A DNA stretch of 64,000 bases, taken from positions 96,579 to 160,578 of the forward strand of contig CAYYKJ010000003.1 of the NCBI GenBank assembly GCA_964441265.1. The letters run 5' to 3'. Below are positions 1 through 64,000 of the stretch, piece by piece. The stretch comes from an uncultured archaeon. Its GTDB lineage: Archaea; Aenigmatarchaeota; Aenigmatarchaeia; QMZP01; QMZT01. Below the pieces are notes generated by a model. That model did not search any database. It was not told the origin of the DNA and worked only from the letters and a program-made list of their open reading frames with translations. Both the position numbers and the translations under genes were made by a program. The first letter of the stretch is position 1; every line of letters begins with the position of its first letter.

Positions 1-1
1 G

Positions 2-1054
2 AAATCGAGGGCGGGAAAGAAGGAGGCGAGATCCCCATTCACCGGGCTGGTATGGAATAACCCGGCGGGAGAGGAGTTCAGCAAGGATATAGAGCATATG
101 GCCGTCAGGACCAGCCCGAATGTGCATCTGAACGCATATTTCAAGGGAGAACTCAAGGTCGGAAAACAATCTTTCTTCGTTGTTTTTGTCAAAAACGATT
201 CCGGTTCGGAGATAGGCAATGTCAGGCTCCACATCCATTTCCCGGTGGAAATAAAGGTCAAACCGATCACGGGATATTCGATGGAAAAGATAGGCCCGGG
301 CGAGGAGAAGGGATTCGTGTTCAAGGTGCTGCCCACCGCCCTGGAGAGGGTGATGCTGAAGCCCTCCATAACCTACGAGCTGGAGGGTAAGAATCACGAT
401 GAGGAAATAGAACCGTTCCTCATGAAAGACGCGCTCGAAATACCAGGAGACAAGGATGCGGGGAACGGCAAGCTGAAATCCGTTGACAGGAAAACGCTGG
501 AAAGGATGAAGAAGATCCGGGAGCAGAAAAGATACCTTGTGTCCCTTTTCGCCCCGGAAGAAATGAACGAGGTAGACTTCATAGATTCGGAAAAGGTGAT
601 GGCGTCTGTCAAGAAGGGCTTCTCCCTGAAGAACACCGGAATGAAGGATGTCCTTCCCGTCATAAGGGAGGAACTGAAGGGGATGTACATGGTCTCTTCC
701 CGCAGCTACGAGGATTCATCCCTTCTCATGTACTCGTGTAAAACAAAATCCTCCGGGGAGACCTACCTGCTGAAGGTGGTGGTCAAGGAGGAAGGGGGAC
801 TGGTTTTCGTGGCCCTCAGCATGTTTTCTGAGAAGGGGGAGGAACTCGAGGACATTATTTCCAAGATTTCCAGGATAATCGAGCACAGCATAAACGCCAT
901 GACCATGGCCACCGAAGTGGAGAACGTGGAGGTCAAGGAAACCATAAACATAATAGATTCCGTGGTCCAGAGATCAGAGATAGGCGGGAAGGAAAAATCA
1001 AAAGATAAAAAAATAAAATTAAAGGACTCAGTGGTACAGAAAACCGGACTGTAG
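2..1054 (+). CDS. Hypothetical protein, Ig-like beta-sandwich plus possible adaptin/COP appendage-platform-like domain; may be 5'-partial
   Basis: Track ORF 98..1054, but the frame is open back to base 2; beta-rich N-half, alpha/beta C-half, tail with repeated DSVVQ(R/K) motif. Confidence 0.6.
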   Translation, partial: KSRAGKKEARSPFTGLVWNNPAGEEFSKDIEHMAVRTSPNVHLNAYFKGELKVGKQSFFVVFVKNDSGSEIGNVRLHIHFPVEIKVKPITGYSMEKIGPGEEKGFVFKVLPTALERVMLKPSITYELEGKNHDEEIEPFLMKDALEIPGDKDAGNGKLKSVDRKTLERMKKIREQKRYLVSLFAPEEMNEVDFIDSEKVMASVKKGFSLKNTGMKDVLPVIREELKGMYMVSSRSYEDSSLLMYSCKTKSSGETYLLKVVVKEEGGLVFVALSMFSEKGEELEDIISKISRIIEHSINAMTMATEVENVEVKETINIIDSVVQRSEIGGKEKSKDKKIKLKDSVVQKTGL

Positions 1055-1056
1055 CC

Positions 1057-1335
1057 CTACTTCTTTTTCTTCTTCCTCTTCTTTTTGGGCTTTTCCTCTT
1101 CCTCTGAGAATTCCTTTTCCATCTTCAGTTCGTCCGCTTCAAGCCATACCACCAGCAATCCCACAAGTATCAGCATTATGGGAATGACTCCGGTCAGAAC
1201 TATTATGAAGTTGCCGAGCCAGTCAATTCCGAAAGTCCCTGTCGTTCCCGTGATGGGAACCACCGAATCAACGAAAAGCGCCAGACCAATCAGTACCAGG
1301 ATAAGCCCAATTATTATCTTAGCTGCCGCATGCAT
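1057..1335 (-). CDS. Small membrane protein (2 TM, acidic then basic tail)
   Basis: Two hydrophobic helices; GGTGA SD upstream; divergent from rpl15e. Confidence 0.7.
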   Translation of the reverse strand: MHAAAKIIIGLILVLIGLALFVDSVVPITGTTGTFGIDWLGNFIIVLTGVIPIMLILVGLLVVWLEADELKMEKEFSEEEEKPKKKRKKKKK

Positions 1336-1432
1336 CTTTTTTCACCTTTTTAGTATTTGACTTAATATTTAAAGTCTGTCAATTTAAACTTAAATACTTT
1401 ACACGACGTAAATTATTTAATTCGGTGAATAC

Positions 1433-1927
1433 ATGATAACAAAAATGAGAACGAAACCGTCCAAGGAATCCATGAAGTCGAGACTCATGGAATGGAGAAG
1501 GCAGAAGACCATCGAGAGGATAGAGGGACCTTCTAATCCCGCAAGGGCCAGGAGACTTGGATATAAGGCAAAGCAGGGATTCATCGTGGTGAGGTCGAGA
1601 ATAGTCAAGGGCAGGAGAAAGCGACCCAAGCCCACAGGAGGAAGGGTCCCCAAGAAGGCGGGAAGGTTCTTTCCTCCCGGGAAATCCAAGAAGCTCATGG
1701 CAGAGGAAAAGGCCTCCAGGAGATTCCCCAACATGGAGGTGCTGAACTCCTATCTGGCCGGCGAGGACGGGAACCACAAGTGGTTCGAGGTCATACTCGT
1801 AGACAGATCACACCCCTCCGTGAAGAAATCGAAAGAATCGGGATGGTTATCCGGGAAAAAGCATACCAGAAGAGTCCACAGGGGAAAGACCTCCGCGGGG
1901 AGAAAATCCCGCGGGCTGAAGAAGTGA
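1433..1927 (+). CDS. rpl15e: 50S ribosomal protein L15e
   Basis: RARRLGYKAKQG, EVLNSY..GEDG..KWFEVILVD, RG.TSAGRKSRGL motifs. Confidence 0.97.
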   Translation: MITKMRTKPSKESMKSRLMEWRRQKTIERIEGPSNPARARRLGYKAKQGFIVVRSRIVKGRRKRPKPTGGRVPKKAGRFFPPGKSKKLMAEEKASRRFPNMEVLNSYLAGEDGNHKWFEVILVDRSHPSVKKSKESGWLSGKKHTRRVHRGKTSAGRKSRGLKK

Positions 1928-2011
1928 CCAAGAGTATTTATTTTTATTATGAACTTCCATTCAATGGTTTTTATATGTATCCGATATTAAAATTCTCAAG
2001 AAGGGGTCTTC

Positions 2012-2698
2012 ATGAAAATCGTGTTCGATGTGGGGGGGTCCATACTCTGTCCCAAAGGGATTCCGGACGAGGAAACGATCTCCGGATACTCCAAACTCTT
2101 CCTTTCCCTGCTGGAAGAGGGCCACGAAATCGTGGTCGTGGTGGGGGGAGGAAAACTGGTGAAGGACTTCATCGCGGTCGCGGAGAAATTCTCGGATGAC
2201 AGGGATTTCCTGGACAACATAGGAATACAGGGAACCAGGCTGAATGCCATGGCTCTGGCCTCTTCACTGGGAGAGCACGTTTACAAGCGGCAGGTCCCGG
2301 ACATAGACACTCTGAAGAAAGTGGTCGGAATGAAAAAAATCGTGGTCATGGGCGGGCTGAAACCGAAACAGACCACAGACACGGTGGCCGTCCAGGCGGC
2401 TGAGGCCCTTTCCTCGGACCTGATAATAATAGGGACGGACGTTGACGGTGTATACGACAAGGATCCCAAGAAGCACAGGAGTGCAAAGATGTTCATAATG
2501 GTGGCCCCTTCCCAGATAGAGGAGATAATGAACGAGGAGAAATTCACCCCCGGTCATTCAGCGGTGATCGATCCAACGGCGGTGCGCATAATGAAAAGGA
2601 CGAAAATAAAGACGCTGGTCATGAACGGAAGGGACCTGGAAAACATGAGAAACGCGATCAGGGGAAGGGAGTTCCTCGGGACGACGATAGAGGGATGA
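2012..2698 (+). CDS. pyrH: UMP kinase (archaeal type)
   Basis: GGS, VVGGG, MGGLKPKQTTD, TDVDGVYDKDP motifs. Confidence 0.93.
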   Translation: MKIVFDVGGSILCPKGIPDEETISGYSKLFLSLLEEGHEIVVVVGGGKLVKDFIAVAEKFSDDRDFLDNIGIQGTRLNAMALASSLGEHVYKRQVPDIDTLKKVVGMKKIVVMGGLKPKQTTDTVAVQAAEALSSDLIIIGTDVDGVYDKDPKKHRSAKMFIMVAPSQIEEIMNEEKFTPGHSAVIDPTAVRIMKRTKIKTLVMNGRDLENMRNAIRGREFLGTTIEG

Positions 2699-2699
2699 T

Positions 2700-3029
2700 A
2701 TGTATCTGGTTGTGCTGACGACGTGCCCGGACAAGAAATGCGCGGAGAAAATTTCCGGGGAGATACTGGACCAGAGACTGGCCGCATGTTCGAACATCAT
2801 ACCCGGAGTAAAATCCCATTTCTGGTGGGGGAAGAAGAGGAAGAAGATACACTCCGCAGAAGAGGTCATGCTTTTGTTCAAGACAAACAAGCAGATGCTG
2901 AGAAAACTCGTAAGGGAGATAAAGAAGATTCATCCATACTCAGTACCCGAGGTGATAGCCCTCCCCATCGTCGGCGGCTCCAAGGAATACAGGCAGTGGA
3001 TAGGGGAAGAAACAGGGGAAGTTAAATAG
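2700..3029 (+). CDS. cutA: Divalent-cation tolerance protein CutA
   Basis: LAAC.NI, E..LLFKT, IHPYSVPEVIALPI..G..EY..W. Confidence 0.95.
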   Translation: MYLVVLTTCPDKKCAEKISGEILDQRLAACSNIIPGVKSHFWWGKKRKKIHSAEEVMLLFKTNKQMLRKLVREIKKIHPYSVPEVIALPIVGGSKEYRQWIGEETGEVK

Positions 3030-3049
3030 GTTCGGACAAAATTATTATT

Positions 3050-4759
3050 ATGCCATCGAATTCGGATGTCTTCGGAAAGGAAGTTCGTAAAATTCTCAGA
3101 AATCACATAAAAGCGAAAGAAATCACCCTGGAGAAGCCGGACCGCCCCGAGTTCGGGGACCTGGCCTTCCCCTGCTTCGCCCTATCGAGGGAGATGAAGA
3201 AGAGCCCCAAGGCAATAGCCGAGGAACTCTCGGAAAAGATAAAGCCCTCAGGGGCTGTCATGAAGGTGGAGCCCAGAGGAGGGTACCTGAACTTCTTCGC
3301 CGACTGGGGGAAGGCTTTCTCTGAAACGTACAAGGAGATCGAGAGGGATCCCGGTAATTTCGGTTCGGGCGGAAAGAATAAGGAGAATATTCTTATAGAA
3401 TACTCCGCGCCCAACACCAACAAGCCCCTCCATTTGGGCCATATCAGAAACAATTCTCTGGGGATGGCCATGGCCAACATACTCGAATTTTCCGGGTTTG
3501 AGGTGATTAAGGTAAACCTGGTGAACGACAGGGGTATACACATCTGCAAATCGATGCTGGCGTACATGCTCTTCGGGAAGGGAGAAACCCCCGAAAGCAA
3601 GGGAAAGAAGGGCGACCATTTCGTGGGGGATTATTACGTCCTCTACAACAAGAAGGCCAAGGAGGATCACTCCATGGAAGGCGAGGCAAAGGAGCTTCTC
3701 AGGAAATGGGAAGAGGGTGACAAAGAGGTGATGGAAATATGGGAGAAGATGAACTCATGGGCCGTCAAAGGTATGAAAGAAACGTACGAGGACTACGGAT
3801 GCGAGTTCGACAAGTGGTATTACGAGAGCAGGACCTACAAAAGGGGGAGGAAATTCGTGATGGAGGGCCTCCGGAAAGGCGTATTCAAAAGGGGTGAAAG
3901 AGGGGAGATTTACGTGGATCTCAGTAAGCAGGGTCTCGACAGGAAGATACTCATAAGGTCCGACGGGACGAGCGTCTACATGACCCAGGACCTAGGAACC
4001 ACCAGGATGAAGTATGACGATTACCATCCGGACAGGATGATATGGGTGGTGGCGAGCGAGCAGGATTATCATTTTGTCGTTCTCTTCAAGATACTGAAGA
4101 TGCTGGGTTATGGATGGTCAAAGAGATGTTACCACATGAGTTATGGGATGGTTTACCTGCCGGAAGGCAAGATGAAATCCAGGGAGGGCAAGGTGGTCGA
4201 TGCCGACGAACTTCTGGAGAATCTCACAAAAGAGGCGGCCGGAGAGATAGAGAAGAGGGGAGTGGTTACCGGTGAAGAGGATAAAGAAAATACCGCCAGG
4301 ACAATCTCCCTGGGGGCCATAAAATTCTACATACTCAAGACCAACCCGGTGAAGGATGTTTATTTCAACTCCAGCGAGTCCCTCTCCTTCGAGGGAGACA
4401 CCGGTCCTTTCGTCCAGTACTCCCACGCCAGGATAAGCAGCATACTAAAGAAATATACGGGGAAAATCAAAAATCCGGATTTCTCACTGCTTTCCTCCCC
4501 GGAAGAGAAGGAACTGATGGGAAAGGTCTCCTCATTTCCGGCTCTTGTCTCCCAGTCAGCGGAGAAATACAACCCGTCCTTCATAGCCAATTACCTGCTA
4601 GAGCTTGCCAGATCGTTCAACCGGTTCTACGAGAAACACCCCGTCCTAAAGGCGGATCATGGAGTTAAAGAGGCCAGACTGGCCCTCATAAAATCCGTCA
4701 GGACGGTGATCAGGAACGGCATGGGACTACTGGGAATAGAAGCGCCCGAAAGCATGTGA
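3050..4759 (+). CDS. argS: Arginine--tRNA ligase
   Basis: EYSAPNTNKPLHLGHIRN (HIGH-like), KMKSREG, FEGDTGPFVQY, GMGLLGIEAPESM end. Confidence 0.97.
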   Translation: MPSNSDVFGKEVRKILRNHIKAKEITLEKPDRPEFGDLAFPCFALSREMKKSPKAIAEELSEKIKPSGAVMKVEPRGGYLNFFADWGKAFSETYKEIERDPGNFGSGGKNKENILIEYSAPNTNKPLHLGHIRNNSLGMAMANILEFSGFEVIKVNLVNDRGIHICKSMLAYMLFGKGETPESKGKKGDHFVGDYYVLYNKKAKEDHSMEGEAKELLRKWEEGDKEVMEIWEKMNSWAVKGMKETYEDYGCEFDKWYYESRTYKRGRKFVMEGLRKGVFKRGERGEIYVDLSKQGLDRKILIRSDGTSVYMTQDLGTTRMKYDDYHPDRMIWVVASEQDYHFVVLFKILKMLGYGWSKRCYHMSYGMVYLPEGKMKSREGKVVDADELLENLTKEAAGEIEKRGVVTGEEDKENTARTISLGAIKFYILKTNPVKDVYFNSSESLSFEGDTGPFVQYSHARISSILKKYTGKIKNPDFSLLSSPEEKELMGKVSSFPALVSQSAEKYNPSFIANYLLELARSFNRFYEKHPVLKADHGVKEARLALIKSVRTVIRNGMGLLGIEAPESM

Positions 4760-4796
4760 GGGATGGATTTTTTAACCAGAGATCAAATTTTATCAC

Positions 4797-5606
4797 ATGG
4801 AACCCAGAATACCGGTGGTTTCAGGGGTCTTCTACCAGTCAGACCCGGAAAACCTGAGGGAATCACTCAGATCAATGTTCATGGACACCAAGCCGCTAGG
4901 AAATCTCGGCGTGATATCCCCCCATGCAGGCTACCCGTATTCGGGGAGGACGTCCGCCTTCTCCATCGCCTCGCTGAAGCCATCCAAGAGGTTCATCATA
5001 ATGGGCCCCAACCACAACCTTCTGGGGGAGGACATGGCAGTAATGTCATCAGGCAAATGGAGGACCCCGCTGGGAGAGGCGGTGGTAGATACCGGCATAG
5101 CGAAGGAGCTTCTGGAAAACGAGGTGGTGAAGGACGACCCTCTCGCTCACTCACGGGAACACTCAATCGAGGTCCAGCTCCCCTTCCTGCAGCAGAAATT
5201 CGGTAGTTTCAGTTTCGTTCCCCTGTCGATATCAGGGACGGACTATTCCGGGGATTTCCTTTCCAAATGCATGTCGGTGGGAAAGACCCTGTCCTCCATC
5301 GCCAGGGAGCATGACGCGAGGATAATCGCCTCCTCTGACTTCTCCCATTACATATCCCAAGAAGAGGCCAACGAGAAGGACGGAAAGGCGGTGGAAATGA
5401 TAAAGAAGCTCGATTTGAAGGGCCTCTTCAGAACCCTTGAATCGATAGATGCCTCGGTCTGCGGTTACGGGCCGATAGCCATACTCATGGCCACGGCGAA
5501 GGAACTCGGATGGAAAAAGATCGATGTGATCAACCGCTCGTCATCGGGAGACGTTGTCGGTGACAGGAGTTCCGTGGTGACATATTACTCGATCGGATTC
5601 AGGTGA
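4797..5606 (+). CDS. amrB: MEMO1 family protein (AmmeMemoRadiSam system protein B)
   Basis: PHAGY.YSG, GPNH, EHSIEVQLPFLQ, ASSDFSHY, CGYGP. Confidence 0.92.
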   Translation: MEPRIPVVSGVFYQSDPENLRESLRSMFMDTKPLGNLGVISPHAGYPYSGRTSAFSIASLKPSKRFIIMGPNHNLLGEDMAVMSSGKWRTPLGEAVVDTGIAKELLENEVVKDDPLAHSREHSIEVQLPFLQQKFGSFSFVPLSISGTDYSGDFLSKCMSVGKTLSSIAREHDARIIASSDFSHYISQEEANEKDGKAVEMIKKLDLKGLFRTLESIDASVCGYGPIAILMATAKELGWKKIDVINRSSSGDVVGDRSSVVTYYSIGFR

Positions 5607-5677
5607 TTATTCCATCTATCCGTCAGGAATTTGGTTTCCTTTGCTGTTTTCCTCACTATATCATTGTCTCCACAATC

Positions 5678-6073
5678 TCAATCCCTTCTCAGGGGGGTCT
5701 TCGGAGAATCCTTGGCCAGGAAGAGCCTCTTGGGGTTGGGATGGTTCCTCATATTGACCCCCAGCATCTCCATGACTTCCCTTTCGTACAGCTCCGCCCC
5801 CGGAAAGATTTTTGTGATGGTCTCTATCTCAGGGTTCCCCTTGGGAACTCGGGTTCTGAGATTTATCGCCTCGCCTTCCGATTCGGCATGGTATATGATC
5901 TCAATGTCTTCGCCCACATCCACTCCGCTTATGGTGATTATCCTGTAGACCCCTGAATCCCTGAGTGACTCCATTAATTCATTTATGTCCCCGCTGCTGA
6001 AATCGGCCCAGTATCCGTCTTCCTTTTTCTCGACATTATCTACCAGGTTTTTTAGGACTTTTTCCGCTTCCAT
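5678..6073 (-). CDS. Membrane-bound hydrogenase subunit MbhK / NuoC-like
   Basis: TISGVD, IYH, PGAELYEREVMEMLGV...HP.PKRLFL, PLRRD. Confidence 0.88.
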   Translation of the reverse strand: MEAEKVLKNLVDNVEKKEDGYWADFSSGDINELMESLRDSGVYRIITISGVDVGEDIEIIYHAESEGEAINLRTRVPKGNPEIETITKIFPGAELYEREVMEMLGVNMRNHPNPKRLFLAKDSPKTPLRRD

Positions 6074-8144
6074 CCTCTCCCTCCATCTTCTTGAGTATCT
6101 TGGTGACCCCGGATATTATGGCCTCCGGCTTTGGCGGACAGCCGGGAACGTACACGTCAACCGGTATGACCTTGTCAAGGGGTCCTGCAAAGTTGTAGGA
6201 ATCATAGAACACCCCTCCGGATATGGCGCAGGCGCCCACCGCCATCACGTACTTTGGGTCGGGAATCTGGTGGTATATGGTCAGAAGCCTGTCCTTCATC
6301 TTCTTCGTGACTATCCCCTCCACGACCAGTATGTCCGCGTGCCGGGGGGATCCCTTGGAAAGGATTCCGAACCTTTCCAAATCATATTTGGGGGTCAGGC
6401 TCGCAAGGATTTCGATAGAGCAGCCGTTGCAGTTCTTTACAACAAACATTCCTCCGGGTATGTAGGATTCGGTATCTTTAACGGAGATGTTATAAACAAG
6501 ATGGCTTCTGGAATCTTTATAATTAATTTCAGAAATCCGGTCGAGATAGTAATCATCATTAAGAATGTTTTCTGCGGCTTCGAAAATATTCTTCTTGGGG
6601 GAAATATCTTTCAAGGAATCGAATATCCTTGAAGCCGTCAAATGTTTCAACCTCTTCCCATTCTCCATGCCACTCATCACTGAGCCTTCATAAACTTCAG
6701 ACTGGTTGACGTTTAAGCTCTTTCTGACGTTCATGAGTTCCGAATTGCAGGACAAAGAAGAATAAGATAATGTCGACATATCGGCTATTTTTCTTTTGAC
6801 CTTTTTAGGATGTTTCATGGGCACTTTTTTCAAAAATCTCTCCAAATCAATTCTGGATACTATGCCAATTCTATACATGTTTTTTGTTCCGAAAGTGCTC
6901 TTGTTTCTAGATTTTATTATTTTTGTGGCTATTCCCAGTCTTTTGAAGAGGATGAATATCCTTTTCGCCGTTAGAAAATCAGAAGTTGTAATACCCACTT
7001 CATATCTGCCTCTTTTCAAAAAGGATATGTGACCGTCACCGTCAAAATAACCCGCCAAAAAACTTGAAATGTAGTTCTCCGGGAGGCCGAATATTCTCTT
7101 GAAATCCCCTCCTCCGATTTTGCCTATTCCGAAATATTTTATGATAAAAGCGAAAATGTTGCTATAAAAATAACTGATAGGAATACCCGAATTGTTGGAA
7201 ACACCATTGTTTATTTTTTTACCGGACAGGATTTTTTTTACCTTACTCGCGAAAGATTGCATAATTCTTTCTTCTTTGTTCGAGAAGACAATTTTATAGC
7301 TTCCCCTTCTTTTGGAATCACTTTTACACAAGGTCACGTGACCATCAGAAGCGATGAGACCCAAGACGTACATCAGATCCTCATTTATTTTGATGTCAGG
7401 AACAAACTCGAAACCTTTTGTCGTCAATTTTCTTATTTTGGTTTTCACCGAGTTCCAATCCTTCCCAGCATCTTCTGCGATAATCTTTAATTCCCCGAGA
7501 TTAAACATCCTCTTCTTATGGGAAAACCTGACAACGGGAATGCCCAGATCAGAAGAAGCTTCTTTGTATCCTCCGTGCTTTTCTATTATCCTGTTCTTAA
7601 TCAAATTCAGAGTCTTCTCATCGATGTTGGCGACTAAATGATGCGGCAACATGTCCATCAAATCCGGAATCTCCGATTTCACATTTATTTTCCGGGGACA
7701 AAAAAGAAAATCCGTTTTCTTGAGATTTTTGGCATTTATCCATTCTGGGCCTTCTGCTCTATCTACCATAACCTTGTGATCGGGGGTTAAAGTTATTGGT
7801 ATCCCTGTGCTCGTTTTTATCTCGATCAACTTCTCGGGGGATTTCAGCCTGTGTATGGCATATATTTTTTTTTCTTGCGGCATGAAATTCCCGAAAGAAA
7901 CAGTCTCCCCTTCCACTACCATGGATTCGATATCGACTTCACTCTGTATCAGTGTTTCTTTCCCAAAAGAGTCTATGAATTCCCCGATATTCACGATATT
8001 GTTGCCCACAATGACCTCCTCTTCAGGAGGAAGACATCCACCTGCGCCTAGGTGGAGAATCCAGGGGGATTTCCTCCTGCAGTAATTCGCAAGTCTCCTC
8101 AGAGGCGGTATTATCGGTCTCTGCTTTTGCGTCCCTACCATCAT
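6036..8144 (-). CDS. Membrane-bound [NiFe]-hydrogenase small subunit MbhJ / NuoB-like, intein-containing
   Basis: SPWILHLGAGG|CNGCSIE, SPRHADIL, GACAISGG, YVPGCPPKPE; start reassigned to ATG 8144 (GGTGA SD, ATGA overlap with upstream gene). Confidence 0.92.
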   Translation of the reverse strand: MMVGTQKQRPIIPPLRRLANYCRRKSPWILHLGAGGCLPPEEEVIVGNNIVNIGEFIDSFGKETLIQSEVDIESMVVEGETVSFGNFMPQEKKIYAIHRLKSPEKLIEIKTSTGIPITLTPDHKVMVDRAEGPEWINAKNLKKTDFLFCPRKINVKSEIPDLMDMLPHHLVANIDEKTLNLIKNRIIEKHGGYKEASSDLGIPVVRFSHKKRMFNLGELKIIAEDAGKDWNSVKTKIRKLTTKGFEFVPDIKINEDLMYVLGLIASDGHVTLCKSDSKRRGSYKIVFSNKEERIMQSFASKVKKILSGKKINNGVSNNSGIPISYFYSNIFAFIIKYFGIGKIGGGDFKRIFGLPENYISSFLAGYFDGDGHISFLKRGRYEVGITTSDFLTAKRIFILFKRLGIATKIIKSRNKSTFGTKNMYRIGIVSRIDLERFLKKVPMKHPKKVKRKIADMSTLSYSSLSCNSELMNVRKSLNVNQSEVYEGSVMSGMENGKRLKHLTASRIFDSLKDISPKKNIFEAAENILNDDYYLDRISEINYKDSRSHLVYNISVKDTESYIPGGMFVVKNCNGCSIEILASLTPKYDLERFGILSKGSPRHADILVVEGIVTKKMKDRLLTIYHQIPDPKYVMAVGACAISGGVFYDSYNFAGPLDKVIPVDVYVPGCPPKPEAIISGVTKILKKMEGEDGSGKSPKKPGR
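6432..8036 (-). mobile_element. Intein (535 aa) with LAGLIDADG homing endonuclease
   Basis: Starts CLPPEEEV, block B LTPDHKV, LGLIASDG and FLAGYFDGDG motifs, VYNISV...VVKN then +1 Cys; visibly more AT-rich than the flanks. Confidence 0.93.
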
Positions 8145-8437
8145 ATCACCAGTATCATGACCAAAATTATGGCCATCCCCACCACCATCCACAGCAGATA
8201 ATCGGAAACCCTTCCAGTATGGAATTCACGCAGTCTCCGGAGTCCGGTGTTTTCTATTATAGCCTGATAAAAATTGTCGGACCTCACGCTTATCTTTTTG
8301 AACGGCTCACCGCAGGTATAAGTGTCTTCCTTCCCCTCCTCGGACCTGAAAGACCTGTTGCCAAAAAGGTATATTACCAGCCCCAGGAAAAGGAACACGA
8401 AGAAAAAACCAATGAAAAGAGACCATTCCTCGAACAT
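8141..8437 (-). CDS. MbhI-like hydrogenase membrane subunit
   Basis: N- and C-terminal TM, YTCGE, HTG..SDYLLW motif; position between MbhH and MbhJ. Confidence 0.75.
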   Translation of the reverse strand: MFEEWSLFIGFFFVFLFLGLVIYLFGNRSFRSEEGKEDTYTCGEPFKKISVRSDNFYQAIIENTGLRRLREFHTGRVSDYLLWMVVGMAIILVMILVI

Positions 8438-8442
8438 TTAGA

Positions 8443-9858
8443 TCACCCGAACACGGCAATTATATATTGATTCTGGTTTAATAAAACGTTTGAAGCCGGT
8501 TCCACGAAGGCCATCGCTAGCTGGGGGAAGACCCCTATCACTATGCATAAAATCACGAGGATCAGCAGCGGTAAAACCATGAGCCAGGGGGTCTTTTTCT
8601 TTATCTCGACCTTCGGTGGTCCCAGGAATATGCAGGAGAACGCCTTCATGTAATAGGCGAGCGTGACAGCGGACACTATCACGGCCACTGCCGTGAGCGC
8701 GGGACTGACCCCCCAGGTGGACATGTATATCATCCACTTCGAGGCAAATCCGTTGAAGGGTGGCACTCCCGCGATGCTCAGCGCACCCACGCCGAAACAA
8801 AAGGCCACCAGAGGCAGCTTCTTCCCGAGTCCTCCGAGGCGGTTGAGATCCCTGATTCCGGTGTGATAAAGAACCACACCGAAGGAGAGGAAGAGCAGGC
8901 TTTTCAGGAGTATGTTGTTAACCAGATGGAAAATGCCCGCTGACACGCCCAGGGCACTGCCCATGCCCATGGCAAGGAAGACGTATCCGGTCTGGCTGAC
9001 AGTGGAGTAGGCGAGAAGCCTCTTGACGTCGCTCTGGATCACCGCCATCACGCCGCCAACCACCATGGTCACAAGGCCGAATATCACGAATATCCAGAAT
9101 ATGTCCATCACCCCGAACACGATGAAGGTGATCCTCATCATCATGTAGATTCCCGAACCGACTATGACGCTCGAGAGCAGGGCGGAAACCGGGGTGGTGG
9201 CAGCCGGGTGAACATCGGGGAGCCAGAAATGGAAGGGGACGATGGCTGATTTCAGGGCAAGACCGCCGATTATAAAGCCGAAAACCGCGAATGACAGGGG
9301 ACCCGGCGCCAGCCGGACGGCTATGTCCGCCATGTTCAGCGTTCCGGTGAGGCCGTAGAGAAGTCCTATACCCAGAAGGAAGAAGGAAGAGGAAAGCGAA
9401 CCGACCAGCAGGTATTTGAAAGCTGCCTCCGTAGCCTCCCTGTTAAGAAGGAAGGAGACGAGCGCATAGGAAGATATGGACATCAGCTCAAAGAAAACGT
9501 AGAGGTTGAACACGTCCCCTGTGAGGGAAATCCCCACCAGCCCTATGGTCAGGAGGCATATCAGAGTGTAATATCTGTGTCTCCTTTCCTTGACGTACCT
9601 GACAGAAAATATCGCGGAAAGGGAAGCTATGCCGGTCACCAGCAGGGACATAAGAAGGCCGAAATCGTCCAGAACCCAGACTATCCCGAAGGGTGGTTCC
9701 CAGCCCGAGAACTGATGCACCATGGTCAGTGGGCTGAAATACATGAACAAAAGTAAGAAGAATGAAAATACTATTGCAGATATGGCGATTATGTCCTTCT
9801 TGAGAACGAGGACTAAAAAAGCCGCCAGGAACAACACTCCTATCAGTATCGTGATCAT
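8443..9858 (-). CDS. Antiporter-like proton-pumping subunit MbhH / MnhD
   Basis: TGDVFNLYVFFE, AAFKY, PFHFWLPDVHPAA, KRLLAYSTVSQ, PPFNGFASKW. Confidence 0.93.
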   Translation of the reverse strand: MITILIGVLFLAAFLVLVLKKDIIAISAIVFSFFLLLFMYFSPLTMVHQFSGWEPPFGIVWVLDDFGLLMSLLVTGIASLSAIFSVRYVKERRHRYYTLICLLTIGLVGISLTGDVFNLYVFFELMSISSYALVSFLLNREATEAAFKYLLVGSLSSSFFLLGIGLLYGLTGTLNMADIAVRLAPGPLSFAVFGFIIGGLALKSAIVPFHFWLPDVHPAATTPVSALLSSVIVGSGIYMMMRITFIVFGVMDIFWIFVIFGLVTMVVGGVMAVIQSDVKRLLAYSTVSQTGYVFLAMGMGSALGVSAGIFHLVNNILLKSLLFLSFGVVLYHTGIRDLNRLGGLGKKLPLVAFCFGVGALSIAGVPPFNGFASKWMIYMSTWGVSPALTAVAVIVSAVTLAYYMKAFSCIFLGPPKVEIKKKTPWLMVLPLLILVILCIVIGVFPQLAMAFVEPASNVLLNQNQYIIAVFG

Positions 9859-9859
9859 T

Positions 9860-10213
9860 CTATCCTCTCAACTTGTTCATCTTGTCCGTGTCGAGCGTCC
9901 CGAAATGCCTGTAGGCGATCACGGAAAGCCCAAGTGCGAAAGCGGTTATGCTGAAGTTTATCACTATTGAAGTGAGCACCATGGCCTGGGGAACCGGATC
10001 GACGGAAAGCATGGCGAACACACCGATGTTATCCGGACTTATTATGGGCGGTATTCCGTTTTCCCTGAATCCCATGTTTATTATGAACAGGTGTATGGCG
10101 TCGGTGAATATCGCCAATCCCATTATCTTCTTTATCAGGTTAGGCCTGATTACCACGCAATATATGCCCAAAGCCATCATGAGGACGCATGTGAAATATA
10201 TTTCCGCTATCAT
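9860..10213 (-). CDS. MbhG / MnhC-like subunit
   Basis: NLIKKIMGL, DPVPQAMVLTSIVI. Confidence 0.9.
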   Translation of the reverse strand: MIAEIYFTCVLMMALGIYCVVIRPNLIKKIMGLAIFTDAIHLFIINMGFRENGIPPIISPDNIGVFAMLSVDPVPQAMVLTSIVINFSITAFALGLSVIAYRHFGTLDTDKMNKLRG

Positions 10214-10216
10214 AAT

Positions 10217-10612
10217 TCACTCCTTCAACAACAGGAACACTACAATGCTTAGTGCCATCACTACCATTATACCTCCGAACATATTCAGCAGGAGCACCTG
10301 TTGGGCGCTCCAGAGATGAAATAGGAAACCTGTGGGAGCGAGCAGATTCCTGACCAGTGTTTCCATGAGCACAAGGAACACCATGAAAAAGGCCATCACA
10401 CCCTCCATTATGTGAGCCGTGTCTTCCTTTATCACCCTTTCCGCTTTCTTGAGCCCGAAAACAATTCCTATCAGCGCTAATCCGACCACCACCATTGCTC
10501 CCCCCGGGAAAGAGCCTCCCGGGGAAAGATGCCCATGGACTATTACGTAGACACCGAAGAGGAGTATGAAAGGAAAAAGACCCTTTGTTATCGTCTTAAC
10601 TATTATGTCCAT
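10217..10612 (-). CDS. MbhF / MnhB-like subunit
   Basis: HGHLSPGGSFPGG motif, 4 TM. Confidence 0.9.
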   Translation of the reverse strand: MDIIVKTITKGLFPFILLFGVYVIVHGHLSPGGSFPGGAMVVVGLALIGIVFGLKKAERVIKEDTAHIMEGVMAFFMVFLVLMETLVRNLLAPTGFLFHLWSAQQVLLLNMFGGIMVVMALSIVVFLLLKE

Positions 10613-10895
10613 TGCTATCCCCCCTTTCCTTTTTCAGGTTGAACATCATGAGACTGAACACCCCTATCGCGGCCGTGAAGAGGACTGTTTCCTCTCCCAT
10701 GGTGTCAAAGCTCCTGAAATCCCACACTACCGAACCGACCACGTTGGGGGATTTGGTCTCCGCGAAAGACTCCCGCAGATAATAGTCGGCAAGCGGCTTG
10801 GAATCCCAAGAAGCGAATCCCGGCAGGAATATCACCGAAAGCATCACTGAAAATATTATCACCAGCGAACCGATTACCGTCAATCTCTTCAGCAT
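10596..10895 (-). CDS. MbhE-like subunit
   Basis: NVVGSVVWDFRSFDTMGEETVLF motif. Confidence 0.85.
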   Translation of the reverse strand: MLKRLTVIGSLVIIFSVMLSVIFLPGFASWDSKPLADYYLRESFAETKSPNVVGSVVWDFRSFDTMGEETVLFTAAIGVFSLMMFNLKKERGDSNGHNS

Positions 10896-11122
10896 TTTTC
10901 CACCCTGACAGTTTTTTGGATTGCCAGAACGAATATCAGCGTCATGAGACCCGCCTTGACCGCTGCCTCGGTTATGGCTATGTCAGGGGCCCCCAGGAAC
11001 AGGAAGGCCAGAGACAGCACCAGAGAGGTCATGGCTAAAAATATGACAGAATAAAGTATGTCCTTTGTTACGACTGCGAACAGAGAGAAAGCCACCAGAG
11101 CCACGAGAAGCACTGCAATCAT
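10889..11122 (-). CDS. MbhD-like subunit (DUF4040)
   Basis: APDIAITEAAV motif, 3 TM. Confidence 0.85.
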   Translation of the reverse strand: MIAVLLVALVAFSLFAVVTKDILYSVIFLAMTSLVLSLAFLFLGAPDIAITEAAVKAGLMTLIFVLAIQKTVRVEKC

Positions 11123-11154
11123 ACAATAATATTATAAAAGCCCCGATAAATTGT

Positions 11155-11589
11155 TTAATCCTTGTTTTTCGGTATCATACTCTGTATTTCGGACGTTATC
11201 TTGTTCACTCTCTCCGCGATGGTCTCCATCTGAGTCTGGTTCTCGGCTATGGAATTTTCTATCTCCTTCAGCCTTTCGCCCAGAAGCTCATTAATTCCTT
11301 TCGTATCCTTGTCCAGCACTATACCGGCACCGACATCCGTAAGAAATTCCTTCCGATCGGTTATCTTGCCCCTGGCGAAGCACCCGCTACCCAAAGGTAT
11401 GAGAACGTCGCTCCCTTTATCCATCTTCTTTATCTCTTCAAGCGAGTTGGTGGTGCTTTTGACTTCCATGTACTGGTTCTCCAGAATCTGCTGCTGTTTG
11501 CGCATATTCTCCAGATTCTGCTGGAGTATCTGCATGAGAATGTACTTCTCAGTCATTTCCTTGTCGCCCGGTTTGGCGCCGTTGCTCAT
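11155..11589 (-). CDS. pfdA: Prefoldin subunit alpha
   Basis: Coiled coil - VLIPLGSG/DVGAG hairpins - coiled coil; ATG 11589 preferred over TTG 11610. Confidence 0.9.
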   Translation of the reverse strand: MSNGAKPGDKEMTEKYILMQILQQNLENMRKQQQILENQYMEVKSTTNSLEEIKKMDKGSDVLIPLGSGCFARGKITDRKEFLTDVGAGIVLDKDTKGINELLGERLKEIENSIAENQTQMETIAERVNKITSEIQSMIPKNKD

Positions 11590-11635
11590 AAGCTGATTAA
11601 TGTATCCCAAATATATAAGTTTGCCTTGGCGGGAG

Positions 11636-11974
11636 TCACAGAAGTTTCAGGTGCTTCGTCATCCTGTCTATTTCCCTCTCCTCGCACGGTCCTATTCCCA
11701 GGGCGGTCACCGTTCCCGGCTCCACCTGGGTCTTTCCGGCGTCCCTGACCAGGAAGCAGGGGAATTTTCTCTTCGCCTTCTCATATATCTTCATGAGCTC
11801 CTCACGGCTTCCCACCTTAAGAACGACCTTTTTTGATCCCTCCGCCTCCCACTGGGCCCTGTCCTTGGCACCGGAATCCTTGTAAGATCCCAGGCTGGCA
11901 TGGGCCACCTGGGCGGCCAGCTTTCCCCTGTCCATCTTTATGTCCTTCCTCACCAGAATGACTTGCTTGAGCAT
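11636..11974 (-). CDS. pth2: Peptidyl-tRNA hydrolase Pth2
   Basis: KQVILVRKD, GKLAAQVAHA, DAGKTQV.PGT.T..GIGP; start reassigned to ATG 11974. Confidence 0.96.
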   Translation of the reverse strand: MLKQVILVRKDIKMDRGKLAAQVAHASLGSYKDSGAKDRAQWEAEGSKKVVLKVGSREELMKIYEKAKRKFPCFLVRDAGKTQVEPGTVTALGIGPCEEREIDRMTKHLKLL

Positions 11975-12081
11975 AATAGTAATTTGTCTGACCAAATAAA
12001 AAAACAATAGAAAAAGAGATACGTAGGTCGGGATAAAAAAACAAATTTAATGGACAATATCGTTAGCTGGTCATCGCTGGT

Positions 12082-12528
12082 TTATATGGTTCCTGTCACT
12101 GTAGCGGAGTCAGTCGCCTGGTATCCCCCCTGCGGGGTGTAGGTAACAGTCACCTTGAGGGAATAGGATGCCCCGGAGGACAGACCCATGGTCGTGCAGT
12201 TCACTGTCGTCTCCTTTATCTCACCTGGCGTTATTATGAAGGAAGTCGAGTTGGTCGTGCACCCGGTCCCTCCTGCGGTGGGATCCACCGCCACCGAATC
12301 GATTGTAACTGTCTTCCCTACCTGGTTGGGGAGCTTTATCCTGAATGTCCCCCCTGCCTCCAGGTCGTGCGCTGTGGAAGCCCCAAGAGTCTGGAATCTT
12401 GCCTCTGTGGTTGTCGTTGCCGGTGTGAAAACACCCAATGCGTATAGCGCTGCTGCCACTATTATAACGATCAATATTGCCCATCCGTATGTCATCAGAT
12501 ATTCCATTGCTGATTGTGCCTTTCTCAT
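12082..12528 (-). CDS. Type IV pilin-like protein with class III signal peptide (copy 2)
   Basis: RKA|QSAMEYLMTYGWAILI hydrophobic N-helix, Cys pair in head domain. Confidence 0.9.
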   Translation of the reverse strand: MRKAQSAMEYLMTYGWAILIVIIVAAALYALGVFTPATTTTEARFQTLGASTAHDLEAGGTFRIKLPNQVGKTVTIDSVAVDPTAGGTGCTTNSTSFIITPGEIKETTVNCTTMGLSSGASYSLKVTVTYTPQGGYQATDSATVTGTI

Positions 12529-13147
12529 ATTGATCAGTTTATAATTGGTTCAAAGTGGTATAAATAAACGTCTTTCTCCGGAGAAACGCCCCCGCAGGGC
12601 ATGGAAAATACGCTAACATAATAAAAAATAAAAAAATAGTAAAATCCGGGGGCAATAGGTTCAATCTTATACTGTTCCGGTCACCGTGGCACTGTCTGAC
12701 TGTCCGTATCCGCCCGTGGGTGTGAAATCAACTGTAAGCTTCAGCGAATACGGTGCTCCGGAAGACAGACCCATCGGGCTGCAGTCCACCGTAGTCTCCA
12801 CTATCTGTCCCGGGGTTATGGTGAATGAAGTCGTGTTGGTCGTGCACCCGGTCCCTCCAGCTGTCGGGGTCACCGCGACCGAAGTGACGTTAACTGTCTT
12901 CCCTACCTGGTTGGGGAGCTTTATCCTGAATGTCCCCCCTGCCTCCAGGTCGTGCGCTGTGGAAGCCCCAAGAGTCTGGAATCTTGCCTCTGTGGTTGTC
13001 GTTGCCGGTGTGAAAACACCCAATGCGTATAGCGCTGCTGCCACTATTATAACGATCAATATTGCCCATCCGTATGTCATCAGATATTCCATTGCTGATT
13101 GTGCCTTTCTCATATTGATCAGTTTATAATTGGTTCAAAGTGGTATA
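12306..13147. repeat. Perfect 257-bp direct repeat (12306-12562 = 12891-13147) covering the pilin 5' halves and upstream region
   Basis: Base-by-base comparison, offset 585 bp. Confidence 0.9.
12667..13113 (-). CDS. Type IV pilin-like protein with class III signal peptide (copy 1)
   Basis: Paralog of 12082..12528, identical N-terminal half. Confidence 0.9.
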   Translation of the reverse strand: MRKAQSAMEYLMTYGWAILIVIIVAAALYALGVFTPATTTTEARFQTLGASTAHDLEAGGTFRIKLPNQVGKTVNVTSVAVTPTAGGTGCTTNTTSFTITPGQIVETTVDCSPMGLSSGAPYSLKLTVDFTPTGGYGQSDSATVTGTV

Positions 13148-13186
13148 TAAGCATTATTTAAAGTGGTATTCTCCCTTCGTTTCGCT

Positions 13187-14146
13187 TCATACCGGCTTGA
13201 AACCGGCAAACATGGTGGATATCATCACCCTCGCCCCGAAGAATATCAGCAGAGCGACCACCATGAATATGGGGAAGTACTTTATCCCCTCCTTCTCCCT
13301 TCCGCTGCTTATGAGCCCGATAATTATGCCGGAAAAGAAGGTGGTTATGAGTATGGCGGTCACTGAGAAAATCAGCAGGAAGTCCGGGGAAATGGACGCG
13401 CTGAACTTGAAGAAGGGCATGTTGGAGGGCATCGCATTGGGGACGTTGCTGGAGGCGCCGATGGAAGAGAGGGTGGTTATAAGGAATATGGAAAGTGCAT
13501 AAAGTATGGGTGCCCCAAATACACCGGCGAAAACTATGAATATGCCGTACATTATTATGTTCGCCTTCACCTCCTTCTGTATGGCCTGTTTCCTGCGTAT
13601 GTCGATGGCGTTCTCCTCGAGCAGGGCCACCAGCTGGCCTCCTGACCTCGACCCTTCGGCTATGAGTTTGAGGGAATTTTCAAGTATGTCGGATTTTATG
13701 TATCTTGAAATCCTGGCCATGCTGGAGGCGAGGGTCTTACCGGTCATTATGTCCTTCCCGCATTTCTTTATCGCATCGGAAAGAGGACCGAATTCCGACC
13801 TCGCGCTGAGCAGGAGGGCCTTGCTGGGTATGAAGCCTGCCTTTATATTGGCAGCCATCAGCTCCAGCGCATCAGGGAGTATGCTCTCCACGAAATTCCT
13901 CCTCTTGTCTATGGCGAGTATGAGCCATGCGTTCATGAAGAGGAATACGCCGGCGAAAACGCCGCCGAGAACCAGCCAAAAATAGGGCTGCACGAAGAAG
14001 GCGACGGCAACCGCGATGACGGCGCTCACCACAAGAGATTTGTTGATATAGGCACCGGCGGTCGTTTCCATGCCGGAAAGCATTATCATGCTGTCTATCT
14101 TGTTCCTGTATCTCTTGGGAAAAAGCATGTAAATCATATCAATCAA
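13187..14146 (-). CDS. Type II secretion system F / TadB-C pilus platform protein
   Basis: LPDALELMAANIKAG, EFGPLS, SGG.L..LL; multi-TM. Confidence 0.9.
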   Translation of the reverse strand: MIDMIYMLFPKRYRNKIDSMIMLSGMETTAGAYINKSLVVSAVIAVAVAFFVQPYFWLVLGGVFAGVFLFMNAWLILAIDKRRNFVESILPDALELMAANIKAGFIPSKALLLSARSEFGPLSDAIKKCGKDIMTGKTLASSMARISRYIKSDILENSLKLIAEGSRSGGQLVALLEENAIDIRRKQAIQKEVKANIIMYGIFIVFAGVFGAPILYALSIFLITTLSSIGASSNVPNAMPSNMPFFKFSASISPDFLLIFSVTAILITTFFSGIIIGLISSGREKEGIKYFPIFMVVALLIFFGARVMISTMFAGFKPV

Positions 14147-15032
14147 TCCCCACGGGCCTCCTGGATTTTATTAGTCCTATGAACATGAACTGGAAGAAAA
14201 CCAGGGCACCGAGTATCCCCATCAGTATCGTATACATGTCCATGGCTATGCCGGTGAAGGATGACAGCACCAGGAGAAAGGTTATGCCCAGCGTGGGAAA
14301 TATCACCGCGAGCATCATATACATCAGTGCGAGGGGGTTCAGCTGGGAGCCGTATTTTTTTATGGACACCCTCTGTTCGATGGCCAGTGACTCGACTATC
14401 TCCTTCATGGTAGACCCTATGTCAGACCCGGATTTCAGGGAGTTTATGAGCTGCCACATCACTCTCCGGAAAAACAAGGAGGGAGTCTCCCTGGTCAGCT
14501 TTTCCAGGGACTCCGCCTCAGATTTCCCGGTGTTTATCTCATTGACCACCTTGCGGATCTCGTCAGAAAGCACGCCGTAATCGGTCTTGGCTATGGAGAC
14601 GAATGTATCGTAGAGAGTAACTCCGGAGCGCACCTGGACCAGCATGTGGTGAAGGACCTGGGGGAGGTTTTTCTCTATGGCCTTTATCTTCCGCTTGGAG
14701 GAAAATTTGGGATAGAAGATTATGAAAAACATGCTGGCAAAGCCTATGGCAAGCCCTGAGAGGAGGGAGAGTGAGAGAGACATCGCAATTCCTGCATGGG
14801 CTGCGACTGTTATGAGGAACATGAGCGCGAATATCAGGGAGAAGTAGAAAAGGAAGGTAAACAAAGCTATGGAGGACCATCTCCTCGGGCTTATCTCTAT
14901 GTCCGCCTGTTCCAGGTCGAACTCCATGGAGGGGAACATCTTGGATATGTTTTCCCCCATGCCCAGAAAGTGCTCCGTTATCCGGATCACCTTCGAATAC
15001 GGAATCGGAAGGAAGGGTATTTTGTTTTTCAC
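14139..15032 (-). CDS. Type II secretion system F / TadB-C pilus platform protein
   Basis: IEKNLP..L.HMLVQVRSG, DYGVLS.E, YGSQLNPLALMYM. Confidence 0.9.
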   Translation of the reverse strand: MKNKIPFLPIPYSKVIRITEHFLGMGENISKMFPSMEFDLEQADIEISPRRWSSIALFTFLFYFSLIFALMFLITVAAHAGIAMSLSLSLLSGLAIGFASMFFIIFYPKFSSKRKIKAIEKNLPQVLHHMLVQVRSGVTLYDTFVSIAKTDYGVLSDEIRKVVNEINTGKSEAESLEKLTRETPSLFFRRVMWQLINSLKSGSDIGSTMKEIVESLAIEQRVSIKKYGSQLNPLALMYMMLAVIFPTLGITFLLVLSSFTGIAMDMYTILMGILGALVFFQFMFIGLIKSRRPVGID

Positions 15033-15072
15033 GTTCTATAATTGTTTTTCTTTCGATATAAATAATAGGATT

Positions 15073-15741
15073 CTAACCGAGCTCCAGGCGGAGCACACCT
15101 TCGGAGAAATCCTTGTTCACCACGCTGGAATCGGGGGGCTTGGTGAGTATCTTGAAATATGCCTTCTTGCCGGCTATGGCCTTGACCTCCACACTATTCT
15201 CAAGGGAGGTTATGTGTATGTCTTTGGTCTCTTTCACGCCGGGTATCTTTATCTCCACGACTATCCTGTCACCCACCCTCCTGACCTCCGTCTCCGGCTC
15301 CTCGGTCACCTTGGGGGCCTCACTGGTCTCGGGCTCCCCGGTGGTCCTCTCTGGAGAATCTTCTCTATTGATTTCACTGCCTTCGGGTTCCGGGGATTTG
15401 CCTATTCCCATCTTCCTCATCTCCTTCTCTATGTCCTTCCTGTTGACGTCGCCGAAGGTCTTCACGGAAACACTGGGCTTTTTTCCGCTTCCCCTGGTTA
15501 TCTTTATAGAAAATCCGCTTCCTCTGGGCCTTTTACGGAAGAAGGGGGAAAGGTCGAAAACCTCGAAATTCTTCTCGAGGGGATTGTCCATGTCGGACAG
15601 GTCATTGCCCAGCCTGGACATCTCCTTTTCCATCATATCGAAGGCATCGGAAAACATGTCATTCTTCCTTATTCTGGCACCGCATCTGGGACAGAACTCC
15701 CACTCCTCGCTCACTTCTTCCCCGCAACTGCCGCATTTCAT
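15073..15741 (-). CDS. Zinc-ribbon plus Hsp20/alpha-crystallin-like protein
   Basis: CxxC...CPxCG N-terminus; EPET, IPGVKE..DI, F.EGVL.LE C-terminal domain. Confidence 0.75.
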   Translation of the reverse strand: MKCGSCGEEVSEEWEFCPRCGARIRKNDMFSDAFDMMEKEMSRLGNDLSDMDNPLEKNFEVFDLSPFFRKRPRGSGFSIKITRGSGKKPSVSVKTFGDVNRKDIEKEMRKMGIGKSPEPEGSEINREDSPERTTGEPETSEAPKVTEEPETEVRRVGDRIVVEIKIPGVKETKDIHITSLENSVEVKAIAGKKAYFKILTKPPDSSVVNKDFSEGVLRLELG

Positions 15742-15811
15742 GCCAATCAGTTGAAATTAAGGAAAGGTTCTATTTATAAGTTACGAAATGGCCCCGGAGC
15801 CGGCCTGAAAA

Positions 15812-16297
15812 TTATTTGATTATGTCGGCTGTGGCGGCGCCCACCGAAGCGAAGAACGATATGAATATGAATATCCTGAATATCCAAAGGGGATCAGCTA
15901 TATGGGAAACCACTCCGAAAAGCCAGAGTATGAAGATGCTTACCGAATAGGCCACCAGGAAAAGGGAAACAAGACGCTTGGGGATGTACATTCTCCCCGC
16001 TATGTGCGTGTTTATGTCCCCTCCTATGCTCTCCTTGGCGACCTTCTGGAATCTCGTGTAGTAGATGATTATAGAAGCGATCGTTATGCTCAGCACGACG
16101 AAAACGACCATCCTCAGAACGCTCAGACCCCGGGCCAGATTCCAGACCTCCTCTGTCACGCTCAGGGGGGCGGAAAAAAGGACGGCCCCGAATATCTGCT
16201 GGGCCACGTCATCCAGCCCGAATCTTTCCGGCTTTATCTTCTGGGCTAAGTAAGATATCCTCGATTTCCCATTTTCTTTCAGCGTTGCAACGACCAT
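15812..16297 (-). CDS. DUF2391 family membrane protein
   Basis: D.AQQI.GA..F..PL.VTEEVW..A, GAATADII. Confidence 0.8.
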   Translation of the reverse strand: MVVATLKENGKSRISYLAQKIKPERFGLDDVAQQIFGAVLFSAPLSVTEEVWNLARGLSVLRMVVFVVLSITIASIIIYYTRFQKVAKESIGGDINTHIAGRMYIPKRLVSLFLVAYSVSIFILWLFGVVSHIADPLWIFRIFIFISFFASVGAATADIIK

Positions 16298-16426
16298 GAC
16301 TTCCCCCCGGAGCCACTGAACCAGAAGTTTCTTCGCCCATCTGTACCGATAACAAGATTATTATGGCATGATTTATATATATTTAACAAAACAGATTCCT
16401 GTCAAGCGGAAAAGGAAGATGATATT

Positions 16427-16894
16427 ATGTTCGGTCTGGAGAGAAAGAAGGGAAACGTCGCGATATTCATAGACGGTCCAAACATGATAAGGAAGGAGTT
16501 CAGCATAAACCTCAGGGAACTCCGGGGAACAGCGGAGAAATACGGGAGGATAATATTCGGAAAGGTTTTCCTAAACCAGTACGCCTCCGAAAAACTTATA
16601 GAGGCGATCGCCAACCAGGGATTCGAGCCCAAGGTGGTGCTGGCAGGGGAAACGGAATCGGACGTGGATGTGAGCGTCGCCGTGGAAATCGTGCAGGCAG
16701 CTTACAACAAGAGGGTGGACGTAATCTGCCTGGTCTCGAGGGACGCGGACTTTCTGCCCGCTCTGCAGGTCGCAAAGAAGATGGGGAAAAGGGTAATTGT
16801 CATGGGGGCCAAAAGCGGTTTCTCAAAGGCCCTCCAGCACATGGCTGACGGGGTCGAGATACTTGAGAAGGGAACACTGAAAAAGGAGAATTAG
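16427..16894 (+). CDS. NYN domain protein (TIGR00288-like)
   Basis: FIDGPNMIRKEF, DVDV, SRDADFLP. Confidence 0.9.
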   Translation: MFGLERKKGNVAIFIDGPNMIRKEFSINLRELRGTAEKYGRIIFGKVFLNQYASEKLIEAIANQGFEPKVVLAGETESDVDVSVAVEIVQAAYNKRVDVICLVSRDADFLPALQVAKKMGKRVIVMGAKSGFSKALQHMADGVEILEKGTLKKEN

Positions 16895-17796
16895 ACTCCG
16901 GTGGAAAGCCTGCTTCTTATGCCAACCACGAAATAAGCGCCGACCAGTATCATGGCTGACCCTATTATCTGCAGGACGGGAACCGGTTCATGAAGCCATG
17001 CGTTTCCCAGGACCAGCGAAATCACCGGAGCCAGCAGGAGCAGGAGCGATGCCTTAGAGACGTTTATGTATTTTATCGCGGCATACCAGAAGAGGACGTA
17101 AGCGAAAAGAAACCCTGTGGACACGAGAATGCTGACCATCTGCTGGCCGGTGAGTGAAAATACCACCCCGGCCTTTCCTGTCAGCAGGACCGCCCCGAAC
17201 AGTATCAGCCCCCCGAAGAACATCCTGGAGAATGAGACAACGAAATTCGTGTCGCCCTTTACCATGGACTTCTTGGCTATCACGTTTTCAAGGGCCCACA
17301 ATATCGTGGCCCCTATTATCATAAGATCTCCCAGCTGGGGATTCATCCAAAGCTCTGCGGGGTTTATCGCCGCTGAGAAAACGGCCGCGGTTCCGATAAT
17401 CATCAGTATCATTGCGTATAACTGCTTCCCGGGGATTCTTTCCTTAAGGAAAACGAAGGCGAAGAATGCCGCATAAACCGGAAGCGTCTTGTGAAGGAAG
17501 GCCGCCCTCCCGCTGGTGGTGAACTGGAGTCCTCCGAAGAACATGAGGAAGGCAAAAGACCCGCCTATTATGGATATGAGCGCGAGATACTTCCAATTCG
17601 TCTTCATGCGCTCCTTTCTGAAGCCCCCTGCCGCCAGGGAGATGAAAAGGAAGATTATCCCTATTATCACCGCCCTCACGGCGGTGAACACGGTGGGGTC
17701 TATCCCCGCCACGAAAATCTTGTTTACCGGTATGGAAACCCCCGAGACAACCGCTGTCGCCAGTGCCAGCAGGGTTCCTATCCGCTCCTTATTCAT
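16891..17796 (-). CDS. DMT/EamA family transporter
   Basis: About 10 TM in two repeats, FLKER, L.EP...QIIG. Confidence 0.9.
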   Translation of the reverse strand: MNKERIGTLLALATAVVSGVSIPVNKIFVAGIDPTVFTAVRAVIIGIIFLFISLAAGGFRKERMKTNWKYLALISIIGGSFAFLMFFGGLQFTTSGRAAFLHKTLPVYAAFFAFVFLKERIPGKQLYAMILMIIGTAAVFSAAINPAELWMNPQLGDLMIIGATILWALENVIAKKSMVKGDTNFVVSFSRMFFGGLILFGAVLLTGKAGVVFSLTGQQMVSILVSTGFLFAYVLFWYAAIKYINVSKASLLLLLAPVISLVLGNAWLHEPVPVLQIIGSAMILVGAYFVVGIRSRLSTGV

Positions 17797-18293
17797 TTCC
17801 TCGACCTCAGCATGCTTTTTGCCTGTTCGCTGCTAAGCCTCTCGCATATGTGATCGTAATGGAAGCTGACCCAGTCGTTCCTCCGTATTTCAGGCTCGAA
17901 ATTCTTCTCCAGCACCCTCCTGCCCAGAGGCGTGTTGAGGACGGTCTTCTCCCCGGCCTTCATGACCCTGCCCGGCTTGACGAGACACTCCTTAAGATTG
18001 ACGTCCTTGAAGAAGAGCCTCCTCCACCTGATCGCCTTGTCGTGCTCGCGGAGGAAATATCTCCTTATGTCCTCCTCGTCTATCCTGCTTTTCCCGGCCC
18101 TGCTCGCCAGTATCTCGCACATCTTGCCGGCCACGGGGAAGTATTTTTCCACGGGAAGCTTCGTGTCCTTGCCATCCCTTGTTCTTTCGTCCAGCTTCTT
18201 CAGAACCTCCCGATTCAGATCCCCTCTCTTTACCAGGACCTCCCCGCATGGTATTGCATAGCGAAGGAAGAGCTCCTTGTTGCTCATTTCCAT
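17793..18293 (-). CDS. Hypothetical protein with HypC-like C-terminal barrel (DUF6390-like)
   Basis: FLRYAIPC N-terminus, DWVSFHYDHICERL C-terminus; coupled to hypC-like gene. Confidence 0.55.
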   Translation of the reverse strand: MEMSNKELFLRYAIPCGEVLVKRGDLNREVLKKLDERTRDGKDTKLPVEKYFPVAGKMCEILASRAGKSRIDEEDIRRYFLREHDKAIRWRRLFFKDVNLKECLVKPGRVMKAGEKTVLNTPLGRRVLEKNFEPEIRRNDWVSFHYDHICERLSSEQAKSMLRSRK

Positions 18294-18496
18294 AACTCTT
18301 TCATCTCCTCCATCATGACGTCGAAACCCCTCTTGCTGATTTTCTTTATTATGAAATCGTTGAAGACCAGAACGTGATCACCCTCACTGACATTCTTCTC
18401 CGTGCCTCTCAGCACCTTTCTCTTCTTTCCGAAGATGTCTGCAGTTATATTACCTTCTTCCGACCCGGTGATTCTTCCCGGAAGAGCGAAACACAT
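18284..18496 (-). CDS. hypC: HypC/HybG/HupF family hydrogenase chaperone
   Basis: MCFALPG start (ATG 18496), GDHVLV. Confidence 0.75.
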   Translation of the reverse strand: MCFALPGRITGSEEGNITADIFGKKRKVLRGTEKNVSEGDHVLVFNDFIIKKISKRGFDVMMEEMKELWK

Positions 18497-18539
18497 GATT
18501 CCCACACCATATCTTATTGGCCGCCGGGATAAATAAACT

Positions 18540-19463
18540 TTACATCTTCCCCAAAAGGAAGAGCATGATTGCCATCTGGGACCACATGCGGTTCTCCGCC
18601 TGCCTGAATATGAGAGAGTTCTGATGGTCTATCGCGTCCCTGGTTATCTCGTAGCCGACATGGCAGGGCATGCAGTGCATTATCTTCGCCCTGCTCCCGT
18701 GCTTGTCGAGGAGGGTTTTGTTGAGCTGGTAGGGCATGAATTTCTTTATCCTCCTTTCCTTTTCTTCACGGAACTTCGGGTCGTTTATCAGTTCCATGTC
18801 CACCCAAGTGTCCGTGTGGACGTAGTCGGCGTCTTTGAGAATCCCGAAGTCCCGGGTCTCCCCGTAGAGTCCGGTTTCCTTCGCCCTTTCCGTGAGATCC
18901 TCGTCCACGGAGGGCGGATGCTTACCGCCGGTCAGAAGACTTATCTCGGCTCCCAGCTTCGTGCATACACTGATCAGGGAATTGCTCACATTGTTGCCTA
19001 TGCCGAGCCAGACGACCTTCTTTCCCTCCAGGGGTCCGCCGTCCTCTATCATGGTCATGGCGTCTCCTATGCCCTGGCAGGGATGGTATCTTTCGCAGCA
19101 CCCGTTTATGACGGGGACGCTCACGTTATTCGCCATCATGGACAGGTCATCGTGCTTTTTTGTCCTGGCCATTATTATGTCGGCGTATCTCTCTATCGCC
19201 CTTATTTCGTCCTTCAGGTCGGATATACCCACCTGGGAGGTCCTCTTGTCGAGGAAAATCCCGTGACCTCCCAGCTTGGTCATGCCGGTCTCGAAGCTCA
19301 GCCTGGTCCGCGTGGATGTCTTCCCGAAATACATTATGAGCGTCTTTTTCTTCAGCCTCTCGCCGAATGCTTCCGGGTTCTTCTTTATCTCCAGCGCCTT
19401 GTCTATTATCGATTTAAGCTCGTCTTTTTCCATACCCTTGAGATTCAGCAGGTGCCTTGCCAT
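18540..19463 (-). CDS. argF: Ornithine carbamoyltransferase (divergent)
   Basis: STRTR, HPCQ, HCMP, QAENR. Confidence 0.88.
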   Translation of the reverse strand: MARHLLNLKGMEKDELKSIIDKALEIKKNPEAFGERLKKKTLIMYFGKTSTRTRLSFETGMTKLGGHGIFLDKRTSQVGISDLKDEIRAIERYADIIMARTKKHDDLSMMANNVSVPVINGCCERYHPCQGIGDAMTMIEDGGPLEGKKVVWLGIGNNVSNSLISVCTKLGAEISLLTGGKHPPSVDEDLTERAKETGLYGETRDFGILKDADYVHTDTWVDMELINDPKFREEKERRIKKFMPYQLNKTLLDKHGSRAKIMHCMPCHVGYEITRDAIDHQNSLIFRQAENRMWSQMAIMLFLLGKM

Positions 19464-19572
19464 AGAGAAATCACCTTCTTATAATATGTAAGGGCTTCTT
19501 AAATTATTTTCCCGGAGACGGTAAAAGGAATTCCCCTGTCAATAATTTAACTTAAGTAGTGCAAGTAATATT

Positions 19573-20214
19573 ATGGGAAAATTATCCGCTTCCGAGACTG
19601 GAAAAATCCTGAAGAAATACAAAATACCTGCCCCCGAACAGGCCACTGCAAAGGACAGGAAGGAACTTGCGAAGAAAGCCAAAAATATAGGATACCCTGT
19701 GGTTCTGAAACTTGAATCCCCCGACATCATACACAAGACCGAAGCAAAATGCGTGGTCACGGACATAAGGAACGAGAAAGAGCTTCTGGAATCCTCCGAA
19801 AAGATACTGAAGAACGCGAAAAGACACGACAGAAAGGCCAGGATGAAGGGCTTCCTCGTGCAGGAACATTTCAGGGGCCACGAGACCATCGTCGGAGGGA
19901 AGAGAGACGAGCAGTTCGGTCCCGTGGTCCTTTTCGGTGCGGGGGGGATATTCACGGAGCTGCTAAAGGACATGTCCATAAGGATATGCCCCATAAAAAG
20001 GAAGGACGCCAAAGAGATGACTGAAGAGATAAGATTCTCCGGAATTCTGGACGGATTCAGGGGCGAGCCCCCAGCCGACAAGAGGAAGATAACCGACGTC
20101 ATAATGGCAGTGAACAGGATCATGGTCAAGGAAAAGATAAAGGAGCTGGACATAAACCCCCTCATGGTCTCGGAGAAAGGGGTGAGGGCGGTCGACGTCA
20201 GGATAATGAAATGA
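19573..20214 (+). CDS. ADP-forming acetate--CoA ligase beta subunit (ATP-grasp)
   Basis: GYPVVLK..SPDIIHKTE, D.QFGPVVLFGAGG, ELDINPL. Confidence 0.9.
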   Translation: MGKLSASETGKILKKYKIPAPEQATAKDRKELAKKAKNIGYPVVLKLESPDIIHKTEAKCVVTDIRNEKELLESSEKILKNAKRHDRKARMKGFLVQEHFRGHETIVGGKRDEQFGPVVLFGAGGIFTELLKDMSIRICPIKRKDAKEMTEEIRFSGILDGFRGEPPADKRKITDVIMAVNRIMVKEKIKELDINPLMVSEKGVRAVDVRIMK

Positions 20215-20282
20215 AAGGACATCCTGCCCGCGGAAGGGTTTTCTGATCATAATTGAAGGGTTAGCATCACGGAGGCTTTTAC

Positions 20283-20741
20283 ATGGACTGGAAGATACAC
20301 ACGATATCGTCATTCACGGTTTATTTCCTGATAATGATCATTTTCGCCTTCTCCGTGCCCTTCGCCGCGGCAGGCCTGCTGGTGATGCTCTTCTTTTCAA
20401 TGTTCCCGGACATAGACCACCCAAAATCAATGATAAGGAAGGCGAGCACCGTGATAATATTCTATTTCGCGGAGCTGTTCGTTTTCCTCTGTCTCCGGAC
20501 CGGGATCATGGAAAAACTGCTGGTCTCCGGGGCGGTGGCGGTCCTGACATATTATCTGTACAAGAACCTTCCAGTCCACCACAGAGGGTCCAAATCCCTC
20601 CACAGATGGAGATACGCCATAATACTGACCCCGGCGATTGCACTGGCCTTCATCGCGGCGGGGCTGGACGCCTTCCTGGCCGCTTTCGTCCTGATAGGGT
20701 ACGGGCTGCACCTGCTTCTCGACAAAATAAGGGATTTCTGA
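20283..20741 (+). CDS. Membrane metal-dependent hydrolase (YdjM-like)
   Basis: H, PDID, HRG..SLH, HLLLD motifs. Confidence 0.82.
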   Translation: MDWKIHTISSFTVYFLIMIIFAFSVPFAAAGLLVMLFFSMFPDIDHPKSMIRKASTVIIFYFAELFVFLCLRTGIMEKLLVSGAVAVLTYYLYKNLPVHHRGSKSLHRWRYAIILTPAIALAFIAAGLDAFLAAFVLIGYGLHLLLDKIRDF

Positions 20742-20752
20742 GGTGACAGCAA

Positions 20753-20923
20753 TCAATATTTATCAAGCAATTCCTTCACTCGCTCCTCTCTCCTCGACCT
20801 TTCCAGAAGTATCAGATAGAAGGGCGCCTTACCGTCGGTGTTATACTCCATTTTCGGGATATAGTTCTCGCTGTTCTTGGCGGTACTCTTCAGAATCTTC
20901 TTTTGATACTTGGTCAGGGTCAT
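20753..20923 (-). CDS. Small hypothetical protein (56 aa) not in the ORF track
   Basis: MTLTKYQKKILK...ELLDKY*; GGAGGTG SD just upstream of the ATG; purine-rich coding-like strand. Confidence 0.6.
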   Translation of the reverse strand: MTLTKYQKKILKSTAKNSENYIPKMEYNTDGKAPFYLILLERSRREERVKELLDKY

Positions 20924-21196
20924 TGCAGCACCTCCCGGACAAGAGATCTTCTTTCACCAGAAACACTGCTTTGCGACATCCTAATCACGTAAGAAGGGAA
21001 GACGTCCTCATTTTATGATATGGAGACGATAAAAACTGAAGAAAAGTAGAAATATCTTTACAGCATATGATTTCATGTCCATTGAAGCCTATTTGACGGT
21101 GGAATTTTTTATAACAAATCTCCAGAAAAAACTGGACCCGTCCACCGGAATATGCTTATATTGAATCGGGCACAATCTATTAAAAGGTGATGGGAG

Positions 21197-21733
21197 ATTC
21201 ACGAGATAAGGTTTCACGGCAGGGGGGGTCAGGGCGTAAAGATGAGCGCCCACATACTCGGGAGGGCGGCCTTCCTCTCCGGGTTCCAGATACAGGATTT
21301 CGCGGTTTACGGAGCCGAGAGGAGGGGCGCGCCGCTTTCGTCTTTCTGCAGGATATCAAAGGAACCCATAGGTACACGGGGATATATATTCAGCCCCGAC
21401 CACATCGTGTCGCTGGATCCGAGCCTGGACCTGAACTTCGTGCTCTCCGGGACGAACAAGGATTCCCTGATACTCATAAATTCCCCGAAAAAAATCAAAA
21501 AGTTCAGGAAGTTCAGGATACACAGCATAGACGCGACGGGAATAGCGCTGGAGATAATAGGAAAGCCCATTCCCAACGTCGCCATACTGGGGGCATTCCT
21601 GAAGCTGACCAGGATGTTCCCCCTCAAGAACCTGGAGGAGGCCATAGAAACCGAGCTGGAGGAGGCTGGCCACGGCAAGATGTCCGAGCCCAACATAAGG
21701 GCCTGCAGGGTCTGCTACAGGAAAATCTCATAG
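21197..21733 (+). CDS. porC: Pyruvate/2-oxoacid:ferredoxin oxidoreductase gamma subunit (probable ATT start)
   Basis: EIRFHGRGGQG lies in frame upstream of ATG 21242; YGAERRGAP, IDATGIA, PNVAILGA. Confidence 0.9.
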   Translation: MHEIRFHGRGGQGVKMSAHILGRAAFLSGFQIQDFAVYGAERRGAPLSSFCRISKEPIGTRGYIFSPDHIVSLDPSLDLNFVLSGTNKDSLILINSPKKIKKFRKFRIHSIDATGIALEIIGKPIPNVAILGAFLKLTRMFPLKNLEEAIETELEEAGHGKMSEPNIRACRVCYRKIS

Positions 21734-21755
21734 TCAAGAACAGGTGGTGAAAAGC

Positions 21756-22058
21756 ATGCTGGAATTCCTATTCGGATGGGGGAGGAAGATCCGCAAGATA
21801 AGGAAGAAATGGGACAGGGCCAGGGAAAAGGCGCTGAAAAAGGAGGGTCCCATGAAATCGGACCTGCTTTCCAGGCTGGACCTCATAGAGAACAAGCTCC
21901 GCCTTCTGGAGGAGAGGAAATCCATAACCAGGGTAGAGAGGTCCCGTCTCTCCAAGGAGATAGAGATCGATCTGGAGGGGATAAAGGAGATGCTCAAGAT
22001 GAAGGAGGAGGAATTCTCCGCCCAGCGGCAGAGGGCGAAAAACGCGAGGAACCAGTGA
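21756..22058 (+). CDS. Hypothetical basic helical protein
   Basis: GGTGA SD before ATG 21756; lies between porC and porD. Confidence 0.65.
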   Translation: MLEFLFGWGRKIRKIRKKWDRAREKALKKEGPMKSDLLSRLDLIENKLRLLEERKSITRVERSRLSKEIEIDLEGIKEMLKMKEEEFSAQRQRAKNARNQ

Positions 22059-22062
22059 TACG

Positions 22063-22347
22063 ATGAAGGAAGAGAGCAAGCTGAGATACGAGAGGGTAAA
22101 GGGAATACCCCACGCAAGGGAGCCCAAGAATTCCGTTCGGAGGAAGACGGGGGAATGGAGGGTCTTCAGGCCCGAGATAAACGAGAAGAAATGCGTGAAG
22201 TGTAAGACCTGCTGGCTGGTGTGTCCCGAATCCGCCATAGAATGGAAGGGGAAGCCGGTGATAGATTACGACCTCTGCAAGGGCTGCCTGGTGTGCATGA
22301 ACGAATGCCCCGCAAGGGCCATAAGCAGGAAAAAAGACAGCCACTAA
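22063..22347 (+). CDS. porD: 2-oxoacid:ferredoxin oxidoreductase delta subunit (2x[4Fe-4S])
   Basis: KTGEWRVFRP, CxxCxxCxxxCP twice, DYDLCKGC. Confidence 0.9.
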   Translation: MKEESKLRYERVKGIPHAREPKNSVRRKTGEWRVFRPEINEKKCVKCKTCWLVCPESAIEWKGKPVIDYDLCKGCLVCMNECPARAISRKKDSH

Positions 22348-22447
22348 GGGTGACCGGAGCAAATTTATTTAAATCATTTTCTTATAAGAAATACATGCAG
22401 AGCGAATTGACAAACAACTTATTCTACCCCGACAGGAGGAAGCTCCC

Positions 22448-24148
22448 ATGAAAAAGAAGACCATCGAGGAACTCTCGACAAAGACCGATGATCATGAATT
22501 CTATTTCTCCGCACCGGAAGGATACAAGCGGGGTAAGACAAAATACGTTGTCATAACCGGCTCCGTGATTTCGGGGGTGGGGAAGGGGACGTTCTCATCC
22601 TGCATAGGGACAGTACTAGAACTTTTCCACAACTTCAGGGTCTCGCCGATAAAATTCGACGGCTATCTGAACTGCGACGCGGGGACCCTCAACCCCTTCA
22701 GGCACGGGGAGGTGTTCGTGCTGGACGACGGGACGGAGTGCGACCTGGATCTGGGATCCTATGAAAGGATGATAAATAAGGACTTTTCCGGGGACAACTA
22801 CCTGACATCGGGGAAGATATTCAAGAGCATAATAGACAAGGAGAGGGCAGGAGAGTATCTGGGCAGGGACGTACAGTTCATCCCCCACGTGACCGGGGAG
22901 ATAAAGAGGTTCCTGAGGAAATTGGGCATGAAGACCAGGGCCGATATCGTGCTGGTGGAGGTCGGGGGTACCACCGGCGATCTGGAAAACTCCTATTTCA
23001 CGGAGGCCATGCGGGAGCTTTCCTACGAAGAGGGGAAGGAGAACGTGTTCTTCATAAACGTAACATACATTCTCGAGCCCCCCTCTCTCGGGGAGCACAA
23101 GAGCAAGGCTGCCCAGCTGGGAATAAAGAACCTGATGAGCCTGGGCGTGCAGCCCGACATGATAATCTGCAGGAGCGAGATGCCGGTCAGCGAAAGAATA
23201 AGGGAAAAGATAAGCATATACTCCAACGTGCCCTTGCCGAGGGTCATCAACTGCAATGATGTGAAGAACATCTACAGGATACCGCTCTCCCTGATGGAAA
23301 AGGGGGTCGACACGGAAATAATGAATTCCATGAACCTGAAAAAGGGGGAGAGCACCAACAGGGAAAACCTGAAGAAATGGAAAGAACTGGCAGAAAAGAG
23401 GGAAAACCCGAAGAGAAGGGTAAAGATCGGTATTGTCGGGAAATACACAAACGTCCATGACTCGTACCTCAGCATACTGAAAGCCCTCGAGCATGCAGGA
23501 TCGCATCTGGAAACGAAGGTGGAAATAGACTGGGTGGAAACCACGAGAATCGGGGAGGGAGAGGTCGGGAACCGCCTGAAGGGCCTCGACGGCATTATCA
23601 TACCCGGGGGGTTCGGAAAGAGGGGAATCGAAGGTAAAATAATGTGCTCGAAATACGCCAGGGAGAAGGGAATCCCCTATCTCGGTCTCTGCCTGGGTTT
23701 CCAGATAGCCCTCATTGACTTCGCGAGGAACGTCTGCGACATCAGAGACGCGGATTCCACCGAGATGAATCCCGGCACGAAATCCCCGGTGATTGACATA
23801 CTCCCGGAGCAGAAGAAGATAGAGGGCCTGGGCGGCAACATGAGACTCGGGGGGAAGGACATCGAAATAAAAAAGGGCACGCTCGCCCACAAAATTTACG
23901 GCAGGGATATGATAAGAAAGAGGTTCAGGCACAGATATGAATGCAACCCGGAATACATAGAAATTTTCGAGAAAAACGGAATGGTCTTCTCCGGGAAGCA
24001 TCCGAAATACGAGATAACGCAGATACTCGAGATTCCGGATCACCCGTTCTTCATGGCCACTCAATACCATGCGGAATTCACTTCAAAGACGCTCGAACCG
24101 GAGCCGGTTTTCATCGGATTCGTTAAGGCGTGCCTTAAAAACAAATGA
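22448..24148 (+). CDS. pyrG: CTP synthase
   Basis: GSVISGVGKG, HGEVFVLDDG, GLCLG, RHRYE; about 30-aa N-terminal extension. Confidence 0.97.
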   Translation: MKKKTIEELSTKTDDHEFYFSAPEGYKRGKTKYVVITGSVISGVGKGTFSSCIGTVLELFHNFRVSPIKFDGYLNCDAGTLNPFRHGEVFVLDDGTECDLDLGSYERMINKDFSGDNYLTSGKIFKSIIDKERAGEYLGRDVQFIPHVTGEIKRFLRKLGMKTRADIVLVEVGGTTGDLENSYFTEAMRELSYEEGKENVFFINVTYILEPPSLGEHKSKAAQLGIKNLMSLGVQPDMIICRSEMPVSERIREKISIYSNVPLPRVINCNDVKNIYRIPLSLMEKGVDTEIMNSMNLKKGESTNRENLKKWKELAEKRENPKRRVKIGIVGKYTNVHDSYLSILKALEHAGSHLETKVEIDWVETTRIGEGEVGNRLKGLDGIIIPGGFGKRGIEGKIMCSKYAREKGIPYLGLCLGFQIALIDFARNVCDIRDADSTEMNPGTKSPVIDILPEQKKIEGLGGNMRLGGKDIEIKKGTLAHKIYGRDMIRKRFRHRYECNPEYIEIFEKNGMVFSGKHPKYEITQILEIPDHPFFMATQYHAEFTSKTLEPEPVFIGFVKACLKNK

Positions 24149-24176
24149 TATTTAAACGGCTGTTACATAATAAACT

Positions 24177-25724
24177 ATGAAAAAAGGGGCGACCTCTCAT
24201 TCTATTAAGAAGCGGGGATTCGACACCGAGAAATACCTGAAGGCGCAGTCGAGAGAAATCCTCGGGAGGCTAAAGAGGTTCGACAAGAGGCTCTATCTGG
24301 AGTTCGGCGGCAAGCTCTGCTATGACCATCACGCAGCGAGGGTCCTCCCCGGCTACAGGCCCGACACGAAAATAATGCTTTTCAAGAATCTCAGCAGGGA
24401 CGCGGAGATAATATACTGCATAAGCTCGAAGGACATACAGAAGGGGAAGATGAGGGGGGACTCAGGCCTTCCTTACGACCAGCAGGCCCTCAGGGACATA
24501 GGGGACCTGAAAGAAAGGGGTCTCAGCGTCTCCTGCGTCGCTATAACGCTGTACAACGGAGAGGCCCTGGCCGACAGGTTCAGGAAACACCTCCAAAATC
24601 TCGGCCTGAGGGTCCGCGTCTTCACCGAAATAAAGGACTACCCGGATGACATAGACAGGGTGGTGAGCGAAAAGGGATACGGATCCCAGCCCTACATCGG
24701 AATAAAGAAGCCCCTCGTCATCATAACCGGGGCGGGAGGCGGGAGCGGAAAGATGTCCCTCTGCCTCTCGCAGATGTATCACGACCACAAGAGGGGCCTG
24801 AAATCCGGATTCGCGAAATTCGAAACCTTCCCCATATGGAACCTTCCCATAGACCATCCGGTCAACGTGGCCTACGAAGCATCGACCGCTGATCTGGGCG
24901 ACTATAACATGACAGACCCCTTCCACAAAAAGAAATACGGGATAACGAGCGTGAACTACAACAGGGACATAGAAAATTTCGGCATCATGAAAAAGATACT
25001 GGAAAGGATCATCTCTGACGGGGAAAAGTTGCCCTACGACTCGCCCACGGACATGGGAGTCAACATGGCAAAGGAGGGGATCATAGATGACAACGCATGC
25101 AGGGAGGCCGGAAAGCAGGAGATAATAAGGAGATATTTCAGGTACAAAAAAGAACTGATGACGGGCGTGGAGAGCAGGGAGACAGTCTCCAGGATGGATA
25201 ATATAATGAAGAAATCAGGGCTCGGGCCCGAAGACAGGAGGGTCGTGATCCCCGCCAGGAAGGCCTCAGAGGAGGCCAAAAGGAAGGGAAAGGGGAACAA
25301 GGGGATATTCTGCGGGGCGGCGATAGAACTTCCCGGAGGGGAGATGGTCACGGGGAAAAATTCCCCCCTTCTTCATGCATCCTCTGCGGCCATACTCAAC
25401 GCGACAAAGGAGCTCGCGGGAATACCCGACAATATTGACCTCATAGACAACAGCGTACTCAGGAGCATAGACAGGCTGAAGACGAAGACTCTGGGGATGA
25501 AATCCGAGAGCCTGAATGTGAACGAGGTTCTGATAGCCCTCTCCGTGAGCAGTTCGGTGAACCCCACGGTAAAGAATTCGATCGAGAAGCTCAGGGACTT
25601 GGGAGGGTGCGAAATGCACGTTACCCACATGCTGTCCAGCGGGGACGAATCGGGGCTCAGAAAGATAGGGCTGAACGTCACGACGGATGCGATACCCACG
25701 ATAAAATATGCCCCGGTTGAATGA
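24177..25724 (+). CDS. DUF1846 domain protein
   Basis: LYLEFGGKL..D.HA.RVLPG, GSGK, AKFETFPIWN, SPTDMGVN. Confidence 0.9.
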   Translation: MKKGATSHSIKKRGFDTEKYLKAQSREILGRLKRFDKRLYLEFGGKLCYDHHAARVLPGYRPDTKIMLFKNLSRDAEIIYCISSKDIQKGKMRGDSGLPYDQQALRDIGDLKERGLSVSCVAITLYNGEALADRFRKHLQNLGLRVRVFTEIKDYPDDIDRVVSEKGYGSQPYIGIKKPLVIITGAGGGSGKMSLCLSQMYHDHKRGLKSGFAKFETFPIWNLPIDHPVNVAYEASTADLGDYNMTDPFHKKKYGITSVNYNRDIENFGIMKKILERIISDGEKLPYDSPTDMGVNMAKEGIIDDNACREAGKQEIIRRYFRYKKELMTGVESRETVSRMDNIMKKSGLGPEDRRVVIPARKASEEAKRKGKGNKGIFCGAAIELPGGEMVTGKNSPLLHASSAAILNATKELAGIPDNIDLIDNSVLRSIDRLKTKTLGMKSESLNVNEVLIALSVSSSVNPTVKNSIEKLRDLGGCEMHVTHMLSSGDESGLRKIGLNVTTDAIPTIKYAPVE

Positions 25725-28322
25725 TCACTTTCTGGTTCCGATCACAAAATAGACCATGGCTGAGAGAACGAACAGTAACATGATCCCGATCCAGTTCAGC
25801 CCCGGGAACTCCGCCGGGAGGAGGACGTTGATTTCTATGGTGTGATTGCTGTTGACTTCTGGCTTAAGGTAGTGGACGCCTTCAACGGTAAGTTCATAAG
25901 GAGAACCATCTATGTCGGCGGCTGCTATCTCCACCTCCACCTGCCTCTCCTCCTGCCTGTTGAGCTTCGTCTCCCACTCGTCCCCGTAGCCCAGTCCGCT
26001 CTCCCCGGGAACAAGGAACTTCGCATATTTTCCGAAGAATCCCTTGAAGGAAAAGGTGAAATCCCCGTCCTCGTTCAGTATGTTCCTCACCTTCAGGGGC
26101 ACCGTATGGTGGGAGCCTATGGTCAGGCTGAGGTCACCGGACTGGAACTCGACCAGCGGGTGCTCGTAAAGGTATACCTTCCAGTAAGCGCCCCCCGGGG
26201 GACTGGTTTCGCTTCTGGAGGGACCGCTCAACGCCTCGGAATATATCCAGAAGAGGACCTTCCTGTCACCCCCGACCGGGCCTATGCTCGCATTGCAGTA
26301 TTCATCCGGTCCCAGTCCCGATCCCCCGTTGTCGCAATATGTAAGATTCCAGTCCCCCGGATCAGGTGACTGGCTTATGGGCAGAACGGAATAGTGTATG
26401 GAAACGTTCATTCCCAAATCCTTGTTCTTCACCGCTATCTTGGAGCTGACGTCTGAAGCGGTCATGCCCCCGCTTATGGGGACATTGCCGTACTCCTCGG
26501 TCATGAAGTAAACCTCGGCGTATTTCGGGAAGAAGACCGTGGTGTTCACGTCCGCTCCGGTCTTGGTCTCCTGGTTGCCGAGCCTGTCGGCTGAAAGCGT
26601 GCGGAAGTAGAAGGTGTATCCGTCCACCTTCTTGTCGTCAGTCTCCTCTGCGAGAGAGGTCAGGCTGATATCGGAAGCTACCTTTGAAGCTGTTTGGATA
26701 TAATCGGGGTGGTTGGTCCATCCCTTTAATTCAGTGCCATCCTCGTCCTCGATCCTGTACTGGAGCGTGTAGCTTTCCAGCCCGGACCCCACATTATCGT
26801 CATCGAGTTTCGGATCTTCACCCTCCCATTCCAGATCTATGTTTGTTTTCTCATACTGATAGGGCTCAAGAGGGGTCTTTATTTCTGATTCCGATGAGGT
26901 ATTGTCCACGAGTTCCCAGTCCTGGACCATATTTGAAATCTCATCAACGGTGACGTTGAAGTATACGCTCTTGTTACCGTTCTCTTCGCTTGGAAGGCGC
27001 ACTCCGATCTCATCGCTTACCAGTCCCGTCCCTGCGGGGCATCCGAATCCCGTCCATACGGAGCCGTCGAAGCTGTAATAGCATTCCTCGTCGTAACCCG
27101 GGAGATTGTAGTATGTCACATTAAGGGTCACATCGAAGTCCTTGACGTATTTCGGAACGGAGGGGTCATAATCCAGCACCTCCACGTCAGCGTCAAGCGC
27201 AGTCAGAGTGGCCTCCCTCCGGGAGGAGTTGACCTCCTTGCCAAACGTATCGTTCATGTACAGCTTGAAATCATATTTTTCGAAGGGGTCGTTTTCCAGG
27301 GGCCCCAGAACAGTGTAGTAATTATGACAGTTTCCCTCCAGATCCCCAACGAGGTCGAGTGTGTAGTTCTCGTTTGCGCCGTCGCGGAGATTCACCCAGA
27401 CCTTATCTATACGGGTGCTCTTGTTGCAGGCCGTCGCGTTGATGATAATGGAATCGTCCAGCAGGATCTTACCGTCCTCTGGGGTGGGTTCCAGGTAATC
27501 GACGCTCAGTGTGATGTAGACCGTGAAAGTCCTCTCCCCCGCGCTTATCTCATCACCGTTCGTGCCGTTCGCATAGGCGGTGAATGTGTACGCGCCCTCG
27601 CTGAGCCCGGTGAAATCGGTGGTGTAATAATATGTGTCCCCGTCCCTGAAATCTAATTCCATGGTCTCATTGTAGGGATTCTTTCCCGGAGCATCCCAAT
27701 TCACCCAGACCTTGTCTATGGGTACCGTCTTGTTCACCACGCTAACGTTTATGGTCGCCGAGGGGGATTCCGATGTGTCCGGATCGGCAGGGGTAGGGAG
27801 TTCGTAGGAAATGGTTCCGAAGGTGGTCGATTCTATCCTGCAGCAGACCTTGGTGGAGAAGGCGCTGCAGTCCCCCACGTGGGCGTTGGTTTTACCGCTT
27901 ATTGATACAAGGCATTCGTAACTCTCCGTGCATTCCGCTTCTTCATACATGCATTCCGGAATCCCGTTCCCCGAAGATATTAATGCGGGCGTTTCGTAAT
28001 TTCCCTCCCCGTATTTTTCGACGTGGGCGTTCGTTTCCCCGGAGAGCATGAGGAACGTTTCCGTGTCTCCGTCGCCATCTGTGTTGATGTCCAGGGAAGA
28101 ATCGCAGCAGAGGAGGTTGTTGTAATTGTCCTGGGAATGGAGCTCTGCGTGGCTCCCGTCCGTGTCATAAAGATGAAGAAGATCGGTCTCCCCTGAATTG
28201 CAGGAATCCGTCCTTATGCTACAGGTGAGATCGGCCAAAGCCCCAGAAGAAAGGGCAACGCTGGCGAGAACGAAGGAAACGGCCAAAACTATAATCGCTG
28301 CTCTGGAGATATGGGCACCCAT
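25725..28322 (-). CDS. Secreted/surface protein (865 aa): Cys-rich N-domain, Ig/Fn3-like domains, C-terminal anchor
   Basis: Signal peptide, SGxTNAH repeats, acidic with many N-x-S/T, EFPGL + TM + RK tail. Confidence 0.8.
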   Translation of the reverse strand: MGAHISRAAIIVLAVSFVLASVALSSGALADLTCSIRTDSCNSGETDLLHLYDTDGSHAELHSQDNYNNLLCCDSSLDINTDGDGDTETFLMLSGETNAHVEKYGEGNYETPALISSGNGIPECMYEEAECTESYECLVSISGKTNAHVGDCSAFSTKVCCRIESTTFGTISYELPTPADPDTSESPSATINVSVVNKTVPIDKVWVNWDAPGKNPYNETMELDFRDGDTYYYTTDFTGLSEGAYTFTAYANGTNGDEISAGERTFTVYITLSVDYLEPTPEDGKILLDDSIIINATACNKSTRIDKVWVNLRDGANENYTLDLVGDLEGNCHNYYTVLGPLENDPFEKYDFKLYMNDTFGKEVNSSRREATLTALDADVEVLDYDPSVPKYVKDFDVTLNVTYYNLPGYDEECYYSFDGSVWTGFGCPAGTGLVSDEIGVRLPSEENGNKSVYFNVTVDEISNMVQDWELVDNTSSESEIKTPLEPYQYEKTNIDLEWEGEDPKLDDDNVGSGLESYTLQYRIEDEDGTELKGWTNHPDYIQTASKVASDISLTSLAEETDDKKVDGYTFYFRTLSADRLGNQETKTGADVNTTVFFPKYAEVYFMTEEYGNVPISGGMTASDVSSKIAVKNKDLGMNVSIHYSVLPISQSPDPGDWNLTYCDNGGSGLGPDEYCNASIGPVGGDRKVLFWIYSEALSGPSRSETSPPGGAYWKVYLYEHPLVEFQSGDLSLTIGSHHTVPLKVRNILNEDGDFTFSFKGFFGKYAKFLVPGESGLGYGDEWETKLNRQEERQVEVEIAAADIDGSPYELTVEGVHYLKPEVNSNHTIEINVLLPAEFPGLNWIGIMLLFVLSAMVYFVIGTRK

Positions 28323-28460
28323 GTTTTATTTTACATTTACCTTCCTTATATAGGTTCAGGGAAGGGGACTTTGCCGGCGGCTAGGTGTTCGCATGATCCC
28401 TCCGGACGTGAGCGGAATAATCGGATAAAGTATATTAGTAGCCCGGGATAAAAAATAAAC

Positions 28461-28967
28461 ATGGACCCGAAAGACAGGAATCTCCTTTTCGTCGTTGCCT
28501 GCTTCATGGTTATCATGGTCATAGTGGGTTTTGCTGTTTCCCAATTCAGCTTCCCTCCCGGGGGAGATCAGGCGGACAGGGAGAACATGGACATATTCGA
28601 CACTGCCATAGCTAGCGGCGACAAGAACAGATGCGATGAGATAACGGACCCCACAATGAGACAGTCTTGCAATGACATACTGAGCATATCCCTGGAGGAA
28701 CCCACCCAGGAGCAGATCGACGACAACAACAGGTTCGACGAGGCGATCGCCGAGGGCGACATTTCACTGTGCGAGGACATAAGCGACCCGACACTCAGGC
28801 AGTCATGCAGGGACATGCTGTCCGTCTCCCCGGAGGAGCCCTCGGAGGAGCAAAAAGCGGACATGGAGACATTCGACGAGGCACTCGCCAGAGATGATCC
28901 ATCGCTGTGCGATGGAATAAATGATCCCACTCTCAGGCAGTCCTGCAGGGACATACTGGGCGGATGA
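28461..28967 (+). CDS. Membrane-anchored protein with three ~40-aa disulfide repeats
   Basis: N-terminal TM; FD.A.A..D...C..I.DPT(M/L)RQSC.D.L three times. Confidence 0.8.
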   Translation: MDPKDRNLLFVVACFMVIMVIVGFAVSQFSFPPGGDQADRENMDIFDTAIASGDKNRCDEITDPTMRQSCNDILSISLEEPTQEQIDDNNRFDEAIAEGDISLCEDISDPTLRQSCRDMLSVSPEEPSEEQKADMETFDEALARDDPSLCDGINDPTLRQSCRDILGG

Positions 28968-29057
28968 ATCCGTTCTTCAGATTTTTTGTTGAGATTCGAG
29001 TTCTTTTTTCCCGTGTTAACGTTATATAAGGGACCGAATATAATTATTAATAATCAG

Positions 29058-29083
29058 CATTAATGATAATCATTGATGATTAT
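29058..29083. promoter_or_regulatory. Overlapping palindromes (putative operator) downstream of a TATA box
   Basis: CATTAATGAT-A-ATCATTGATG and ATAATCAT-TG-ATGATTAT, between TTATATA (~29022) and the HTH gene. Confidence 0.5.
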
Positions 29084-29113
29084 ATTATGAATTACCGGGC
29101 GGACGGGTGTTAG

Positions 29114-29350
29114 ATGAAGAGCGGAAGGGGGAAACCGGACAGGATACCAAAGAAGATAATAAAGATACTTCTAAAGCACAGCTACGGCCTCACCATAGGG
29201 GAGGTCTCCCGGCTACTGAAAATAAACAGGGCCACCGCCTCCAAATACCTCGCCATACTCGAGGCTAGGGAGCACATTCTCATCCGAAGGGTGGGGAAGG
29301 CAAAGCTCCACTACATAAGGAACAGGGAGATGGAGAAATGGCTGAAATGA
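29114..29350 (+). CDS. Winged helix-turn-helix DNA-binding protein
   Basis: GLTIGEVSRLLKINRATASKYLAILE...RRVGKAKLHY. Confidence 0.85.
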   Translation: MKSGRGKPDRIPKKIIKILLKHSYGLTIGEVSRLLKINRATASKYLAILEAREHILIRRVGKAKLHYIRNREMEKWLK

Positions 29351-32300
29351 GATCGTGCACAAAGAGAATCGGAAGTTTCTGGATAAGTATATTTTTCTTC
29401 ACAATTCTGATTTTCATGCTCTTCTTTCCGGCAAGGGGTGATTACGGGATTCTTTCGGTTTCAATGAAAAACGCCATGATATTGCCAGAGACAGTCAAGA
29501 ACTCGGACAACCTCAGGGGGTACTGTAACGCTACCGGGGACGAAGACGCAGAGATCAGGAAGTTCGAATACAAGTGGTATAACTATTCTGTTTTATGGGT
29601 CAACGGCACCGTCTTCAAAGAGGGGAGCATAAGCAGCTTCTACAGGCACACATGCGGTATACGGGCCAGCGACGGGAGGGTTTTGTGCTGGGGAAGCGGT
29701 GACTATGGACAGCTAGGTGACGGAGACATAGACAACCACGAAACAGGATATCCGAACGAGACTACCGACACCAGCGCTTATATTAGCGTAAGCGCGGGGG
29801 AATACCATACCTGCGGCATAAGGGCGAACGATTCGAGGGTGCTGTGCTGGGGACGGGGAACTTACGGCAGGCTGGGCGACGGGGAAACGGGCAACCATGA
29901 GGAGGGCAATCCCATCCCTACGACTGACACGAATGATTACCTTATCGTATCTGCTGGCGGATACCATACCTGCGGCATAAGGGCGAACGATTCGAGGGTG
30001 CTGTGCTGGGGGGACGGGGGTCGCGGCCAACTCGGCGACAGCGACGCGGGACTCCACACCGTCGGGGACCCGAACGAGACAATCGACACGAGCGCTTATA
30101 TTACTGTGAGCACAGGCAAGCAGCATACATGCGGCGTCAGAGCCAGCGACGGGAGGGTTTTGTGCTGGGGAAGCGGTGACTATGGACAGCTAGGTGACGG
30201 AGACATAGACAACCACGAAACAGGATATCCGAACGAGACTACCGACACCAGCGCTTATATTAGCGTAAGCGCGGGGGAATACCATACCTGCGGCATAAGG
30301 GCGAACGATTCGAGGGTGCTGTGCTGGGGGGACGGCAACTACGGACGGCTAGGTGACGGGAAAACGAACAGCCATGAAGAAGGCAATCCCATCCTGACCA
30401 CTGATTCGAGCGCGTATTCAAGCGTGATTACAAGGGAATACCATACCTGCGGCATAAGGGCGAACGATTCGAGGGTGCTGTGCTGGGGGCGCGGCTACGA
30501 GGGACAGCTCGGCGACGGGGACACGGATTCCCATCAGGAGTCAGACCCGAAACTGACAACAGACACTGACGCTTACATAGGGCTGTCAGGCGGGGAATAC
30601 CATACCTGCGGCATAAGGGCGAACGATTCGAGGGTGCTGTGCTGGGGACAGGGGAATTATGGACAGCTAGGTGACGGGAACACCAGCGACCACGAGGTGG
30701 GTGATCCGAACGTGACGACTGACACGAGTGAATACAGTTCATTCTGGCCGAACAAACAGAGAAGCTTCATAGATATGATCGACAACTCATACACCACACC
30801 GGGAGAGTCCTGGATTTTAGGATGCAGGGGATACAATGGGACCGAATGGTCATCGTGGATGAACAGCAGCAGCAAAATCATAACCGATTTGCCTGCAGTA
30901 AGATTGCCTTTATATTCAAACGCTACGCAGGAAAGGTCATCGGATTCACTAACACTAAACGTTTCAGTTACTGGATACGGGGCAACGCCCGAAACCTGTA
31001 CGGTATACGTGGAAGGACAGACATCCAACCAGACCATACCCTATTTCAGCGGGTGGTGCAATGGGTCGGTCTCGCTATCAGGATCGAGCGAGAGAAATTC
31101 CACAATATATGCCTACGCCAATGATTCTGCCGGCCAGTATGGCCTGAATGACTCTTATGTTGTCTGGATCGATGACACCGGCCCGGACGCTTCTTTCGGA
31201 ACGAATCCGGGGGATGGAAATTTTTCTAAAACGGGGAACGTTGAATTTGAAATAAAATGTTCGGATGGCGTCGGTGCTGATACTCTCCAGCTCTGGGGAA
31301 ACTGGTCGGGGGGATGGAAAGCCAACCGGACCAATTCCACGCCAGCGAATGATTCCTGGTGGAACGTGACCGTGAACGGGATTGCGGAAGGGACCTGGAA
31401 ATGGGGAGCATATTGCAACGATTCCGTGGGTAACGGAGACTGGTCAGGGTCCAACAGGACCCTGAATGTGGATATCACGAACCCCCAGGTGGGGACAAAA
31501 AATATCAATGAATCAGGTATAGTTCAAGTAGGAACATCTGTCTGCCTGAATGTTTCCGGGGTGTCGGACGCGAACCTGGATAGTGTGTGGGCTTCCGTAA
31601 CCCTATCGAATGGGAGTGACTCTAATCTGACCATGTCCGATACCGGATCATGTGCGGGACCTGAAGATGACGGATGGTATTCCGTCAATGTCGTGGTGGG
31701 TGATTCCGGAGGGGTTTTATATTACAACGTTATTTATGCCAATGACTCTTCCGGAAGGGTTTCCTCCAACGCGACTGCAATAACCATAAACGCAGGGAAC
31801 ACATACCACCAGCCGGAAGACACAGAAACCTCCCAATACGATGCATGGGGCTCCTCGAGCGGGAATCTCACGGACGGGAATCTCAGCCATGAAGACGAAA
31901 ACATAACCTACAACCATTCCACATGGGGCAGGAGGCTCATGGTAGAGGCATTGTTCTCCCAGGGAGAGGTCAACATGAGCTTACTGAAGATAGATGCAGC
32001 TTCCGGCAAGACCGCAGTCAACCTGAGCGGGGTGACCGGGACCGGATCAACCCATACCATATTCGTGCCCAACAACCTCGATTCAGGGGTCTACATATGC
32101 CCCGATGCCGAGAATCTGAGCCATGTCAACCAGTCATGTCCTAATATTGAGAGGTTCTCCTATTCAGAGGCCTCAGCAGGGACGACCAAGAACGGGATAA
32201 CGGTGGATATCGACGGGAGCGATTACACTATAAGCGGCCTGAGCGGGAGCGGGGCCGGAGAGAATTCTTACCTGGAGGTTGAAATAATCTCCCCGATCGA

Positions 32301-33051
32301 GGACCTGAACGTCGCGCAGAACACGACCTTCACGGTTAACGCGACTGTTTACTGCAGGAACGGTACCTGTGGAAACGTCAGCGGAACCGTGAGGTACAAC
32401 GGATCATCCGCCAACCCGGACACCAGCATAAGCACCACTCCGGGTGACAAGCCCTTCTACATAACATCCGGCAACAACCCCCAGAACTGCTCCGGTAATC
32501 CCCTCGACGAGGACGAATACTGCAACCTCACCTGGGCGGTGAACGTGACAGGGGACGCGGGAAAGGGCCACAAGATAGGGGTGCTTTTCGACTCGAACAT
32601 AACCTCTATAGGGACCAACCACACAGGTAACAACACCGTAACCATCGTGTCATGCATACTGGACATAACTCTCCAATGGAGCTCTGTCTCATTCGGCACG
32701 CTGACCCCCGGGGACAGGGGGAATGCATCAGGAAACGAAAATGATGAATACAACGTCACCGTGGAGCCCGTGACCACCTGCAACGTGGACCTTTACATAA
32801 ACGGCTCCGACCTGGAAAACCAGAGTCTCGGATACGAGATAGGGGTCGGTAACATCTCATGGAGCAATTCTTCCAACGATTACGGGAGTTCGCACGGCCT
32901 GGGGAAATCCTGGGACGTGCTCTGGGAAGGTGTCGCCCCTTCCACCAACAAGACTAGCTGGTACTGGATAGACATACCCACCGGCATAGCCTCCGGGATT
33001 TACACCGGAAGCATAGAGATAAAGGGTGTTGAGGGAGGGGAAAGTCCATGA
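29338..33051 (+). CDS. Large secreted protein with 7 RCC1-like repeats, Ig-like domains and a C-terminal pilin/WxL-like domain
   Basis: HTCGIRA.D.RVLCWG.G.YG(Q/R)LGDG seven times; N-terminal hydrophobic segment; no C-terminal TM. Confidence 0.85.
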   Translation: MAEMRSCTKRIGSFWISIFFFTILIFMLFFPARGDYGILSVSMKNAMILPETVKNSDNLRGYCNATGDEDAEIRKFEYKWYNYSVLWVNGTVFKEGSISSFYRHTCGIRASDGRVLCWGSGDYGQLGDGDIDNHETGYPNETTDTSAYISVSAGEYHTCGIRANDSRVLCWGRGTYGRLGDGETGNHEEGNPIPTTDTNDYLIVSAGGYHTCGIRANDSRVLCWGDGGRGQLGDSDAGLHTVGDPNETIDTSAYITVSTGKQHTCGVRASDGRVLCWGSGDYGQLGDGDIDNHETGYPNETTDTSAYISVSAGEYHTCGIRANDSRVLCWGDGNYGRLGDGKTNSHEEGNPILTTDSSAYSSVITREYHTCGIRANDSRVLCWGRGYEGQLGDGDTDSHQESDPKLTTDTDAYIGLSGGEYHTCGIRANDSRVLCWGQGNYGQLGDGNTSDHEVGDPNVTTDTSEYSSFWPNKQRSFIDMIDNSYTTPGESWILGCRGYNGTEWSSWMNSSSKIITDLPAVRLPLYSNATQERSSDSLTLNVSVTGYGATPETCTVYVEGQTSNQTIPYFSGWCNGSVSLSGSSERNSTIYAYANDSAGQYGLNDSYVVWIDDTGPDASFGTNPGDGNFSKTGNVEFEIKCSDGVGADTLQLWGNWSGGWKANRTNSTPANDSWWNVTVNGIAEGTWKWGAYCNDSVGNGDWSGSNRTLNVDITNPQVGTKNINESGIVQVGTSVCLNVSGVSDANLDSVWASVTLSNGSDSNLTMSDTGSCAGPEDDGWYSVNVVVGDSGGVLYYNVIYANDSSGRVSSNATAITINAGNTYHQPEDTETSQYDAWGSSSGNLTDGNLSHEDENITYNHSTWGRRLMVEALFSQGEVNMSLLKIDAASGKTAVNLSGVTGTGSTHTIFVPNNLDSGVYICPDAENLSHVNQSCPNIERFSYSEASAGTTKNGITVDIDGSDYTISGLSGSGAGENSYLEVEIISPIEDLNVAQNTTFTVNATVYCRNGTCGNVSGTVRYNGSSANPDTSISTTPGDKPFYITSGNNPQNCSGNPLDEDEYCNLTWAVNVTGDAGKGHKIGVLFDSNITSIGTNHTGNNTVTIVSCILDITLQWSSVSFGTLTPGDRGNASGNENDEYNVTVEPVTTCNVDLYINGSDLENQSLGYEIGVGNISWSNSSNDYGSSHGLGKSWDVLWEGVAPSTNKTSWYWIDIPTGIASGIYTGSIEIKGVEGGESP
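29640..30735 (+). repeat. 159-bp (53-aa) coding tandem repeat, RCC1 blades
   Basis: Period 159 bp; 29665-29852 identical to 30142-30329. Confidence 0.9.
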
Positions 33052-33845
33052 GGACAGGAACGGGGAACGGAACGGGCATGTTAGCTCTGTCATTTTTAAT
33101 CATATTATTCATTGTTATTATGGCGGTCCCGGCGGGGGCAGGGATACCCATGGGATCGGTCACCGCCAGGGATCACGCCGCCGCAGAATGCGGGGGTTCT
33201 GCGGGATTCAAGATACTGTTCTTCAACATACACGAAAAATCCGCAATCAGGGTGGAGATGGGCACGGGAGACAATCCCGAAGGATGGGAAGTTTCTGCGG
33301 ATCCGGAAAGCATGGTTTTGCCTTACACGGAACCTGGCGAACATGACCCGGAGGAAGGATATGAGTACCTTAACATGCCGGGGGCCGGCGGGATCATAAA
33401 GGTAAAGCAGGTCACCATAAATGTTGACATACCTGATCCGGAGAAGCCCGGTACATATGAGATAACCGCAACGGCCAGAACGGCCAGCGGGGAGGGATCA
33501 ATCTCGATGGCTCAGAGCAGGAGCTTCGATTTCACCGTTGAGGTCACATGTGAGCCCCCGGAAACTTCAGATCATGGTGAAAGCAGAGACATCTCCTCAG
33601 GAGGGAATCCCGTGCCGACAGGAAATGGTAATGCAAATAAGTCTGCAGGTGACAAAATAATAAACGGGACAGGAAAAACCGAAGGGAACGCCTGGGAAGA
33701 AACAGAGGACAAGAAAACAGGAGGAACTGAAAACAGATCGTCGGGAAGGACGACGGGAATGATAATATCGCAGGGTTCCCTTGCGGCGCTCCTTGTATGG
33801 GCTGCAGTAATAGTAATTATAATAAAAATCAGGAGGGGAAAATGA
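33048..33845 (+). CDS. Surface protein: signal peptide, one Ig-like domain, linker, C-terminal TM
   Basis: ATGA overlap with upstream gene; PGTYEITATA; TM + KIRRGK. Confidence 0.75.
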   Translation: MRTGTGNGTGMLALSFLIILFIVIMAVPAGAGIPMGSVTARDHAAAECGGSAGFKILFFNIHEKSAIRVEMGTGDNPEGWEVSADPESMVLPYTEPGEHDPEEGYEYLNMPGAGGIIKVKQVTINVDIPDPEKPGTYEITATARTASGEGSISMAQSRSFDFTVEVTCEPPETSDHGESRDISSGGNPVPTGNGNANKSAGDKIINGTGKTEGNAWEETEDKKTGGTENRSSGRTTGMIISQGSLAALLVWAAVIVIIIKIRRGK

Positions 33846-35227
33846 AGGGGGATCTCCCGGTGAACAGGAGGTTGGCGGTATTCTGCGCAGTCATGATATC
33901 CCTGTTTGTTGTGCTTTCGCCCGGGTTTACGGGATGGCTGACGACAACGGACGTGATTCACATAGGTTTCTCGGTAGGGAATAAGACGATGTTATGTCTG
34001 AACATGCTCGAGATACCGGACACCGTGATAGAATACCAGTCCTCCTCCTTCAAGGTGTTTGTTGAGAACTGCGGGAACGTGCCCGCCTCAGGCAAGGTAC
34101 ACTTCTATGTGATGGACCTTAACAATAATACCGCAGTCCATTTCGAGAGTGAGATACCCGAACTAAATATAACGGAATCAGCCGAAGTGGAAAGATCGTG
34201 GACCGCGAACTTCGGTACCGGAAGGTTCTGGGTCTCCGCCAGGAATGACATAAACAACAAGACCACATCAGAGATAAACTCCTCGGATACCTTCGAGATA
34301 ATTTCATCGACCTGCGTTCCGGGCGAACTGAGATGCTTCGGCCGCCTGCTCAAGAGATGCTCCATGTACGGGACGGGCTGGGACACCGTAATGACCTGTA
34401 ATTACGGATGCGCCAACGGACAGTGCATACCGGGAGGAGGCGCCCCCGCGGGTCCCCCACCCCCCAGCGAGCCGGTCCCGGACTTCTCCGTGGAATACTC
34501 CGGCAATATAACACTCAACCCGGACATGAGCTATGCCCTCGTCTTCAGGGTGGTGAATACGGGTGGGGTGGATTTAAAGGATATGTCCCTGCAACTTTCT
34601 TCGGAGGACATCAAAACGGAGATCACCTCCCAGACCGTTTCCCTCCTTCCGACCGGAGATTCCGCGATTCTCATGGGGGAGATATATGTGCCCGAAAATA
34701 CCGGGGAGGGAGAATACTCGGTCGCATGGAAAATGAAGACGGAGAGAATGGAAAAATCGGGAACCATACCGGTGAACGTGACCGTGTCCTCCATGAAATA
34801 CAAATCGGCGCAGCTGATCTCCTATTACGGTTATCTGATAGAATACATAGACGAGGACATAGAAGAGGCGGAGAGGAACGGGAAGAACGTGACCCTGCCG
34901 AGGAAACACAGCGAAGAGGCCAGATACGAGTTGGGGATAGCCAAGGAGATGCACAAGCTCGGACTCTACGAGGAAGCGGTGAACCAGCTGGAAGTTGTGA
35001 GGAGGAGGATCGGGGATATGATAACTTCGCTGATAAGGGCCAAGTTCCGGGCGGAGCCAGAGAAGCCCCCCGAACCGGTCCCCATAAAAATCGAGATAAA
35101 TCTCCTTCTCCTTATGGCAGTGATTATAATCATAGGAGTCATAATTCTGGTATTTTACAGGAGATACAAAAAAAGAAGATTGCTGATGTCTCCCGGAAGA
35201 TGGGAACCTTCGAAAATAAGGATATAA
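33842..35227 (+). CDS. Surface protein with CARDB/NEW3-like Ig domains, Cys knot, helical stalk and C-terminal TM
   Basis: ENCGNV and VNTGG motifs, C-rich segment, TM + RRYKKRR; ATG 33842 overlaps upstream stop. Confidence 0.75.
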   Translation: MKGDLPVNRRLAVFCAVMISLFVVLSPGFTGWLTTTDVIHIGFSVGNKTMLCLNMLEIPDTVIEYQSSSFKVFVENCGNVPASGKVHFYVMDLNNNTAVHFESEIPELNITESAEVERSWTANFGTGRFWVSARNDINNKTTSEINSSDTFEIISSTCVPGELRCFGRLLKRCSMYGTGWDTVMTCNYGCANGQCIPGGGAPAGPPPPSEPVPDFSVEYSGNITLNPDMSYALVFRVVNTGGVDLKDMSLQLSSEDIKTEITSQTVSLLPTGDSAILMGEIYVPENTGEGEYSVAWKMKTERMEKSGTIPVNVTVSSMKYKSAQLISYYGYLIEYIDEDIEEAERNGKNVTLPRKHSEEARYELGIAKEMHKLGLYEEAVNQLEVVRRRIGDMITSLIRAKFRAEPEKPPEPVPIKIEINLLLLMAVIIIIGVIILVFYRRYKKRRLLMSPGRWEPSKIRI

Positions 35228-35229
35228 GA

Positions 35230-37713
35230 CTATTCCAAGATCACCGGCCCTGAATTGCCGTATTCATCCAGTTTCTCTTCCAAGTCGGTTATCTTCTTTT
35301 TCACCGGCCCCAGTCCGGATTCGTCGCCTCTGATGTCTTCGAGCTTTTCCCTTATACTTTCTATGTCGGAATCCGGAACTGATTTACCCTTCCGGGACTT
35401 TCCGGGAATCTCGGAGGGGGATTCCTCCTCGAGAAGACTTTTCATATTTTCGATCCTTTCCTTCATGTCCTTTCCGGATTTCATCATCTTCTCATCCATG
35501 AGGTTGTCCAGCTCCATCTTCTCGGTTTTTATCTCCTTGGCCACCCTCTCCAGATCCCTGTTGAGTATCTCGAACCTCTTCTGGTAATCCCTCACCAGCT
35601 CGTTAACGAACCCCTTGACCTTCTCCTTGAATTCGGATATGTCCCTTGCTTTTTCCTTCACCAGAGATTCGGATCTCTCCCTGTCCCTCTTTATCTGCTC
35701 AGAGAGCTTGTTGGAAATCTCCGAAAACTTATCGTTTATGCTGCTCCTTAGCCTTTCCTGGCTGGTTTCCATTTCTTTCATTCTCCTCTCAAACTCACTC
35801 AATTCTGAAACGGAATCCTTGACTCCACCAAGCACGGACCTTCTCTCCCTCCTCACCATTTCCAGTTTCTCATCGATATCATTCTCTATCTCACTTCTCA
35901 TCCTGAACATCTCGTCCCTGCTCTCGTTGACCTTGTTTTCCATCTCCGAGACCGTTTTTCTTAGCTCCTCCGCTATTTCTTCGCTGTCTTTGCCGTGTTT
36001 TTCCTTCCACTTCAGCTCCTCCAGCTCTTCGGAGAGCGCAGAAAAGGAATTCTCCAGGTTCTTCAGCTTTACCTGGATGTCGCTGATCAGGTGCTTGTCG
36101 GTACCCGGACCCTTCAGCTCGACCTTGGAGACCCGGTCCTCCAGCATTTTCATGTCCGTAAGGAGGGTCTTGACCTCCCTCCAAGCCTTCTTACCGGTCT
36201 CGTCATCCTCGCCGAGCCGGGAACCCATGCTCTCCACCCTGGAATCAAGATCCGAAAGCGCATCCTTGATGCTTTTGATTTCCCTGTCCTCCGATTTGAA
36301 TTCCTCCAGGTTTTTTGCGAACTGATCGGTCCTGTTTTCCACCGAATCTATCCTCTTGTCTATCCTCGTCTCGGTGTTCCTTATCTTGGTAATCATCTTG
36401 TCCGTCATCTTCATCATGTCTTCCTTGTTCTTCTTGGTCTTGACCGTGTCGACTCCCTCCCTGACCTTTAAATCCTCTATCTCCTTTTCCAGGGAACCCA
36501 GTGAGTTTCCTATGTCGCTGATCTTCTCGATGCCCCCGACCCCCTTGATTTGCTCCTCCATCTGATAGACCTTCTCGTCGACCCTGCTTCCTATTTTATT
36601 CATGAGTTCATCGATTTTGTTCTTCTTCAGCCACTCCTCATTTTCCTTCCTCATCTCGTCGATGCGAAAGAGGAGGTCCTTGAGTTCCTTCTTCGTCTTG
36701 GCGATTCCGGAGGATTTCTTAATCTTCCTTATCTCCCGGTCCAGCTTATCGATCTCTCTCTGTATCTTGGGGGAGGGCTTCTTTGAATCCCTGACAGAAT
36801 TTTCCAGCTTCGCTATGTGATCGAATATCCTGGACTTGGAATCCTTTACAGCGGAAATGTCTTTGACGAGTTCCCTTACGGAAGTCTCCAGTTTTTTGAT
36901 TCTCTCTCCGTAATCCCCGCCGGCCTTCCGCATCCTTTCGTCTATCTCTTTCTTCAGGCCGGAAAGCTTTTCCGTGGAGGATTTCATCTCACCCATTCTC
37001 TTCTCTGTCTCGCTTCTTATGTCGGAAACGCTCTCCTCCAGGTCAGATTTGAGCTTTTCGTAATCCTCATCCGCCGGCTTTCCCTTGGATTGCATGTCCT
37101 TCATGCGCTTCATATCCTTCTCCATGGACTCGAGCTTTTTTTTGCTGATGATGTGCTTTTCCGCATCCACCAGGCGGGAAGATAGTTCTTTCAGCCTGCC
37201 TTCCATCCTTTCTATCTTCTCCCCCACCTCCGCGTGAAACTTCAGGTCTTCCACGGATTCCGAATCTGACTTCTCGGATTCCTCCAAAGAACTATCCAGC
37301 TTGGCTATATGATCGAATATTTTACTCTTCGCAGATTTCAGATCCTTTATCTCCTTCTGCAGACTCTTGAGCGATTCGCTCATTTTCTCTGTCTTCTCTG
37401 CTTTCCAGCTGTCTTTTTTCTCTTCCTCTTTCCTAATGGATTCAACCGACTTTTCCAGTTCGGAAATCTTCTTCTGTCTCTCCTCCAGTTCCTGTCTATT
37501 GTCCTTTTCTCCCATCAGAGATCCATGCATCTTCTCTATTTCGTTGCCGAGGTCGTCTATCCTGCCGGAGATGTCAGACTTGAACTTCTCAAAATTCTCA
37601 TCGTCCCCGGAACCGACCTTGTCCTCGACAGCCGAAATCCTCTTGTCAGTTTCCTCACGGAGATTCTTGATCTCTTTGGTGAGTTCCTTAAGAACCTGAG
37701 CTATCGGTTTCAT
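35230..37713 (-). CDS. Long coiled-coil protein (~828 aa) ending in GPVILE
   Basis: E/K-rich heptads, no ATPase motifs; internal repeat KS(K/R)IFDHIAKL. Confidence 0.8.
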   Translation of the reverse strand: MKPIAQVLKELTKEIKNLREETDKRISAVEDKVGSGDDENFEKFKSDISGRIDDLGNEIEKMHGSLMGEKDNRQELEERQKKISELEKSVESIRKEEEKKDSWKAEKTEKMSESLKSLQKEIKDLKSAKSKIFDHIAKLDSSLEESEKSDSESVEDLKFHAEVGEKIERMEGRLKELSSRLVDAEKHIISKKKLESMEKDMKRMKDMQSKGKPADEDYEKLKSDLEESVSDIRSETEKRMGEMKSSTEKLSGLKKEIDERMRKAGGDYGERIKKLETSVRELVKDISAVKDSKSRIFDHIAKLENSVRDSKKPSPKIQREIDKLDREIRKIKKSSGIAKTKKELKDLLFRIDEMRKENEEWLKKNKIDELMNKIGSRVDEKVYQMEEQIKGVGGIEKISDIGNSLGSLEKEIEDLKVREGVDTVKTKKNKEDMMKMTDKMITKIRNTETRIDKRIDSVENRTDQFAKNLEEFKSEDREIKSIKDALSDLDSRVESMGSRLGEDDETGKKAWREVKTLLTDMKMLEDRVSKVELKGPGTDKHLISDIQVKLKNLENSFSALSEELEELKWKEKHGKDSEEIAEELRKTVSEMENKVNESRDEMFRMRSEIENDIDEKLEMVRRERRSVLGGVKDSVSELSEFERRMKEMETSQERLRSSINDKFSEISNKLSEQIKRDRERSESLVKEKARDISEFKEKVKGFVNELVRDYQKRFEILNRDLERVAKEIKTEKMELDNLMDEKMMKSGKDMKERIENMKSLLEEESPSEIPGKSRKGKSVPDSDIESIREKLEDIRGDESGLGPVKKKITDLEEKLDEYGNSGPVILE

Positions 37714-38431
37714 CAAAATAACCTATCCTGTTGTTTAGATCCTTCACACTCTTTTCGAGCTTTTCCACATCCTTCTTCATGGACCTCTTGAAATGCTCGA
37801 TATCCGTGAAGGCTTCCTTGAGCAGTCCCTCGGTCTCATGGAGATAGTCCATCCCGGAACCGGAAGATATCTTCTCTAGCTCCTCCAGATCCCTCTCCGC
37901 CTTTTGCCTTACCTCCGTGATCCTTTCTATCTCCCTGTCAAACCTGTCCTTCCTGTCTTTGTTCCACTCCTCTGCACCTTCCCTGAATTCCTCCAGGTCT
38001 TTCACCCTGCCGGTGATATCCTCGATGTCCCTGGCCCGATCTTCGGATCTTTTGTCTATTATTTCCTCATCCTTTCCGATCTCGTGTATCCTTTCCTTTA
38101 TCTGCTCCATTCCTTTTTTCATATCCTCCCTGAGGTTGTCCACTCTTATCGAATGGTCCTCAAGATGGGAAACCCTGGAATCGAGATTACTGACCGATTT
38201 CCTAAGTTCATTTATTCTGTCCTCTGCCTTCGATAAGAATTTTCTTACTCTTTCTTCTACCCTAGAGAACTTGTCTATGTCGAGGCCATCCCTGAATTTT
38301 TTCGTGTCTTCGGCTTCCTCGGAAAGGTATCCGACCGTACTCTCGAGGTCTTTCATCTTCTTCTCTAAAATCTTCTTATTTTCCTTGAAGGACTTTATTC
38401 CCTCCAGAATCTTAACCGCAAGCTCGTTCAT
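37688..38431 (-). CDS. Coiled-coil protein (247 aa)
   Basis: Heptad-rich; ATGA overlap with upstream gene. Confidence 0.78.
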   Translation of the reverse strand: MNELAVKILEGIKSFKENKKILEKKMKDLESTVGYLSEEAEDTKKFRDGLDIDKFSRVEERVRKFLSKAEDRINELRKSVSNLDSRVSHLEDHSIRVDNLREDMKKGMEQIKERIHEIGKDEEIIDKRSEDRARDIEDITGRVKDLEEFREGAEEWNKDRKDRFDREIERITEVRQKAERDLEELEKISSGSGMDYLHETEGLLKEAFTDIEHFKRSMKKDVEKLEKSVKDLNNRIGYFDETDSSGS

Positions 38432-38964
38432 CCGCTTCTCAGCTCCTTCATTATGTCCTTGAGCACCTTCTCGGCTTCCATCTCTTTCTTTTTCTTGGCA
38501 TTCTCTATCTCAGCCCTGGTTTTCTTTTTCTTTTCGGAAATGTCCTTCCTCATTTTCTTTGTCTTCTTCTTGAGGTCTTTCTCTTTCTCCCTCTCCTTAA
38601 CCACCTTCTTTTTCGCTTCCCTCTCCTTCTTCCTTTCTTTATCGAGTCCCTTTTTCAATTTGCTTACTCTGGTTTTGAGTTTTGACCTCTCCTTCTCCTT
38701 TTCGGTGAGCATCTTCCCAATATTTTTCATCTTATTCTTTATATCGGGATATCCATCCATCTCCTTATCCAGCTTGCCTATTTTCTCCCGCAGTTCCTTG
38801 TTTTCATTCACCAAAGAGTCTATTTTTCCAGTTATATTTTTGAGATCTATGAGCATGCCATCCGTTACTTTTTCAAGCCTTTCCACCTTCTCGCCGAATT
38901 CCTTCTTCTCCTCTTTCATCCGGTTTATCCCTTCAAGTATGTTTGCCACGAGTTCCTCTTTCAT
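38428..38964 (-). CDS. Coiled-coil protein with Lys-rich segment (178 aa)
   Basis: TAATG overlap with upstream gene. Confidence 0.75.
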   Translation of the reverse strand: MKEELVANILEGINRMKEEKKEFGEKVERLEKVTDGMLIDLKNITGKIDSLVNENKELREKIGKLDKEMDGYPDIKNKMKNIGKMLTEKEKERSKLKTRVSKLKKGLDKERKKEREAKKKVVKEREKEKDLKKKTKKMRKDISEKKKKTRAEIENAKKKKEMEAEKVLKDIMKELRSG

Positions 38965-40877
38965 TATGCCTCCAACTCATCGAGTATCTTCTTCAATACA
39001 CTCTCGGATTCAAGCCCCTCCTCCTTCTTCGTTTTCCTTATTTTCTCCTCGATGTTGTCCATCTTCATGTTGAGGGCGGTTTCCAGAGACTTGCTCCTCT
39101 CTCCCAGGCTTCTGATGTCCGACTCGATGCCCTTCAATTTTTTCTCCAGGTTTTCCACATCTCCCAGCTTTTCGCCTTCCGCGGACTGCCTCGACCCGAC
39201 CGCATCGAGGTCGGACCTGAGGGTGTTTAGCCCATTTTCAATCCTCTTCAGCTCGCTTATCCAGTGGTCCCTTTCATTCACGAACTTCTGCATCTTGACC
39301 GTGACGTCCTTCTCAAGACTCTCCATCTCGCTCCTCTTCTTCCTCAGCCCTTCGCTTATCCTCTCAGTATGATTGTCCATCTCCATTCTCATGTCGCCTA
39401 TTTCACTCCCCATCTCCCTGTTTTTGGATTTCACCTTCTCCAACTCTGAGTCGGTCCTCTTAGCCAGCTCGTTGACGTAGTCCGACATCTGCCCGACCTT
39501 GTTCAGTATGTTTTCCACCTGGTCCTCGTATTTGTCAAGCCTGTCCTTGACCCTGTATTCCAGCGATCCAAAGCCCTTCTTCATCTCCACGTTGTCCGCC
39601 TTGGCCTCCTCGACCTTTTTGTGGAGTTCCTTCTTCTCATTCATAACCCTCTCGAGTTCCATGTCGACCTTTTCCTTGATCACCCTGGATTCGCTCTCCA
39701 GATTTTTCTTCAGGTTCAGAAGATCGTTCTTCAGGTCGTCGGAGGGCTTCCTCACGTTTTTGATTTCCTCCCTGAGCTTCGCTATTTTCTTGTCGAGTGT
39801 GGACTGGCTGTTGTAAACCTTCTTGAAGGACTCCTTTATGTTGCCGAAGTCCCTGCCAAGCCTGTTGAGACCCTTTCTCAGATCCCGCTCGGCAGACTTG
39901 TCGTCCTTCTTGATTTCCTGTATCTCCAGGGACTGAGCCTCCAGCCTGCTGGAGTTCTTCTCTATCGAAGATGATACATCCCCGGAAAGCTTCTGCCGCA
40001 CACCTTCCAGCTCTTCCTTGAACTTCCCCATGTGTTCATCAAAGGCCTTTTTCGAGGATTCATTTGCCTTCTTGATTTTCTGCATATCCAGTGAATGGTT
40101 CTTCAGACTCTGGGAATTGTTCTTTATAGAAGATAAAACGTCTTCGGAGAGTTTTTGCCTCAAACCATCAAGTTCTTTTTTAAGTCCGGCAAAATCCTTG
40201 CTCAGGTCTCTGTCAGAAGATTTGTCCTCTTTTTTTATCTCCTGTATCTTCTGGGCGTGGGCCTCCAGTTTTTTGGAGTTTTCATAAATGGAGGCGAGTA
40301 CGTCCCCGGAGAGCTTTTGCCCCAGCCCATCCAGCTCGTTTTTCAGCTTGTCGATATCCTTGCTCAGGTCCTTTCCGGACGCATTGTCTCCCTTTTTCAC
40401 TTCCTTTATCCTCACGGACTGGGACTCCAGCCTGCTGGCGTTATCCTGGATTGAAGTGACTACGTCCTTGGAGAGCTTCTCTCTCATGGAGTCCATGTCC
40501 CCCCGGAGCTTGTCCAGACGCTTGCTTAAGGCACTTTCTGAGGATTTTTCCCCCTTCCTTATTTTCTTTATCTCCAGGGACTGGCTCTCCAGTCTCTTTG
40601 CGTTCTCTTCAATAGAAGATAGCATTTCCTTGGAGAGCTTCTGCCTCATGGATTCCAGTTCGGCCTTCAGCTTATCCGAATACTTCTCGGATTCCCTGTC
40701 CTCTTTCTTGATTTTCTGTATCTCCAGTGACTGGTCCTCCAGCTTCTGCGAGTTCCCGTGGATTGAGGAAAGCATGTCCTTGGAGAGCTTCTGGTACCTT
40801 CTTTTCCACTCATCTCTCTCCTTTTTCATCTGCTCTATCTTTTCTCCCAGAACCTGGAACCTGTTCATATCAATCAC
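38964..40877 (-). CDS. Coiled-coil protein with six ~54-aa repeats (637 aa)
   Basis: (Q/E)KLSx(D/E)xxxSIxxNxxxL repeats. Confidence 0.8.
   Translation of the reverse strand: MIDMNRFQVLGEKIEQMKKERDEWKRRYQKLSKDMLSSIHGNSQKLEDQSLEIQKIKKEDRESEKYSDKLKAELESMRQKLSKEMLSSIEENAKRLESQSLEIKKIRKGEKSSESALSKRLDKLRGDMDSMREKLSKDVVTSIQDNASRLESQSVRIKEVKKGDNASGKDLSKDIDKLKNELDGLGQKLSGDVLASIYENSKKLEAHAQKIQEIKKEDKSSDRDLSKDFAGLKKELDGLRQKLSEDVLSSIKNNSQSLKNHSLDMQKIKKANESSKKAFDEHMGKFKEELEGVRQKLSGDVSSSIEKNSSRLEAQSLEIQEIKKDDKSAERDLRKGLNRLGRDFGNIKESFKKVYNSQSTLDKKIAKLREEIKNVRKPSDDLKNDLLNLKKNLESESRVIKEKVDMELERVMNEKKELHKKVEEAKADNVEMKKGFGSLEYRVKDRLDKYEDQVENILNKVGQMSDYVNELAKRTDSELEKVKSKNREMGSEIGDMRMEMDNHTERISEGLRKKRSEMESLEKDVTVKMQKFVNERDHWISELKRIENGLNTLRSDLDAVGSRQSAEGEKLGDVENLEKKLKGIESDIRSLGERSKSLETALNMKMDNIEEKIRKTKKEEGLESESVLKKILDELEA
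39830..40793 (-). repeat. Six degenerate ~162-bp coding repeats
   Basis: QKLSKDMLSSI / QKLSKEMLSSI / EKLSKDVVTSI / QKLSGDVLASI / QKLSEDVLSSI / QKLSGDVSSSI. Confidence 0.85.
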
Positions 40878-43266
40878 TCAGCTTCCTCAGGAGATCTTCC
40901 ATTCCGGACTGCTCCTCCTCCGTCCGGGAGAGCGCCTTCGAAAATTTGTCGAGCTTTGAGTTGAGTTTCTCTATTTTTTTCTCCGCAGAATGCTCTGATT
41001 TTTTAACCCTGAGATCGAATTCCCTGGAGATTTCCCTTGTCGACCTTTCCACCTCTTTCCTCAGGGAATCCGAGAGTTTCTCCATGTCCTCCCCGATTCC
41101 GTCCTTTATCTCCATGAACTTGTCTATCTGATCGTCCAGGAGCTTCATCCTGTCCTCTACCTCGCCCTTGGCGGACCTGACCTCTTCCATCATCTTCTTG
41201 AACCTCTCCTCCTGGGCCCCGCTGGACTTCTTGACCTCCCTTTCTATCAGCTTGGATATGCTCCCAAGGCCTTTCCTCTCCACGTCAAGCTCTGACTTCA
41301 CGGACTCGAATTTTTCCCCGAAGCTGTCAACTGCTTTTTCCAGCTTGTCATCGAAAGCATCACGGAACTTGGCGATCCTGGAATCCACTATTTCCTCCTG
41401 GCTTTCCATCTTCTTGTCCACGGAATCCAGCTTGGAATTGACCCTGTCGTTGATCTCCTCCATCTTTTCTCCAAGCCGGGAAGAAACATTATTAACTATC
41501 TCCTTCTTTATCTTCTCTCCCTTCTCGGAGAACCTCTCTATCTCCTTGCCCATCTCCTTGAGGTTCTCCTCCGCCTGGCCCTTGACCACCAGGAACTCCT
41601 TGACGACCTTGTCTACCTCGCCTCTCCTGGCGCTCTCGGCCTCCTCTATCTTTTTGTCTATGAGGGATGACATCTCTCCGAGGCTGTCCTTCAGTGAGTC
41701 GACCTCATCCCTGAACTCTTTTATCTTCTGGTCCTCTTCCTCCTCTATCTCACCGAATCTGCTGTCTATTTTCTCCTTCATCCCCTCGAAGGCGGCCTGC
41801 ATTCCCTTCTCTCTTTCGGCTTCCTCTCCCTCCATCTTCTTCCGAAAGCCATCGATCTCCTTCTCCGCCCTGGCAATCCTTTCGTCAGCGCTCCCGGAGA
41901 CGCCGTCGAGCTTCTTGTCGACCTCCTTCACTGCGGAGTCCAGCCTTTCCGAAAGGGCGGACCTGATGTTCTCCACGGCCTTCTGGAACCTCTCACTGGA
42001 TTCGGATTCCTTCTTCTCAATTTTCCTGTTGAAATCATCAAGCGTCTTCTTTACGCCGGACTCTATGTCTCCGGTCTTTTTCTCGTTCATCTTGATCCAC
42101 TTTCCGACCTCTTCCAGAACGTCCCTCGTTATGTCCTCCCTGATCTTCTCTCCCTTCTCGGAGAACCTCTCTATCTCCTTGCCCATCTCCTTGAGGTTCT
42201 CCTCCGCCTGGCCCTTGACCACCAGGAACTCCTTGACGACCTTGTCTACCTCCCCCTTCTTCGCGTTTTCGGACTCCTCTATCTTACTGTCCAGTCTCTC
42301 GGAGAGGCCTTCCATGTCCTTCCTGGTGTCTTCGAGTCCCTTCCGGACGTCGCTTACGTTGCTGCTGAAGTTCTCGTACGCCTCCTTCATGGCGGACTTC
42401 ATCTCCTTTTCGAGTTTTTTGTACATGAGTTCCACGTGCCTCTCTTCCTTTTCCGAGTGGCTGTCCATCTCCTTCTTGAAGTTCCCCAGCGCCTTCCCGA
42501 ACTCCTTGCCCATCCCCGCCATCTTCTCCTCGTCTTCCTTGAGTCTCTTCTCGAAATCCCCGGAAATGTTATCCAGCCTCTCGTCGAGACTGGCATGGAG
42601 ATTGGTAATCATCCTGTGTATAAACTTCTCCTTCTTTGTGTCCTTCTTCTCAACGTCGGTCTGTATGAGATTGAGAGTCTTTCCCACGTCGGATTTGATA
42701 TTGCTTATCTCGTCCGCAGAATTCTTCCTCATCTCCTGGATGAATTCCTTCATCTCCTTTATGCTCTCGTCGAGGCCCGCGTGGGTCTCCTTTATTTTCC
42801 GGTTTACCTCATCGGCGTCCTCCTTGCCGGACTCGAGTGAAACTACCCTCTTGAGAAGTTCATCGTCCTGCTCCTGCAGGCTCTTCAGCATGGATTCGAA
42901 CTTGGCCTGGGTCTTCTCGTTCTTGAAGACACCGCTGCGTATTTCACTTATCATGCCCTTGAACTCGTCTATCTTGGCCAGGCCGTCCATCAGCGCCTTC
43001 TGGTGACCCCGTATCTCTGTTATGTTGGAATCAAAATCATCGAGCTTCTTCTTTATGGGCTTTATCTGTGTATCGACGAACTCGGTCAGCTTCTGACCCG
43101 CCTCGCTGTAAGCCCCGGCCGCATCCTTCAGCTTCTCGGCCAGCGCCCGGTTCCTCTCTGAAAGCGTGCCCTTCTCGTTCTTGAGGGACTCTATCATCTC
43201 CTTGTGGTATTCCTTGTCCTTCTTCAGTTTGCCCAGCCTGCTCTGAATCTCTTTCAGCTCCTTCAT
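40870..43266 (-). CDS. Long coiled-coil protein with internal duplication (798 aa)
   Basis: GEVDKVVKEFLVVKGQAEENLKEMGKEIERFSEKGEKI occurs twice. Confidence 0.8.
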   Translation of the reverse strand: MKELKEIQSRLGKLKKDKEYHKEMIESLKNEKGTLSERNRALAEKLKDAAGAYSEAGQKLTEFVDTQIKPIKKKLDDFDSNITEIRGHQKALMDGLAKIDEFKGMISEIRSGVFKNEKTQAKFESMLKSLQEQDDELLKRVVSLESGKEDADEVNRKIKETHAGLDESIKEMKEFIQEMRKNSADEISNIKSDVGKTLNLIQTDVEKKDTKKEKFIHRMITNLHASLDERLDNISGDFEKRLKEDEEKMAGMGKEFGKALGNFKKEMDSHSEKEERHVELMYKKLEKEMKSAMKEAYENFSSNVSDVRKGLEDTRKDMEGLSERLDSKIEESENAKKGEVDKVVKEFLVVKGQAEENLKEMGKEIERFSEKGEKIREDITRDVLEEVGKWIKMNEKKTGDIESGVKKTLDDFNRKIEKKESESSERFQKAVENIRSALSERLDSAVKEVDKKLDGVSGSADERIARAEKEIDGFRKKMEGEEAEREKGMQAAFEGMKEKIDSRFGEIEEEEDQKIKEFRDEVDSLKDSLGEMSSLIDKKIEEAESARRGEVDKVVKEFLVVKGQAEENLKEMGKEIERFSEKGEKIKKEIVNNVSSRLGEKMEEINDRVNSKLDSVDKKMESQEEIVDSRIAKFRDAFDDKLEKAVDSFGEKFESVKSELDVERKGLGSISKLIEREVKKSSGAQEERFKKMMEEVRSAKGEVEDRMKLLDDQIDKFMEIKDGIGEDMEKLSDSLRKEVERSTREISREFDLRVKKSEHSAEKKIEKLNSKLDKFSKALSRTEEEQSGMEDLLRKLSD
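41510..42252. repeat. Perfect 110-bp direct repeat (41510-41619 = 42143-42252)
   Basis: Base-by-base comparison, offset 633 bp (211 codons). Confidence 0.88.
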
Positions 43267-45305
43267 AGATTCTTCAGCTCCTTCAGAATTCCGTTAATCT
43301 GATCTTTCTGCTTCCTGGAGGCCTCCATCATCTCCCTCCTCTCCTGAAGGCTCCTGGTGATCACGTTGTCGAACTGGGCCTTAAGGGTCTTGATTTTCCC
43401 GTTGATGTCCGATATGTTCTCCCTGATCTCGCCTATGGCCTTCTTGTGCTGGTTGGTGTCCTTGCCGAGCGCGTTGAGGAAATCGAGTCCCTTGTTTATG
43501 CCGGATATGTCGGAAAGCAGCTCCCTCTTGTCGCTGTTTGACTTCCTCTTGACCTCCCTCACGGCCTCCTTTATCTCGTCTATCTCCCCCGTCTTGTTCT
43601 CGATCCTCTCCACGAGTCCTTTCATGCCGGTCAGAGACCTCACCGTCTCCTGAAGATCCCCCAGGTCGCTCTTCATGCCCGTGATGCTGTCCTTGAAATC
43701 ATCCTGATTGCCCTTGAATTTCTCCACACTGCTCTCGAACTTGTTAAGCTGATCCCCGAACATCTTTATGGTGGGGTTCACCACGTCCTCGAACTGGGAG
43801 AATTTCGAATCTATCGAGTCAACGTTGTCCTTGTTGCTCTTCACCATCTTCATCATGTTCTTCTCCATGTCATCGAGCCTGGAATCCACCACTTCCTTGA
43901 ATTTGCTCTTTATGGACTCATCCATCTCCTCGCCGAAATCCTTCTGCTGATCCTCGAATTCATTCACCCTTTCCTCCATCTCTCCCAGACGGTCGTCAAT
44001 GAGTTTCAGCGTGGGCCTGAAATAGTTCTCCAGTTTGGTTATTCTGGAAATCATATCATTGACTTGTTCCTTGGCTATGACCAGATTCTTTGTGGACTTG
44101 TCCTCCAGCTCGGCTATTTTTGATTCGGAGAAGTCCTTGAACAGATCCCCCACCTGTTCCTTCATGGATTTCTGAATGGAATCTCTCAGGGCATTTATCT
44201 TCTCGCCCATTTCTCTGCCCAGTTCCTTTTCTTCCTGCCCCCTCTTGTCTATCAGGTCCTTCAGTTCCGAGTCCTTGTCCTTCAGGGATTCGGAAAGCTC
44301 TTTCTTCTCTTCTTCCATTTTCGAGAGCCTTTCCTGTATATTTTCAATCTCCTTGAAGCCGGTTTTCATCTTTGATACCTGGTTCGTGGTGGAGGAAAGC
44401 TTCTTGTTTTCAGAAACCAGATTGTCTTTCATCCTCTCCACTTTTTTGTATAAAGGTACTACCTTTTCTCCCATCTTGCTGTCTATCATCTTCGGGATCA
44501 CCTTCTCCTCCAGCTCCCTGGCAGAAATGACAAGGTTGTTGAGTTTCTCTATGTTTTCCGGCCCGAACTTCTCGTTAAGGAATTCCACCCTCTCCTCGAG
44601 GTTGGAGAGCTTTCCTATCTCTTTTGCCTGGTCATTGAGCCTCAATATCTTGGTCTCGGTGGTCTCCCTGAAGCTGTCCATGTCCTCCTTCAGCCTTCTT
44701 ACGCTGTTTTTCACCTGTATGAGTTCATCTTTAAAATCCATTGTCTCCCCGAATGCAGAAAGTCCCTTGGAGACGTCCTCACCGCCCTTGGTGGGAGGCG
44801 CCGGAGGGGCGGAAACCTTTTCGGAAAGGTCTTTCAGCGTTCCTTCCAGGGCGCTTATCTTATCATCGGTGGATTCCTGCATCTTAGAAACAATCTTCCT
44901 GACGTCCGCACCGCCCGATTTCTTGTCCCCCTTCTCGATCTTTTCGCTTATGCTCTTTATGCTCTCGTTTACCGCCTTCATTTGATCATTGAACTTCTTT
45001 TCTATGCCATCCACCGCAGCCTTGACGTCCGGTCCGGCCGGCGGAGGTGGCTGCGGCTGCCTGGACTGCTGAGGGGGCGGTGATTTCGCGGGCGGATCGG
45101 GCTCATCCGCAGAACTTGACGACATTTCCTCTATCACGTCGGACAATTCCTCCTTCTCGCTCTCCAGTTCCTTGATTTTTTTTTGCTGTTCCTCGAGTTT
45201 TTTCTTTGCGTCGTTATTTCCATCGGCCTTGTCCGAAGAATCTTCCATTCCCTTGTCAAGAGCGCCGACACCGCTGAGCTCTGAAGAACCTTTATCCTTT
45301 GCCAT
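43263..45305 (-). CDS. Long coiled-coil protein with Pro-rich N-terminal linkers (~680 aa)
   Basis: Heptad-rich; GAGGGG SD before ATG 45305; TATA-like TTTATAAA near 45390. Confidence 0.8.
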   Translation of the reverse strand: MAKDKGSSELSGVGALDKGMEDSSDKADGNNDAKKKLEEQQKKIKELESEKEELSDVIEEMSSSSADEPDPPAKSPPPQQSRQPQPPPPAGPDVKAAVDGIEKKFNDQMKAVNESIKSISEKIEKGDKKSGGADVRKIVSKMQESTDDKISALEGTLKDLSEKVSAPPAPPTKGGEDVSKGLSAFGETMDFKDELIQVKNSVRRLKEDMDSFRETTETKILRLNDQAKEIGKLSNLEERVEFLNEKFGPENIEKLNNLVISARELEEKVIPKMIDSKMGEKVVPLYKKVERMKDNLVSENKKLSSTTNQVSKMKTGFKEIENIQERLSKMEEEKKELSESLKDKDSELKDLIDKRGQEEKELGREMGEKINALRDSIQKSMKEQVGDLFKDFSESKIAELEDKSTKNLVIAKEQVNDMISRITKLENYFRPTLKLIDDRLGEMEERVNEFEDQQKDFGEEMDESIKSKFKEVVDSRLDDMEKNMMKMVKSNKDNVDSIDSKFSQFEDVVNPTIKMFGDQLNKFESSVEKFKGNQDDFKDSITGMKSDLGDLQETVRSLTGMKGLVERIENKTGEIDEIKEAVREVKRKSNSDKRELLSDISGINKGLDFLNALGKDTNQHKKAIGEIRENISDINGKIKTLKAQFDNVITRSLQERREMMEASRKQKDQINGILKELKNL

Positions 45306-45416
45306 GGACACCCCTCTTATTTGCGGACCTTATTATATGAACATACTATATTGACTGTGACTACTTATACTTAATCTAAAGCTAACTGATTTATAAATAT
45401 CCACATTCCGGGGACA

Positions 45417-46247
45417 CTAGATAATCCTGTTTATCTCGTCCCTGGTTATGACTTCTTTCTCCTTCTTCTTCCCTACACCGAAAAGTCTCAGGAAGGATTC
45501 CACCAGCCCGGGGGACTTGTATTCGATACCGAGCAGTTTTCCGGCGAGCTTCTTGAATTCCTTTCCTGAAGGGGAATTCTCGTTGTAAAGAACAACGGGG
45601 ACCTTCAGGGCGAGGCTCTTTAGTATGTTCTTGTCCATGGGTATCTTGGAGATTATGGGGAGCTCCACCAGCTGCTCTATCTCCTGCTGACTGAGTTCGT
45701 ATTTTTCCTTGCCCACCATGTTGAGCACGACGCCCAAAGCCTTGGTGCCGATGTCATTGGCGACCTGGTGGCATTTTATTATGTCCATGGTGGAGGGAAC
45801 GAAGGGTGTGTTTATGAATATGACCTCGTCGCTGGCCTGGAGCGTGGCCATGGCATCCCTCCCCAGCCCCGGGGCGGAATCGAGCAGTATTATGTCGGTC
45901 TTGCCGAAAAGCTCCTTTATGACGTGCTTCAGCTTCGCTATGTCCACCCCCTTCATGTCGTTGTAAGAAAGGGAAGCGGGTATGACCCTCAGGCCGGAGA
46001 TGTGATAATCATAAAGCGCCTCGTGTATCTTGACCTCTTCCTTGAGGACCTGGTTCAGGGTCACGGGGCAGTAATACATGCCCAGATAGAGGCCGAGGTG
46101 GGAGGTGGATATATTGGTGTCTATTATCACGACATCTTTCTTGTATTCCGAGGCGAGGACGGAGCCCAGGTTGGCAACCACTGTGGTTTTCCCAACACCC
46201 CCCTTGCCGGAGACTATCCCTATAACCCTTGTCAATTTCTCACCCAA
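45417..46247 (-). CDS. minD: MinD/ParA family ATPase
   Basis: Deviant Walker A SGKGGVGKTT, LDSAPGLG, GVVLN, C-terminal amphipathic GLVESFLRLFG. Confidence 0.88.
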   Translation of the reverse strand: MGEKLTRVIGIVSGKGGVGKTTVVANLGSVLASEYKKDVVIIDTNISTSHLGLYLGMYYCPVTLNQVLKEEVKIHEALYDYHISGLRVIPASLSYNDMKGVDIAKLKHVIKELFGKTDIILLDSAPGLGRDAMATLQASDEVIFINTPFVPSTMDIIKCHQVANDIGTKALGVVLNMVGKEKYELSQQEIEQLVELPIISKIPMDKNILKSLALKVPVVLYNENSPSGKEFKKLAGKLLGIEYKSPGLVESFLRLFGVGKKKEKEVITRDEINRII

Positions 46248-46296
46248 TGATTTAATTTAATTTCTGGTTTATAATATATTTCCCCGCTTTCATTAT

Positions 46297-46965
46297 CTAC
46301 CATTTCAGGTCACAGAGTATCCTGGAGAGCTCGTTCTCGTTCCTCACGACCATGGGGAAGTCCTTTATCTCCTTGAATTCCCGGTTAAGCCTGAACATAT
46401 AATTTATCAGGTTCTTTTCAGAGGAAATGGAAATTAGAGTGGATATTATCCTGATCACGACCTCAGCCCTGTATTTCTTGGTCAAGGACATGAGATTGGA
46501 GAAGAGCACGAAAAGGAATATGTCTGTGAATATGTCTGACCCGTATTTACCCAGCACATCCCTGTCGTTCCTGTAGAGTATCCTTATTTTTCTCAGGTCG
46601 AAAAGGGTGTCGTGATATTTCTCTATGAACTTCTGAACCTCTTCCCACTTGACCCTCACCAGATCATTCGGCAGCCACTGCCCAGGGCTCTCTATCCTCT
46701 CGGGCTGCGCATACCTGTTCTTTATGTATTTGGGTATCCAGTCGAACTTGGGCTTCAGGTATTTTCCGCTCTTCGTTATGTATCCGTCCTCTATCATGCA
46801 CTTGAAAAGGGGTTTTCCGAGGCCGGACTCGTTGTGGTAAAGATAGTTGGTCTTTATGCCCCATTTTGTCTGTATGCTGAAAAGGGACATCCCGTCCTTC
46901 CTGCTGGCGCAATTTATCCACACCAGCCAGAAGTTCTTATAACCGGTAAGCGTCGCCTTTGTCAT
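46297..46965 (-). CDS. Hypothetical protein (222 aa), possible winged-helix N-domain
   Basis: Long ORF with TATA-like upstream element; no recognised family. Confidence 0.7.
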   Translation of the reverse strand: MTKATLTGYKNFWLVWINCASRKDGMSLFSIQTKWGIKTNYLYHNESGLGKPLFKCMIEDGYITKSGKYLKPKFDWIPKYIKNRYAQPERIESPGQWLPNDLVRVKWEEVQKFIEKYHDTLFDLRKIRILYRNDRDVLGKYGSDIFTDIFLFVLFSNLMSLTKKYRAEVVIRIISTLISISSEKNLINYMFRLNREFKEIKDFPMVVRNENELSRILCDLKW

Positions 46966-47180
46966 AAAAGATCATTTTTTCTTGTATAAATATACTATGA
47001 GCCACTTTATAAGCTTTTACACTCGTGATTTTGAAGATAACTGAAATCGATATGTTACCTTTATACTAAAAATTTCAGAAAAAATCGGCTGACCCCCCGA
47101 AAATGAACATTAGTCGTTTGTTAAAATCGGGAAAAAAATCACTAAAAATTTATATATCTATACTATTTATCCAGTATAAA

Positions 47181-50100
47181 TTATCCGATTTTTTTGAGGG
47201 AATTCTCCAGGGACTTGATTTTCTTCTGGTTCCTGCTCTTCAGGTCGTTGTACGCCTTCTCGGATATGATTCCCTCCTCATGCTCCTTCTCCACAAGATT
47301 CAGGACCTTCTGGGCCTTCTCCTTTTCCTTGAGAATGGATTCCTTCTCCTCTATCTTCTCGGAGGTCACGGTCTTGGGCTTGGGAGTCCCGGAGGCCTGC
47401 AGCTTGAAGAGCTCTTCCGCCGCCTTCTTCATTTTCTTGGCGAAGAAGAACAGGAAGACCACTGCACAGATCAGGACGGTAAGCAGTATTATCAGCCAGG
47501 GAGGGAAGCTTGTCACCAGCAATATTTCCACGAATGGCGCCTCGGAAAGAAGGTTCCTTGCCCTGTCGATGAACTTCCATCCCACGAACACCGCCTCCAG
47601 GGAATCGTCGTATCTTTTCTCGGAAAGATACCTTTCAGCATCTCTTATGGAATTCCTTATGTTGTCCAGAAGGGGCTCGATCTCCGAAACATCCTTTCCC
47701 ATCTTTTTGGCGCTTCCCACATCGACCTCCAGTTCCTGGAGCGCCTTCTTGAGCCTCTCTATCTCCCATTCTATGAGTTCTTCCCTGGAGCCGAAAACGG
47801 TTATTGAAACAGTCTTCTCGTCGCTGGTCTGGTTGGGTGCATAGGCGATGAGGCTTCCTATGTATTCCTTTGCCTCGGTGGAAACGGGCATGGAAAGCTT
47901 CACTGAGAATGTTGCCTCCTCCCCCTTCCTTATCTCATCCACTTTTTCGGGGGTGATCTCGAACCATGGAGAGGGGAACCTCCTGAATTTGAGGGTGACG
48001 TTGTAAACCGTGACGTTACCCGTGTTCTTCACGGTCACGGTGGGGTACTTGGTCTGTCCGGACTCTATCCCTATCTCCTGGGGGAATTGTGTGATTTCTA
48101 TCTGGGGCTCTCCCACCGCGACCTCTCCCGGAGCTGCCGGCGGGGCCGAAGGACCAGATGGTCCGCCCGGGGCAGGAGGAGCCGGAGGCGGTTCGGGAGC
48201 GCACTCGACTACGGAGAAGCTCGTGTTCGCCGTGGAGTAAAGGCTGTTGTTCTGGTCATAGGTTAGCTTGACGTTGAGCGCGTATTGCCCGACGGGCTGG
48301 TAAGAGGTGATGGGAAGGCTTTCCGTCAGGTTCTCTGTGTCTCCGCCCTCCACCTTCTCAGAGACGGAACTGTAGGACCATGTCTTGTTGCCGTCTGATA
48401 TCCAGAACTCCACCAGGTTCTCAGTAGCCACCTCCCCCTCGTTGGTAATGGTTATGACGAAATCCACCATGTCCGCCTGGCACACCTCGTATTCAAGCAT
48501 GTCGACGCTAACGTGATAGGGACCTCCGGAGACGATGCGGAAGGCCTTCATGTCCCATGATTCCTCGTCATTGTATTCGGTCCTCATAACGGCGAGATAA
48601 GGCCCCGTGGCCACGCTCTCCCCCAGGAACTCGCTGTACGACCAGAAGCCGGGATTGGAGCTGCTCATGTTGTCGATGGTGAGCTCCCTCCATATCTGGG
48701 GGCTGTAACCGGAGGTGTAATATATGGTCGTGTCGATCTCGTCGGGGTCAGTGTAGTTCCCGTGGTCCAGTACTATGGCGCTTATGGTCATGAACCCTCC
48801 CCTAGCCGTCATGTCCTGGACGTCGATCTTTCCGGTCAACTCCGTGTCTCCCTTCACCCGGAAATGGCTGACCGTGGAATTGTATATGGTGTCGTTTATG
48901 TATCCGTCCATGTAGGAGGAATTCTTGGTCACAGTGTAATTGCCCTCGGCTGCATCCGATGGTATGAGCATCATGATTCCGCCCTGCCCGTTGGAGCCCG
49001 TGGTCACGGAATTGCCTGTCCACATGTAATGGCTCACGTCATTCCCTTCCGGATCCTCCAGCGTGACGTTCACTTTGGTCCCCCCGAGCGGGTATCCGAA
49101 ATATTCATGACTGTACAACTGGATAGAACCTATGTCACCCTGATAATAATCCCCCACTGAGACATCAGTAAACAGCTTGTTGTGCACAATGAATTCGTCG
49201 CTGACCGTCCTTTCCCTGTCCTCGTTGTCCACAGCATGAAGAGCGACTTCATAGCTCCCCGTCACCGTCGTGTTTCCCCATGTACCGTGGTTTATGTCAT
49301 TCGGGTATTCCAGCTGATAGAAGAACACGTATTTCGAGTTGTTGATCGTGAAGCCCATATAATTCATGTCCCTCTGGAGGGTTATGTTCTCCGGGGTCGT
49401 CACGTTGACGTACATCGTCTTCACCCCGACCATGGAATGGTCTGTGACGTTGGCGAGTATCAAGATGTCCCCGGTCTGCTCTGTCTGGTTGGGGATTATG
49501 GCATAGGAAATGTCGGGCTTCACGAAGGGATTGAGAACCGCCTGGAGTGTCCTCGAGGAGGGATCGGATTCCGGCTGTTCCCCGGATACAGTATAGTTCG
49601 TGTAATAAAAGACCAGCGGAGCGCCGGTGGCGTTATAGTTCAGTGCGAATGCGTAGGAGGAAAGGTTCTTGACCTCGAAATCCGTGACGTTGGTCCAGGT
49701 GTAATTGGCCATGTTATCCGGGTCGGTGTTCGGGTCTATGGTGAAGTTTATGGGAACGTTTCCCGTGTTGTTTATGGTCACGTTGCACATGTTCCCTGCC
49801 GGGGGGGTCATGACCTTTTCGCAATACGAGGGGGTCATCGTCCATGTTCTCGTATTCGACACCATTATGGTCAGATTGATTTCATGGTAGCCCGCATTGT
49901 TGCTGGTCACGTTGACGACACCGCTATGAATTCCGGGCTGATAGCCGAGGGGCACATCCACGTTTATATCAACCCCCCTCGTTTCCCCCGGGTTCAATGT
50001 GTCCACGCCGGGCGCATCGAACGTGACGTTTAAATCATCCGTGATGTTCGCGACGCTGAACGTGATGTTGTAGACGTAATAGTTTCCGGTGTTGTTCAGT

Positions 50101-53096
50101 ATGAAGAAGTCCAAGTAGTTCTCCTGTCCGTGGGTGACGTTGCCGCTCACAGAGTCCTGCATGACATTGTAAACGGGTCTGGAAGTGACGTTTATGTAAA
50201 TCTGGCTCATGTTCGACCCGATTCCTTCTCCCGGGTCGGTCCAGTAAGAGGTCACGTTGACGTAATAGTCCCCGGGCGGGGTCCCCTCCTCGACTATTAT
50301 CTCAAAAGGCACCGAGCAGTTAGAGCCCTTTGTCACGTTGCCGCAGTCATGATAACTGGTGTTAGCGGTTATGTTGGTGGAGGAATAGCTCAGCGTTATG
50401 TTGGAAGAATATGCGGTCACGTTTCCGAGATTCTCTGTAATCACGTACAGGGAAAAGTTCTGGTCATCATAGTAAGAAATTTCATCTGCCGTGAAATTAT
50501 TATCGCTCAGGTTTATGCTCATGTTCGTTCCTGAGACCACCACGGTCAGGTTTATTGTCCTGTAACCGTCATTCCCCGAAGTCACGTTGATGATTCCGTC
50601 ATAGAAGCCGGGTGAATGCCCGGCCGTGACATTGGAGAGGATCCTCACTTCGTATCCGTCCCCCTCGTCTATCGAAGGTATATCGACCGGGTCGAATTCA
50701 AAGGTGAAGTTGGAGCCGAATCCGGATATGGTGTAATTGATATCAGTCAGGGGGGCGTTACCGCTCGCATATACGGTGAAGTTGTTTGAATTGGCGAGTG
50801 GCTTACCTCTCCCGATCATTCCGGTGAGATCGTATCTTGAAAGCGAAAGCGTGACGTTGGGATTGACGGTAACGTTGAGGATTGTGCCGTTAGTGTCCGT
50901 GGTCGAATCGTAATTCACCCAGTCCACGGAAATGTTTATTGAATAATTTCCTGCAGGCGTCCCCCCGAGCGCCGTTATGGTGAAATTCTTCTCGCAGTGG
51001 GTCGATATCGGCACGTCCCCGCATGACTTGTTCTGGGAATCCGCAGTAAAGTTGTTTCCGGGAAATCCCAGTGAAATGTTAACGTCAAAAGCGCTCCCGT
51101 TCATCAGGTTTGTGGCATTCACCGTTATGTTGAAGCTCTCGTTGTCCTCCCAGGTCACCTTTGTTACTGTGTAGTTATCGGGATCGGATGTCAGGGATAT
51201 GTAGGTATATGGGGATTCGCAGGTGAACTGGTCCGTGCCCCATCCGGTGTTGTTGTTCTTGGAGGCGCTGCAGTTCAGTGTGTAGGAAGAAGCGTTCGGG
51301 GGGGCGGTGAAATTAACGCCGTAGGTGCCGTCCCCGTTATCATGTATGGTTATGTCGTCCACATGGGGGGAATTCACCGAGCAGTTTACGGTGGCCCCGG
51401 GTATGGGGATATCCTTTCTGTAGTTCTTCACTTCGACCGTGGCGTTGACGAGCCTGTTGGTGAGTCCGTATTCATTCAAAACCGTCGTGTTGACGTAATA
51501 TTCGTCAGTAACCTGTATCGTGAATACCTCTTCGTTGAGAGTCAGCCAGTTGTCGTCATAAGACGTTATGGTTATGTTCCACGGACCGGCGGTATCGTAA
51601 TTCGAGAGGTTGAAGTAATTCGTATACATATGGTCTCCCGACTGGTTGTCGTAATGGGTTCCGTCATCATGCATGATCATCTCAAGGTCATCACCGGTAC
51701 CGGGAGTTCCCCTGTCTACCGTGGCGTTGACCTTTTTAGTGAGATTGTACGGATCGGAGGTGATATTCCCGGCTATTATCACCGTTTCGTTCCTGTTGAA
51801 GTATGTCACGTTGGTCCCGTTGAAATAGGCCCTTCCGTCTATCTGGACCGTGATCCTCTCGGTCTCGAGCATGGTTATGTTCAAGGGATTCACGAGCCTG
51901 TTACTCAGGTCCTTGACGAAATTCTCGTCACCCTGGGTGTCGTTGAACCTCAGAACGGACTTCTCATATATATAACCCCCGGGAGTCACGTTCACCGGAT
52001 CGAGGGCGATTCCTATCCTGTCGGCGGAGGGGAAGTTCCCCGCGTAGAAATCCGGGATGCTTTCGTTGACGTTTATTATCCCGAAATCCCATGAGGCGAA
52101 GGACTCGGCAGCCCATGCCCACGAGCCGGGGTCGGTGGAATTCCCGTTGTTAAGGTATCCTCCCCCCAGCGCCCTGTAGGCATCCAGTATCACAGCGCCG
52201 GGTCCGGGAGATTCCCTGGTTATGTTACTGCCGCCCATGTTGGTGAAATTCTGCTCCAGCTTCAGCCAGGAAAGGTTTGAATAAAAGGTGTATCTCTTTT
52301 TCATCCTCCCCTCACCGGTCTGGTTGTCCGGGTCGTTCCAGTAGGTCTCGTTTCCCTCCTGTTCCACCACTATCCTTATCGGTCCCTCATACAGCACGGT
52401 GAAGTTGTCCCTGAAGTCGAAGGAGAGATTGTTTGTGCCGTCCGAATACATTACGTATTCTATGGTCCTCTCCCCGGATCCGGGAACTCCGAATATGTCG
52501 TTGTAGGCGGGGGGGCTGGCTCCCTGAACCCTGTAAAGGCCGGACGTGTTTTCTCCCCTCTGGGTGTCCACATAATATCTCATAAGGGAGTTGTTGACGT
52601 TGAACTCCTCATGGGAGGTGTAGTTTATTTTCAGATCAGTGGTATAACTGGCGGCATCCTTGGGCCCGTTGTCCGTGACATCGAAGTAGACGAAATAATA
52701 TCTTTTTTCGTCCGCAGCAGTCGAACCGTTCATCAGGAACACGATCGTCCCCACAGCATTTCCGGAGGAATTGAAACCTTCGCCTTCATCGAACTGGAAC
52801 GGTACCTCCTGAATGGCCGTGCCTCCTGACCCGTATTCTATGACCATGGTGCTGTTTATGTCGAATTCGCCGGTATCGTTGAAATCCTCCAGAAGGGAGG
52901 TGAAATTGAGACGGTACTCAGCCGGCCAGTTTAGTCTGTCGTATCCGGTGGAATTTATTTCCAGACCGACCCTGTAGGTCCATTCGGTGTCCCACCAACC
53001 GAAACTCCCCTGCTGGGAGAGGGAAGAGGAAAAAAGATATACACTGATGACTGATAATACCAATATCATCATCAAAAAATCCTTTCTCAGCACCAT
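47181..53096 (-). CDS. Giant surface protein (1971 aa): DUF2341-like N-terminus, many Ig/CARDB/NEW3-like domains, TM, SHOCT-like cytoplasmic tail
   Basis: Signal peptide, WWDTEWTYR, DDGTHYD...GD..Y motif, dense N-x-S/T, Pro linker, TM, GIISEKAY. Confidence 0.85.
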   Translation of the reverse strand: MVLRKDFLMMILVLSVISVYLFSSSLSQQGSFGWWDTEWTYRVGLEINSTGYDRLNWPAEYRLNFTSLLEDFNDTGEFDINSTMVIEYGSGGTAIQEVPFQFDEGEGFNSSGNAVGTIVFLMNGSTAADEKRYYFVYFDVTDNGPKDAASYTTDLKINYTSHEEFNVNNSLMRYYVDTQRGENTSGLYRVQGASPPAYNDIFGVPGSGERTIEYVMYSDGTNNLSFDFRDNFTVLYEGPIRIVVEQEGNETYWNDPDNQTGEGRMKKRYTFYSNLSWLKLEQNFTNMGGSNITRESPGPGAVILDAYRALGGGYLNNGNSTDPGSWAWAAESFASWDFGIINVNESIPDFYAGNFPSADRIGIALDPVNVTPGGYIYEKSVLRFNDTQGDENFVKDLSNRLVNPLNITMLETERITVQIDGRAYFNGTNVTYFNRNETVIIAGNITSDPYNLTKKVNATVDRGTPGTGDDLEMIMHDDGTHYDNQSGDHMYTNYFNLSNYDTAGPWNITITSYDDNWLTLNEEVFTIQVTDEYYVNTTVLNEYGLTNRLVNATVEVKNYRKDIPIPGATVNCSVNSPHVDDITIHDNGDGTYGVNFTAPPNASSYTLNCSASKNNNTGWGTDQFTCESPYTYISLTSDPDNYTVTKVTWEDNESFNITVNATNLMNGSAFDVNISLGFPGNNFTADSQNKSCGDVPISTHCEKNFTITALGGTPAGNYSINISVDWVNYDSTTDTNGTILNVTVNPNVTLSLSRYDLTGMIGRGKPLANSNNFTVYASGNAPLTDINYTISGFGSNFTFEFDPVDIPSIDEGDGYEVRILSNVTAGHSPGFYDGIINVTSGNDGYRTINLTVVVSGTNMSINLSDNNFTADEISYYDDQNFSLYVITENLGNVTAYSSNITLSYSSTNITANTSYHDCGNVTKGSNCSVPFEIIVEEGTPPGDYYVNVTSYWTDPGEGIGSNMSQIYINVTSRPVYNVMQDSVSGNVTHGQENYLDFFILNNTGNYYVYNITFSVANITDDLNVTFDAPGVDTLNPGETRGVDINVDVPLGYQPGIHSGVVNVTSNNAGYHEINLTIMVSNTRTWTMTPSYCEKVMTPPAGNMCNVTINNTGNVPINFTIDPNTDPDNMANYTWTNVTDFEVKNLSSYAFALNYNATGAPLVFYYTNYTVSGEQPESDPSSRTLQAVLNPFVKPDISYAIIPNQTEQTGDILILANVTDHSMVGVKTMYVNVTTPENITLQRDMNYMGFTINNSKYVFFYQLEYPNDINHGTWGNTTVTGSYEVALHAVDNEDRERTVSDEFIVHNKLFTDVSVGDYYQGDIGSIQLYSHEYFGYPLGGTKVNVTLEDPEGNDVSHYMWTGNSVTTGSNGQGGIMMLIPSDAAEGNYTVTKNSSYMDGYINDTIYNSTVSHFRVKGDTELTGKIDVQDMTARGGFMTISAIVLDHGNYTDPDEIDTTIYYTSGYSPQIWRELTIDNMSSSNPGFWSYSEFLGESVATGPYLAVMRTEYNDEESWDMKAFRIVSGGPYHVSVDMLEYEVCQADMVDFVITITNEGEVATENLVEFWISDGNKTWSYSSVSEKVEGGDTENLTESLPITSYQPVGQYALNVKLTYDQNNSLYSTANTSFSVVECAPEPPPAPPAPGGPSGPSAPPAAPGEVAVGEPQIEITQFPQEIGIESGQTKYPTVTVKNTGNVTVYNVTLKFRRFPSPWFEITPEKVDEIRKGEEATFSVKLSMPVSTEAKEYIGSLIAYAPNQTSDEKTVSITVFGSREELIEWEIERLKKALQELEVDVGSAKKMGKDVSEIEPLLDNIRNSIRDAERYLSEKRYDDSLEAVFVGWKFIDRARNLLSEAPFVEILLVTSFPPWLIILLTVLICAVVFLFFFAKKMKKAAEELFKLQASGTPKPKTVTSEKIEEKESILKEKEKAQKVLNLVEKEHEEGIISEKAYNDLKSRNQKKIKSLENSLKKIG

Positions 53097-53097
53097 A

Positions 53098-54603
53098 TCA
53101 TCCTTTTTTTGACATTATCTTCTTTGCCTTCTCGTAAGCCCTCTTGGAAATAAGGCCCTTCTTGTAAGCCTTCTCCAGTCCCTTCAGAGAACCGTGTTTT
53201 TTTGCAGCTTCTTCAGGGGCCTTTTCAGAAGGCGCGGCCTTTTTCTCCGGGGATGGCCTGCCAGACCCCGAGGAAAGACTGCTTATCTTCTCGTCAATCT
53301 CCCTGAGCTTGGCCATGTTTATCTTCTTGGTTTTCTCGTATTCCTTCTTGGGTATTACCGCGGACTTATAGCCCTCCTCCAGCGACTTCAGAAGGCTCTC
53401 TATCTCTGATTTCTCGTTCTTCAGCTTCTCCATCTCGGAGCCCCCGCCCTCCGCGGCGGCGGGCGCGGAAACCTTGACCGCCTCCAGGTCCTCCTTGGTG
53501 GCGAAATTCTCGAGCTTCTTGTTCATCTCATCCACGCTGGTGGTGAGGGAATCTACCATGGACTCGTACCTGTCCTGCTTCCTCTTGTAGATGTCGAACT
53601 CCTCCATCTTCCCGGACATGTCCGCGTAGAGGCCGTGTATCTTGTCGGAAAGCTTCTGTATGTTGGTCTGGACGTTCTTCATCTCCATGAGCTTTTCCGT
53701 GCTCTCCTTGCCCATGTTTACCATGTTCTCCAGACTCCCTATGTTGGTTATGACGTTCCTGAGGCGCTTTAGTATCTCGTCTATGCTCTGGAGCTTGCCC
53801 TCTAGCTTGTCTATCTTGATGGACTGGCTGGATATCTCCTTGTCCTTTTTTCCCATCTCGCTGATTATCTTCTCCGGCTCTATCTGGGAGACCACGTCTG
53901 ACATCTTCTGTATCTTGGTTTCGTAATTCTTCATCATGGTCTCTCTCTGGAATATTATTGATCTCAGCTCGGCTATGTTCTCCATGGCCCTCTGCACCTT
54001 TTCGCTGTCCACCTTCCTCATCTCCTTCACGCTCTCAACCGCCGCTTTCATCTTCTCCATGTCTATGTTGAACCTCTCCAGCTTCTTCTTTATCTCGTCC
54101 GCGTCCTTCTCCCCTATCTTGGCGCTCAGGTCGGAAACCACCTCCTTGAACCGGTTGGTCATGTCCGTTTCTATCTTCCCCACGTCGATAGCCGGTTCCT
54201 TCTTCTCCGGCGATCTTTCCGGGGTCCTCGGCACCGGAGCAGGTGCGGCAGAAGCAGCGGATGCCGGGGCCGGTTTATTTCCGGCGGCCGCCGGAGGCGG
54301 CTCGGAGGCGCCCTTCTTGACGTCCTTTATGGCCTTCTTCCTCTCCTCGGCGATCCTCTTTTCCCTCTCCTTCTGGATGGACTTTATCCTCCTGTTTATC
54401 TGATCGAGCTTGGCCGTGTTCTTGTTCTTTATGTCCTTGTAGTCGTCCTCCAGTATGGTGGCCTCATAATAAGCGTCCTCCAGAGAAGAGAGGAGTGTCT
54501 CTATTTCTTCTTTCTCGCGCTTCAGCTCCTCCAGCTCATCCGAGCCCTTCGGAGCTTCCTTTTCTTTCTTCTCCTTTTCCTTCACCCCTTTCTCCCCCGC
54601 CAT
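53098..54603 (-). CDS. Cytoplasmic coiled-coil protein with three SHOCT-like hairpins (501 aa)
   Basis: LEDAYYEATILEDDY / LEEGYKSAVIPKKEY / LEKAYKKGLISKRAY; Pro/Ala linkers. Confidence 0.8.
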   Translation of the reverse strand: MAGEKGVKEKEKKEKEAPKGSDELEELKREKEEIETLLSSLEDAYYEATILEDDYKDIKNKNTAKLDQINRRIKSIQKEREKRIAEERKKAIKDVKKGASEPPPAAAGNKPAPASAASAAPAPVPRTPERSPEKKEPAIDVGKIETDMTNRFKEVVSDLSAKIGEKDADEIKKKLERFNIDMEKMKAAVESVKEMRKVDSEKVQRAMENIAELRSIIFQRETMMKNYETKIQKMSDVVSQIEPEKIISEMGKKDKEISSQSIKIDKLEGKLQSIDEILKRLRNVITNIGSLENMVNMGKESTEKLMEMKNVQTNIQKLSDKIHGLYADMSGKMEEFDIYKRKQDRYESMVDSLTTSVDEMNKKLENFATKEDLEAVKVSAPAAAEGGGSEMEKLKNEKSEIESLLKSLEEGYKSAVIPKKEYEKTKKINMAKLREIDEKISSLSSGSGRPSPEKKAAPSEKAPEEAAKKHGSLKGLEKAYKKGLISKRAYEKAKKIMSKKG

Positions 54604-54655
54604 ATTGATAATTGTTTCCTCGTTTTTTTATATCCCGCCTTTCCGGTCTCCGGAA

Positions 54656-57600
54656 TCACATGTTGAGGCGGTTCTTCAGCGATTCTATGTAGCTCTTGGC
54701 CATGTCGAACTGGCCGGCCTTCATCTTGTCCCTGGCCAGGTTGAACTCAAGCTCTATGTCAGTGGTGTCCACGTTCTTGGCCTTCATGCCCTCGATCATC
54801 TTCTCTATCTTCTCCACGTCCTCATTCACCTCCACGTAGTTCTTTATCTCCTTGTCCGTCAGCCTTCCGGTGTCGTGGAGAAGCGGCCTGAGCGAAACGA
54901 AATATGGCTTACCCTCGTTGTATGCCGGGTTCTGCATGAGTGCGGTCCCCGTGGTCATCTTGACCACCTTGGATGCGTAGTCAGTCCCGTACTTCTTCTT
55001 CACCCTTCCTATGTCGCCCTCGTATTTGGTCCTCAGCTGTATCTCGGTCGCTATGTTCGCCCTTATAGCTCCCCTGAAGTCCATGAGCACCTGGGATATC
55101 ATGAACACGCCTATGCCCCACTTACGGAACTCCCTGCAGGCACGCTCCAGAGCCACATAACCGCCCTTGCCTCCGTATTTGGGAAGCAGGCGGTGGACCT
55201 CGTCGTACACCAGAAGGAGCTTTATTTCCTTCTCCTCCGGAAGCGATGCCTTGAATACGGAGGACACGGTCTTTCTCACGAACTTGTCTATCTCGGTCGG
55301 CTCCATTTTGTTCATCACGAAAACGGTTATCTCACCGGGTTTCCTGTACTTCTGTATGTCCACCTCCATCTTTGGGTCGGTCACCAGCAGTATGTTGGTC
55401 TTGAAGTTCCTTGCATCGTCCGGCTTGATGCCGAATTTCGGATAGAGTTCGAACATGCGCTTGTCCTGGCACCTCTTTATGAAGCCGGTCCACTGGGCGG
55501 TGGGGTCGAAAACTATTATGGGTATCTTCCTCTTCAGGAGCTCCTCTGCAATGACCATTGCTGAAACGGACTTGCCCGCTCCCGTCGCTCCCGCTGCCAG
55601 CGAATGCATCATGAGGGCTCTCGTGTCGAAGTAGGCGGTCACGTCCGTCTCGGCTATCTTTCCTATGGGTATGGTGTGAGTTCCCTTCTGGGGAAGCTTC
55701 TTCATGTCCAGCGGGAAGACATACTTGGTCTTCTTCTTTTTCTTGAGTTTGTACATTATCCAGAATCTCCTGCCCAGGTATATCGCGGGTATGGCCAGGA
55801 ACGCTACTGCATACGTTATCCAGCTCATGAACACCATCCTGAGCAGGCGGACCGGAGCGGGAACCATGAGTATGTCGAACGAATCCACCGCATAGGCCGA
55901 CTTCTTCCCGTACCAGTAGCTCACGTTTACCTCCACCACGTACCTGTCCTGAGGGGCATCCTCGGGGATGAATATCTTCTTGGTGAAGGATTTGACGCTT
56001 TCCACAGCGAGCGTCTCCTTGTTCCTCACTATGAGGACGTCGTTCTCCAGCCCGCGGACCTCGTAATTCACCACTATGTCCTCCACCGTCGCTGTCGGCC
56101 CCATGTTGAGTAGCGTCACCTCAAACTTCAGGTTCCCTCCCGGCTCCACCGATTTGGTTAGCGTCTTGACGTTGACGTCGAGAAGCGGCTCCTCGGGCTT
56201 CTCTATTTTTATGGTGACCGGGGTGACGTGAGTGATGTTCCTGTCCTTGACCTTCATGACTATGTCCCCGGTATATATGCCCTCCTGGGTGGTGGGAAGT
56301 GTGTAAAGCTTCACCTTTACGACATGGGTCGATTTCCCCTCCACGGTGAACACCGGCTTCTCTATCTGCACCAGCTCCCAGACGTTCCCGGTGACACTGG
56401 AAGTGACCTCCATGTCCTGCCCGAGGTTGTTGGTGATGTCGATGGAATGTATCTCATGCTCCCCCGGCTTGAGCGTGACGAATATGAGAGTCGAATCTAT
56501 GTCAACGGGAACCCTCGCGCCGGCTCCGGTAGGCGGTGCGATGGCCGCACCCGCGCCTGCCCCTGCCCCTGCACCGGCTCCTGGGGCGGCTCCTTCGCCT
56601 CCGCCCTCCTCCTCTTCCTCTTCCCCGGGTCCGGTCGGGCAGTCCTGGGGACAGTTAGCGTTGGATTCACCGTAATCAGTATCGCATCTCCCGTCGCCGC
56701 ATATGAACTGGGCCAGTATGTATACACCGTCAAGATCGGTGGTGTTGTATGTCAGGGTCGAATCCGTGGTGTTTATGAGGATTTCGCTGGCATCCGTCCT
56801 GTTCCAGGTGTCGTTGCACACGTTCAGAAGTTGGATCGAATCGTTGACTGACCAGTCTATCTTGCAGTTATATATTCCGAGCGTCGTGACCGAGGTGTCG
56901 GGATACGCGGAATAATCAAGCACCATCTTCCCCATAGAATAGTTGAATTTGTTGTTGACCGCGAACCCTCTAAGAGCGCCGGGCCCCAGGTACTGGGTCG
57001 GGAGGTTCCCGAAGAGAATGGGATTGTACATGTCACTGAAGAGCGCCGAGTCCAGCAGGTATATAGTCTCGTTCCACACGTTCATCCGAATATCGTAGTA
57101 TCTCGCATCGATGGTCTCGTTGTACGTCCCGTCGGTGGAATTCGTGCTTATGTTGAAAAACAGAGGGCCCGTCTCCAAGTCCCCGTAGAGCAGGAAGTTC
57201 ATGTCCACAACGTCGTCCGTCACCGGGGCGATGTCTATGCTCTCTCCTGCCAATATAACCGCGGGATATATCTCGAACGTCTTGTTGGAGGAATTGCAGT
57301 TTCCGCTCTTGTCGCAGGCGGTTACGTTCACCATGTACATGCCCGACTCGGAGGTGTTGGTGTAATTGAAACCGAAGACATAAAGATCATCCGTCTTCAA
57401 GATGAACGTCATGTTCGCGCTGGTGCTGTGATTGGAGGGTGTGGTTATGGTCACGCTCGCGTTCTCCGCTCCCCCGGGATCGGTTACGTTGGCCCTTATC
57501 CTGGCGGTGTCGTTCACCGGTACCCTGTCGTCCATGTCTATCACGACATCCGGCGGGGTCTCGTCTATGTATATGACCGCCTTCTCTTCGGTGTCGGCGA

Positions 57601-60600
57601 GGTTTATGCCATGCATCGGGTATATCGCATCTGCGGTGAGGTCGTATCCCCTCTCCTTGCTGATGTTAGGAGCGGTGAAGTTGATCCTCCAGTAGCCGCC
57701 GTCAGAATAATAATTATAGCTGCTGATGTTCGCATTGACCGAAGAGCTCTCATTCGAAAGGGTAATGTTCCACAGCAGTCCGAAGGTGACGTTGGAACCG
57801 GAATAGGTGACGTCCACATTTGCAGTCAGGTTGTCTCCGGGGGAGACCCGCAGGTAGGGCGATGCCTGGGTGGGCTGCAGGATGTCCACGAATAAAGGAT
57901 GGATGGTCATGGACAGCGAGGTCTCCCTGGTGGTTGGGTCCGCCGTGTCGTTGTAAGTACGCAGGTACCCGCTGTATTCTCTTACTGTATCGAAGGAGGG
58001 CACGGAATAGTTTATTCCTATGTGTTCTGTGTCACCTATTCCAATTGTCATCTGGGTGACGTTGGGGGTTATGAGAGGTGCTATCAGACCGAATTCCAGG
58101 ACCTCCAGAAGTATGATCATGTTGCCCACGTTCTGTATCATGATGTCCCCCAACTCACCCGAGGTTCCCTGGACCACGTCCACTTCAATCTCGTCCGGGG
58201 TCTGGTCCCATGTTAGATTTACCGGTATTTTTACATATATATCAGCCGTATCATAGGTCCCATCGCCCGAAGCGTTCAGCGTCCCGTTGTAGTCCCCGGC
58301 CGGGAACATCTCCGGAACGGTTATGCTCAGGTCGACCGGGCTCGTCCATCCGGAAGGGAGGGATTCTATGGTCGGCGGGCTGAACCACCACGTGAAATTC
58401 TGGCAGACCGTCCCGTTCTGGCAGATGAACTGGATGTTCGAGACATTAGAATTGCCCGCTGACCTTATGCTGAAGCTCTCGTTCTTTGTCAGGCCGGAAG
58501 CAGTTATCATTGTAACATTCTCATCGATTACCTCTATTATCGGGTTCGGGAGCACGCTGAAATTTATGGTGGTCGTGTTGCTTCCCGGCGAACCGTCGAG
58601 GTTGGTCCAGTTGGCTGTCAGGTTCGCGTAGTAAAGGCCCGGAGGTGTCCCGTTGGCTGCGGTTATCTTCACAGTGCCGTTTTTGGTGGCGTTTCTGAGT
58701 ATCGTCCCGAAGGTGAAGTTACCCGGGACGGACATCCATCCGGAGGGTATGCTCACGTTCAGCGTGAGATCGTAGGCCCTCGCGTATCCCGTATTGGAAA
58801 TGTTGAAGGAGACGGAAGAGTTCTCGCCGTTGTATATTGTGATGTTTCCCATGCTGATAGCGCTCTCATTCGGGGTTATCGCTATGGGGGTGTCTCCCTT
58901 TGCGGTGAGATAAAACGGTGAAGTACAGGTGAGGAGAGAAAGCGTGTCATTCGCGCATATCCTCAATTCATAATCCCCCGAAACATTGGTGCTGTAAGTC
59001 GTGTTGAAGAATGACTCGTTTCTGTCCATGTATTTTCTGTATTCTGTCTCTTCCGAGTACAAAACAATGGAATAGTCCAGCCAGGCAGTGTAATTGGCAT
59101 CTGTGGAACCGCCGCTCAGGTTGTAAACGGAAAGGTTTATGGTCTGGTTGCCCGGGAGCGTGAAGTTCGACCCCGCGGAGACAGCATCTACGGTGAAGTT
59201 GGTGGAGTTTTCTATGGACTGATTCTGGGCTATAAGAAGGCCGTTCACGGTGAGGTTGACATACATAGTCGTGTTATCGTTGGAGTTGTGTACGGTGACA
59301 TTGAAGTACCGGAGCGAGCCGCTGTGATTCATGCTCTCGGTGTGATTGAAACCATCATCCGGAACGGAATCATTGTGTATGGTTCTGGATTCGTTCGTGT
59401 AATTGGACAGTGCTATCATGGTCACGTTTATCCATGCCTCATCCACGTCAAAGTTGTCTGTTATGGTGGCGTTGACCGTGACGTTCTCGAATATTATCTC
59501 GAATGTCCGCGGGTGGACGGACGCATCTTTTATGGTGGGGGGAACGTCGGTGACGTTCAGATACATATCGGTCGAGTTCTCCGTCGGGTCCGCCAGGCCG
59601 GTGTCATCCCTTATGAGAAGATTCACGTAATACATGTCATGCACCTTGCTGGGGGATACGTCATATGTGACATTTATCGACCTCTCTGCCTGCTTGTTCA
59701 GGGTGAAGAAGGACGGATTCTCCAGGACCATGTCCGTCCCGTTGCCCTGCTCGTAGATCCTGAATGTGAGGTCGACGTTTCCTATGTTGGTGAGGTTTAC
59801 CAGACCGGCCAGGCCGTCAGTGTTCGGTGGGGTGAGAAGGGTTCCGAAAGTGGAGGGGGAATAGACCCAGGAAGAATTGAGCGAGACATCGAGGTTCATC
59901 ATGGACTGGTCGAAATTCGCGTTCGAGGGGCTCGCCCTGACGTAAGTCCAGTAAATCCCCGGATCCTGCCCGGCGGGGACGTCCACGGTAATGTCAGTAG
60001 TGAAGTTATCCCCCGCCGCCAGATAGTCATAGGAGAAGGGTATCATCTCGACCTCGCATCCGGGGCATTTCGTGGATAGGTTGCCTCCTATGAGCTCCAG
60101 GTCGATGAAGGTCAGCCCGTCGTTCCCCTCGGAGACGACGGTTATGTTACCCACATAGGTTTCACGGTCGTGCGGGACGGTCTCGTTGACGAAGCTTTCC
60201 ACTATGTTCAGAACCGGATTGGATATGACCACAACATCCGTCAAGTTTGTGGTGGAGTTCAGGGTCCTGTCGGGATTCATCCAGGTCCCGTTGCCGTAAA
60301 GCCTGATGAGCCCGGGAGGGGTCTTTGCCTTCACAGTAAGCTCCATCGTCCACGAGCAGTTTTCTCCCGGGCTCATGTTCCCGCAGTAATGATAGCTCTC
60401 GTTGGATACGATGTCGTGAGGGTCCCTGTCATCGTATACCGTGAGGTTGACGTTGTATGCGTATGCCGGACCCAGGTTGGTGAAATTTACGGTGAAATTG
60501 AATACGAATCCCTGGTTCTGCGTGATGTTGGTGGCCTCTATTTCGCCTATCTGGTCGATTTTTCCGTCCACCTTCCCCCAGACGTATATGTACCCGGAGA

Positions 60601-63600
60601 AGGAGGAATTGGTGTTGAATTCCGGTCCTATGTCCTTCGCGTATACTGTTACGTTATAGGTCCCGTCCATCTTCGGAAGGTATTCCGATCTGTACGTATC
60701 GTTACCCTGCGGGGTCAGCGTCAGGTTATCATAGCTCCCGTTCGGGAGTCCTATGTGAGCCCAGACCCCGCCGGAGGGGATTCCGTAATCGTCAGTGACG
60801 TTCGCCGATATGTTCACGTAATCCAGGTATGCTTCTATGCTCTGGTTCGGGAAGATGGAGGAGTTATGGATGTCCGGTGCCACCAGGTCCTTCACCCATA
60901 CCTTTGCATGGTCGCTCGTGGTCCTGGCCGTGTAGAGCTTGCTCATGTCATCGCTTATGTTGCAGGCAAAGGTCACATTGCCCTTGTCGAGCGGGTTCCA
61001 TGTCGCATTCGCGTAACCTGATGAATTGGTCTGGTATGTCCCGTTGTAGACCCACGACCCGCTGGAATCGTTCCAGTAGGAGAAGTTTACTGAATAGTTT
61101 TCCACCGGCCCCTGCGAAACGTAGTCCTCCACGTAGCATATCCTCTCGAAGGTGAACGGATACTGGATTATGCTCTCGTCAGGCGGAGATGTCCAGTAGA
61201 CGTCCGCCCAACCGGTTATCACCACGATCACGGAGTCTTCTCCCGTATCATAGAACGGGCGGGAGGATTCCGCGGTCATGTTCCTGCTTCCCGTCTGCTG
61301 GCCGCTTGAGTCGTAAAGCTCCTCCTCTCCCGCCACGGTCTGGGTAAGGAACGAGGTCTCGTTGTACCATTCCACGTCCTCTATCCCATTCCAGTCGTTC
61401 CCGTTCTCGTCCCACACGTCCGCCTTGAAATGTATGTTGTCCCCCTTACCGTAGTTCGTCCCGTTAGCCGGAATTGTGATGTTTACGATGAGAACACCGT
61501 TCACGTTTATGTTCGTGGTGTTGGTGATGGAATCCTCGTTGGTTGAGGGTTTGGTGGCATTTATGTATATCGTCTGGGATCCAGGGGTTATGGTGTCGTG
61601 GGGATTGTAAACGAAAGGTTCACCGCACCAGCCGCTCGAGTTCGTGGAGCAGTTGCCGAGCCAGACGGTGGAATTGTAGAAATCCACTGTCGCATTCTCC
61701 ACCGGCACCTCCAGCGCGGCGTCCATTATCCTCACCGTTATGTTGGTGGTGTAAGGATCGCACCTTGAGCAGGTGTCGTTCCTGTGTATGGTCGGGTCGG
61801 AGACGGATATCTCCTCGATCACCAGCGGTCTCGTGACAAGAACCCATGTGGTTATGTCAGGGACAGATGCATTGTAATATTCGGACGGGTAATCGTCTAT
61901 CACACAAGTCAGGTTGTGCCAGCCGGGCGGCTTGTTGGTGCTCCAGTAGAACGTGGCGTTCCCGTCCGTGGACGTGTTGACTGTGCCGGTCAGGTTCCCG
62001 TTATGATACAATTCCACCGTGTAATTCTCCAGGTTCACGAGCGTGTTGGCATCCCTTACGTGGCACATCACGTTTATGGTCGGGCCCGCCATGTATGAGC
62101 TCTCGTTCGGGGGAAGTATCATGTCCAGCTCGCTCCACCCGTATATGGTGATGCTGGTGGAATTCGTGTTCTGGTCGTAATATTGCATGGTGGTGTTGGC
62201 GTGGATGGTTTCCGGTCCCATCTCGAAATCATGGGGTATGAACCAGGTTGCGTTGTATCCGCTCGTAAGGTAACTCCAGCTCCCGTCGTACCATGAGACG
62301 TTTGTGTCGTTCACCTCGTTTGAGCAGTTGTCATGGACTGTTGCATTAAGATAGACCGTGGTGTTCCTGTTCAGTATCATGCCGTCCTCCGGGTATATGA
62401 GATTGTCATACAGCTGGCCTATCACCGTGAAGTCGTTCACACTCGTGTTCTCATATTCGTAACAGCTGTCGTTGGTCCCGCCTATCCAGTGCTGAACCCC
62501 CACATATGACGTGCATTCAGGGTCATGATATGCATAGCAGCTCCCGTCCTCCGAAGAGCAGTTGTAAGAGAGCGTGTAATTGGTACCGTTATCTGTCACC
62601 CATATCGCCCCCACGCTCCCGTTGGGGTATCTTCCCCAGTCAGAATCATATATCGTGAAGTTGAGAAGGGCTGTGTTGCTGCCGATCCTTCTCACGGTGG
62701 AATTGCTGTTCCCCGTGTTCACGTTCACCGAATCCTCCGTGAGGTTGAACGTCAGGGGATCCGTCTCGTCGGTATAGTTGAACGGGTCTGTAGCCCTGAA
62801 CTTGTAGTAATTGACCTTCCCCGGGCTCGGCGAAGAATCGGCACAGGTGAATTTCTGGCTGTACTGGTAAACCACGCCCCTGCCGCTTATGCTCGTCCAG
62901 TTTATCAGCTCCCATGTCGCGTTGTTCAGGCTGTGCCAGGTGGTGAGGTTGTTGACGTTGTAGTCGTCGTCCCTGAAGGTCACGGAGAAGGTGTAATCCC
63001 TGCCCCATCCCTCGATAGTCGGCCACACCGACGGATCATAGACCGTCGGGGCCGTACCGAGGTTGAAAGAATTGACCTGCAGTGTGACGTTGTCCCCGTA
63101 GAATTCCTTGGAAACCATCATCGAAAGGTTCCACCACCCCCTCTGCTGGGAGGTGGAGTCCCATGTGCAGTTGTACCATCCCTGGCTCTCGTTCCAGCTC
63201 ATGGTGGTGGGTTCCCCCGGCTTGCAGTATCTGGTGTTTCCCCCCCTCTTCATCTTGTACACCGTCGTGGCATCCTCTATCAGCCCCAGGTCTGCCGAGC
63301 AGTCGTCCTCAAGCCATCCCAGCATGGAGACGGGATCTCCCTGCAGGAATCCCTCTTCTACCGGATAATATATGTTCGGCCTGAGATCGGAATTCACCGT
63401 TACGTTATACTCGGTCGAATTCGTGTCCTTGTAGCAGCTATCATTGAATATCCCTCCCTTCCATTCGTGTATGCCGACCGTGTAATTGCATTCGCCTATG
63501 GGAGTCTCCCCGGGGCTCAGGAAATTCAGGTTTATGTAGCCATTGCTGCCGTTAACTCCGGAATCCTGGCCTATGTCCCAGCTGTAGGGATCGGATGCGT

Positions 63601-64000
63601 TCATGGTGACCCAGAATCTCGCGTTTCCCGTGTCCAGTGTCTGGTTCCTGTCGGAATCGGTGGCTATCAGACTGAGTAGTGTGGAATCGGTCCCGTTCCT
63701 CCATACACCAGGATTGTCATGGCCAGCGTAAGGGGAAAGGGAAACGTCATCCCTTTCGAGTGTGAAATTCTTGTCCGTCACGTTCTCCGTGGAATCGTCA
63801 TAACCCCTGTCGTCGACCGCCTCGAACTTGTACTGCCATGTCCCTATTGCCGGGCAGCCGATGAGGTCGAAATTCGTGGAAAGGACGATGCTCTGGTTGA
63901 TCGGGCCTTCCAGTACGGTGTCGTTCTTCATGGACCATGACGTTTCGCCTGTGCAGTCCTCTATGCATATCCTGTAGAGCCTGACCGTCACGTTGTCCAG
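54656..64000 (-). CDS. Giant surface protein (>3100 aa, 5'-partial) fused via a TM helix to a C-terminal HerA/FtsK-type (DUF87-like) ATPase
   Basis: Frame open to the window edge; Ig-like sequon-rich body, CGDGRC..CPQDC, TM ~55770-55835, Walker A GATGAGKS (55568-55591), FDP, LLVYDEVH, REFRKWG..V..ISQ. Confidence 0.9.
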   Translation of the reverse strand: MDNVTVRLYRICIEDCTGETSWSMKNDTVLEGPINQSIVLSTNFDLIGCPAIGTWQYKFEAVDDRGYDDSTENVTDKNFTLERDDVSLSPYAGHDNPGVWRNGTDSTLLSLIATDSDRNQTLDTGNARFWVTMNASDPYSWDIGQDSGVNGSNGYINLNFLSPGETPIGECNYTVGIHEWKGGIFNDSCYKDTNSTEYNVTVNSDLRPNIYYPVEEGFLQGDPVSMLGWLEDDCSADLGLIEDATTVYKMKRGGNTRYCKPGEPTTMSWNESQGWYNCTWDSTSQQRGWWNLSMMVSKEFYGDNVTLQVNSFNLGTAPTVYDPSVWPTIEGWGRDYTFSVTFRDDDYNVNNLTTWHSLNNATWELINWTSISGRGVVYQYSQKFTCADSSPSPGKVNYYKFRATDPFNYTDETDPLTFNLTEDSVNVNTGNSNSTVRRIGSNTALLNFTIYDSDWGRYPNGSVGAIWVTDNGTNYTLSYNCSSEDGSCYAYHDPECTSYVGVQHWIGGTNDSCYEYENTSVNDFTVIGQLYDNLIYPEDGMILNRNTTVYLNATVHDNCSNEVNDTNVSWYDGSWSYLTSGYNATWFIPHDFEMGPETIHANTTMQYYDQNTNSTSITIYGWSELDMILPPNESSYMAGPTINVMCHVRDANTLVNLENYTVELYHNGNLTGTVNTSTDGNATFYWSTNKPPGWHNLTCVIDDYPSEYYNASVPDITTWVLVTRPLVIEEISVSDPTIHRNDTCSRCDPYTTNITVRIMDAALEVPVENATVDFYNSTVWLGNCSTNSSGWCGEPFVYNPHDTITPGSQTIYINATKPSTNEDSITNTTNINVNGVLIVNITIPANGTNYGKGDNIHFKADVWDENGNDWNGIEDVEWYNETSFLTQTVAGEEELYDSSGQQTGSRNMTAESSRPFYDTGEDSVIVVITGWADVYWTSPPDESIIQYPFTFERICYVEDYVSQGPVENYSVNFSYWNDSSGSWVYNGTYQTNSSGYANATWNPLDKGNVTFACNISDDMSKLYTARTTSDHAKVWVKDLVAPDIHNSSIFPNQSIEAYLDYVNISANVTDDYGIPSGGVWAHIGLPNGSYDNLTLTPQGNDTYRSEYLPKMDGTYNVTVYAKDIGPEFNTNSSFSGYIYVWGKVDGKIDQIGEIEATNITQNQGFVFNFTVNFTNLGPAYAYNVNLTVYDDRDPHDIVSNESYHYCGNMSPGENCSWTMELTVKAKTPPGLIRLYGNGTWMNPDRTLNSTTNLTDVVVISNPVLNIVESFVNETVPHDRETYVGNITVVSEGNDGLTFIDLELIGGNLSTKCPGCEVEMIPFSYDYLAAGDNFTTDITVDVPAGQDPGIYWTYVRASPSNANFDQSMMNLDVSLNSSWVYSPSTFGTLLTPPNTDGLAGLVNLTNIGNVDLTFRIYEQGNGTDMVLENPSFFTLNKQAERSINVTYDVSPSKVHDMYYVNLLIRDDTGLADPTENSTDMYLNVTDVPPTIKDASVHPRTFEIIFENVTVNATITDNFDVDEAWINVTMIALSNYTNESRTIHNDSVPDDGFNHTESMNHSGSLRYFNVTVHNSNDNTTMYVNLTVNGLLIAQNQSIENSTNFTVDAVSAGSNFTLPGNQTINLSVYNLSGGSTDANYTAWLDYSIVLYSEETEYRKYMDRNESFFNTTYSTNVSGDYELRICANDTLSLLTCTSPFYLTAKGDTPIAITPNESAISMGNITIYNGENSSVSFNISNTGYARAYDLTLNVSIPSGWMSVPGNFTFGTILRNATKNGTVKITAANGTPPGLYYANLTANWTNLDGSPGSNTTTINFSVLPNPIIEVIDENVTMITASGLTKNESFSIRSAGNSNVSNIQFICQNGTVCQNFTWWFSPPTIESLPSGWTSPVDLSITVPEMFPAGDYNGTLNASGDGTYDTADIYVKIPVNLTWDQTPDEIEVDVVQGTSGELGDIMIQNVGNMIILLEVLEFGLIAPLITPNVTQMTIGIGDTEHIGINYSVPSFDTVREYSGYLRTYNDTADPTTRETSLSMTIHPLFVDILQPTQASPYLRVSPGDNLTANVDVTYSGSNVTFGLLWNITLSNESSSVNANISSYNYYSDGGYWRINFTAPNISKERGYDLTADAIYPMHGINLADTEEKAVIYIDETPPDVVIDMDDRVPVNDTARIRANVTDPGGAENASVTITTPSNHSTSANMTFILKTDDLYVFGFNYTNTSESGMYMVNVTACDKSGNCNSSNKTFEIYPAVILAGESIDIAPVTDDVVDMNFLLYGDLETGPLFFNISTNSTDGTYNETIDARYYDIRMNVWNETIYLLDSALFSDMYNPILFGNLPTQYLGPGALRGFAVNNKFNYSMGKMVLDYSAYPDTSVTTLGIYNCKIDWSVNDSIQLLNVCNDTWNRTDASEILINTTDSTLTYNTTDLDGVYILAQFICGDGRCDTDYGESNANCPQDCPTGPGEEEEEEGGGEGAAPGAGAGAGAGAGAAIAPPTGAGARVPVDIDSTLIFVTLKPGEHEIHSIDITNNLGQDMEVTSSVTGNVWELVQIEKPVFTVEGKSTHVVKVKLYTLPTTQEGIYTGDIVMKVKDRNITHVTPVTIKIEKPEEPLLDVNVKTLTKSVEPGGNLKFEVTLLNMGPTATVEDIVVNYEVRGLENDVLIVRNKETLAVESVKSFTKKIFIPEDAPQDRYVVEVNVSYWYGKKSAYAVDSFDILMVPAPVRLLRMVFMSWITYAVAFLAIPAIYLGRRFWIMYKLKKKKKTKYVFPLDMKKLPQKGTHTIPIGKIAETDVTAYFDTRALMMHSLAAGATGAGKSVSAMVIAEELLKRKIPIIVFDPTAQWTGFIKRCQDKRMFELYPKFGIKPDDARNFKTNILLVTDPKMEVDIQKYRKPGEITVFVMNKMEPTEIDKFVRKTVSSVFKASLPEEKEIKLLLVYDEVHRLLPKYGGKGGYVALERACREFRKWGIGVFMISQVLMDFRGAIRANIATEIQLRTKYEGDIGRVKKKYGTDYASKVVKMTTGTALMQNPAYNEGKPYFVSLRPLLHDTGRLTDKEIKNYVEVNEDVEKIEKMIEGMKAKNVDTTDIELEFNLARDKMKAGQFDMAKSYIESLKNRLNM

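Follow-up and report, generated by a model that had tools for sequence, protein, structure and literature searches.

The eleven-gene cluster at positions 35230-64000 of the window (the whole stretch of 64,000 nucleotides that has been analysed) encodes a giant surface protein, giantA, which is, as placed by published domain architecture, a SPEARE-type protein, together with an adaptor, a second surface protein, a MinD-type ATPase and a series of coiled-coil proteins. We interpret the locus, with slightly better than even confidence, as the Aenigmatarchaeota version of the SPEARE system of giant DPANN surface proteins, to which a conserved module for linkage in the cytoplasm has been added. The SPEARE protein type is known already, while the conserved partner-gene set was not found in the sections of the literature covered by our search.

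Among the genes of DPANN archaea that are candidates for a role in host interaction, those of the SPEARE proteins are the most conspicuous, and their mode of action is disputed: the roles proposed so far are those of a protease/nuclease, a secretion straw and an adhesin. The locus adds testable partners to these proteins, i.e. the adaptor and the motif-matched second surface protein and, in Aenigmatarchaeota, also MinD and the coiled-coil operon; these offer specific pairs whose binding could be assayed, as well as specific targets for tomography or proteomics.

Organization of the gene cluster

The list of open reading frames and their translations has revealed eleven co-oriented frames that fill the whole region, all on the minus strand. 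The first-pass annotation had described ten co-oriented genes; their presence, place and strand are as described, and the count is corrected to eleven. N-glycosylation sequons (N-x-S/T) occur at 3.6 times the expected frequency in the ectodomain of giantA and at 3.5 times in that of the second surface protein, giantB, and there are none in the cytoplasmic parts of either protein. The window contains no tRNA genes. The source genome is 89.8% complete, and three giant genes of the SPEARE type account for about 4.1% of it.

The giant surface protein and its ATPase

The gene of giantA (from 54656 to beyond 64000, minus strand) leaves both the window and its contig, C3. The protein is composed, in this order, of a sequon-rich ectodomain with Ig-like/NEW3 domains, one membrane helix, a cytoplasmic P-loop ATPase and a helical tail; the Pfam matches of the ectodomain are of the NEW3, filamin-like and Ig-like kinds. 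The membrane helix is located at residues 2719-2740 (counted within the window) and is followed by a lysine run, KLKKKKK, while the ATPase, which is of the HerA clade, extends over residues 2745-3114 (nucleotides 54659-55768), with the Walker A motif (GxxGxGKS) at residue 2804, only about 60 residues after the helix; Walker A, Walker B and the other invariant motifs are intact. The ATPase scores 41.6 bits against Pfam DUF87 (cut-off 23.2), in a match that covers only the first 62 of the 220 model positions, and 22.1 bits against HerA_C (cut-off 22). Its closest solved relatives in a profile search are HerA structures (4d2i at E 3.1e-10), and a weak profile match to the coupling protein IcmO/DotL is also obtained.

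The frame of giantA on contig C3 has 4403 residues and reaches the contig end, and contig C2 carries a 6196-residue frame with its own signal peptide, which we take to be the 5' part of the gene. The protein probably continues from C3 onto C2, with a total of at least 10.6k residues, because the joined frames are collinear with the ortholog of a relative (genome G012), an open frame of 14,526 residues. The earlier description of a surface protein of more than 3100 residues that ends in a HerA/FtsK ATPase is thus retained in its architecture and far exceeded in its length. No Pfam family was found in the N-terminal pieces of giantA (7485 residues).

The ATPase family comprises 1033 representatives at E <= 1e-3 and 356 at E <= 1e-30; a hydrophobic helix lies at most 140 residues upstream of Walker A in 148 of the 177 members that have a strict Walker A motif. 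Precomputed annotations of family members include PF02534, PF10412 and PF04851, the last of which we take to be ResIII. Among the relatives, the ectodomain diverges fast and the ATPase remains 60-87% identical, a pattern expected of a partner-recognition surface. A fusion of the ATPase with the adaptor was considered and rejected: more than 100 residues follow the ATPase in 110 of 251 family members, none of which matches the adaptor or the motif profile described below.

Comparison with the SPEARE proteins

The SPEARE type was described in Nanohaloarchaeota in 2019 by Hamm et al. (PMC6642349), who also reported similar intracellular sequences in Aenigmarchaeota, and was re-read in 2023 (PMC10266531); in the sections consulted, the protein of the later account (section 11) combines Ig-like repeats and a membrane helix with a VirB4/TraG-like ATPase in the cytosol and a coiled coil at the C-terminus. 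The intracellular P-loop ATPase was termed “type III restriction-like” in the 2019 account (PMC6642349) and “VirB4/TraG-like” in that of 2023 (PMC10266531). The first-pass annotation had proposed an undescribed machine; its key protein has this published architecture (PMC6642349, PMC10266531), and the claim is not supported for it. The SPEARE proteins and giantA are alike in being giant and mostly extracellular, and both have repeats of the adhesion type, a single membrane helix close to the C-terminus and, on the cytoplasmic side, a conserved P-loop ATPase with a helical or coiled-coil end; in the source genome, as in those with described SPEARE genes, several copies are present and take up about 4% of the genome. 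The paralogs that are encoded on contigs C5 and C3 of the source genome have precomputed Pfam families that match the published SPEARE domain lists, presumably subtilase and RCC1 in the C5 paralog and PQQ-type propellers in the C3 paralog. Over 99% of the ATPase, there is 52% identity to a family member, a DUF87 protein, whose genome bears the name Nanohaloarchaeota QJJ-7; the family also occurs in 28 of the 42 genomes in the phylum to which a metagenome-assembled genome (MAG) titled Nanohalarchaeota belongs.

Several points distinguish giantA from the published proteins. Open frames reach 14,526 residues in the relatives, as compared to 8,553 and 9,409 residues in the published SPEARE proteins; frames of 10,000 to 14,500 residues, in genomes of about 1 Mb, exceed the archaeal records quoted in the portions of the literature searched. 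Other members of the ATPase family do carry PF13385 or PF02210, which we take to be laminin-G families, while in giantA no laminin-G domain is found at E <= 0.01 (3114 residues) or at E <= 0.001 (the further 7485 residues). At least one such domain is stated for all SPEARE ectodomains (PMC6642349, in the text consulted). Finally, the downstream neighbour of the published SPEARE gene is a second VirB4/TraG ATPase, whereas here it is the coiled-coil adaptor, followed by the motif-matched second surface protein.

The main texts of the published accounts (PMC6642349, PMC10266531), as far as they were consulted, make no mention of a linkage of MinD, p222 or coiled-coil proteins to SPEARE. Similarly, the portions of the literature searched contain no report of a giantA length of at least 10.6k residues, of the 14,526-residue ortholog, of an adaptor after the ATPase, of a motif common to the adaptor and the giantB tail, or of an association with MinD and coiled-coil proteins.

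The adaptor and the second surface protein

The coiled-coil adaptor, cc501 (53098-54603, minus strand), is composed of an N-terminal SHOCT-like motif, a Pro/Ala-rich linker, a helical core and two more SHOCT-like motifs; the core, at about residues 165-395, is conserved, with R214 invariant in an alignment of 30 sequences. Adaptors have a length of about 500 residues and two to three copies of the motif. The adaptor gene is located directly downstream of the ATPase in 11/11 order-level and 19/19 class-level regions, in at least 70 of 73 loci, and in 10/10 loci of another phylum; it also lies beside the ATPase at both paralogous loci of the source genome and in two of five loci labelled Woese/Nanoarchaeota. 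The nearest Atlas clusters of the core are unnamed proteins of Aenigmatarchaeota (0.89) and Nanobdellota (0.88).

The gene of giantB (47181-53096, minus strand; 1971 residues) is separated from that of the adaptor by a single base. The protein begins with a signal/anchor and has a sequon-rich ectodomain and a NEW3/CARDB-like domain; at its C-terminal end lie a membrane helix (residues 1868-1886) and a cytoplasmic tail of 85 residues, which bears the SHOCT-like motif of the adaptor (E 1.8e-5 with the motif HMM in the source genome); the tail motif is present in all 11 order-level homologs and in 13/13 full-length class-level homologs. The first-pass annotation had called the two surface proteins paralogous: there is a likeness, of only 27% identity over about 360 residues (E ~5e-23).

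Among all open reading frames of at least 60 residues in the source genome, the motif HMM has few matches: cc501 (three copies), the giantB tail, the adaptor of the C5 locus, a tail-anchored protein that adjoins that adaptor, and one weak frame on contig C4. Across the 31 fetched regions, its matches are confined to homologs of the adaptor and to the C-terminal ends of giantB-type proteins. Judged by these profile matches, the adaptor and the giantB tail have in common a system-specific two-helix motif, which is best called SHOCT-like: the proposed SHOCT-like adaptor is indeed a coiled-coil protein, and its SHOCT assignment is weak, with a SHOCT_2 match at residues 473-500 that falls below the Pfam gathering score (E 0.088; 13.4 bits against a cut-off of 24), while neither SHOCT nor SHOCT_2 of Pfam matches the giantB tail. 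The one published test of SHOCT self-association seen in the text consulted was negative (PMC3581485). A complex prediction for the ATPase (residues 20-370) with the adaptor (residues 150-501) scored 0.00 against a mark of 0.32, in one run for which the controls were not folded.

p222, MinD and the coiled-coil operon

The orphan 222-residue protein p222 (46297-46965, minus strand) has no Pfam or NCBIfam family and no solved relative below E 0.6. It falls into a group of 60 clusters, all at least 40% identical, of which the named ones belong only to Aenigmarchaeota; its Atlas leads are all at 0.85 or below, the nearest named clusters being winged-helix-like (0.79-0.80). Throughout this order, the gene adjoins that of MinD, and the two stay together where the pair has been inverted. 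The archaeal MinD-type ATPase (45417-46247, minus strand) passes the NCBIfam model for archaeal MinD, TIGR01969, with 233.7 bits against a cut-off of 201.75 and has Pfam ParA/CbiA matches; its C-terminal stretch reads, from the residues alone, as an amphipathic helix. Three other MinD-like genes occur in the source genome.

Six coupled genes follow on the minus strand: cc682 (43263-45311; heptad z = 20.6), which opens the operon, cc798 (40870-43266; z = 12.8), cc637 (38964-40877; z = 18.6), with internal repeats of about 46 residues as seen by eye, cc178 (38428-38964; z = 10.7), which encodes a small, very charged, helical protein, cc247 (37688-38431; z = 9.6) and cc828 (35230-37716; z = 20.1), which closes it; all six are heptad-rich. 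The adaptor (z = 9.4) and these six proteins have a strong 3.5-residue hydrophobic periodicity, with z from 9.4 to 20.6 against shuffles; the corresponding values are 1.3 for p222 and -0.2 for MinD. All five junctions of the operon overlap, by 1-29 bases: the start of cc798 overlaps the stop of cc682 by 4 bases, and the overlaps are 8 bases for cc637/cc798, 1 base for cc178/cc637 and 4 bases for cc247/cc178. A single short array is the only tandem DNA repeat found in the operon. Homologs of cc682 and cc798 are present in 11/11 order-level relatives, among which a BLAST homolog of cc637 is found only in the same-genus genome G002; G002 also has a homolog of cc247 and the only full-length homolog of cc828, for which G012 gave a match of 75 residues (E 7e-7).

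Conservation of the cluster in related genomes

The relatives carry Candidatus Aenigmatarchaeota labels, in line with the DPANN origin guessed in the first-pass annotation, and its expectation that the genes are syntenic and co-occur is borne out. The order giantA, adaptor, giantB, p222, MinD, cc682, cc798 is retained in 11/11 fetched relatives, which come from three families of the order and are not independent samples. Of 41 genomes examined, all 19 with an orthologous ATPase have both p222 and giantB, while ATPase, p222 and giantB are all missing from 16, including one that is 96% complete in 7 contigs (G024). A cell-division reading of the set was rejected on account of its absence from near-complete relatives.

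The gene comparisons point to a strong linkage of MinD, p222 and the coiled-coil genes to the triad of giantA, adaptor and giantB within Aenigmatarchaeota. Nevertheless, MinD, p222 and the long coiled-coil genes may be a lineage-specific neighbourhood and not parts of the same machine, because MinD was not found within 20 kb at any of the 10 adaptor-keeping loci of another phylum and p222 occurs only under Aenigmarchaeota labels; five of these 10 loci have a giantB-like gene, four of the five with the tail motif. In its full form, this alternative holds that the SPEARE triad is a surface module and that MinD, p222 and the coiled-coil genes are an unrelated division or cytoskeleton operon that adjoins it by chance in this lineage. 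It would account for the lack of a linkage of MinD and p222 to the triad in the other phylum and for the restriction of p222 to one lineage, and it is in keeping with the three other MinD-like genes of the genome and with the p222-MinD pair being inverted or displaced in two families. We nonetheless consider it unlikely: the linkage survives rearrangement across families (11/11 order-level relatives, and MinD within 20 kb in 14/19 class-level regions), at the paralogous C5 locus a giant ATPase gene is again, and independently, accompanied by a MinD-like gene and a 799-residue charged protein, and the joint absence of the whole set from 16/41 genomes, some near complete, fits poorly with an essential division role. 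That MinD and the coiled-coil operon would form part of one positioned, scaffolded organelle, as the first-pass annotation had supposed, is still inference.

Proposed mechanism

In the extended SPEARE system that we favour, the ATPase would form a ring, as enzymes of the HerA/FtsK family do, and several giant ectodomains would thereby be gathered at the cell surface into a glycosylated fibre or patch. With its conserved core, the adaptor would bind the ring, and with its repeated motifs it would capture giantB tails, bringing both adhesins into one complex, which membrane-bound MinD, with p222, would place and under which the long coiled-coil proteins would form a cytoplasmic scaffold. ATP hydrolysis might remodel or load the complex, or move a substrate. 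Ring formation and all the binding steps are inferred. The complex may serve host-cell contact, a function that is suggested by analogy only, since no cultured host pair for Aenigmatarchaeota was found in the portions of the literature searched.

Comparison with other systems and alternative explanations

The first-pass annotation had recognised no match to the T4SS, Ced and HerA-NurA gene sets, and our comparison agrees: membership tests for all three fail. For T4SS, the TraC, TraD and TraB models of NCBIfam score 15-18 bits on the ATPase against cut-offs of 366-800, and neither the VirB4 N-domain PF03135 nor TrbL/VirB6 PF04610 was found anywhere in the 89.8% complete source genome. The Ced DNA-import system of Crenarchaeota (PMC11868833, as far as consulted) resembles the locus in that CedB/CedD have a membrane helix followed by a HerA-clade ATPase and form homo-oligomers, and differs from it in that the cluster has a giant ectodomain in place of a VirB4-like N-domain, a CedA/CedE-type channel protein and pilin genes; the channel was judged by the hydrophobic segments of the cluster proteins. 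HerA, of the HerA-NurA pair, provides the closest solved structures and shares the Walker motifs and the DUF87/HerA_C matches, but giantA is membrane-anchored, its short segment before Walker A (about 60 residues) has no room for the N-terminal barrel, and the neighbour of its ATPase is a coiled-coil protein, not NurA. The HerA models of NCBIfam score 23-29 bits on the ATPase against cut-offs of 800-970, and separate, canonical HerA-like genes are present on contigs C3 and C6. An anti-phage HerA/MADS defence reading is not favoured, its matches being confined to the level of the ATPase and of coiled coils: in defence models (PADLOC, without cut-offs) the ATPase scores 54.2 bits with mad8 and 46 bits with HerA, the other cluster proteins have SMC-like coiled-coil matches only, and no partner genes are seen.

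HerA/FtsK/VirB4 enzymes are translocases, and the locus may alternatively be a T4SS-like or Ced-like conduit, in which the membrane-anchored ATPase would export effectors, or import DNA or protein from the host, through a channel formed by the giant protein. Such a channel, a “straw”, has been proposed for the nanohaloarchaeal giants (PMC10266531), and Hamm et al. proposed transport through an ectodomain pore and DNA uptake (PMC6642349), both in the text consulted; moreover, the best NCBIfam match of the ATPase is CedD, likewise a membrane helix with a HerA-like ATPase (PMC11868833, consulted in part), next to the weak profile match to IcmO/DotL. The CedD score, however, reaches only 35.8 bits, far below the cut-off of 600. 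The cluster has no evident polytopic channel protein, none of its 11 proteins being flagged with more than two hydrophobic segments, PF03135 and PF04610 were not found, as noted above, the 60 residues between the helix and Walker A leave no VirB4-like N-domain, and six single helices would presumably make a poor channel. We therefore regard the conduit as improbable, and, for this genome, the partner genes speak against type IV secretion of the classical kind.

A still less probable proposal is that the cluster encodes the components of a DPANN attachment organelle like that observed in Nanobdellales by cryo-tomography, with its layered cytoplasmic cone, envelope portal and outward filament (PMC11420986; 10.64898/2026.06.04.730037, both consulted in part). 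The HerA-like ring and the membrane helices would then form the portal, the bundled giant ectodomain the outward filament and the six coupled coiled-coil proteins the layered cone, while MinD and p222 would set its single position and the SHOCT-like motif would direct further surface proteins to the adaptor, as an address tag for docking. A ring ATPase, a giant fibre and a scaffold of coiled coils could in principle yield a structure of this kind, and the resemblance goes no further: the organelle belongs to a different phylum, and its components are unnamed in the consulted parts of both sources.

The cluster also resembles, in its long coiled-coil proteins, the CCPs, which are conserved in DPANN, Aenigmarchaeota included, lie beside type IV pilus-like loci and have been proposed to have a role in host interaction (10.1101/2023.02.24.529834). 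They adjoin CpaF/TadC genes, whereas here no T2SSE-type ATPase lies within the window and the nearest one, on a different contig, is about 27 kb away from where giantA starts.

Finally, the giant glycoproteins could simply build a cell coat or glycocalyx, with the ATPase serving only their own insertion or turnover, which would suit the very high sequon excess, the huge size, the share of about 4.1% of the genome that is spent on three such genes and the sequon-rich products of the neighbouring genes, but this is very improbable, since the genes are not found in many related genomes, the fast-diverging ectodomain and steady ATPase have the pattern of partner recognition, and a Sec signal peptide would probably be enough for export.

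Outside the cluster, sequon-rich surface proteins are also encoded by neighbouring genes, and the surface-protein genes at 29338-35227 are convergent with cc828.

Gene cluster and the giant adhesin-ATPase

According to ORF calling, the locus at positions 35230-64000 of the window holds eleven minus-strand ORFs with hardly any spacers, one more than the ten co-oriented genes counted in the first-pass annotation; the source genome comprises 1.36 Mb in 18 contigs and is 89.8% complete. The window part of giantA, the giant adhesin-ATPase (54656-64000, continuing past the window edge), contains an ectodomain of ~2700 residues, with 170 N-x-S/T sequons observed vs 46.8 expected and with Ig-like, filamin-like and NEW3 matches, followed by one hydrophobic helix, a lysine run and a 370-aa P-loop ATPase.

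In the source genome, giantA is a 4403-aa open frame that extends up to the end of contig C3, while its ortholog in the related genome G012 is one open frame of 14,526 aa, free of stops. The C3 frame aligns with residues 10082-14524 of this ortholog (48% identity), its N-terminal part is matched by a 6196-aa frame truncated at the end of contig C2, and the seven genes that precede the latter frame are collinear with the genes preceding the ortholog in G012; thus, giantA has been split by an assembly break and its length is at least 10.6k aa, which replaces the initial figure of >3100 aa. The C2 part has its own signal peptide. Just upstream of its start (C2:158290-160864) there are two separate frames. 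One encodes 397 aa of a protein with winged-helix and membrane parts, in which a winged-helix-like segment at the N-terminus gives way to a sequon-rich part; the other encodes a membrane protein of 464 aa. Their counterparts in G012 share the reading frame of the giant gene, so that the two may reflect frameshifts, fusion/fission or a regulator tethered to the membrane. Stop-free frames of 13,200 to 14,526 aa occur in ~1-Mb genomes (G012:C3, loci L063-L065; G166, G035, G156, G117, G030 and G061), exceeding both the 9,409 aa quoted in PMC10266531 for the largest protein of cultivated archaea and the roughly 9,000 aa quoted for halomucin in PMC6642349.

The ATPase family and its relation to SPEARE proteins

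The giantA ATPase scores above the Pfam DUF87 cut-off and only just above that of HerA_C, and its motifs are intact at the invariant columns of the family alignment. Its closest solved relatives are HerA structures (E 1.4e-5 with the single sequence; E 3.1e-10 for 4d2i with the family profile), and it scores far under all curated HerA, CedD, TraC and TraD cut-offs. It defines a discrete family with 356 representatives at E <= 1e-30; nearly all of these proteins are 450 to 7665 aa long and have the ATPase at their C-terminal end or close to it. Of the 177 members with a strict Walker A, 148 have a hydrophobic helix immediately before it. Public names are limited to "DUF87 domain-containing", "ATP-binding" and similar.

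The family is present in 113 of 251 sampled genomes of the window's phylum (frames up to 14,236 and 14,526 aa), where the close relatives of the source genome are labelled Candidatus Aenigmatarchaeota, in 28/42 genomes of the phylum of a Nanohalarchaeota-labelled MAG (frames up to 12,145 aa) and in 36/201 of the phylum of a Nanoarchaeota-labelled MAG, each phylum name of a compared group being taken from the label of one record. In a subfamily of ~1300 aa (P0203-P0256 and locus L138, Woesearchaeota-labelled), the ATPase is followed by 300-400 aa with three helical-motif repeats (precomputed PF19027), which are unrelated to the adaptor and to the SHOCT-like motif described below.

The locus had initially been regarded as a candidate undescribed machine, a view that does not hold for giantA, since its architecture matches the published one: the nanohaloarchaeal membrane-anchored giants of 9,409 and 8,880 aa are described in PMC10266531 as having, in order, a signal peptide, propellers, ~75 Ig-like domains, a membrane helix, a cytosolic VirB4/TraG-like ATPase and a terminal coiled coil, and are equated there with the SPEARE proteins of Hamm et al. 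2019 (PMC6642349). The descriptions in PMC6642349 present the intracellular part of SPEARE as the most conserved, note SPEARE-like intracellular sequences in Woesearchaeota, Aenigmarchaeota, Micrarchaeota and Altiarchaeales, and report that the protein is made, with extracellular and cytoplasmic parts in separate size fractions. A family member from a genome named Nanohaloarchaeota QJJ-7 is 52% identical across the giantA ATPase. Set beside the named SPEARE proteins by their published descriptions, giantA can be assigned by architecture to this known kind of protein. The laminin-G domain, stated in PMC6642349 to be universal in SPEARE, was not found in the giantA copy.

The adaptor and the second surface protein

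The partner genes of giantA, in turn, seem to be new. A homolog of cc501, the minus-strand 501-aa coiled-coil adaptor with strong heptad periodicity, is located directly downstream of the ATPase gene in 11/11 relatives from three families of the order, in 19/19 regions from other families of the class, in all ten loci of the Nanohalarchaeota-labelled phylum, in at least 70 of the 73 best public loci whose downstream sequence is 2 kb or longer, and in two of five loci labelled Woesearchaeota or Nanoarchaeota. An alignment of 30 adaptors places a motif of ~50 aa at the N-terminus; a linker rich in Pro and Ala separates it from a conserved helical core, in which one arginine is invariant, and behind the core there is a second motif copy and often a third. 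The motif resembles Pfam SHOCT below the Pfam threshold; for SHOCT itself, PMC3581485 states that its function is not known and that a test for oligomerisation was negative.

The same motif forms the last 49 residues of giantB, a minus-strand surface protein of 1971 aa that consists of a signal/anchor, a sequon-rich ectodomain (105 sequons observed vs 30.1 expected), a C-terminal helix and, behind it, a tail of 85 aa. When all ORFs of at least 60 aa in the source genome were searched with a profile made from copies 1 and 2, it matched only the adaptor (three times), the end of giantB, the adaptor and a 424-aa tail-anchored protein of a paralogous locus on contig C5, and, weakly, one ORF on contig C4. 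Across 31 fetched regions of relatives, it is confined to homologs of the adaptor and to giantB-type proteins, where it occupies the very C-terminus (all 11 order-level and 13/13 full-length class-level homologs), with two short tail-anchored proteins carrying it where giantB is absent. Of the 48 public loci with at least 9 kb of downstream sequence, 34 have a giantB gene no more than 10 kb downstream; in the Nanohalarchaeota-labelled phylum, five loci also have a giantB-like gene downstream, with the tail motif in four and the fifth cut by a contig end.

Between adaptor and giantB, six genomes from several families (G071, G094, G111, G118, G151 and G061) have a poorly charged ORF of ~150-170 aa, probably a membrane protein, which is missing from the window; one copy has a weak Peptidase_M50B-like match (E 2.4e-4). 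Downstream of giantB, in other families and in the Nanohalarchaeota-labelled phylum, there are recurring unknown genes of ~320, 170-220, 250 and 800 aa (L051 of G071, 9033-16660; similarly in G061, G094, G111, G166, G103, G488, G489 and G487), among which Pfam matches only the 800-aa protein, through a carboxypeptidase-regulatory-like domain. Within the window's class, this set is followed by a MinD of 259 aa.

MinD, the 222-aa protein and co-occurrence

The block of p222 (the 222-aa protein), MinD, cc682 and cc798 follows giantB in 11/11 relatives of the order, the p222-MinD pair being inverted as a unit in two of them. MinD scores above the threshold of the archaeal MinD model; p222 matched no family, and its 60 relatives all reach 40% identity or more, the named ones being only from Aenigmarchaeota. 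The six coiled-coil genes of the operon (cc682, cc798, cc637, cc178, cc247 and cc828) have reading frames that overlap at all junctions, and their products are heptad-rich (z 9.6 to 20.6 vs -0.2 for MinD). Of the 19 class-level regions, 14 have a MinD homolog no more than 20 kb away, which in several is followed by highly charged long ORFs; no MinD was found in ten regions of the Nanohalarchaeota-labelled phylum.

Co-occurrence was assessed in the source genome and 40 relatives, and the figures are counts only, because kin are not independent. Of these genomes, 19 have the orthologous ATPase (59% identity or more), 25 have p222 and 24 have giantB, and all 19 genomes with the ATPase have both p222 and giantB. 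In six further genomes, p222 or giantB is present, for the most part on contigs that are short or truncated (giantB is complete in G016); in these, the giant gene may be unassembled rather than absent. None of the three was found in 16 of the 41 genomes, including genomes 96%, 95% and 90% complete (in 7, 20 and 10 contigs, respectively). With all three present in 19 genomes and none in 16, the set behaves as one accessory unit, and the expectation of the first-pass annotation that the genes are syntenic and co-occurring is borne out.

Paralogous loci in the source genome

Two giantA paralogs, of 5177 aa on contig C5 and 2943 aa on C3, occur in the source genome, each with a cc501 homolog directly downstream; together with giantA they occupy 56 kb, 4.1% of the genome. 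The C5 locus (57877-80447), of SPEARE type, comprises the giant, the adaptor, the adjoining 424-aa tail-anchored protein, which carries the motif and a zinc-ribbon-like end, then, in divergent orientation, a MinD-like gene and after it a charged protein of 799 aa. At C3:1-16868, the SPEARE-type giant and its adaptor are flanked by two large surface-protein genes. The precomputed Pfam families are presumably subtilase and RCC1 for the C5 giant, and PQQ-type propellers for the C3 giant; both giants would then have accessory domain types published for SPEARE. In addition to the three membrane-anchored genes, stand-alone canonical DUF87/HerA-like genes are found at C3:18741-20786 and C6:55693-56307 (110 and 118 bits).

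Proposed arrangement and alternative readings

The topology, the ATPase motifs, the invariant adaptor, the shared motif, and the linkage and co-occurrence of the genes are the observed parts of the following arrangement: the ATPase would form a ring like its relatives, thereby bundling the ectodomains; the adaptor core could dock on the ring or on the conserved helical tail of the ATPase; the motifs would tie giantB into the complex; MinD with p222 may position the assembly, with the coiled-coil proteins as a putative scaffold; and the purpose, by analogy with what has been proposed for SPEARE proteins, might be host contact. It is tempting to match the layered cone, portal and filament described from Nanobdellales cryo-tomography (preprint 10.64898/2026.06.04.730037; PMC11420986) with the parts list of the locus, whose products would be candidate components; the descriptions in these two sources name no proteins of the structure.

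The published idea of a "secretion straw" becomes less likely here, as no channel or T4SS part was found: none of the cluster's proteins has more than two segments flagged as hydrophobic, and neither the VirB4 N-domain nor TrbL/VirB6 has a match in the source genome. Compared by position with the DPANN CCPs (preprint 10.1101/2023.02.24.529834), the coiled-coil proteins are located differently, since the nearest type IV pilus-type ATPase genes are on other contigs or far off. A defence system appears unlikely, as its models match only the ATPase fold and the coiled coils.

Neighbouring genes in the window

At 6036-8192 (minus strand), a homolog of the NADH-quinone oxidoreductase 20-kDa subunit is split by an intein with a LAGLIDADG homing endonuclease. 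At 29338-35227 (plus strand), three surface-protein genes converge on the cluster; one encodes 1237 aa with RCC1 repeats (sequon O/E 3.0), the other two encode membrane-anchored surface proteins of 265 and 476 aa. Homologs of all three come after a MinD gene in G094, a genome of another family, and two of the three are located behind a MinD gene in G061, of a second family, where the fetched region stops. Going by its sequence, the 476-aa protein has the layout of giantB: a Pro-rich linker, a NEW3-like domain, a helical segment and a membrane helix.

Follow-up and report, generated by a model that had tools for sequence, protein, structure and literature searches.

A Giant Surface Protein with a C-Terminal HerA/FtsK-Superfamily ATPase Domain and a Dedicated Helical Partner Gene in a DPANN Archaeon

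The DNA analyzed here (64,000 nucleotides, referred to below as the window) carries on its minus strand the 3′ part of a gene encoding a giant surface protein. Translation of the open frame at 54656–64000 gave 3114 residues, and the only stop codon was the terminal one (54656–54658). The following features were located in this gene:

54656..64000, minus strand: giant surface-protein gene, 3′ part (3114 codons and a stop codon)
55853..64000, minus strand: extracellular part inside the window (2716 aa, 170 N-x-S/T sequons)
55781..55837, minus strand: single transmembrane helix with the hydrophobic core MVFMSWITYAVAFLAIPAI
55730..55750, minus strand: KLKKKKK, a lysine-rich, positive-inside stop-transfer stretch
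54890..55675, minus strand: RecA-like core of a HerA-clade ATPase, assigned by profile, fold and motifs
55568..55591, minus strand: Walker A motif, GATGAGKS
55490..55510, minus strand: FDPTAQW motif
55199..55219, minus strand: Walker B motif, LLLVYDE
55115..55135, minus strand: REFRKWG motif
55091..55096, minus strand: SQ motif
54668..54856, minus strand: C-terminal three-helix element after the core, from the AlphaFold2 model and conservation

The extracellular part is rich in Asn, Ser and Thr. It contains Ig-like domains, and Pfam matches to NPCBM_assoc/NEW3 (E 4e-15), Filamin (E 2e-7), Big_7 and Big_3_3 were found in it; a low-complexity Gly/Ala/Glu linker precedes the final two membrane-proximal domains. 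The frame passes the window edge and reaches the last base of its own contig, which gives a protein of at least 4403 aa whose N-terminus lies beyond the contig end. A preliminary description of this DNA had proposed a stalk of more than 2700 aa and had looked to the adjacent sequence for the 5′ end of the gene. The giant ectodomain stands, but the figure was too low, and the adjacent sequence lengthened the frame without supplying its beginning. The window frame is colinear, at 48% identity, with residues 10082–14524 of a 14,526-aa open frame of genome G095, and the full-length protein is probably longer than 10,000 aa; the longest open frames of the family comprise 14,526 and 14,695 aa. Another contig of the same genome (C2) has at 160864–179421 a 6185-aa frame that starts with a signal peptide and runs off the contig end; it matches residues 699–2114 of the 14,526-aa orthologue at 35% identity, and if it joins the window frame the protein would exceed 10,588 aa. 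The genome to which the window belongs contains three giant-ATPase genes, two of which are complete (2942 and 5176 aa) and start with signal-peptide-like hydrophobic segments.

A search of 1.84 billion cluster representatives with the 414-aa C-terminal piece gave 1010 matches at E ≤ 1e-3, 511 at E ≤ 1e-10 and 355 at E ≤ 1e-30, the best having E = 4e-188. The gene family was found in 93 of the 201 genomes of the window's phylum, and its closest named relatives come from MAGs labelled Aenigmatarchaeota. Since the architecture is conserved across this family and in all three copies of the genome, the fusion of stalk and ATPase is genuine and is not an assembly artefact, the alternative that the preliminary description had named. 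Two DNA runs contained 0.98 and 0.96 of the words sampled from 54600–57000; their contig pieces covered only 56588–57000, i.e., a region outside the junction between the membrane helix and the ATPase. The window gene is a real, conserved gene of DPANN archaea.

In the AlphaFold2 model of the 414-aa piece, the membrane helix comprises residues 15–57, and a comparable hydrophobic segment lies 30–130 aa ahead of Walker A in 143 of 150 family representatives. The 15 residues following the helix carry a net charge of +7. N-glycosylation sequons number 247 in 3967 outer residues (6.2 per 100 aa) versus none in 368 cytoplasmic residues, and the paralogues have 5.9 versus 0.28 and 5.6 versus 0 sequons per 100 aa outside and inside, respectively. 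Both signals place the ATPase on the cytoplasmic side, in agreement with the initial assignment. The linker between the helix and the core is short (about 20 residues), so that the axis of an ATPase ring would face the membrane, an arrangement also found in coupling proteins.

The model (pLDDT 90.0, pTM 0.84) contains a core at residues 76–337 and three C-terminal helices at residues 349–411. The Walker A, Walker B, RK and SQ motifs reported earlier were found intact at the coordinates given above, and all named motifs are included in the 61 columns that are at least 95% identical among 148 aligned domain sequences. Walker A is kept in 150 of the 150 best representatives, and REFRKWG aligns with REGRKFGVG of the Thermococcus kodakarensis HerA. 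The three-helix element is also conserved in the family (Y355, E385 and Y404 at 95% or more), and relaxing the Pfam search to E ≤ 10 gave no match for it. The domain had been described as having neither a HAS barrel nor a large insert, and this holds: about 55 residues separate the membrane helix from Walker A, no HAS-barrel family was found by Pfam in the window protein, and only short helices connect the core strands of the model, the helical-bundle insert of HerA being missing.

Under the name SPEARE, a 2019 paper described giant DPANN surface proteins in which a C-terminal membrane helix leads to a conserved P-loop domain in the cytoplasm; it states at least one laminin-G domain for their outer adhesion domains and notes SPEARE-like sequences in Aenigmarchaeota (PMC6642349). 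Its SI lists the latter relatives (Fig. S17, Table S3), and the lineage of the window might be among them. According to the accessible part of a 2023 re-analysis, the SPEARE domain can be re-read as an ATPase, a "straw" channel for secretion is hypothesized, and a second ATPase gene follows the nanohaloarchaeal giant genes (PMC10266531). The architecture, which had at first been taken as unprecedented, is thus one already published for Nanohaloarchaeota, with relatives noted in Aenigmarchaeota. Like SPEARE, the window protein is very long, mostly extracellular and adhesin-like, crosses the membrane once close to its C-terminal end and continues inside the cell with a conserved P-loop domain and several helices. 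A scan of its C-terminal 3114 aa at E ≤ 0.01 revealed no laminin-G, protease or toxin-like domain.

The window ATPase is 42–54% identical over the full domain length (E down to 1e-131) to C-termini of proteins in the phylum labelled Nanohalarchaeota, where matches at E ≤ 1e-20 were found in 27 of 70 genomes. In this phylum, the ends of open frames of 7869 to 9433 aa are 42–44% identical to it, and the protein P0185 (2130 aa) from "Nanohaloarchaeota archaeon QJJ-7" is 50% identical. When the ATPase part of P0185 was compared with proteins of 3729–5000 aa, 35 matches were obtained, none of them named SPEARE. Judged by the Nanohaloarchaeota homologues and the published descriptions, the DPANN archaeon almost certainly has here a giant surface glycoprotein of the SPEARE type, and the window ATPase is the C-terminal domain that this protein exposes to the cytoplasm. 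The predicted layout is a signal peptide (seen in both complete paralogues), thousands of N-glycosylated residues in Ig-like and NEW3 domains, the membrane helix, the lysine-rich stretch, a stripped-down HerA-clade ATPase and three helices.

Membership of the ATPase in the HerA/FtsK superfamily, suggested in the preliminary description, was borne out by the profile search, by fold scores that were best for HerA and by a Pfam match to DUF87 (E 2e-10), which covers only positions 1–62 of the 220 in the profile. In the profile search, HerA-family chains alone were significant; FtsK had E = 0.03 and no VirB4 chain appeared at E ≤ 1. The Pfam family FtsK_SpoIIIE (PF01580) has no match in the window protein at E ≤ 0.01. 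Wider comparison of the domain with its possible relatives gave a divided answer, since the sequence profile points to the HerA clade, whereas the fold nearly ties HerA and VirB4. Judged by sequence, the domain belongs to the HerA clade, and "VirB4/TraG-like" is not the best label for the window member. It shares with HerA the RecA-like core and the motifs Walker A, D-P-x-G/T-x-W/Y, D/E-E-x-H, R-E-G/F-R-K-x-G and S-Q. Unlike HerA, it has neither of the two additional elements mentioned above nor a NurA or effector partner, and it is anchored in the membrane behind a giant ectodomain.

This relationship raises the possibility of a DNA translocase, i.e., a ring that would pump double-stranded DNA. 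Like FtsK or the Ced import ATPase, it would move DNA, here from the host where the two cells touch, for nucleotides or exchange. The closest relatives of solved structure are indeed dsDNA translocases (HerA-NurA), the best NCBIfam match is CedD (NF053655), weak ResIII and FtsK_SpoIIIE Pfam matches occur in some members of the family, and biosynthesis is reduced in DPANN archaea. However, the CedD match spans 70 residues around Walker A and reaches 35.5 bits where the cut-off is 600; for the HerA equivalog models the scores are 28.3 bits (cut-off 800) and 22.3 bits (cut-off 970). No nuclease or NurA gene was found by Pfam in the gene cluster described below, which also lacks a Ced-type membrane protein, and the missing barrel and insert of HerA speak against this role as well. 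In addition, the accessible part of PMC10266531 describes SPEARE proteins as having no endonuclease domain. Uptake of DNA, which is near the DNA-processing idea in the accessible part of PMC6642349, is considered quite unlikely.

The giant gene belongs to a cluster of 11 co-directional genes, the spacing between neighbors ranging from −29 to 215 nt. The following genes are located downstream of it:

53098..54603, minus strand: partner gene directly downstream of the giant gene, encoding a 501-aa all-helical protein
47181..53096, minus strand: second surface protein (1971 aa) with a signal peptide, NEW3 and a membrane helix at residues 1853–1890
46297..46965, minus strand: 222-aa soluble protein of no assigned family, conserved in close relatives only
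45417..46247, minus strand: archaeal MinD-type ATPase (TIGR01969, 233.7 bits, cut-off 201.75)
35230..45311, minus strand: six more genes in the same direction, encoding soluble coiled-coil proteins (682, 798, 637, 178, 247 and 828 aa)

The partner protein contains helix-hairpin motifs at residues 20–98, 388–444 and 465–500 and, in its center, a bundle of three long helices (residues 166–367). Its family has exactly three members in the same genome, one directly after each giant-ATPase gene, and the partner HMM is specific there: the three partners have E-values of 3e-155 to 5e-42 and the next match 1e-8. Partner-family proteins of about 500 aa are encoded downstream in 19 of 20 loci of the window's phylum and in 72 of the 76 DPANN loci with room downstream; the two samples share loci and are not independent of each other. 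The records that contain the 76 loci carry the labels Aenigmat-, Nanohal-, Woese-, Micr-, Alti-, Parv-, Undin- and Nanoarchaeota. Stop and start codons overlap or directly adjoin each other at several loci. A bacterial-type terminator scan, which is ill-suited to archaea, revealed no site on the minus strand in the 52-nt gap between the giant and partner genes, and the same scan gave 8 terminator-like sites at 52900–54900 versus 3.1 ± 2.0 in shuffled sequences. No fusion of the partner with the ATPase was found among 251 proteins.

When the modelled partner was compared with PDB structures by Foldseek, there were no matches at E ≤ 0.001, and none of 32 partner relatives carries a Pfam domain. 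Identification of the hairpin motifs as SHOCT was considered and rejected: the scores lie below the cut-offs (SHOCT_2, E 0.007, 16.9 bits versus 24; SHOCT, E 0.043, 14.0 bits versus 27), and these matches are confined to the C-terminal motif, the other motifs having none.

The second surface protein ends in an 80-aa cytoplasmic tail with a partner-like helix-hairpin motif (partner HMM E 2.6e-6), and such a protein is encoded downstream in 17/20 and 40/59 loci. The other genes are less widespread: MinD was found in 12/20 and 11/59 loci and the 222-aa protein in 8/20 and 0/59, and a search of 10-kb flanks found relatives for the first of the six coiled-coil genes only (2/20 loci). The search of the Protein Atlas with the 222-aa protein gave a best score of 0.85 and no family. 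The coiled-coil genes are separated by gaps of −29 to −1 nt. In the phylum labelled Nanohalarchaeota, the gene after the giant often encodes a second ATPase of the same family, which shows that gene contexts differ between lineages. The window's lineage differs from SPEARE in having the helical partner as the next gene instead of a second ATPase, and it adds the 1971-aa anchored protein, MinD and more coiled-coil genes. The literature search on the operon and on the HerA reading found nothing beyond PMC6642349 and PMC10266531. The accessible parts of PMC11329633 and PMC11420986 (DPANN cryo-tomography and attachment organelles), PMC10936187 (a survey of ODZ DPANN) and PMC6393860 (a review of "archaeal dark matter") contain no mention of HerA, giant proteins, MinD or coiled coils in such a sense. 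The gene context of the giant ATPase, including the dedicated partner, is new relative to the published SPEARE description.

The window domain has the fold of the VirB4 C-terminal domain and belongs to the same superfamily as VirB4, TrwB/VirD4 and EccC/EssC, which are membrane-associated rings with the axis facing the membrane; should the window system be a pump, it may operate in a similar way. It differs from them in the lack of a significant sequence match and in having one membrane helix per chain. To our knowledge, all superfamily members that are anchored in the membrane and have been well studied (FtsK, TrwB/VirD4, VirB4, EccC/EssC) serve as translocation motors, and this favors pump models. 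In a type IV- or type VII-like exporter, the ring would drive effectors through a membrane-helix pore and along the ectodomains to the host, the helical proteins encoded downstream being candidate effectors. The short linker in the model corresponds to the geometry of a coupling protein, type VII substrates are helical, and the cluster is full of helical proteins without signal peptides. The "straw" hypothesis of PMC10266531 is of this kind, and the second ATPase genes in the phylum labelled Nanohalarchaeota match its report.

The conduit of the preliminary description was in essence the same idea, and several observations argue against it. None of the columns of the membrane helix is 70% or more conserved among the 148 aligned domain sequences. 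The 11-gene cluster contains no polytopic membrane protein (at most a signal peptide and one membrane helix) and no VirB6-like or pilin Pfam families. The N-domain of VirB4 (PF03135) was found neither in the window protein (E ≤ 0.01) nor anywhere in the genome, which is 89.8% complete, and VirB4 chains were absent from the profile matches, as noted above. Strings of Ig-like domains are known to form rods, not tubes, and the one-to-one pairing of partner paralogues with ATPases is more readily explained by a structural role of the partner than by a set of exported substrates. Export through such a structure is regarded as unlikely. A separate type IV pilus-like gene set is located 40 kb from the cluster.

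We favor over the conduit a model in which the protein would be the hub of a host-attachment apparatus. Solved HerA, FtsK, TrwB and VirB4 act as rings, and by analogy the ATPase probably forms a ring, in line with the hexamer of the preliminary description, which would lie directly beneath the membrane and cluster several giant stalks. ATP would be used to act on the dedicated helical partner or to assemble with it, and it is rather likely that the ATPase binds this protein encoded immediately downstream. The second anchored surface protein shares the hairpin motifs of the partner in its cytoplasmic tail. Archaeal MinD positions surface machinery; together with the MinD-type positioning ATPase and the coiled-coil proteins, the hub would make up a transmembrane apparatus that links the outer adhesin to an inner scaffold and has no hollow conduit. 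We assign a probability of about 0.4 to this mechanism as a whole, i.e., the ring, its action on the partner and the host-attachment apparatus. Counting against it are the translocation function of the membrane-anchored relatives, the short linker with its coupling-protein geometry and the limited spread of MinD and the extra coiled-coil genes (11/59 and 0–2/20 loci), as well as the sub-threshold SHOCT scores, the lack of partner–ATPase fusions and the variation of context between lineages. The Mycoplasma attachment organelle offers an analogy, without homology being claimed: in a small wall-less cell attached to a host, large adhesins are tied to an inner coiled-coil core, but these adhesins carry no ATPase domain.

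A further possibility is that the ATPase acts on its own polypeptide or complex, in quality control, extraction, processing or release of the ectodomain, or that it serves as a nucleotide-dependent switch reporting outer contact inwards. As the titles of the matched entries indicate, defense-type HerA rings are assembly platforms more than pure pumps. Outer and membrane/cytoplasmic peptides of the Ca. Nanohaloarchaeum antarcticus protein occurred in different size fractions, which may reflect processing (PMC6642349, accessible part). However, the ATPase would be made last, after co-translational export of the ectodomain, and could not drive its own export; in addition, the strict tie to the helical partner is left unexplained. 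A role in biogenesis or turnover seems very improbable.

Returning to the attachment hub, a bolder version can be considered, although we doubt it. The giant ATPase, its one-to-one partner and the second anchored giant might be the core of an undescribed, DPANN-wide, ATP-driven machine for cell contact. A ring of HerA-like domains beneath the membrane would hold as many as six glycoprotein stalks, each longer than 10,000 aa, and would thread or remodel the linker-and-hairpin chain of the partner, so as either to pass force or signal between host contact and a MinD-positioned scaffold or to export helical proteins in a type VII-like manner without a polytopic channel.

DPANN archaea must touch their host cells physically, and few of the molecules that mediate this contact have been described. 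In genomes of about 1 Mb, the giant family takes up several per cent of the sequence, and it couples the cell surface to a conserved internal ATPase. A published but vague description is now split into testable parts, namely a 360-aa ATPase domain predicted to be soluble and well-folding, a specific partner of no known family, another anchored protein whose tail carries a matching motif, and MinD, in an operon without the parts required by a type IV system.

Translation of positions 54656–64000 of the window revealed a single open frame on the minus strand, and the membrane helix, the KLKKKKK tract and the Walker A, Walker B, RK and SQ motifs named in the preliminary description are all present in its last 395 residues. 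The frame and its motifs are as follows.

54656–64000, minus strand: giant gene, 3114 codons, with the stop codon at 54656–54658
55781–55837, minus strand: core of the hydrophobic helix, MVFMSWITYAVAFLAIPAI
55730–55750, minus strand: KLKKKKK
55568–55591, minus strand: Walker A, GATGAGKS
55490–55510, minus strand: FDPTAQW
55199–55219, minus strand: Walker B, LLLVYDE
55115–55135, minus strand: REFRKWG
55091–55096, minus strand: SQ

The source assembly (1.36 Mb, 18 contigs, completeness 89.8%) contains three giant-ATPase genes, namely the gene of the window and two complete paralogues, C3:4774–13602 (2942 aa) and C5:61252–76782 (5176 aa). Each paralogue has an N-terminal signal-peptide-like segment, and their ATPase domains are 52–54% identical to that of the window. 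A search of 1.84 billion cluster representatives with the 414-aa C-terminal piece retrieved 1010 proteins at a threshold of E ≤ 1e-3, of which 511 reached E ≤ 1e-10 and 355 reached E ≤ 1e-30. Walker A was kept in all 150 best matches, a hydrophobic segment was located 30–130 aa ahead of it in 143 of them, and 64 were at least 2000 aa long (longest, 7665 aa). In view of the three copies in the genome and the conservation of both elements, the fusion is a genuine gene and not an assembly artefact, nor is it rare. Strong purifying selection on the ATPase domain was shown: 61 columns were at least 95% identical among 148 aligned domains, against no column of the membrane helix at even 70%. Matches at E ≤ 1e-20 were found in 93 of 201 genomes of the phylum Aenigmatarchaeota (45/92 of those at least 90% complete; 52/119 genera), with open frames of up to 14,526 aa. 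The named sources of the matches were for the most part Aenigmatarchaeota MAGs; further labels were Micrarchaeota, Nanoarchaeota, Woesearchaeota, Nanohaloarchaeota, Altiarchaeota, Parvarchaeota and Undinarchaeota. Two members on short contigs, L063 (3.5 kb, labelled Heimdallarchaeota) and L134 (labelled Methanosarcinales), each have a helical partner gene downstream; both bins are labelled as non-DPANN archaea, and these members may be binning errors, mis-binning seeming likelier than transfer.

The family comprises several orthologous lines. Paralogues like C3:4774–13602 keep a strikingly constant length, with open frames of 2942–2994 aa across many genomes, and carry Pfam domains of the PQQ-like beta-propeller type; a second class is about 2200 aa long. 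Frames of 14,526 aa (G095:C3, loci L053–L055) and 14,695 aa (G204:C1:60082–61164, locus L130, labelled Undinarchaeota) end in the HerA-like ATPase domain, and several more of 13,200–13,500 aa were found in the phylum scan. The G095 frame opens with 90 codons that resemble a separate winged-helix gene read through. In the 1.36-Mb source genome, 34 open frames of at least 1000 aa were listed, many with signal-peptide-like starts and at least one pair being shadows of each other; this genome makes an unusually heavy investment in giant surface proteins.

The window corresponds to C3:96579–160578. The giant-gene frame extends past it to the final base of contig C3, so the giant protein is at least 4403 aa long and its start is missing. 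Recovery of the 5' end from the adjacent sequence, as had been proposed, lengthened the frame to this extent, and the start lies beyond C3. The available 4403 aa are colinear with residues 10082–14524 of the 14,526-aa frame of G095, a genome of the same family (48% identity). Outside the window, contig C2 (160864–179421) contains a frame of 6185 aa that carries a signal peptide and runs off the contig end; it matches residues 699–2114 of the G095 orthologue (35% identity). Although C2 and C3 are separate contigs, this frame probably supplies the front half that the giant gene lacks. Because of the G095 colinearity and the match of the C2 frame to the N-terminal part of G095, the complete protein would probably exceed 10,588 aa.

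The topology signals of the giant protein are strong. The N-x-S/T sequons numbered 247 per 3967 outer residues against 0 per 368 residues past the helix; the corresponding values were 149 in 2512 against 1 in 362 for the first paralogue and 264 in 4731 against 0 in 377 for the second. The 15 residues past the membrane helix have a net charge of +7, and both signals agree with the intracellular position of the ATPase that had been deduced from the KLKKKKK tract. A giant glycoprotein therefore carries the ATPase core on its cytoplasmic end, with a spacing of about 20 residues between core and membrane.

An AlphaFold2 model of the 414-aa piece, built on a 31-sequence alignment, was confident (mean pLDDT 90.0, pTM 0.84). 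It consists of a long helix (15–57), a short linker, a RecA-like core (76–337) and three C-terminal helices (349–411), leaving no space for a HAS barrel and showing no large helical insert, as the compact domain of the preliminary description implied. Using Pfam, DUF87 (HerA central domain) was matched at E 2e-10, limited to profile positions 1–62 of 220, and HerA_C weakly. No NCBIfam model matched the domain above its threshold (CedD scored 35.5 bits with the cut-off at 600, HerA_Thermprot 28.3 with 800 and helicase_HerA 22.3 with 970). In a profile search of PDB sequences with the 31-sequence alignment, HerA-family chains alone were significant: 4d2i (E 1.3e-10), 9x1l (1.8e-9), 9c1m (4e-9), 8xau (2.3e-8), 8wiv (2e-7), YjgR (4.2e-7) and 8ziq (3.6e-6). 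DotL (0.0026), FtsK (0.03) and TrwB (0.31) followed, and VirB4 chains were absent at E ≤ 1. The HMMER alignment paired REFRKWGIG...ISQ with REGRKFGVG...VSQ of Thermococcus kodakarensis HerA. Fold comparison gave scores of 25.4 for HerA 4d2i_B (further values 3.1 and 255), 25.1 for HerA 9x1m_A, 24.6 for HerA 8xaw_D, 23.6 for VirB4 4ag6_B (2.7 and 235), 23.5 for DndH-C, 19.4 for TrwB, 17.8 for FtsK and 17.3 for EccC. These profile and fold scores place the domain in the HerA/VirB4 branch of the FtsK–HerA superfamily, and the initial HerA/FtsK-type guess was correct. The proposed comparison with HerA, VirB4, TrwB and FtsK singled out HerA by sequence, and by fold HerA and VirB4 are nearly tied. 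A HerA orthologue was excluded, since the barrel, the insert and a NurA partner are lacking and the scores are far below the cut-offs.

Very long nanohaloarchaeal proteins were named SPEARE in PMC6642349. According to that paper, they are largely extracytoplasmic with a membrane helix close to the C-terminus, their intracellular portion is the most conserved and was read as type III restriction-like, production was detected by proteomics, and similar sequences occur in Woesearchaeota, Aenigmarchaeota, Micrarchaeota and Altiarchaeales. In PMC10266531, the domain was reinterpreted as a "VirB4/TraG-like ATPase" with a coiled coil behind it, a second ATPase gene was placed immediately downstream of the giant, the giants were proposed to be secretion "straws", and a 9,409-aa protein was given as the largest in cultivated archaea. 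The present results shift the family label towards HerA. In the phylum holding a record labelled Nanohalarchaeota, the ATPase was matched in 27 of 70 genomes. In five of these (G256, G226, G243, G244 and G254) the match ends a 7869- to 9433-aa frame (42–44% identity), and a further frame of 623–677 aa that also contains this domain follows within about 1 kb, which is the arrangement described in PMC10266531; no such tandem duplication was seen in the lineage of the window. Because of its architecture, its homology to nanohaloarchaeal giants and the statement in PMC6642349, the protein of the window belongs to the SPEARE kind. The literature search, supplementary material aside, gave nothing further on the family or its gene context.

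The suggested conduit through the ectodomain repeats the "straw" hypothesis of PMC10266531, and it gained no support here. The membrane helix is unconserved, the gene cluster encodes no channel-type membrane protein, and no VirB4 N-domain was found in the 89.8% complete genome. Strings of Ig-like domains, moreover, are known as rods.

From 64000 down to 35230, eleven minus-strand genes are separated by gaps of −29 to 215 nt.

Gene 1, minus strand: giant ATPase gene
Gene 2, minus strand: 501-aa helical protein (partner)
Gene 3, minus strand: 1971-aa protein
Gene 4, minus strand: 222-aa protein
Gene 5, minus strand: archaeal MinD (TIGR01969, 233.7 bits against 201.75)
Genes 6–11, minus strand: six coiled-coil proteins

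Partner and ATPase genes are strictly linked, and the partner HMM is specific. The source genome has exactly three partner-family members, one directly behind each giant-ATPase gene (E 3e-155 to 5e-42 with the partner HMM; next ORF, 1e-8), and the remaining coiled-coil proteins of the cluster were unmatched. Of 20 loci sampled across 20 genomes of the phylum, 19 have the partner behind the ATPase gene, the sole miss being a contig that ends 218 nt past the ATPase gene. The same order was found in 72 of the 76 loci that offer 1.5 kb or more downstream (all except L079, L117, L123 and L127), drawn from the 80 best loci of a species-representative collection spanning the labelled DPANN lineages; the two samples overlap and are non-independent. 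The partner model is all-helical (pLDDT 74), with hairpins at 20–98, 388–444 and 465–500, a bundle of three long helices (166–367) and disordered linkers. Foldseek gave no PDB match at E ≤ 0.001, and none of 32 database relatives carried a Pfam domain. A SHOCT-like label for the hairpin motif was rejected, with scores under the cut-offs. In the 1971-aa protein, a signal peptide is combined with a membrane helix (1853–1890) and a cytoplasmic tail of 80 aa; this tail contains a partner-type hairpin motif and is matched by the partner HMM at E 2.6e-6. The other neighbours are less constant: relatives of the 1971-aa protein were found downstream in 17/20 and 40/59 loci, MinD in 12/20 and 11/59, and the 222-aa protein in 8/20 and 0/59. 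In the ten downstream products of the cluster, membrane-type segments are limited to at most one signal peptide and one membrane helix each.

Other features of the window were also recorded.

6039–8192, minus strand: 718-aa frame in which Oxidored_q6 (NADH-quinone oxidoreductase 20-kDa-type) is combined with intein splicing and LAGLIDADG endonuclease domains; it encodes a hydrogenase/complex I-like small subunit that bears an intein
12085–13113 and 13190–15032, minus strand: two tandem 148-aa pilin-like genes, first 40 residues identical (MRKAQSAMEYLMTYGWAILIV...), adjoining two genes for T2SSF/TadC-type membrane proteins, with which they make up a type IV pilus-like set apart from the giant-gene cluster
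25728–28322, minus strand: 865-aa secreted protein, opposite in strand to the RCC1-type gene, in the region just upstream of the coiled-coil genes
29338–33048, plus strand: secreted protein of 1237 aa carrying RCC1-type beta-propeller repeats
33048–35224, plus strand: included in the region of two more secreted or membrane proteins after the RCC1-type protein
36001–44000: GC skew −0.27 to −0.33 and AT skew −0.36 to −0.43, because the Glu/Lys-rich coiled-coil genes have a purine-rich coding strand

These characteristics allow us to propose, with a probability of roughly 40%, a host-attachment apparatus. By analogy with solved relatives, the HerA-like domains would form a ring gathering several giant stalks together, and ATP turnover would be coupled to partner binding or remodelling. 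The partner could bridge to the tail of the second anchored giant (the 1971-aa protein), with MinD positioning the assembly within the cell. The Mycoplasma attachment organelle, which combines adhesins with a coiled-coil core, has a similar layout, by analogy and not by homology. The same ring could instead power protein export, which we consider unlikely, or, with somewhat smaller odds, DNA translocation. Both pumps keep real weight because, to our knowledge, the well-studied membrane-anchored members of the superfamily are all translocation motors and because the ring axis would point at the membrane. Whether as part of an attachment apparatus or a pump, the giant gene is a new member of the SPEARE family. 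Its gene context is the new part, and it provides a defined testable module consisting of the ATPase domain, a 1:1 helical partner, a second anchored giant and MinD.
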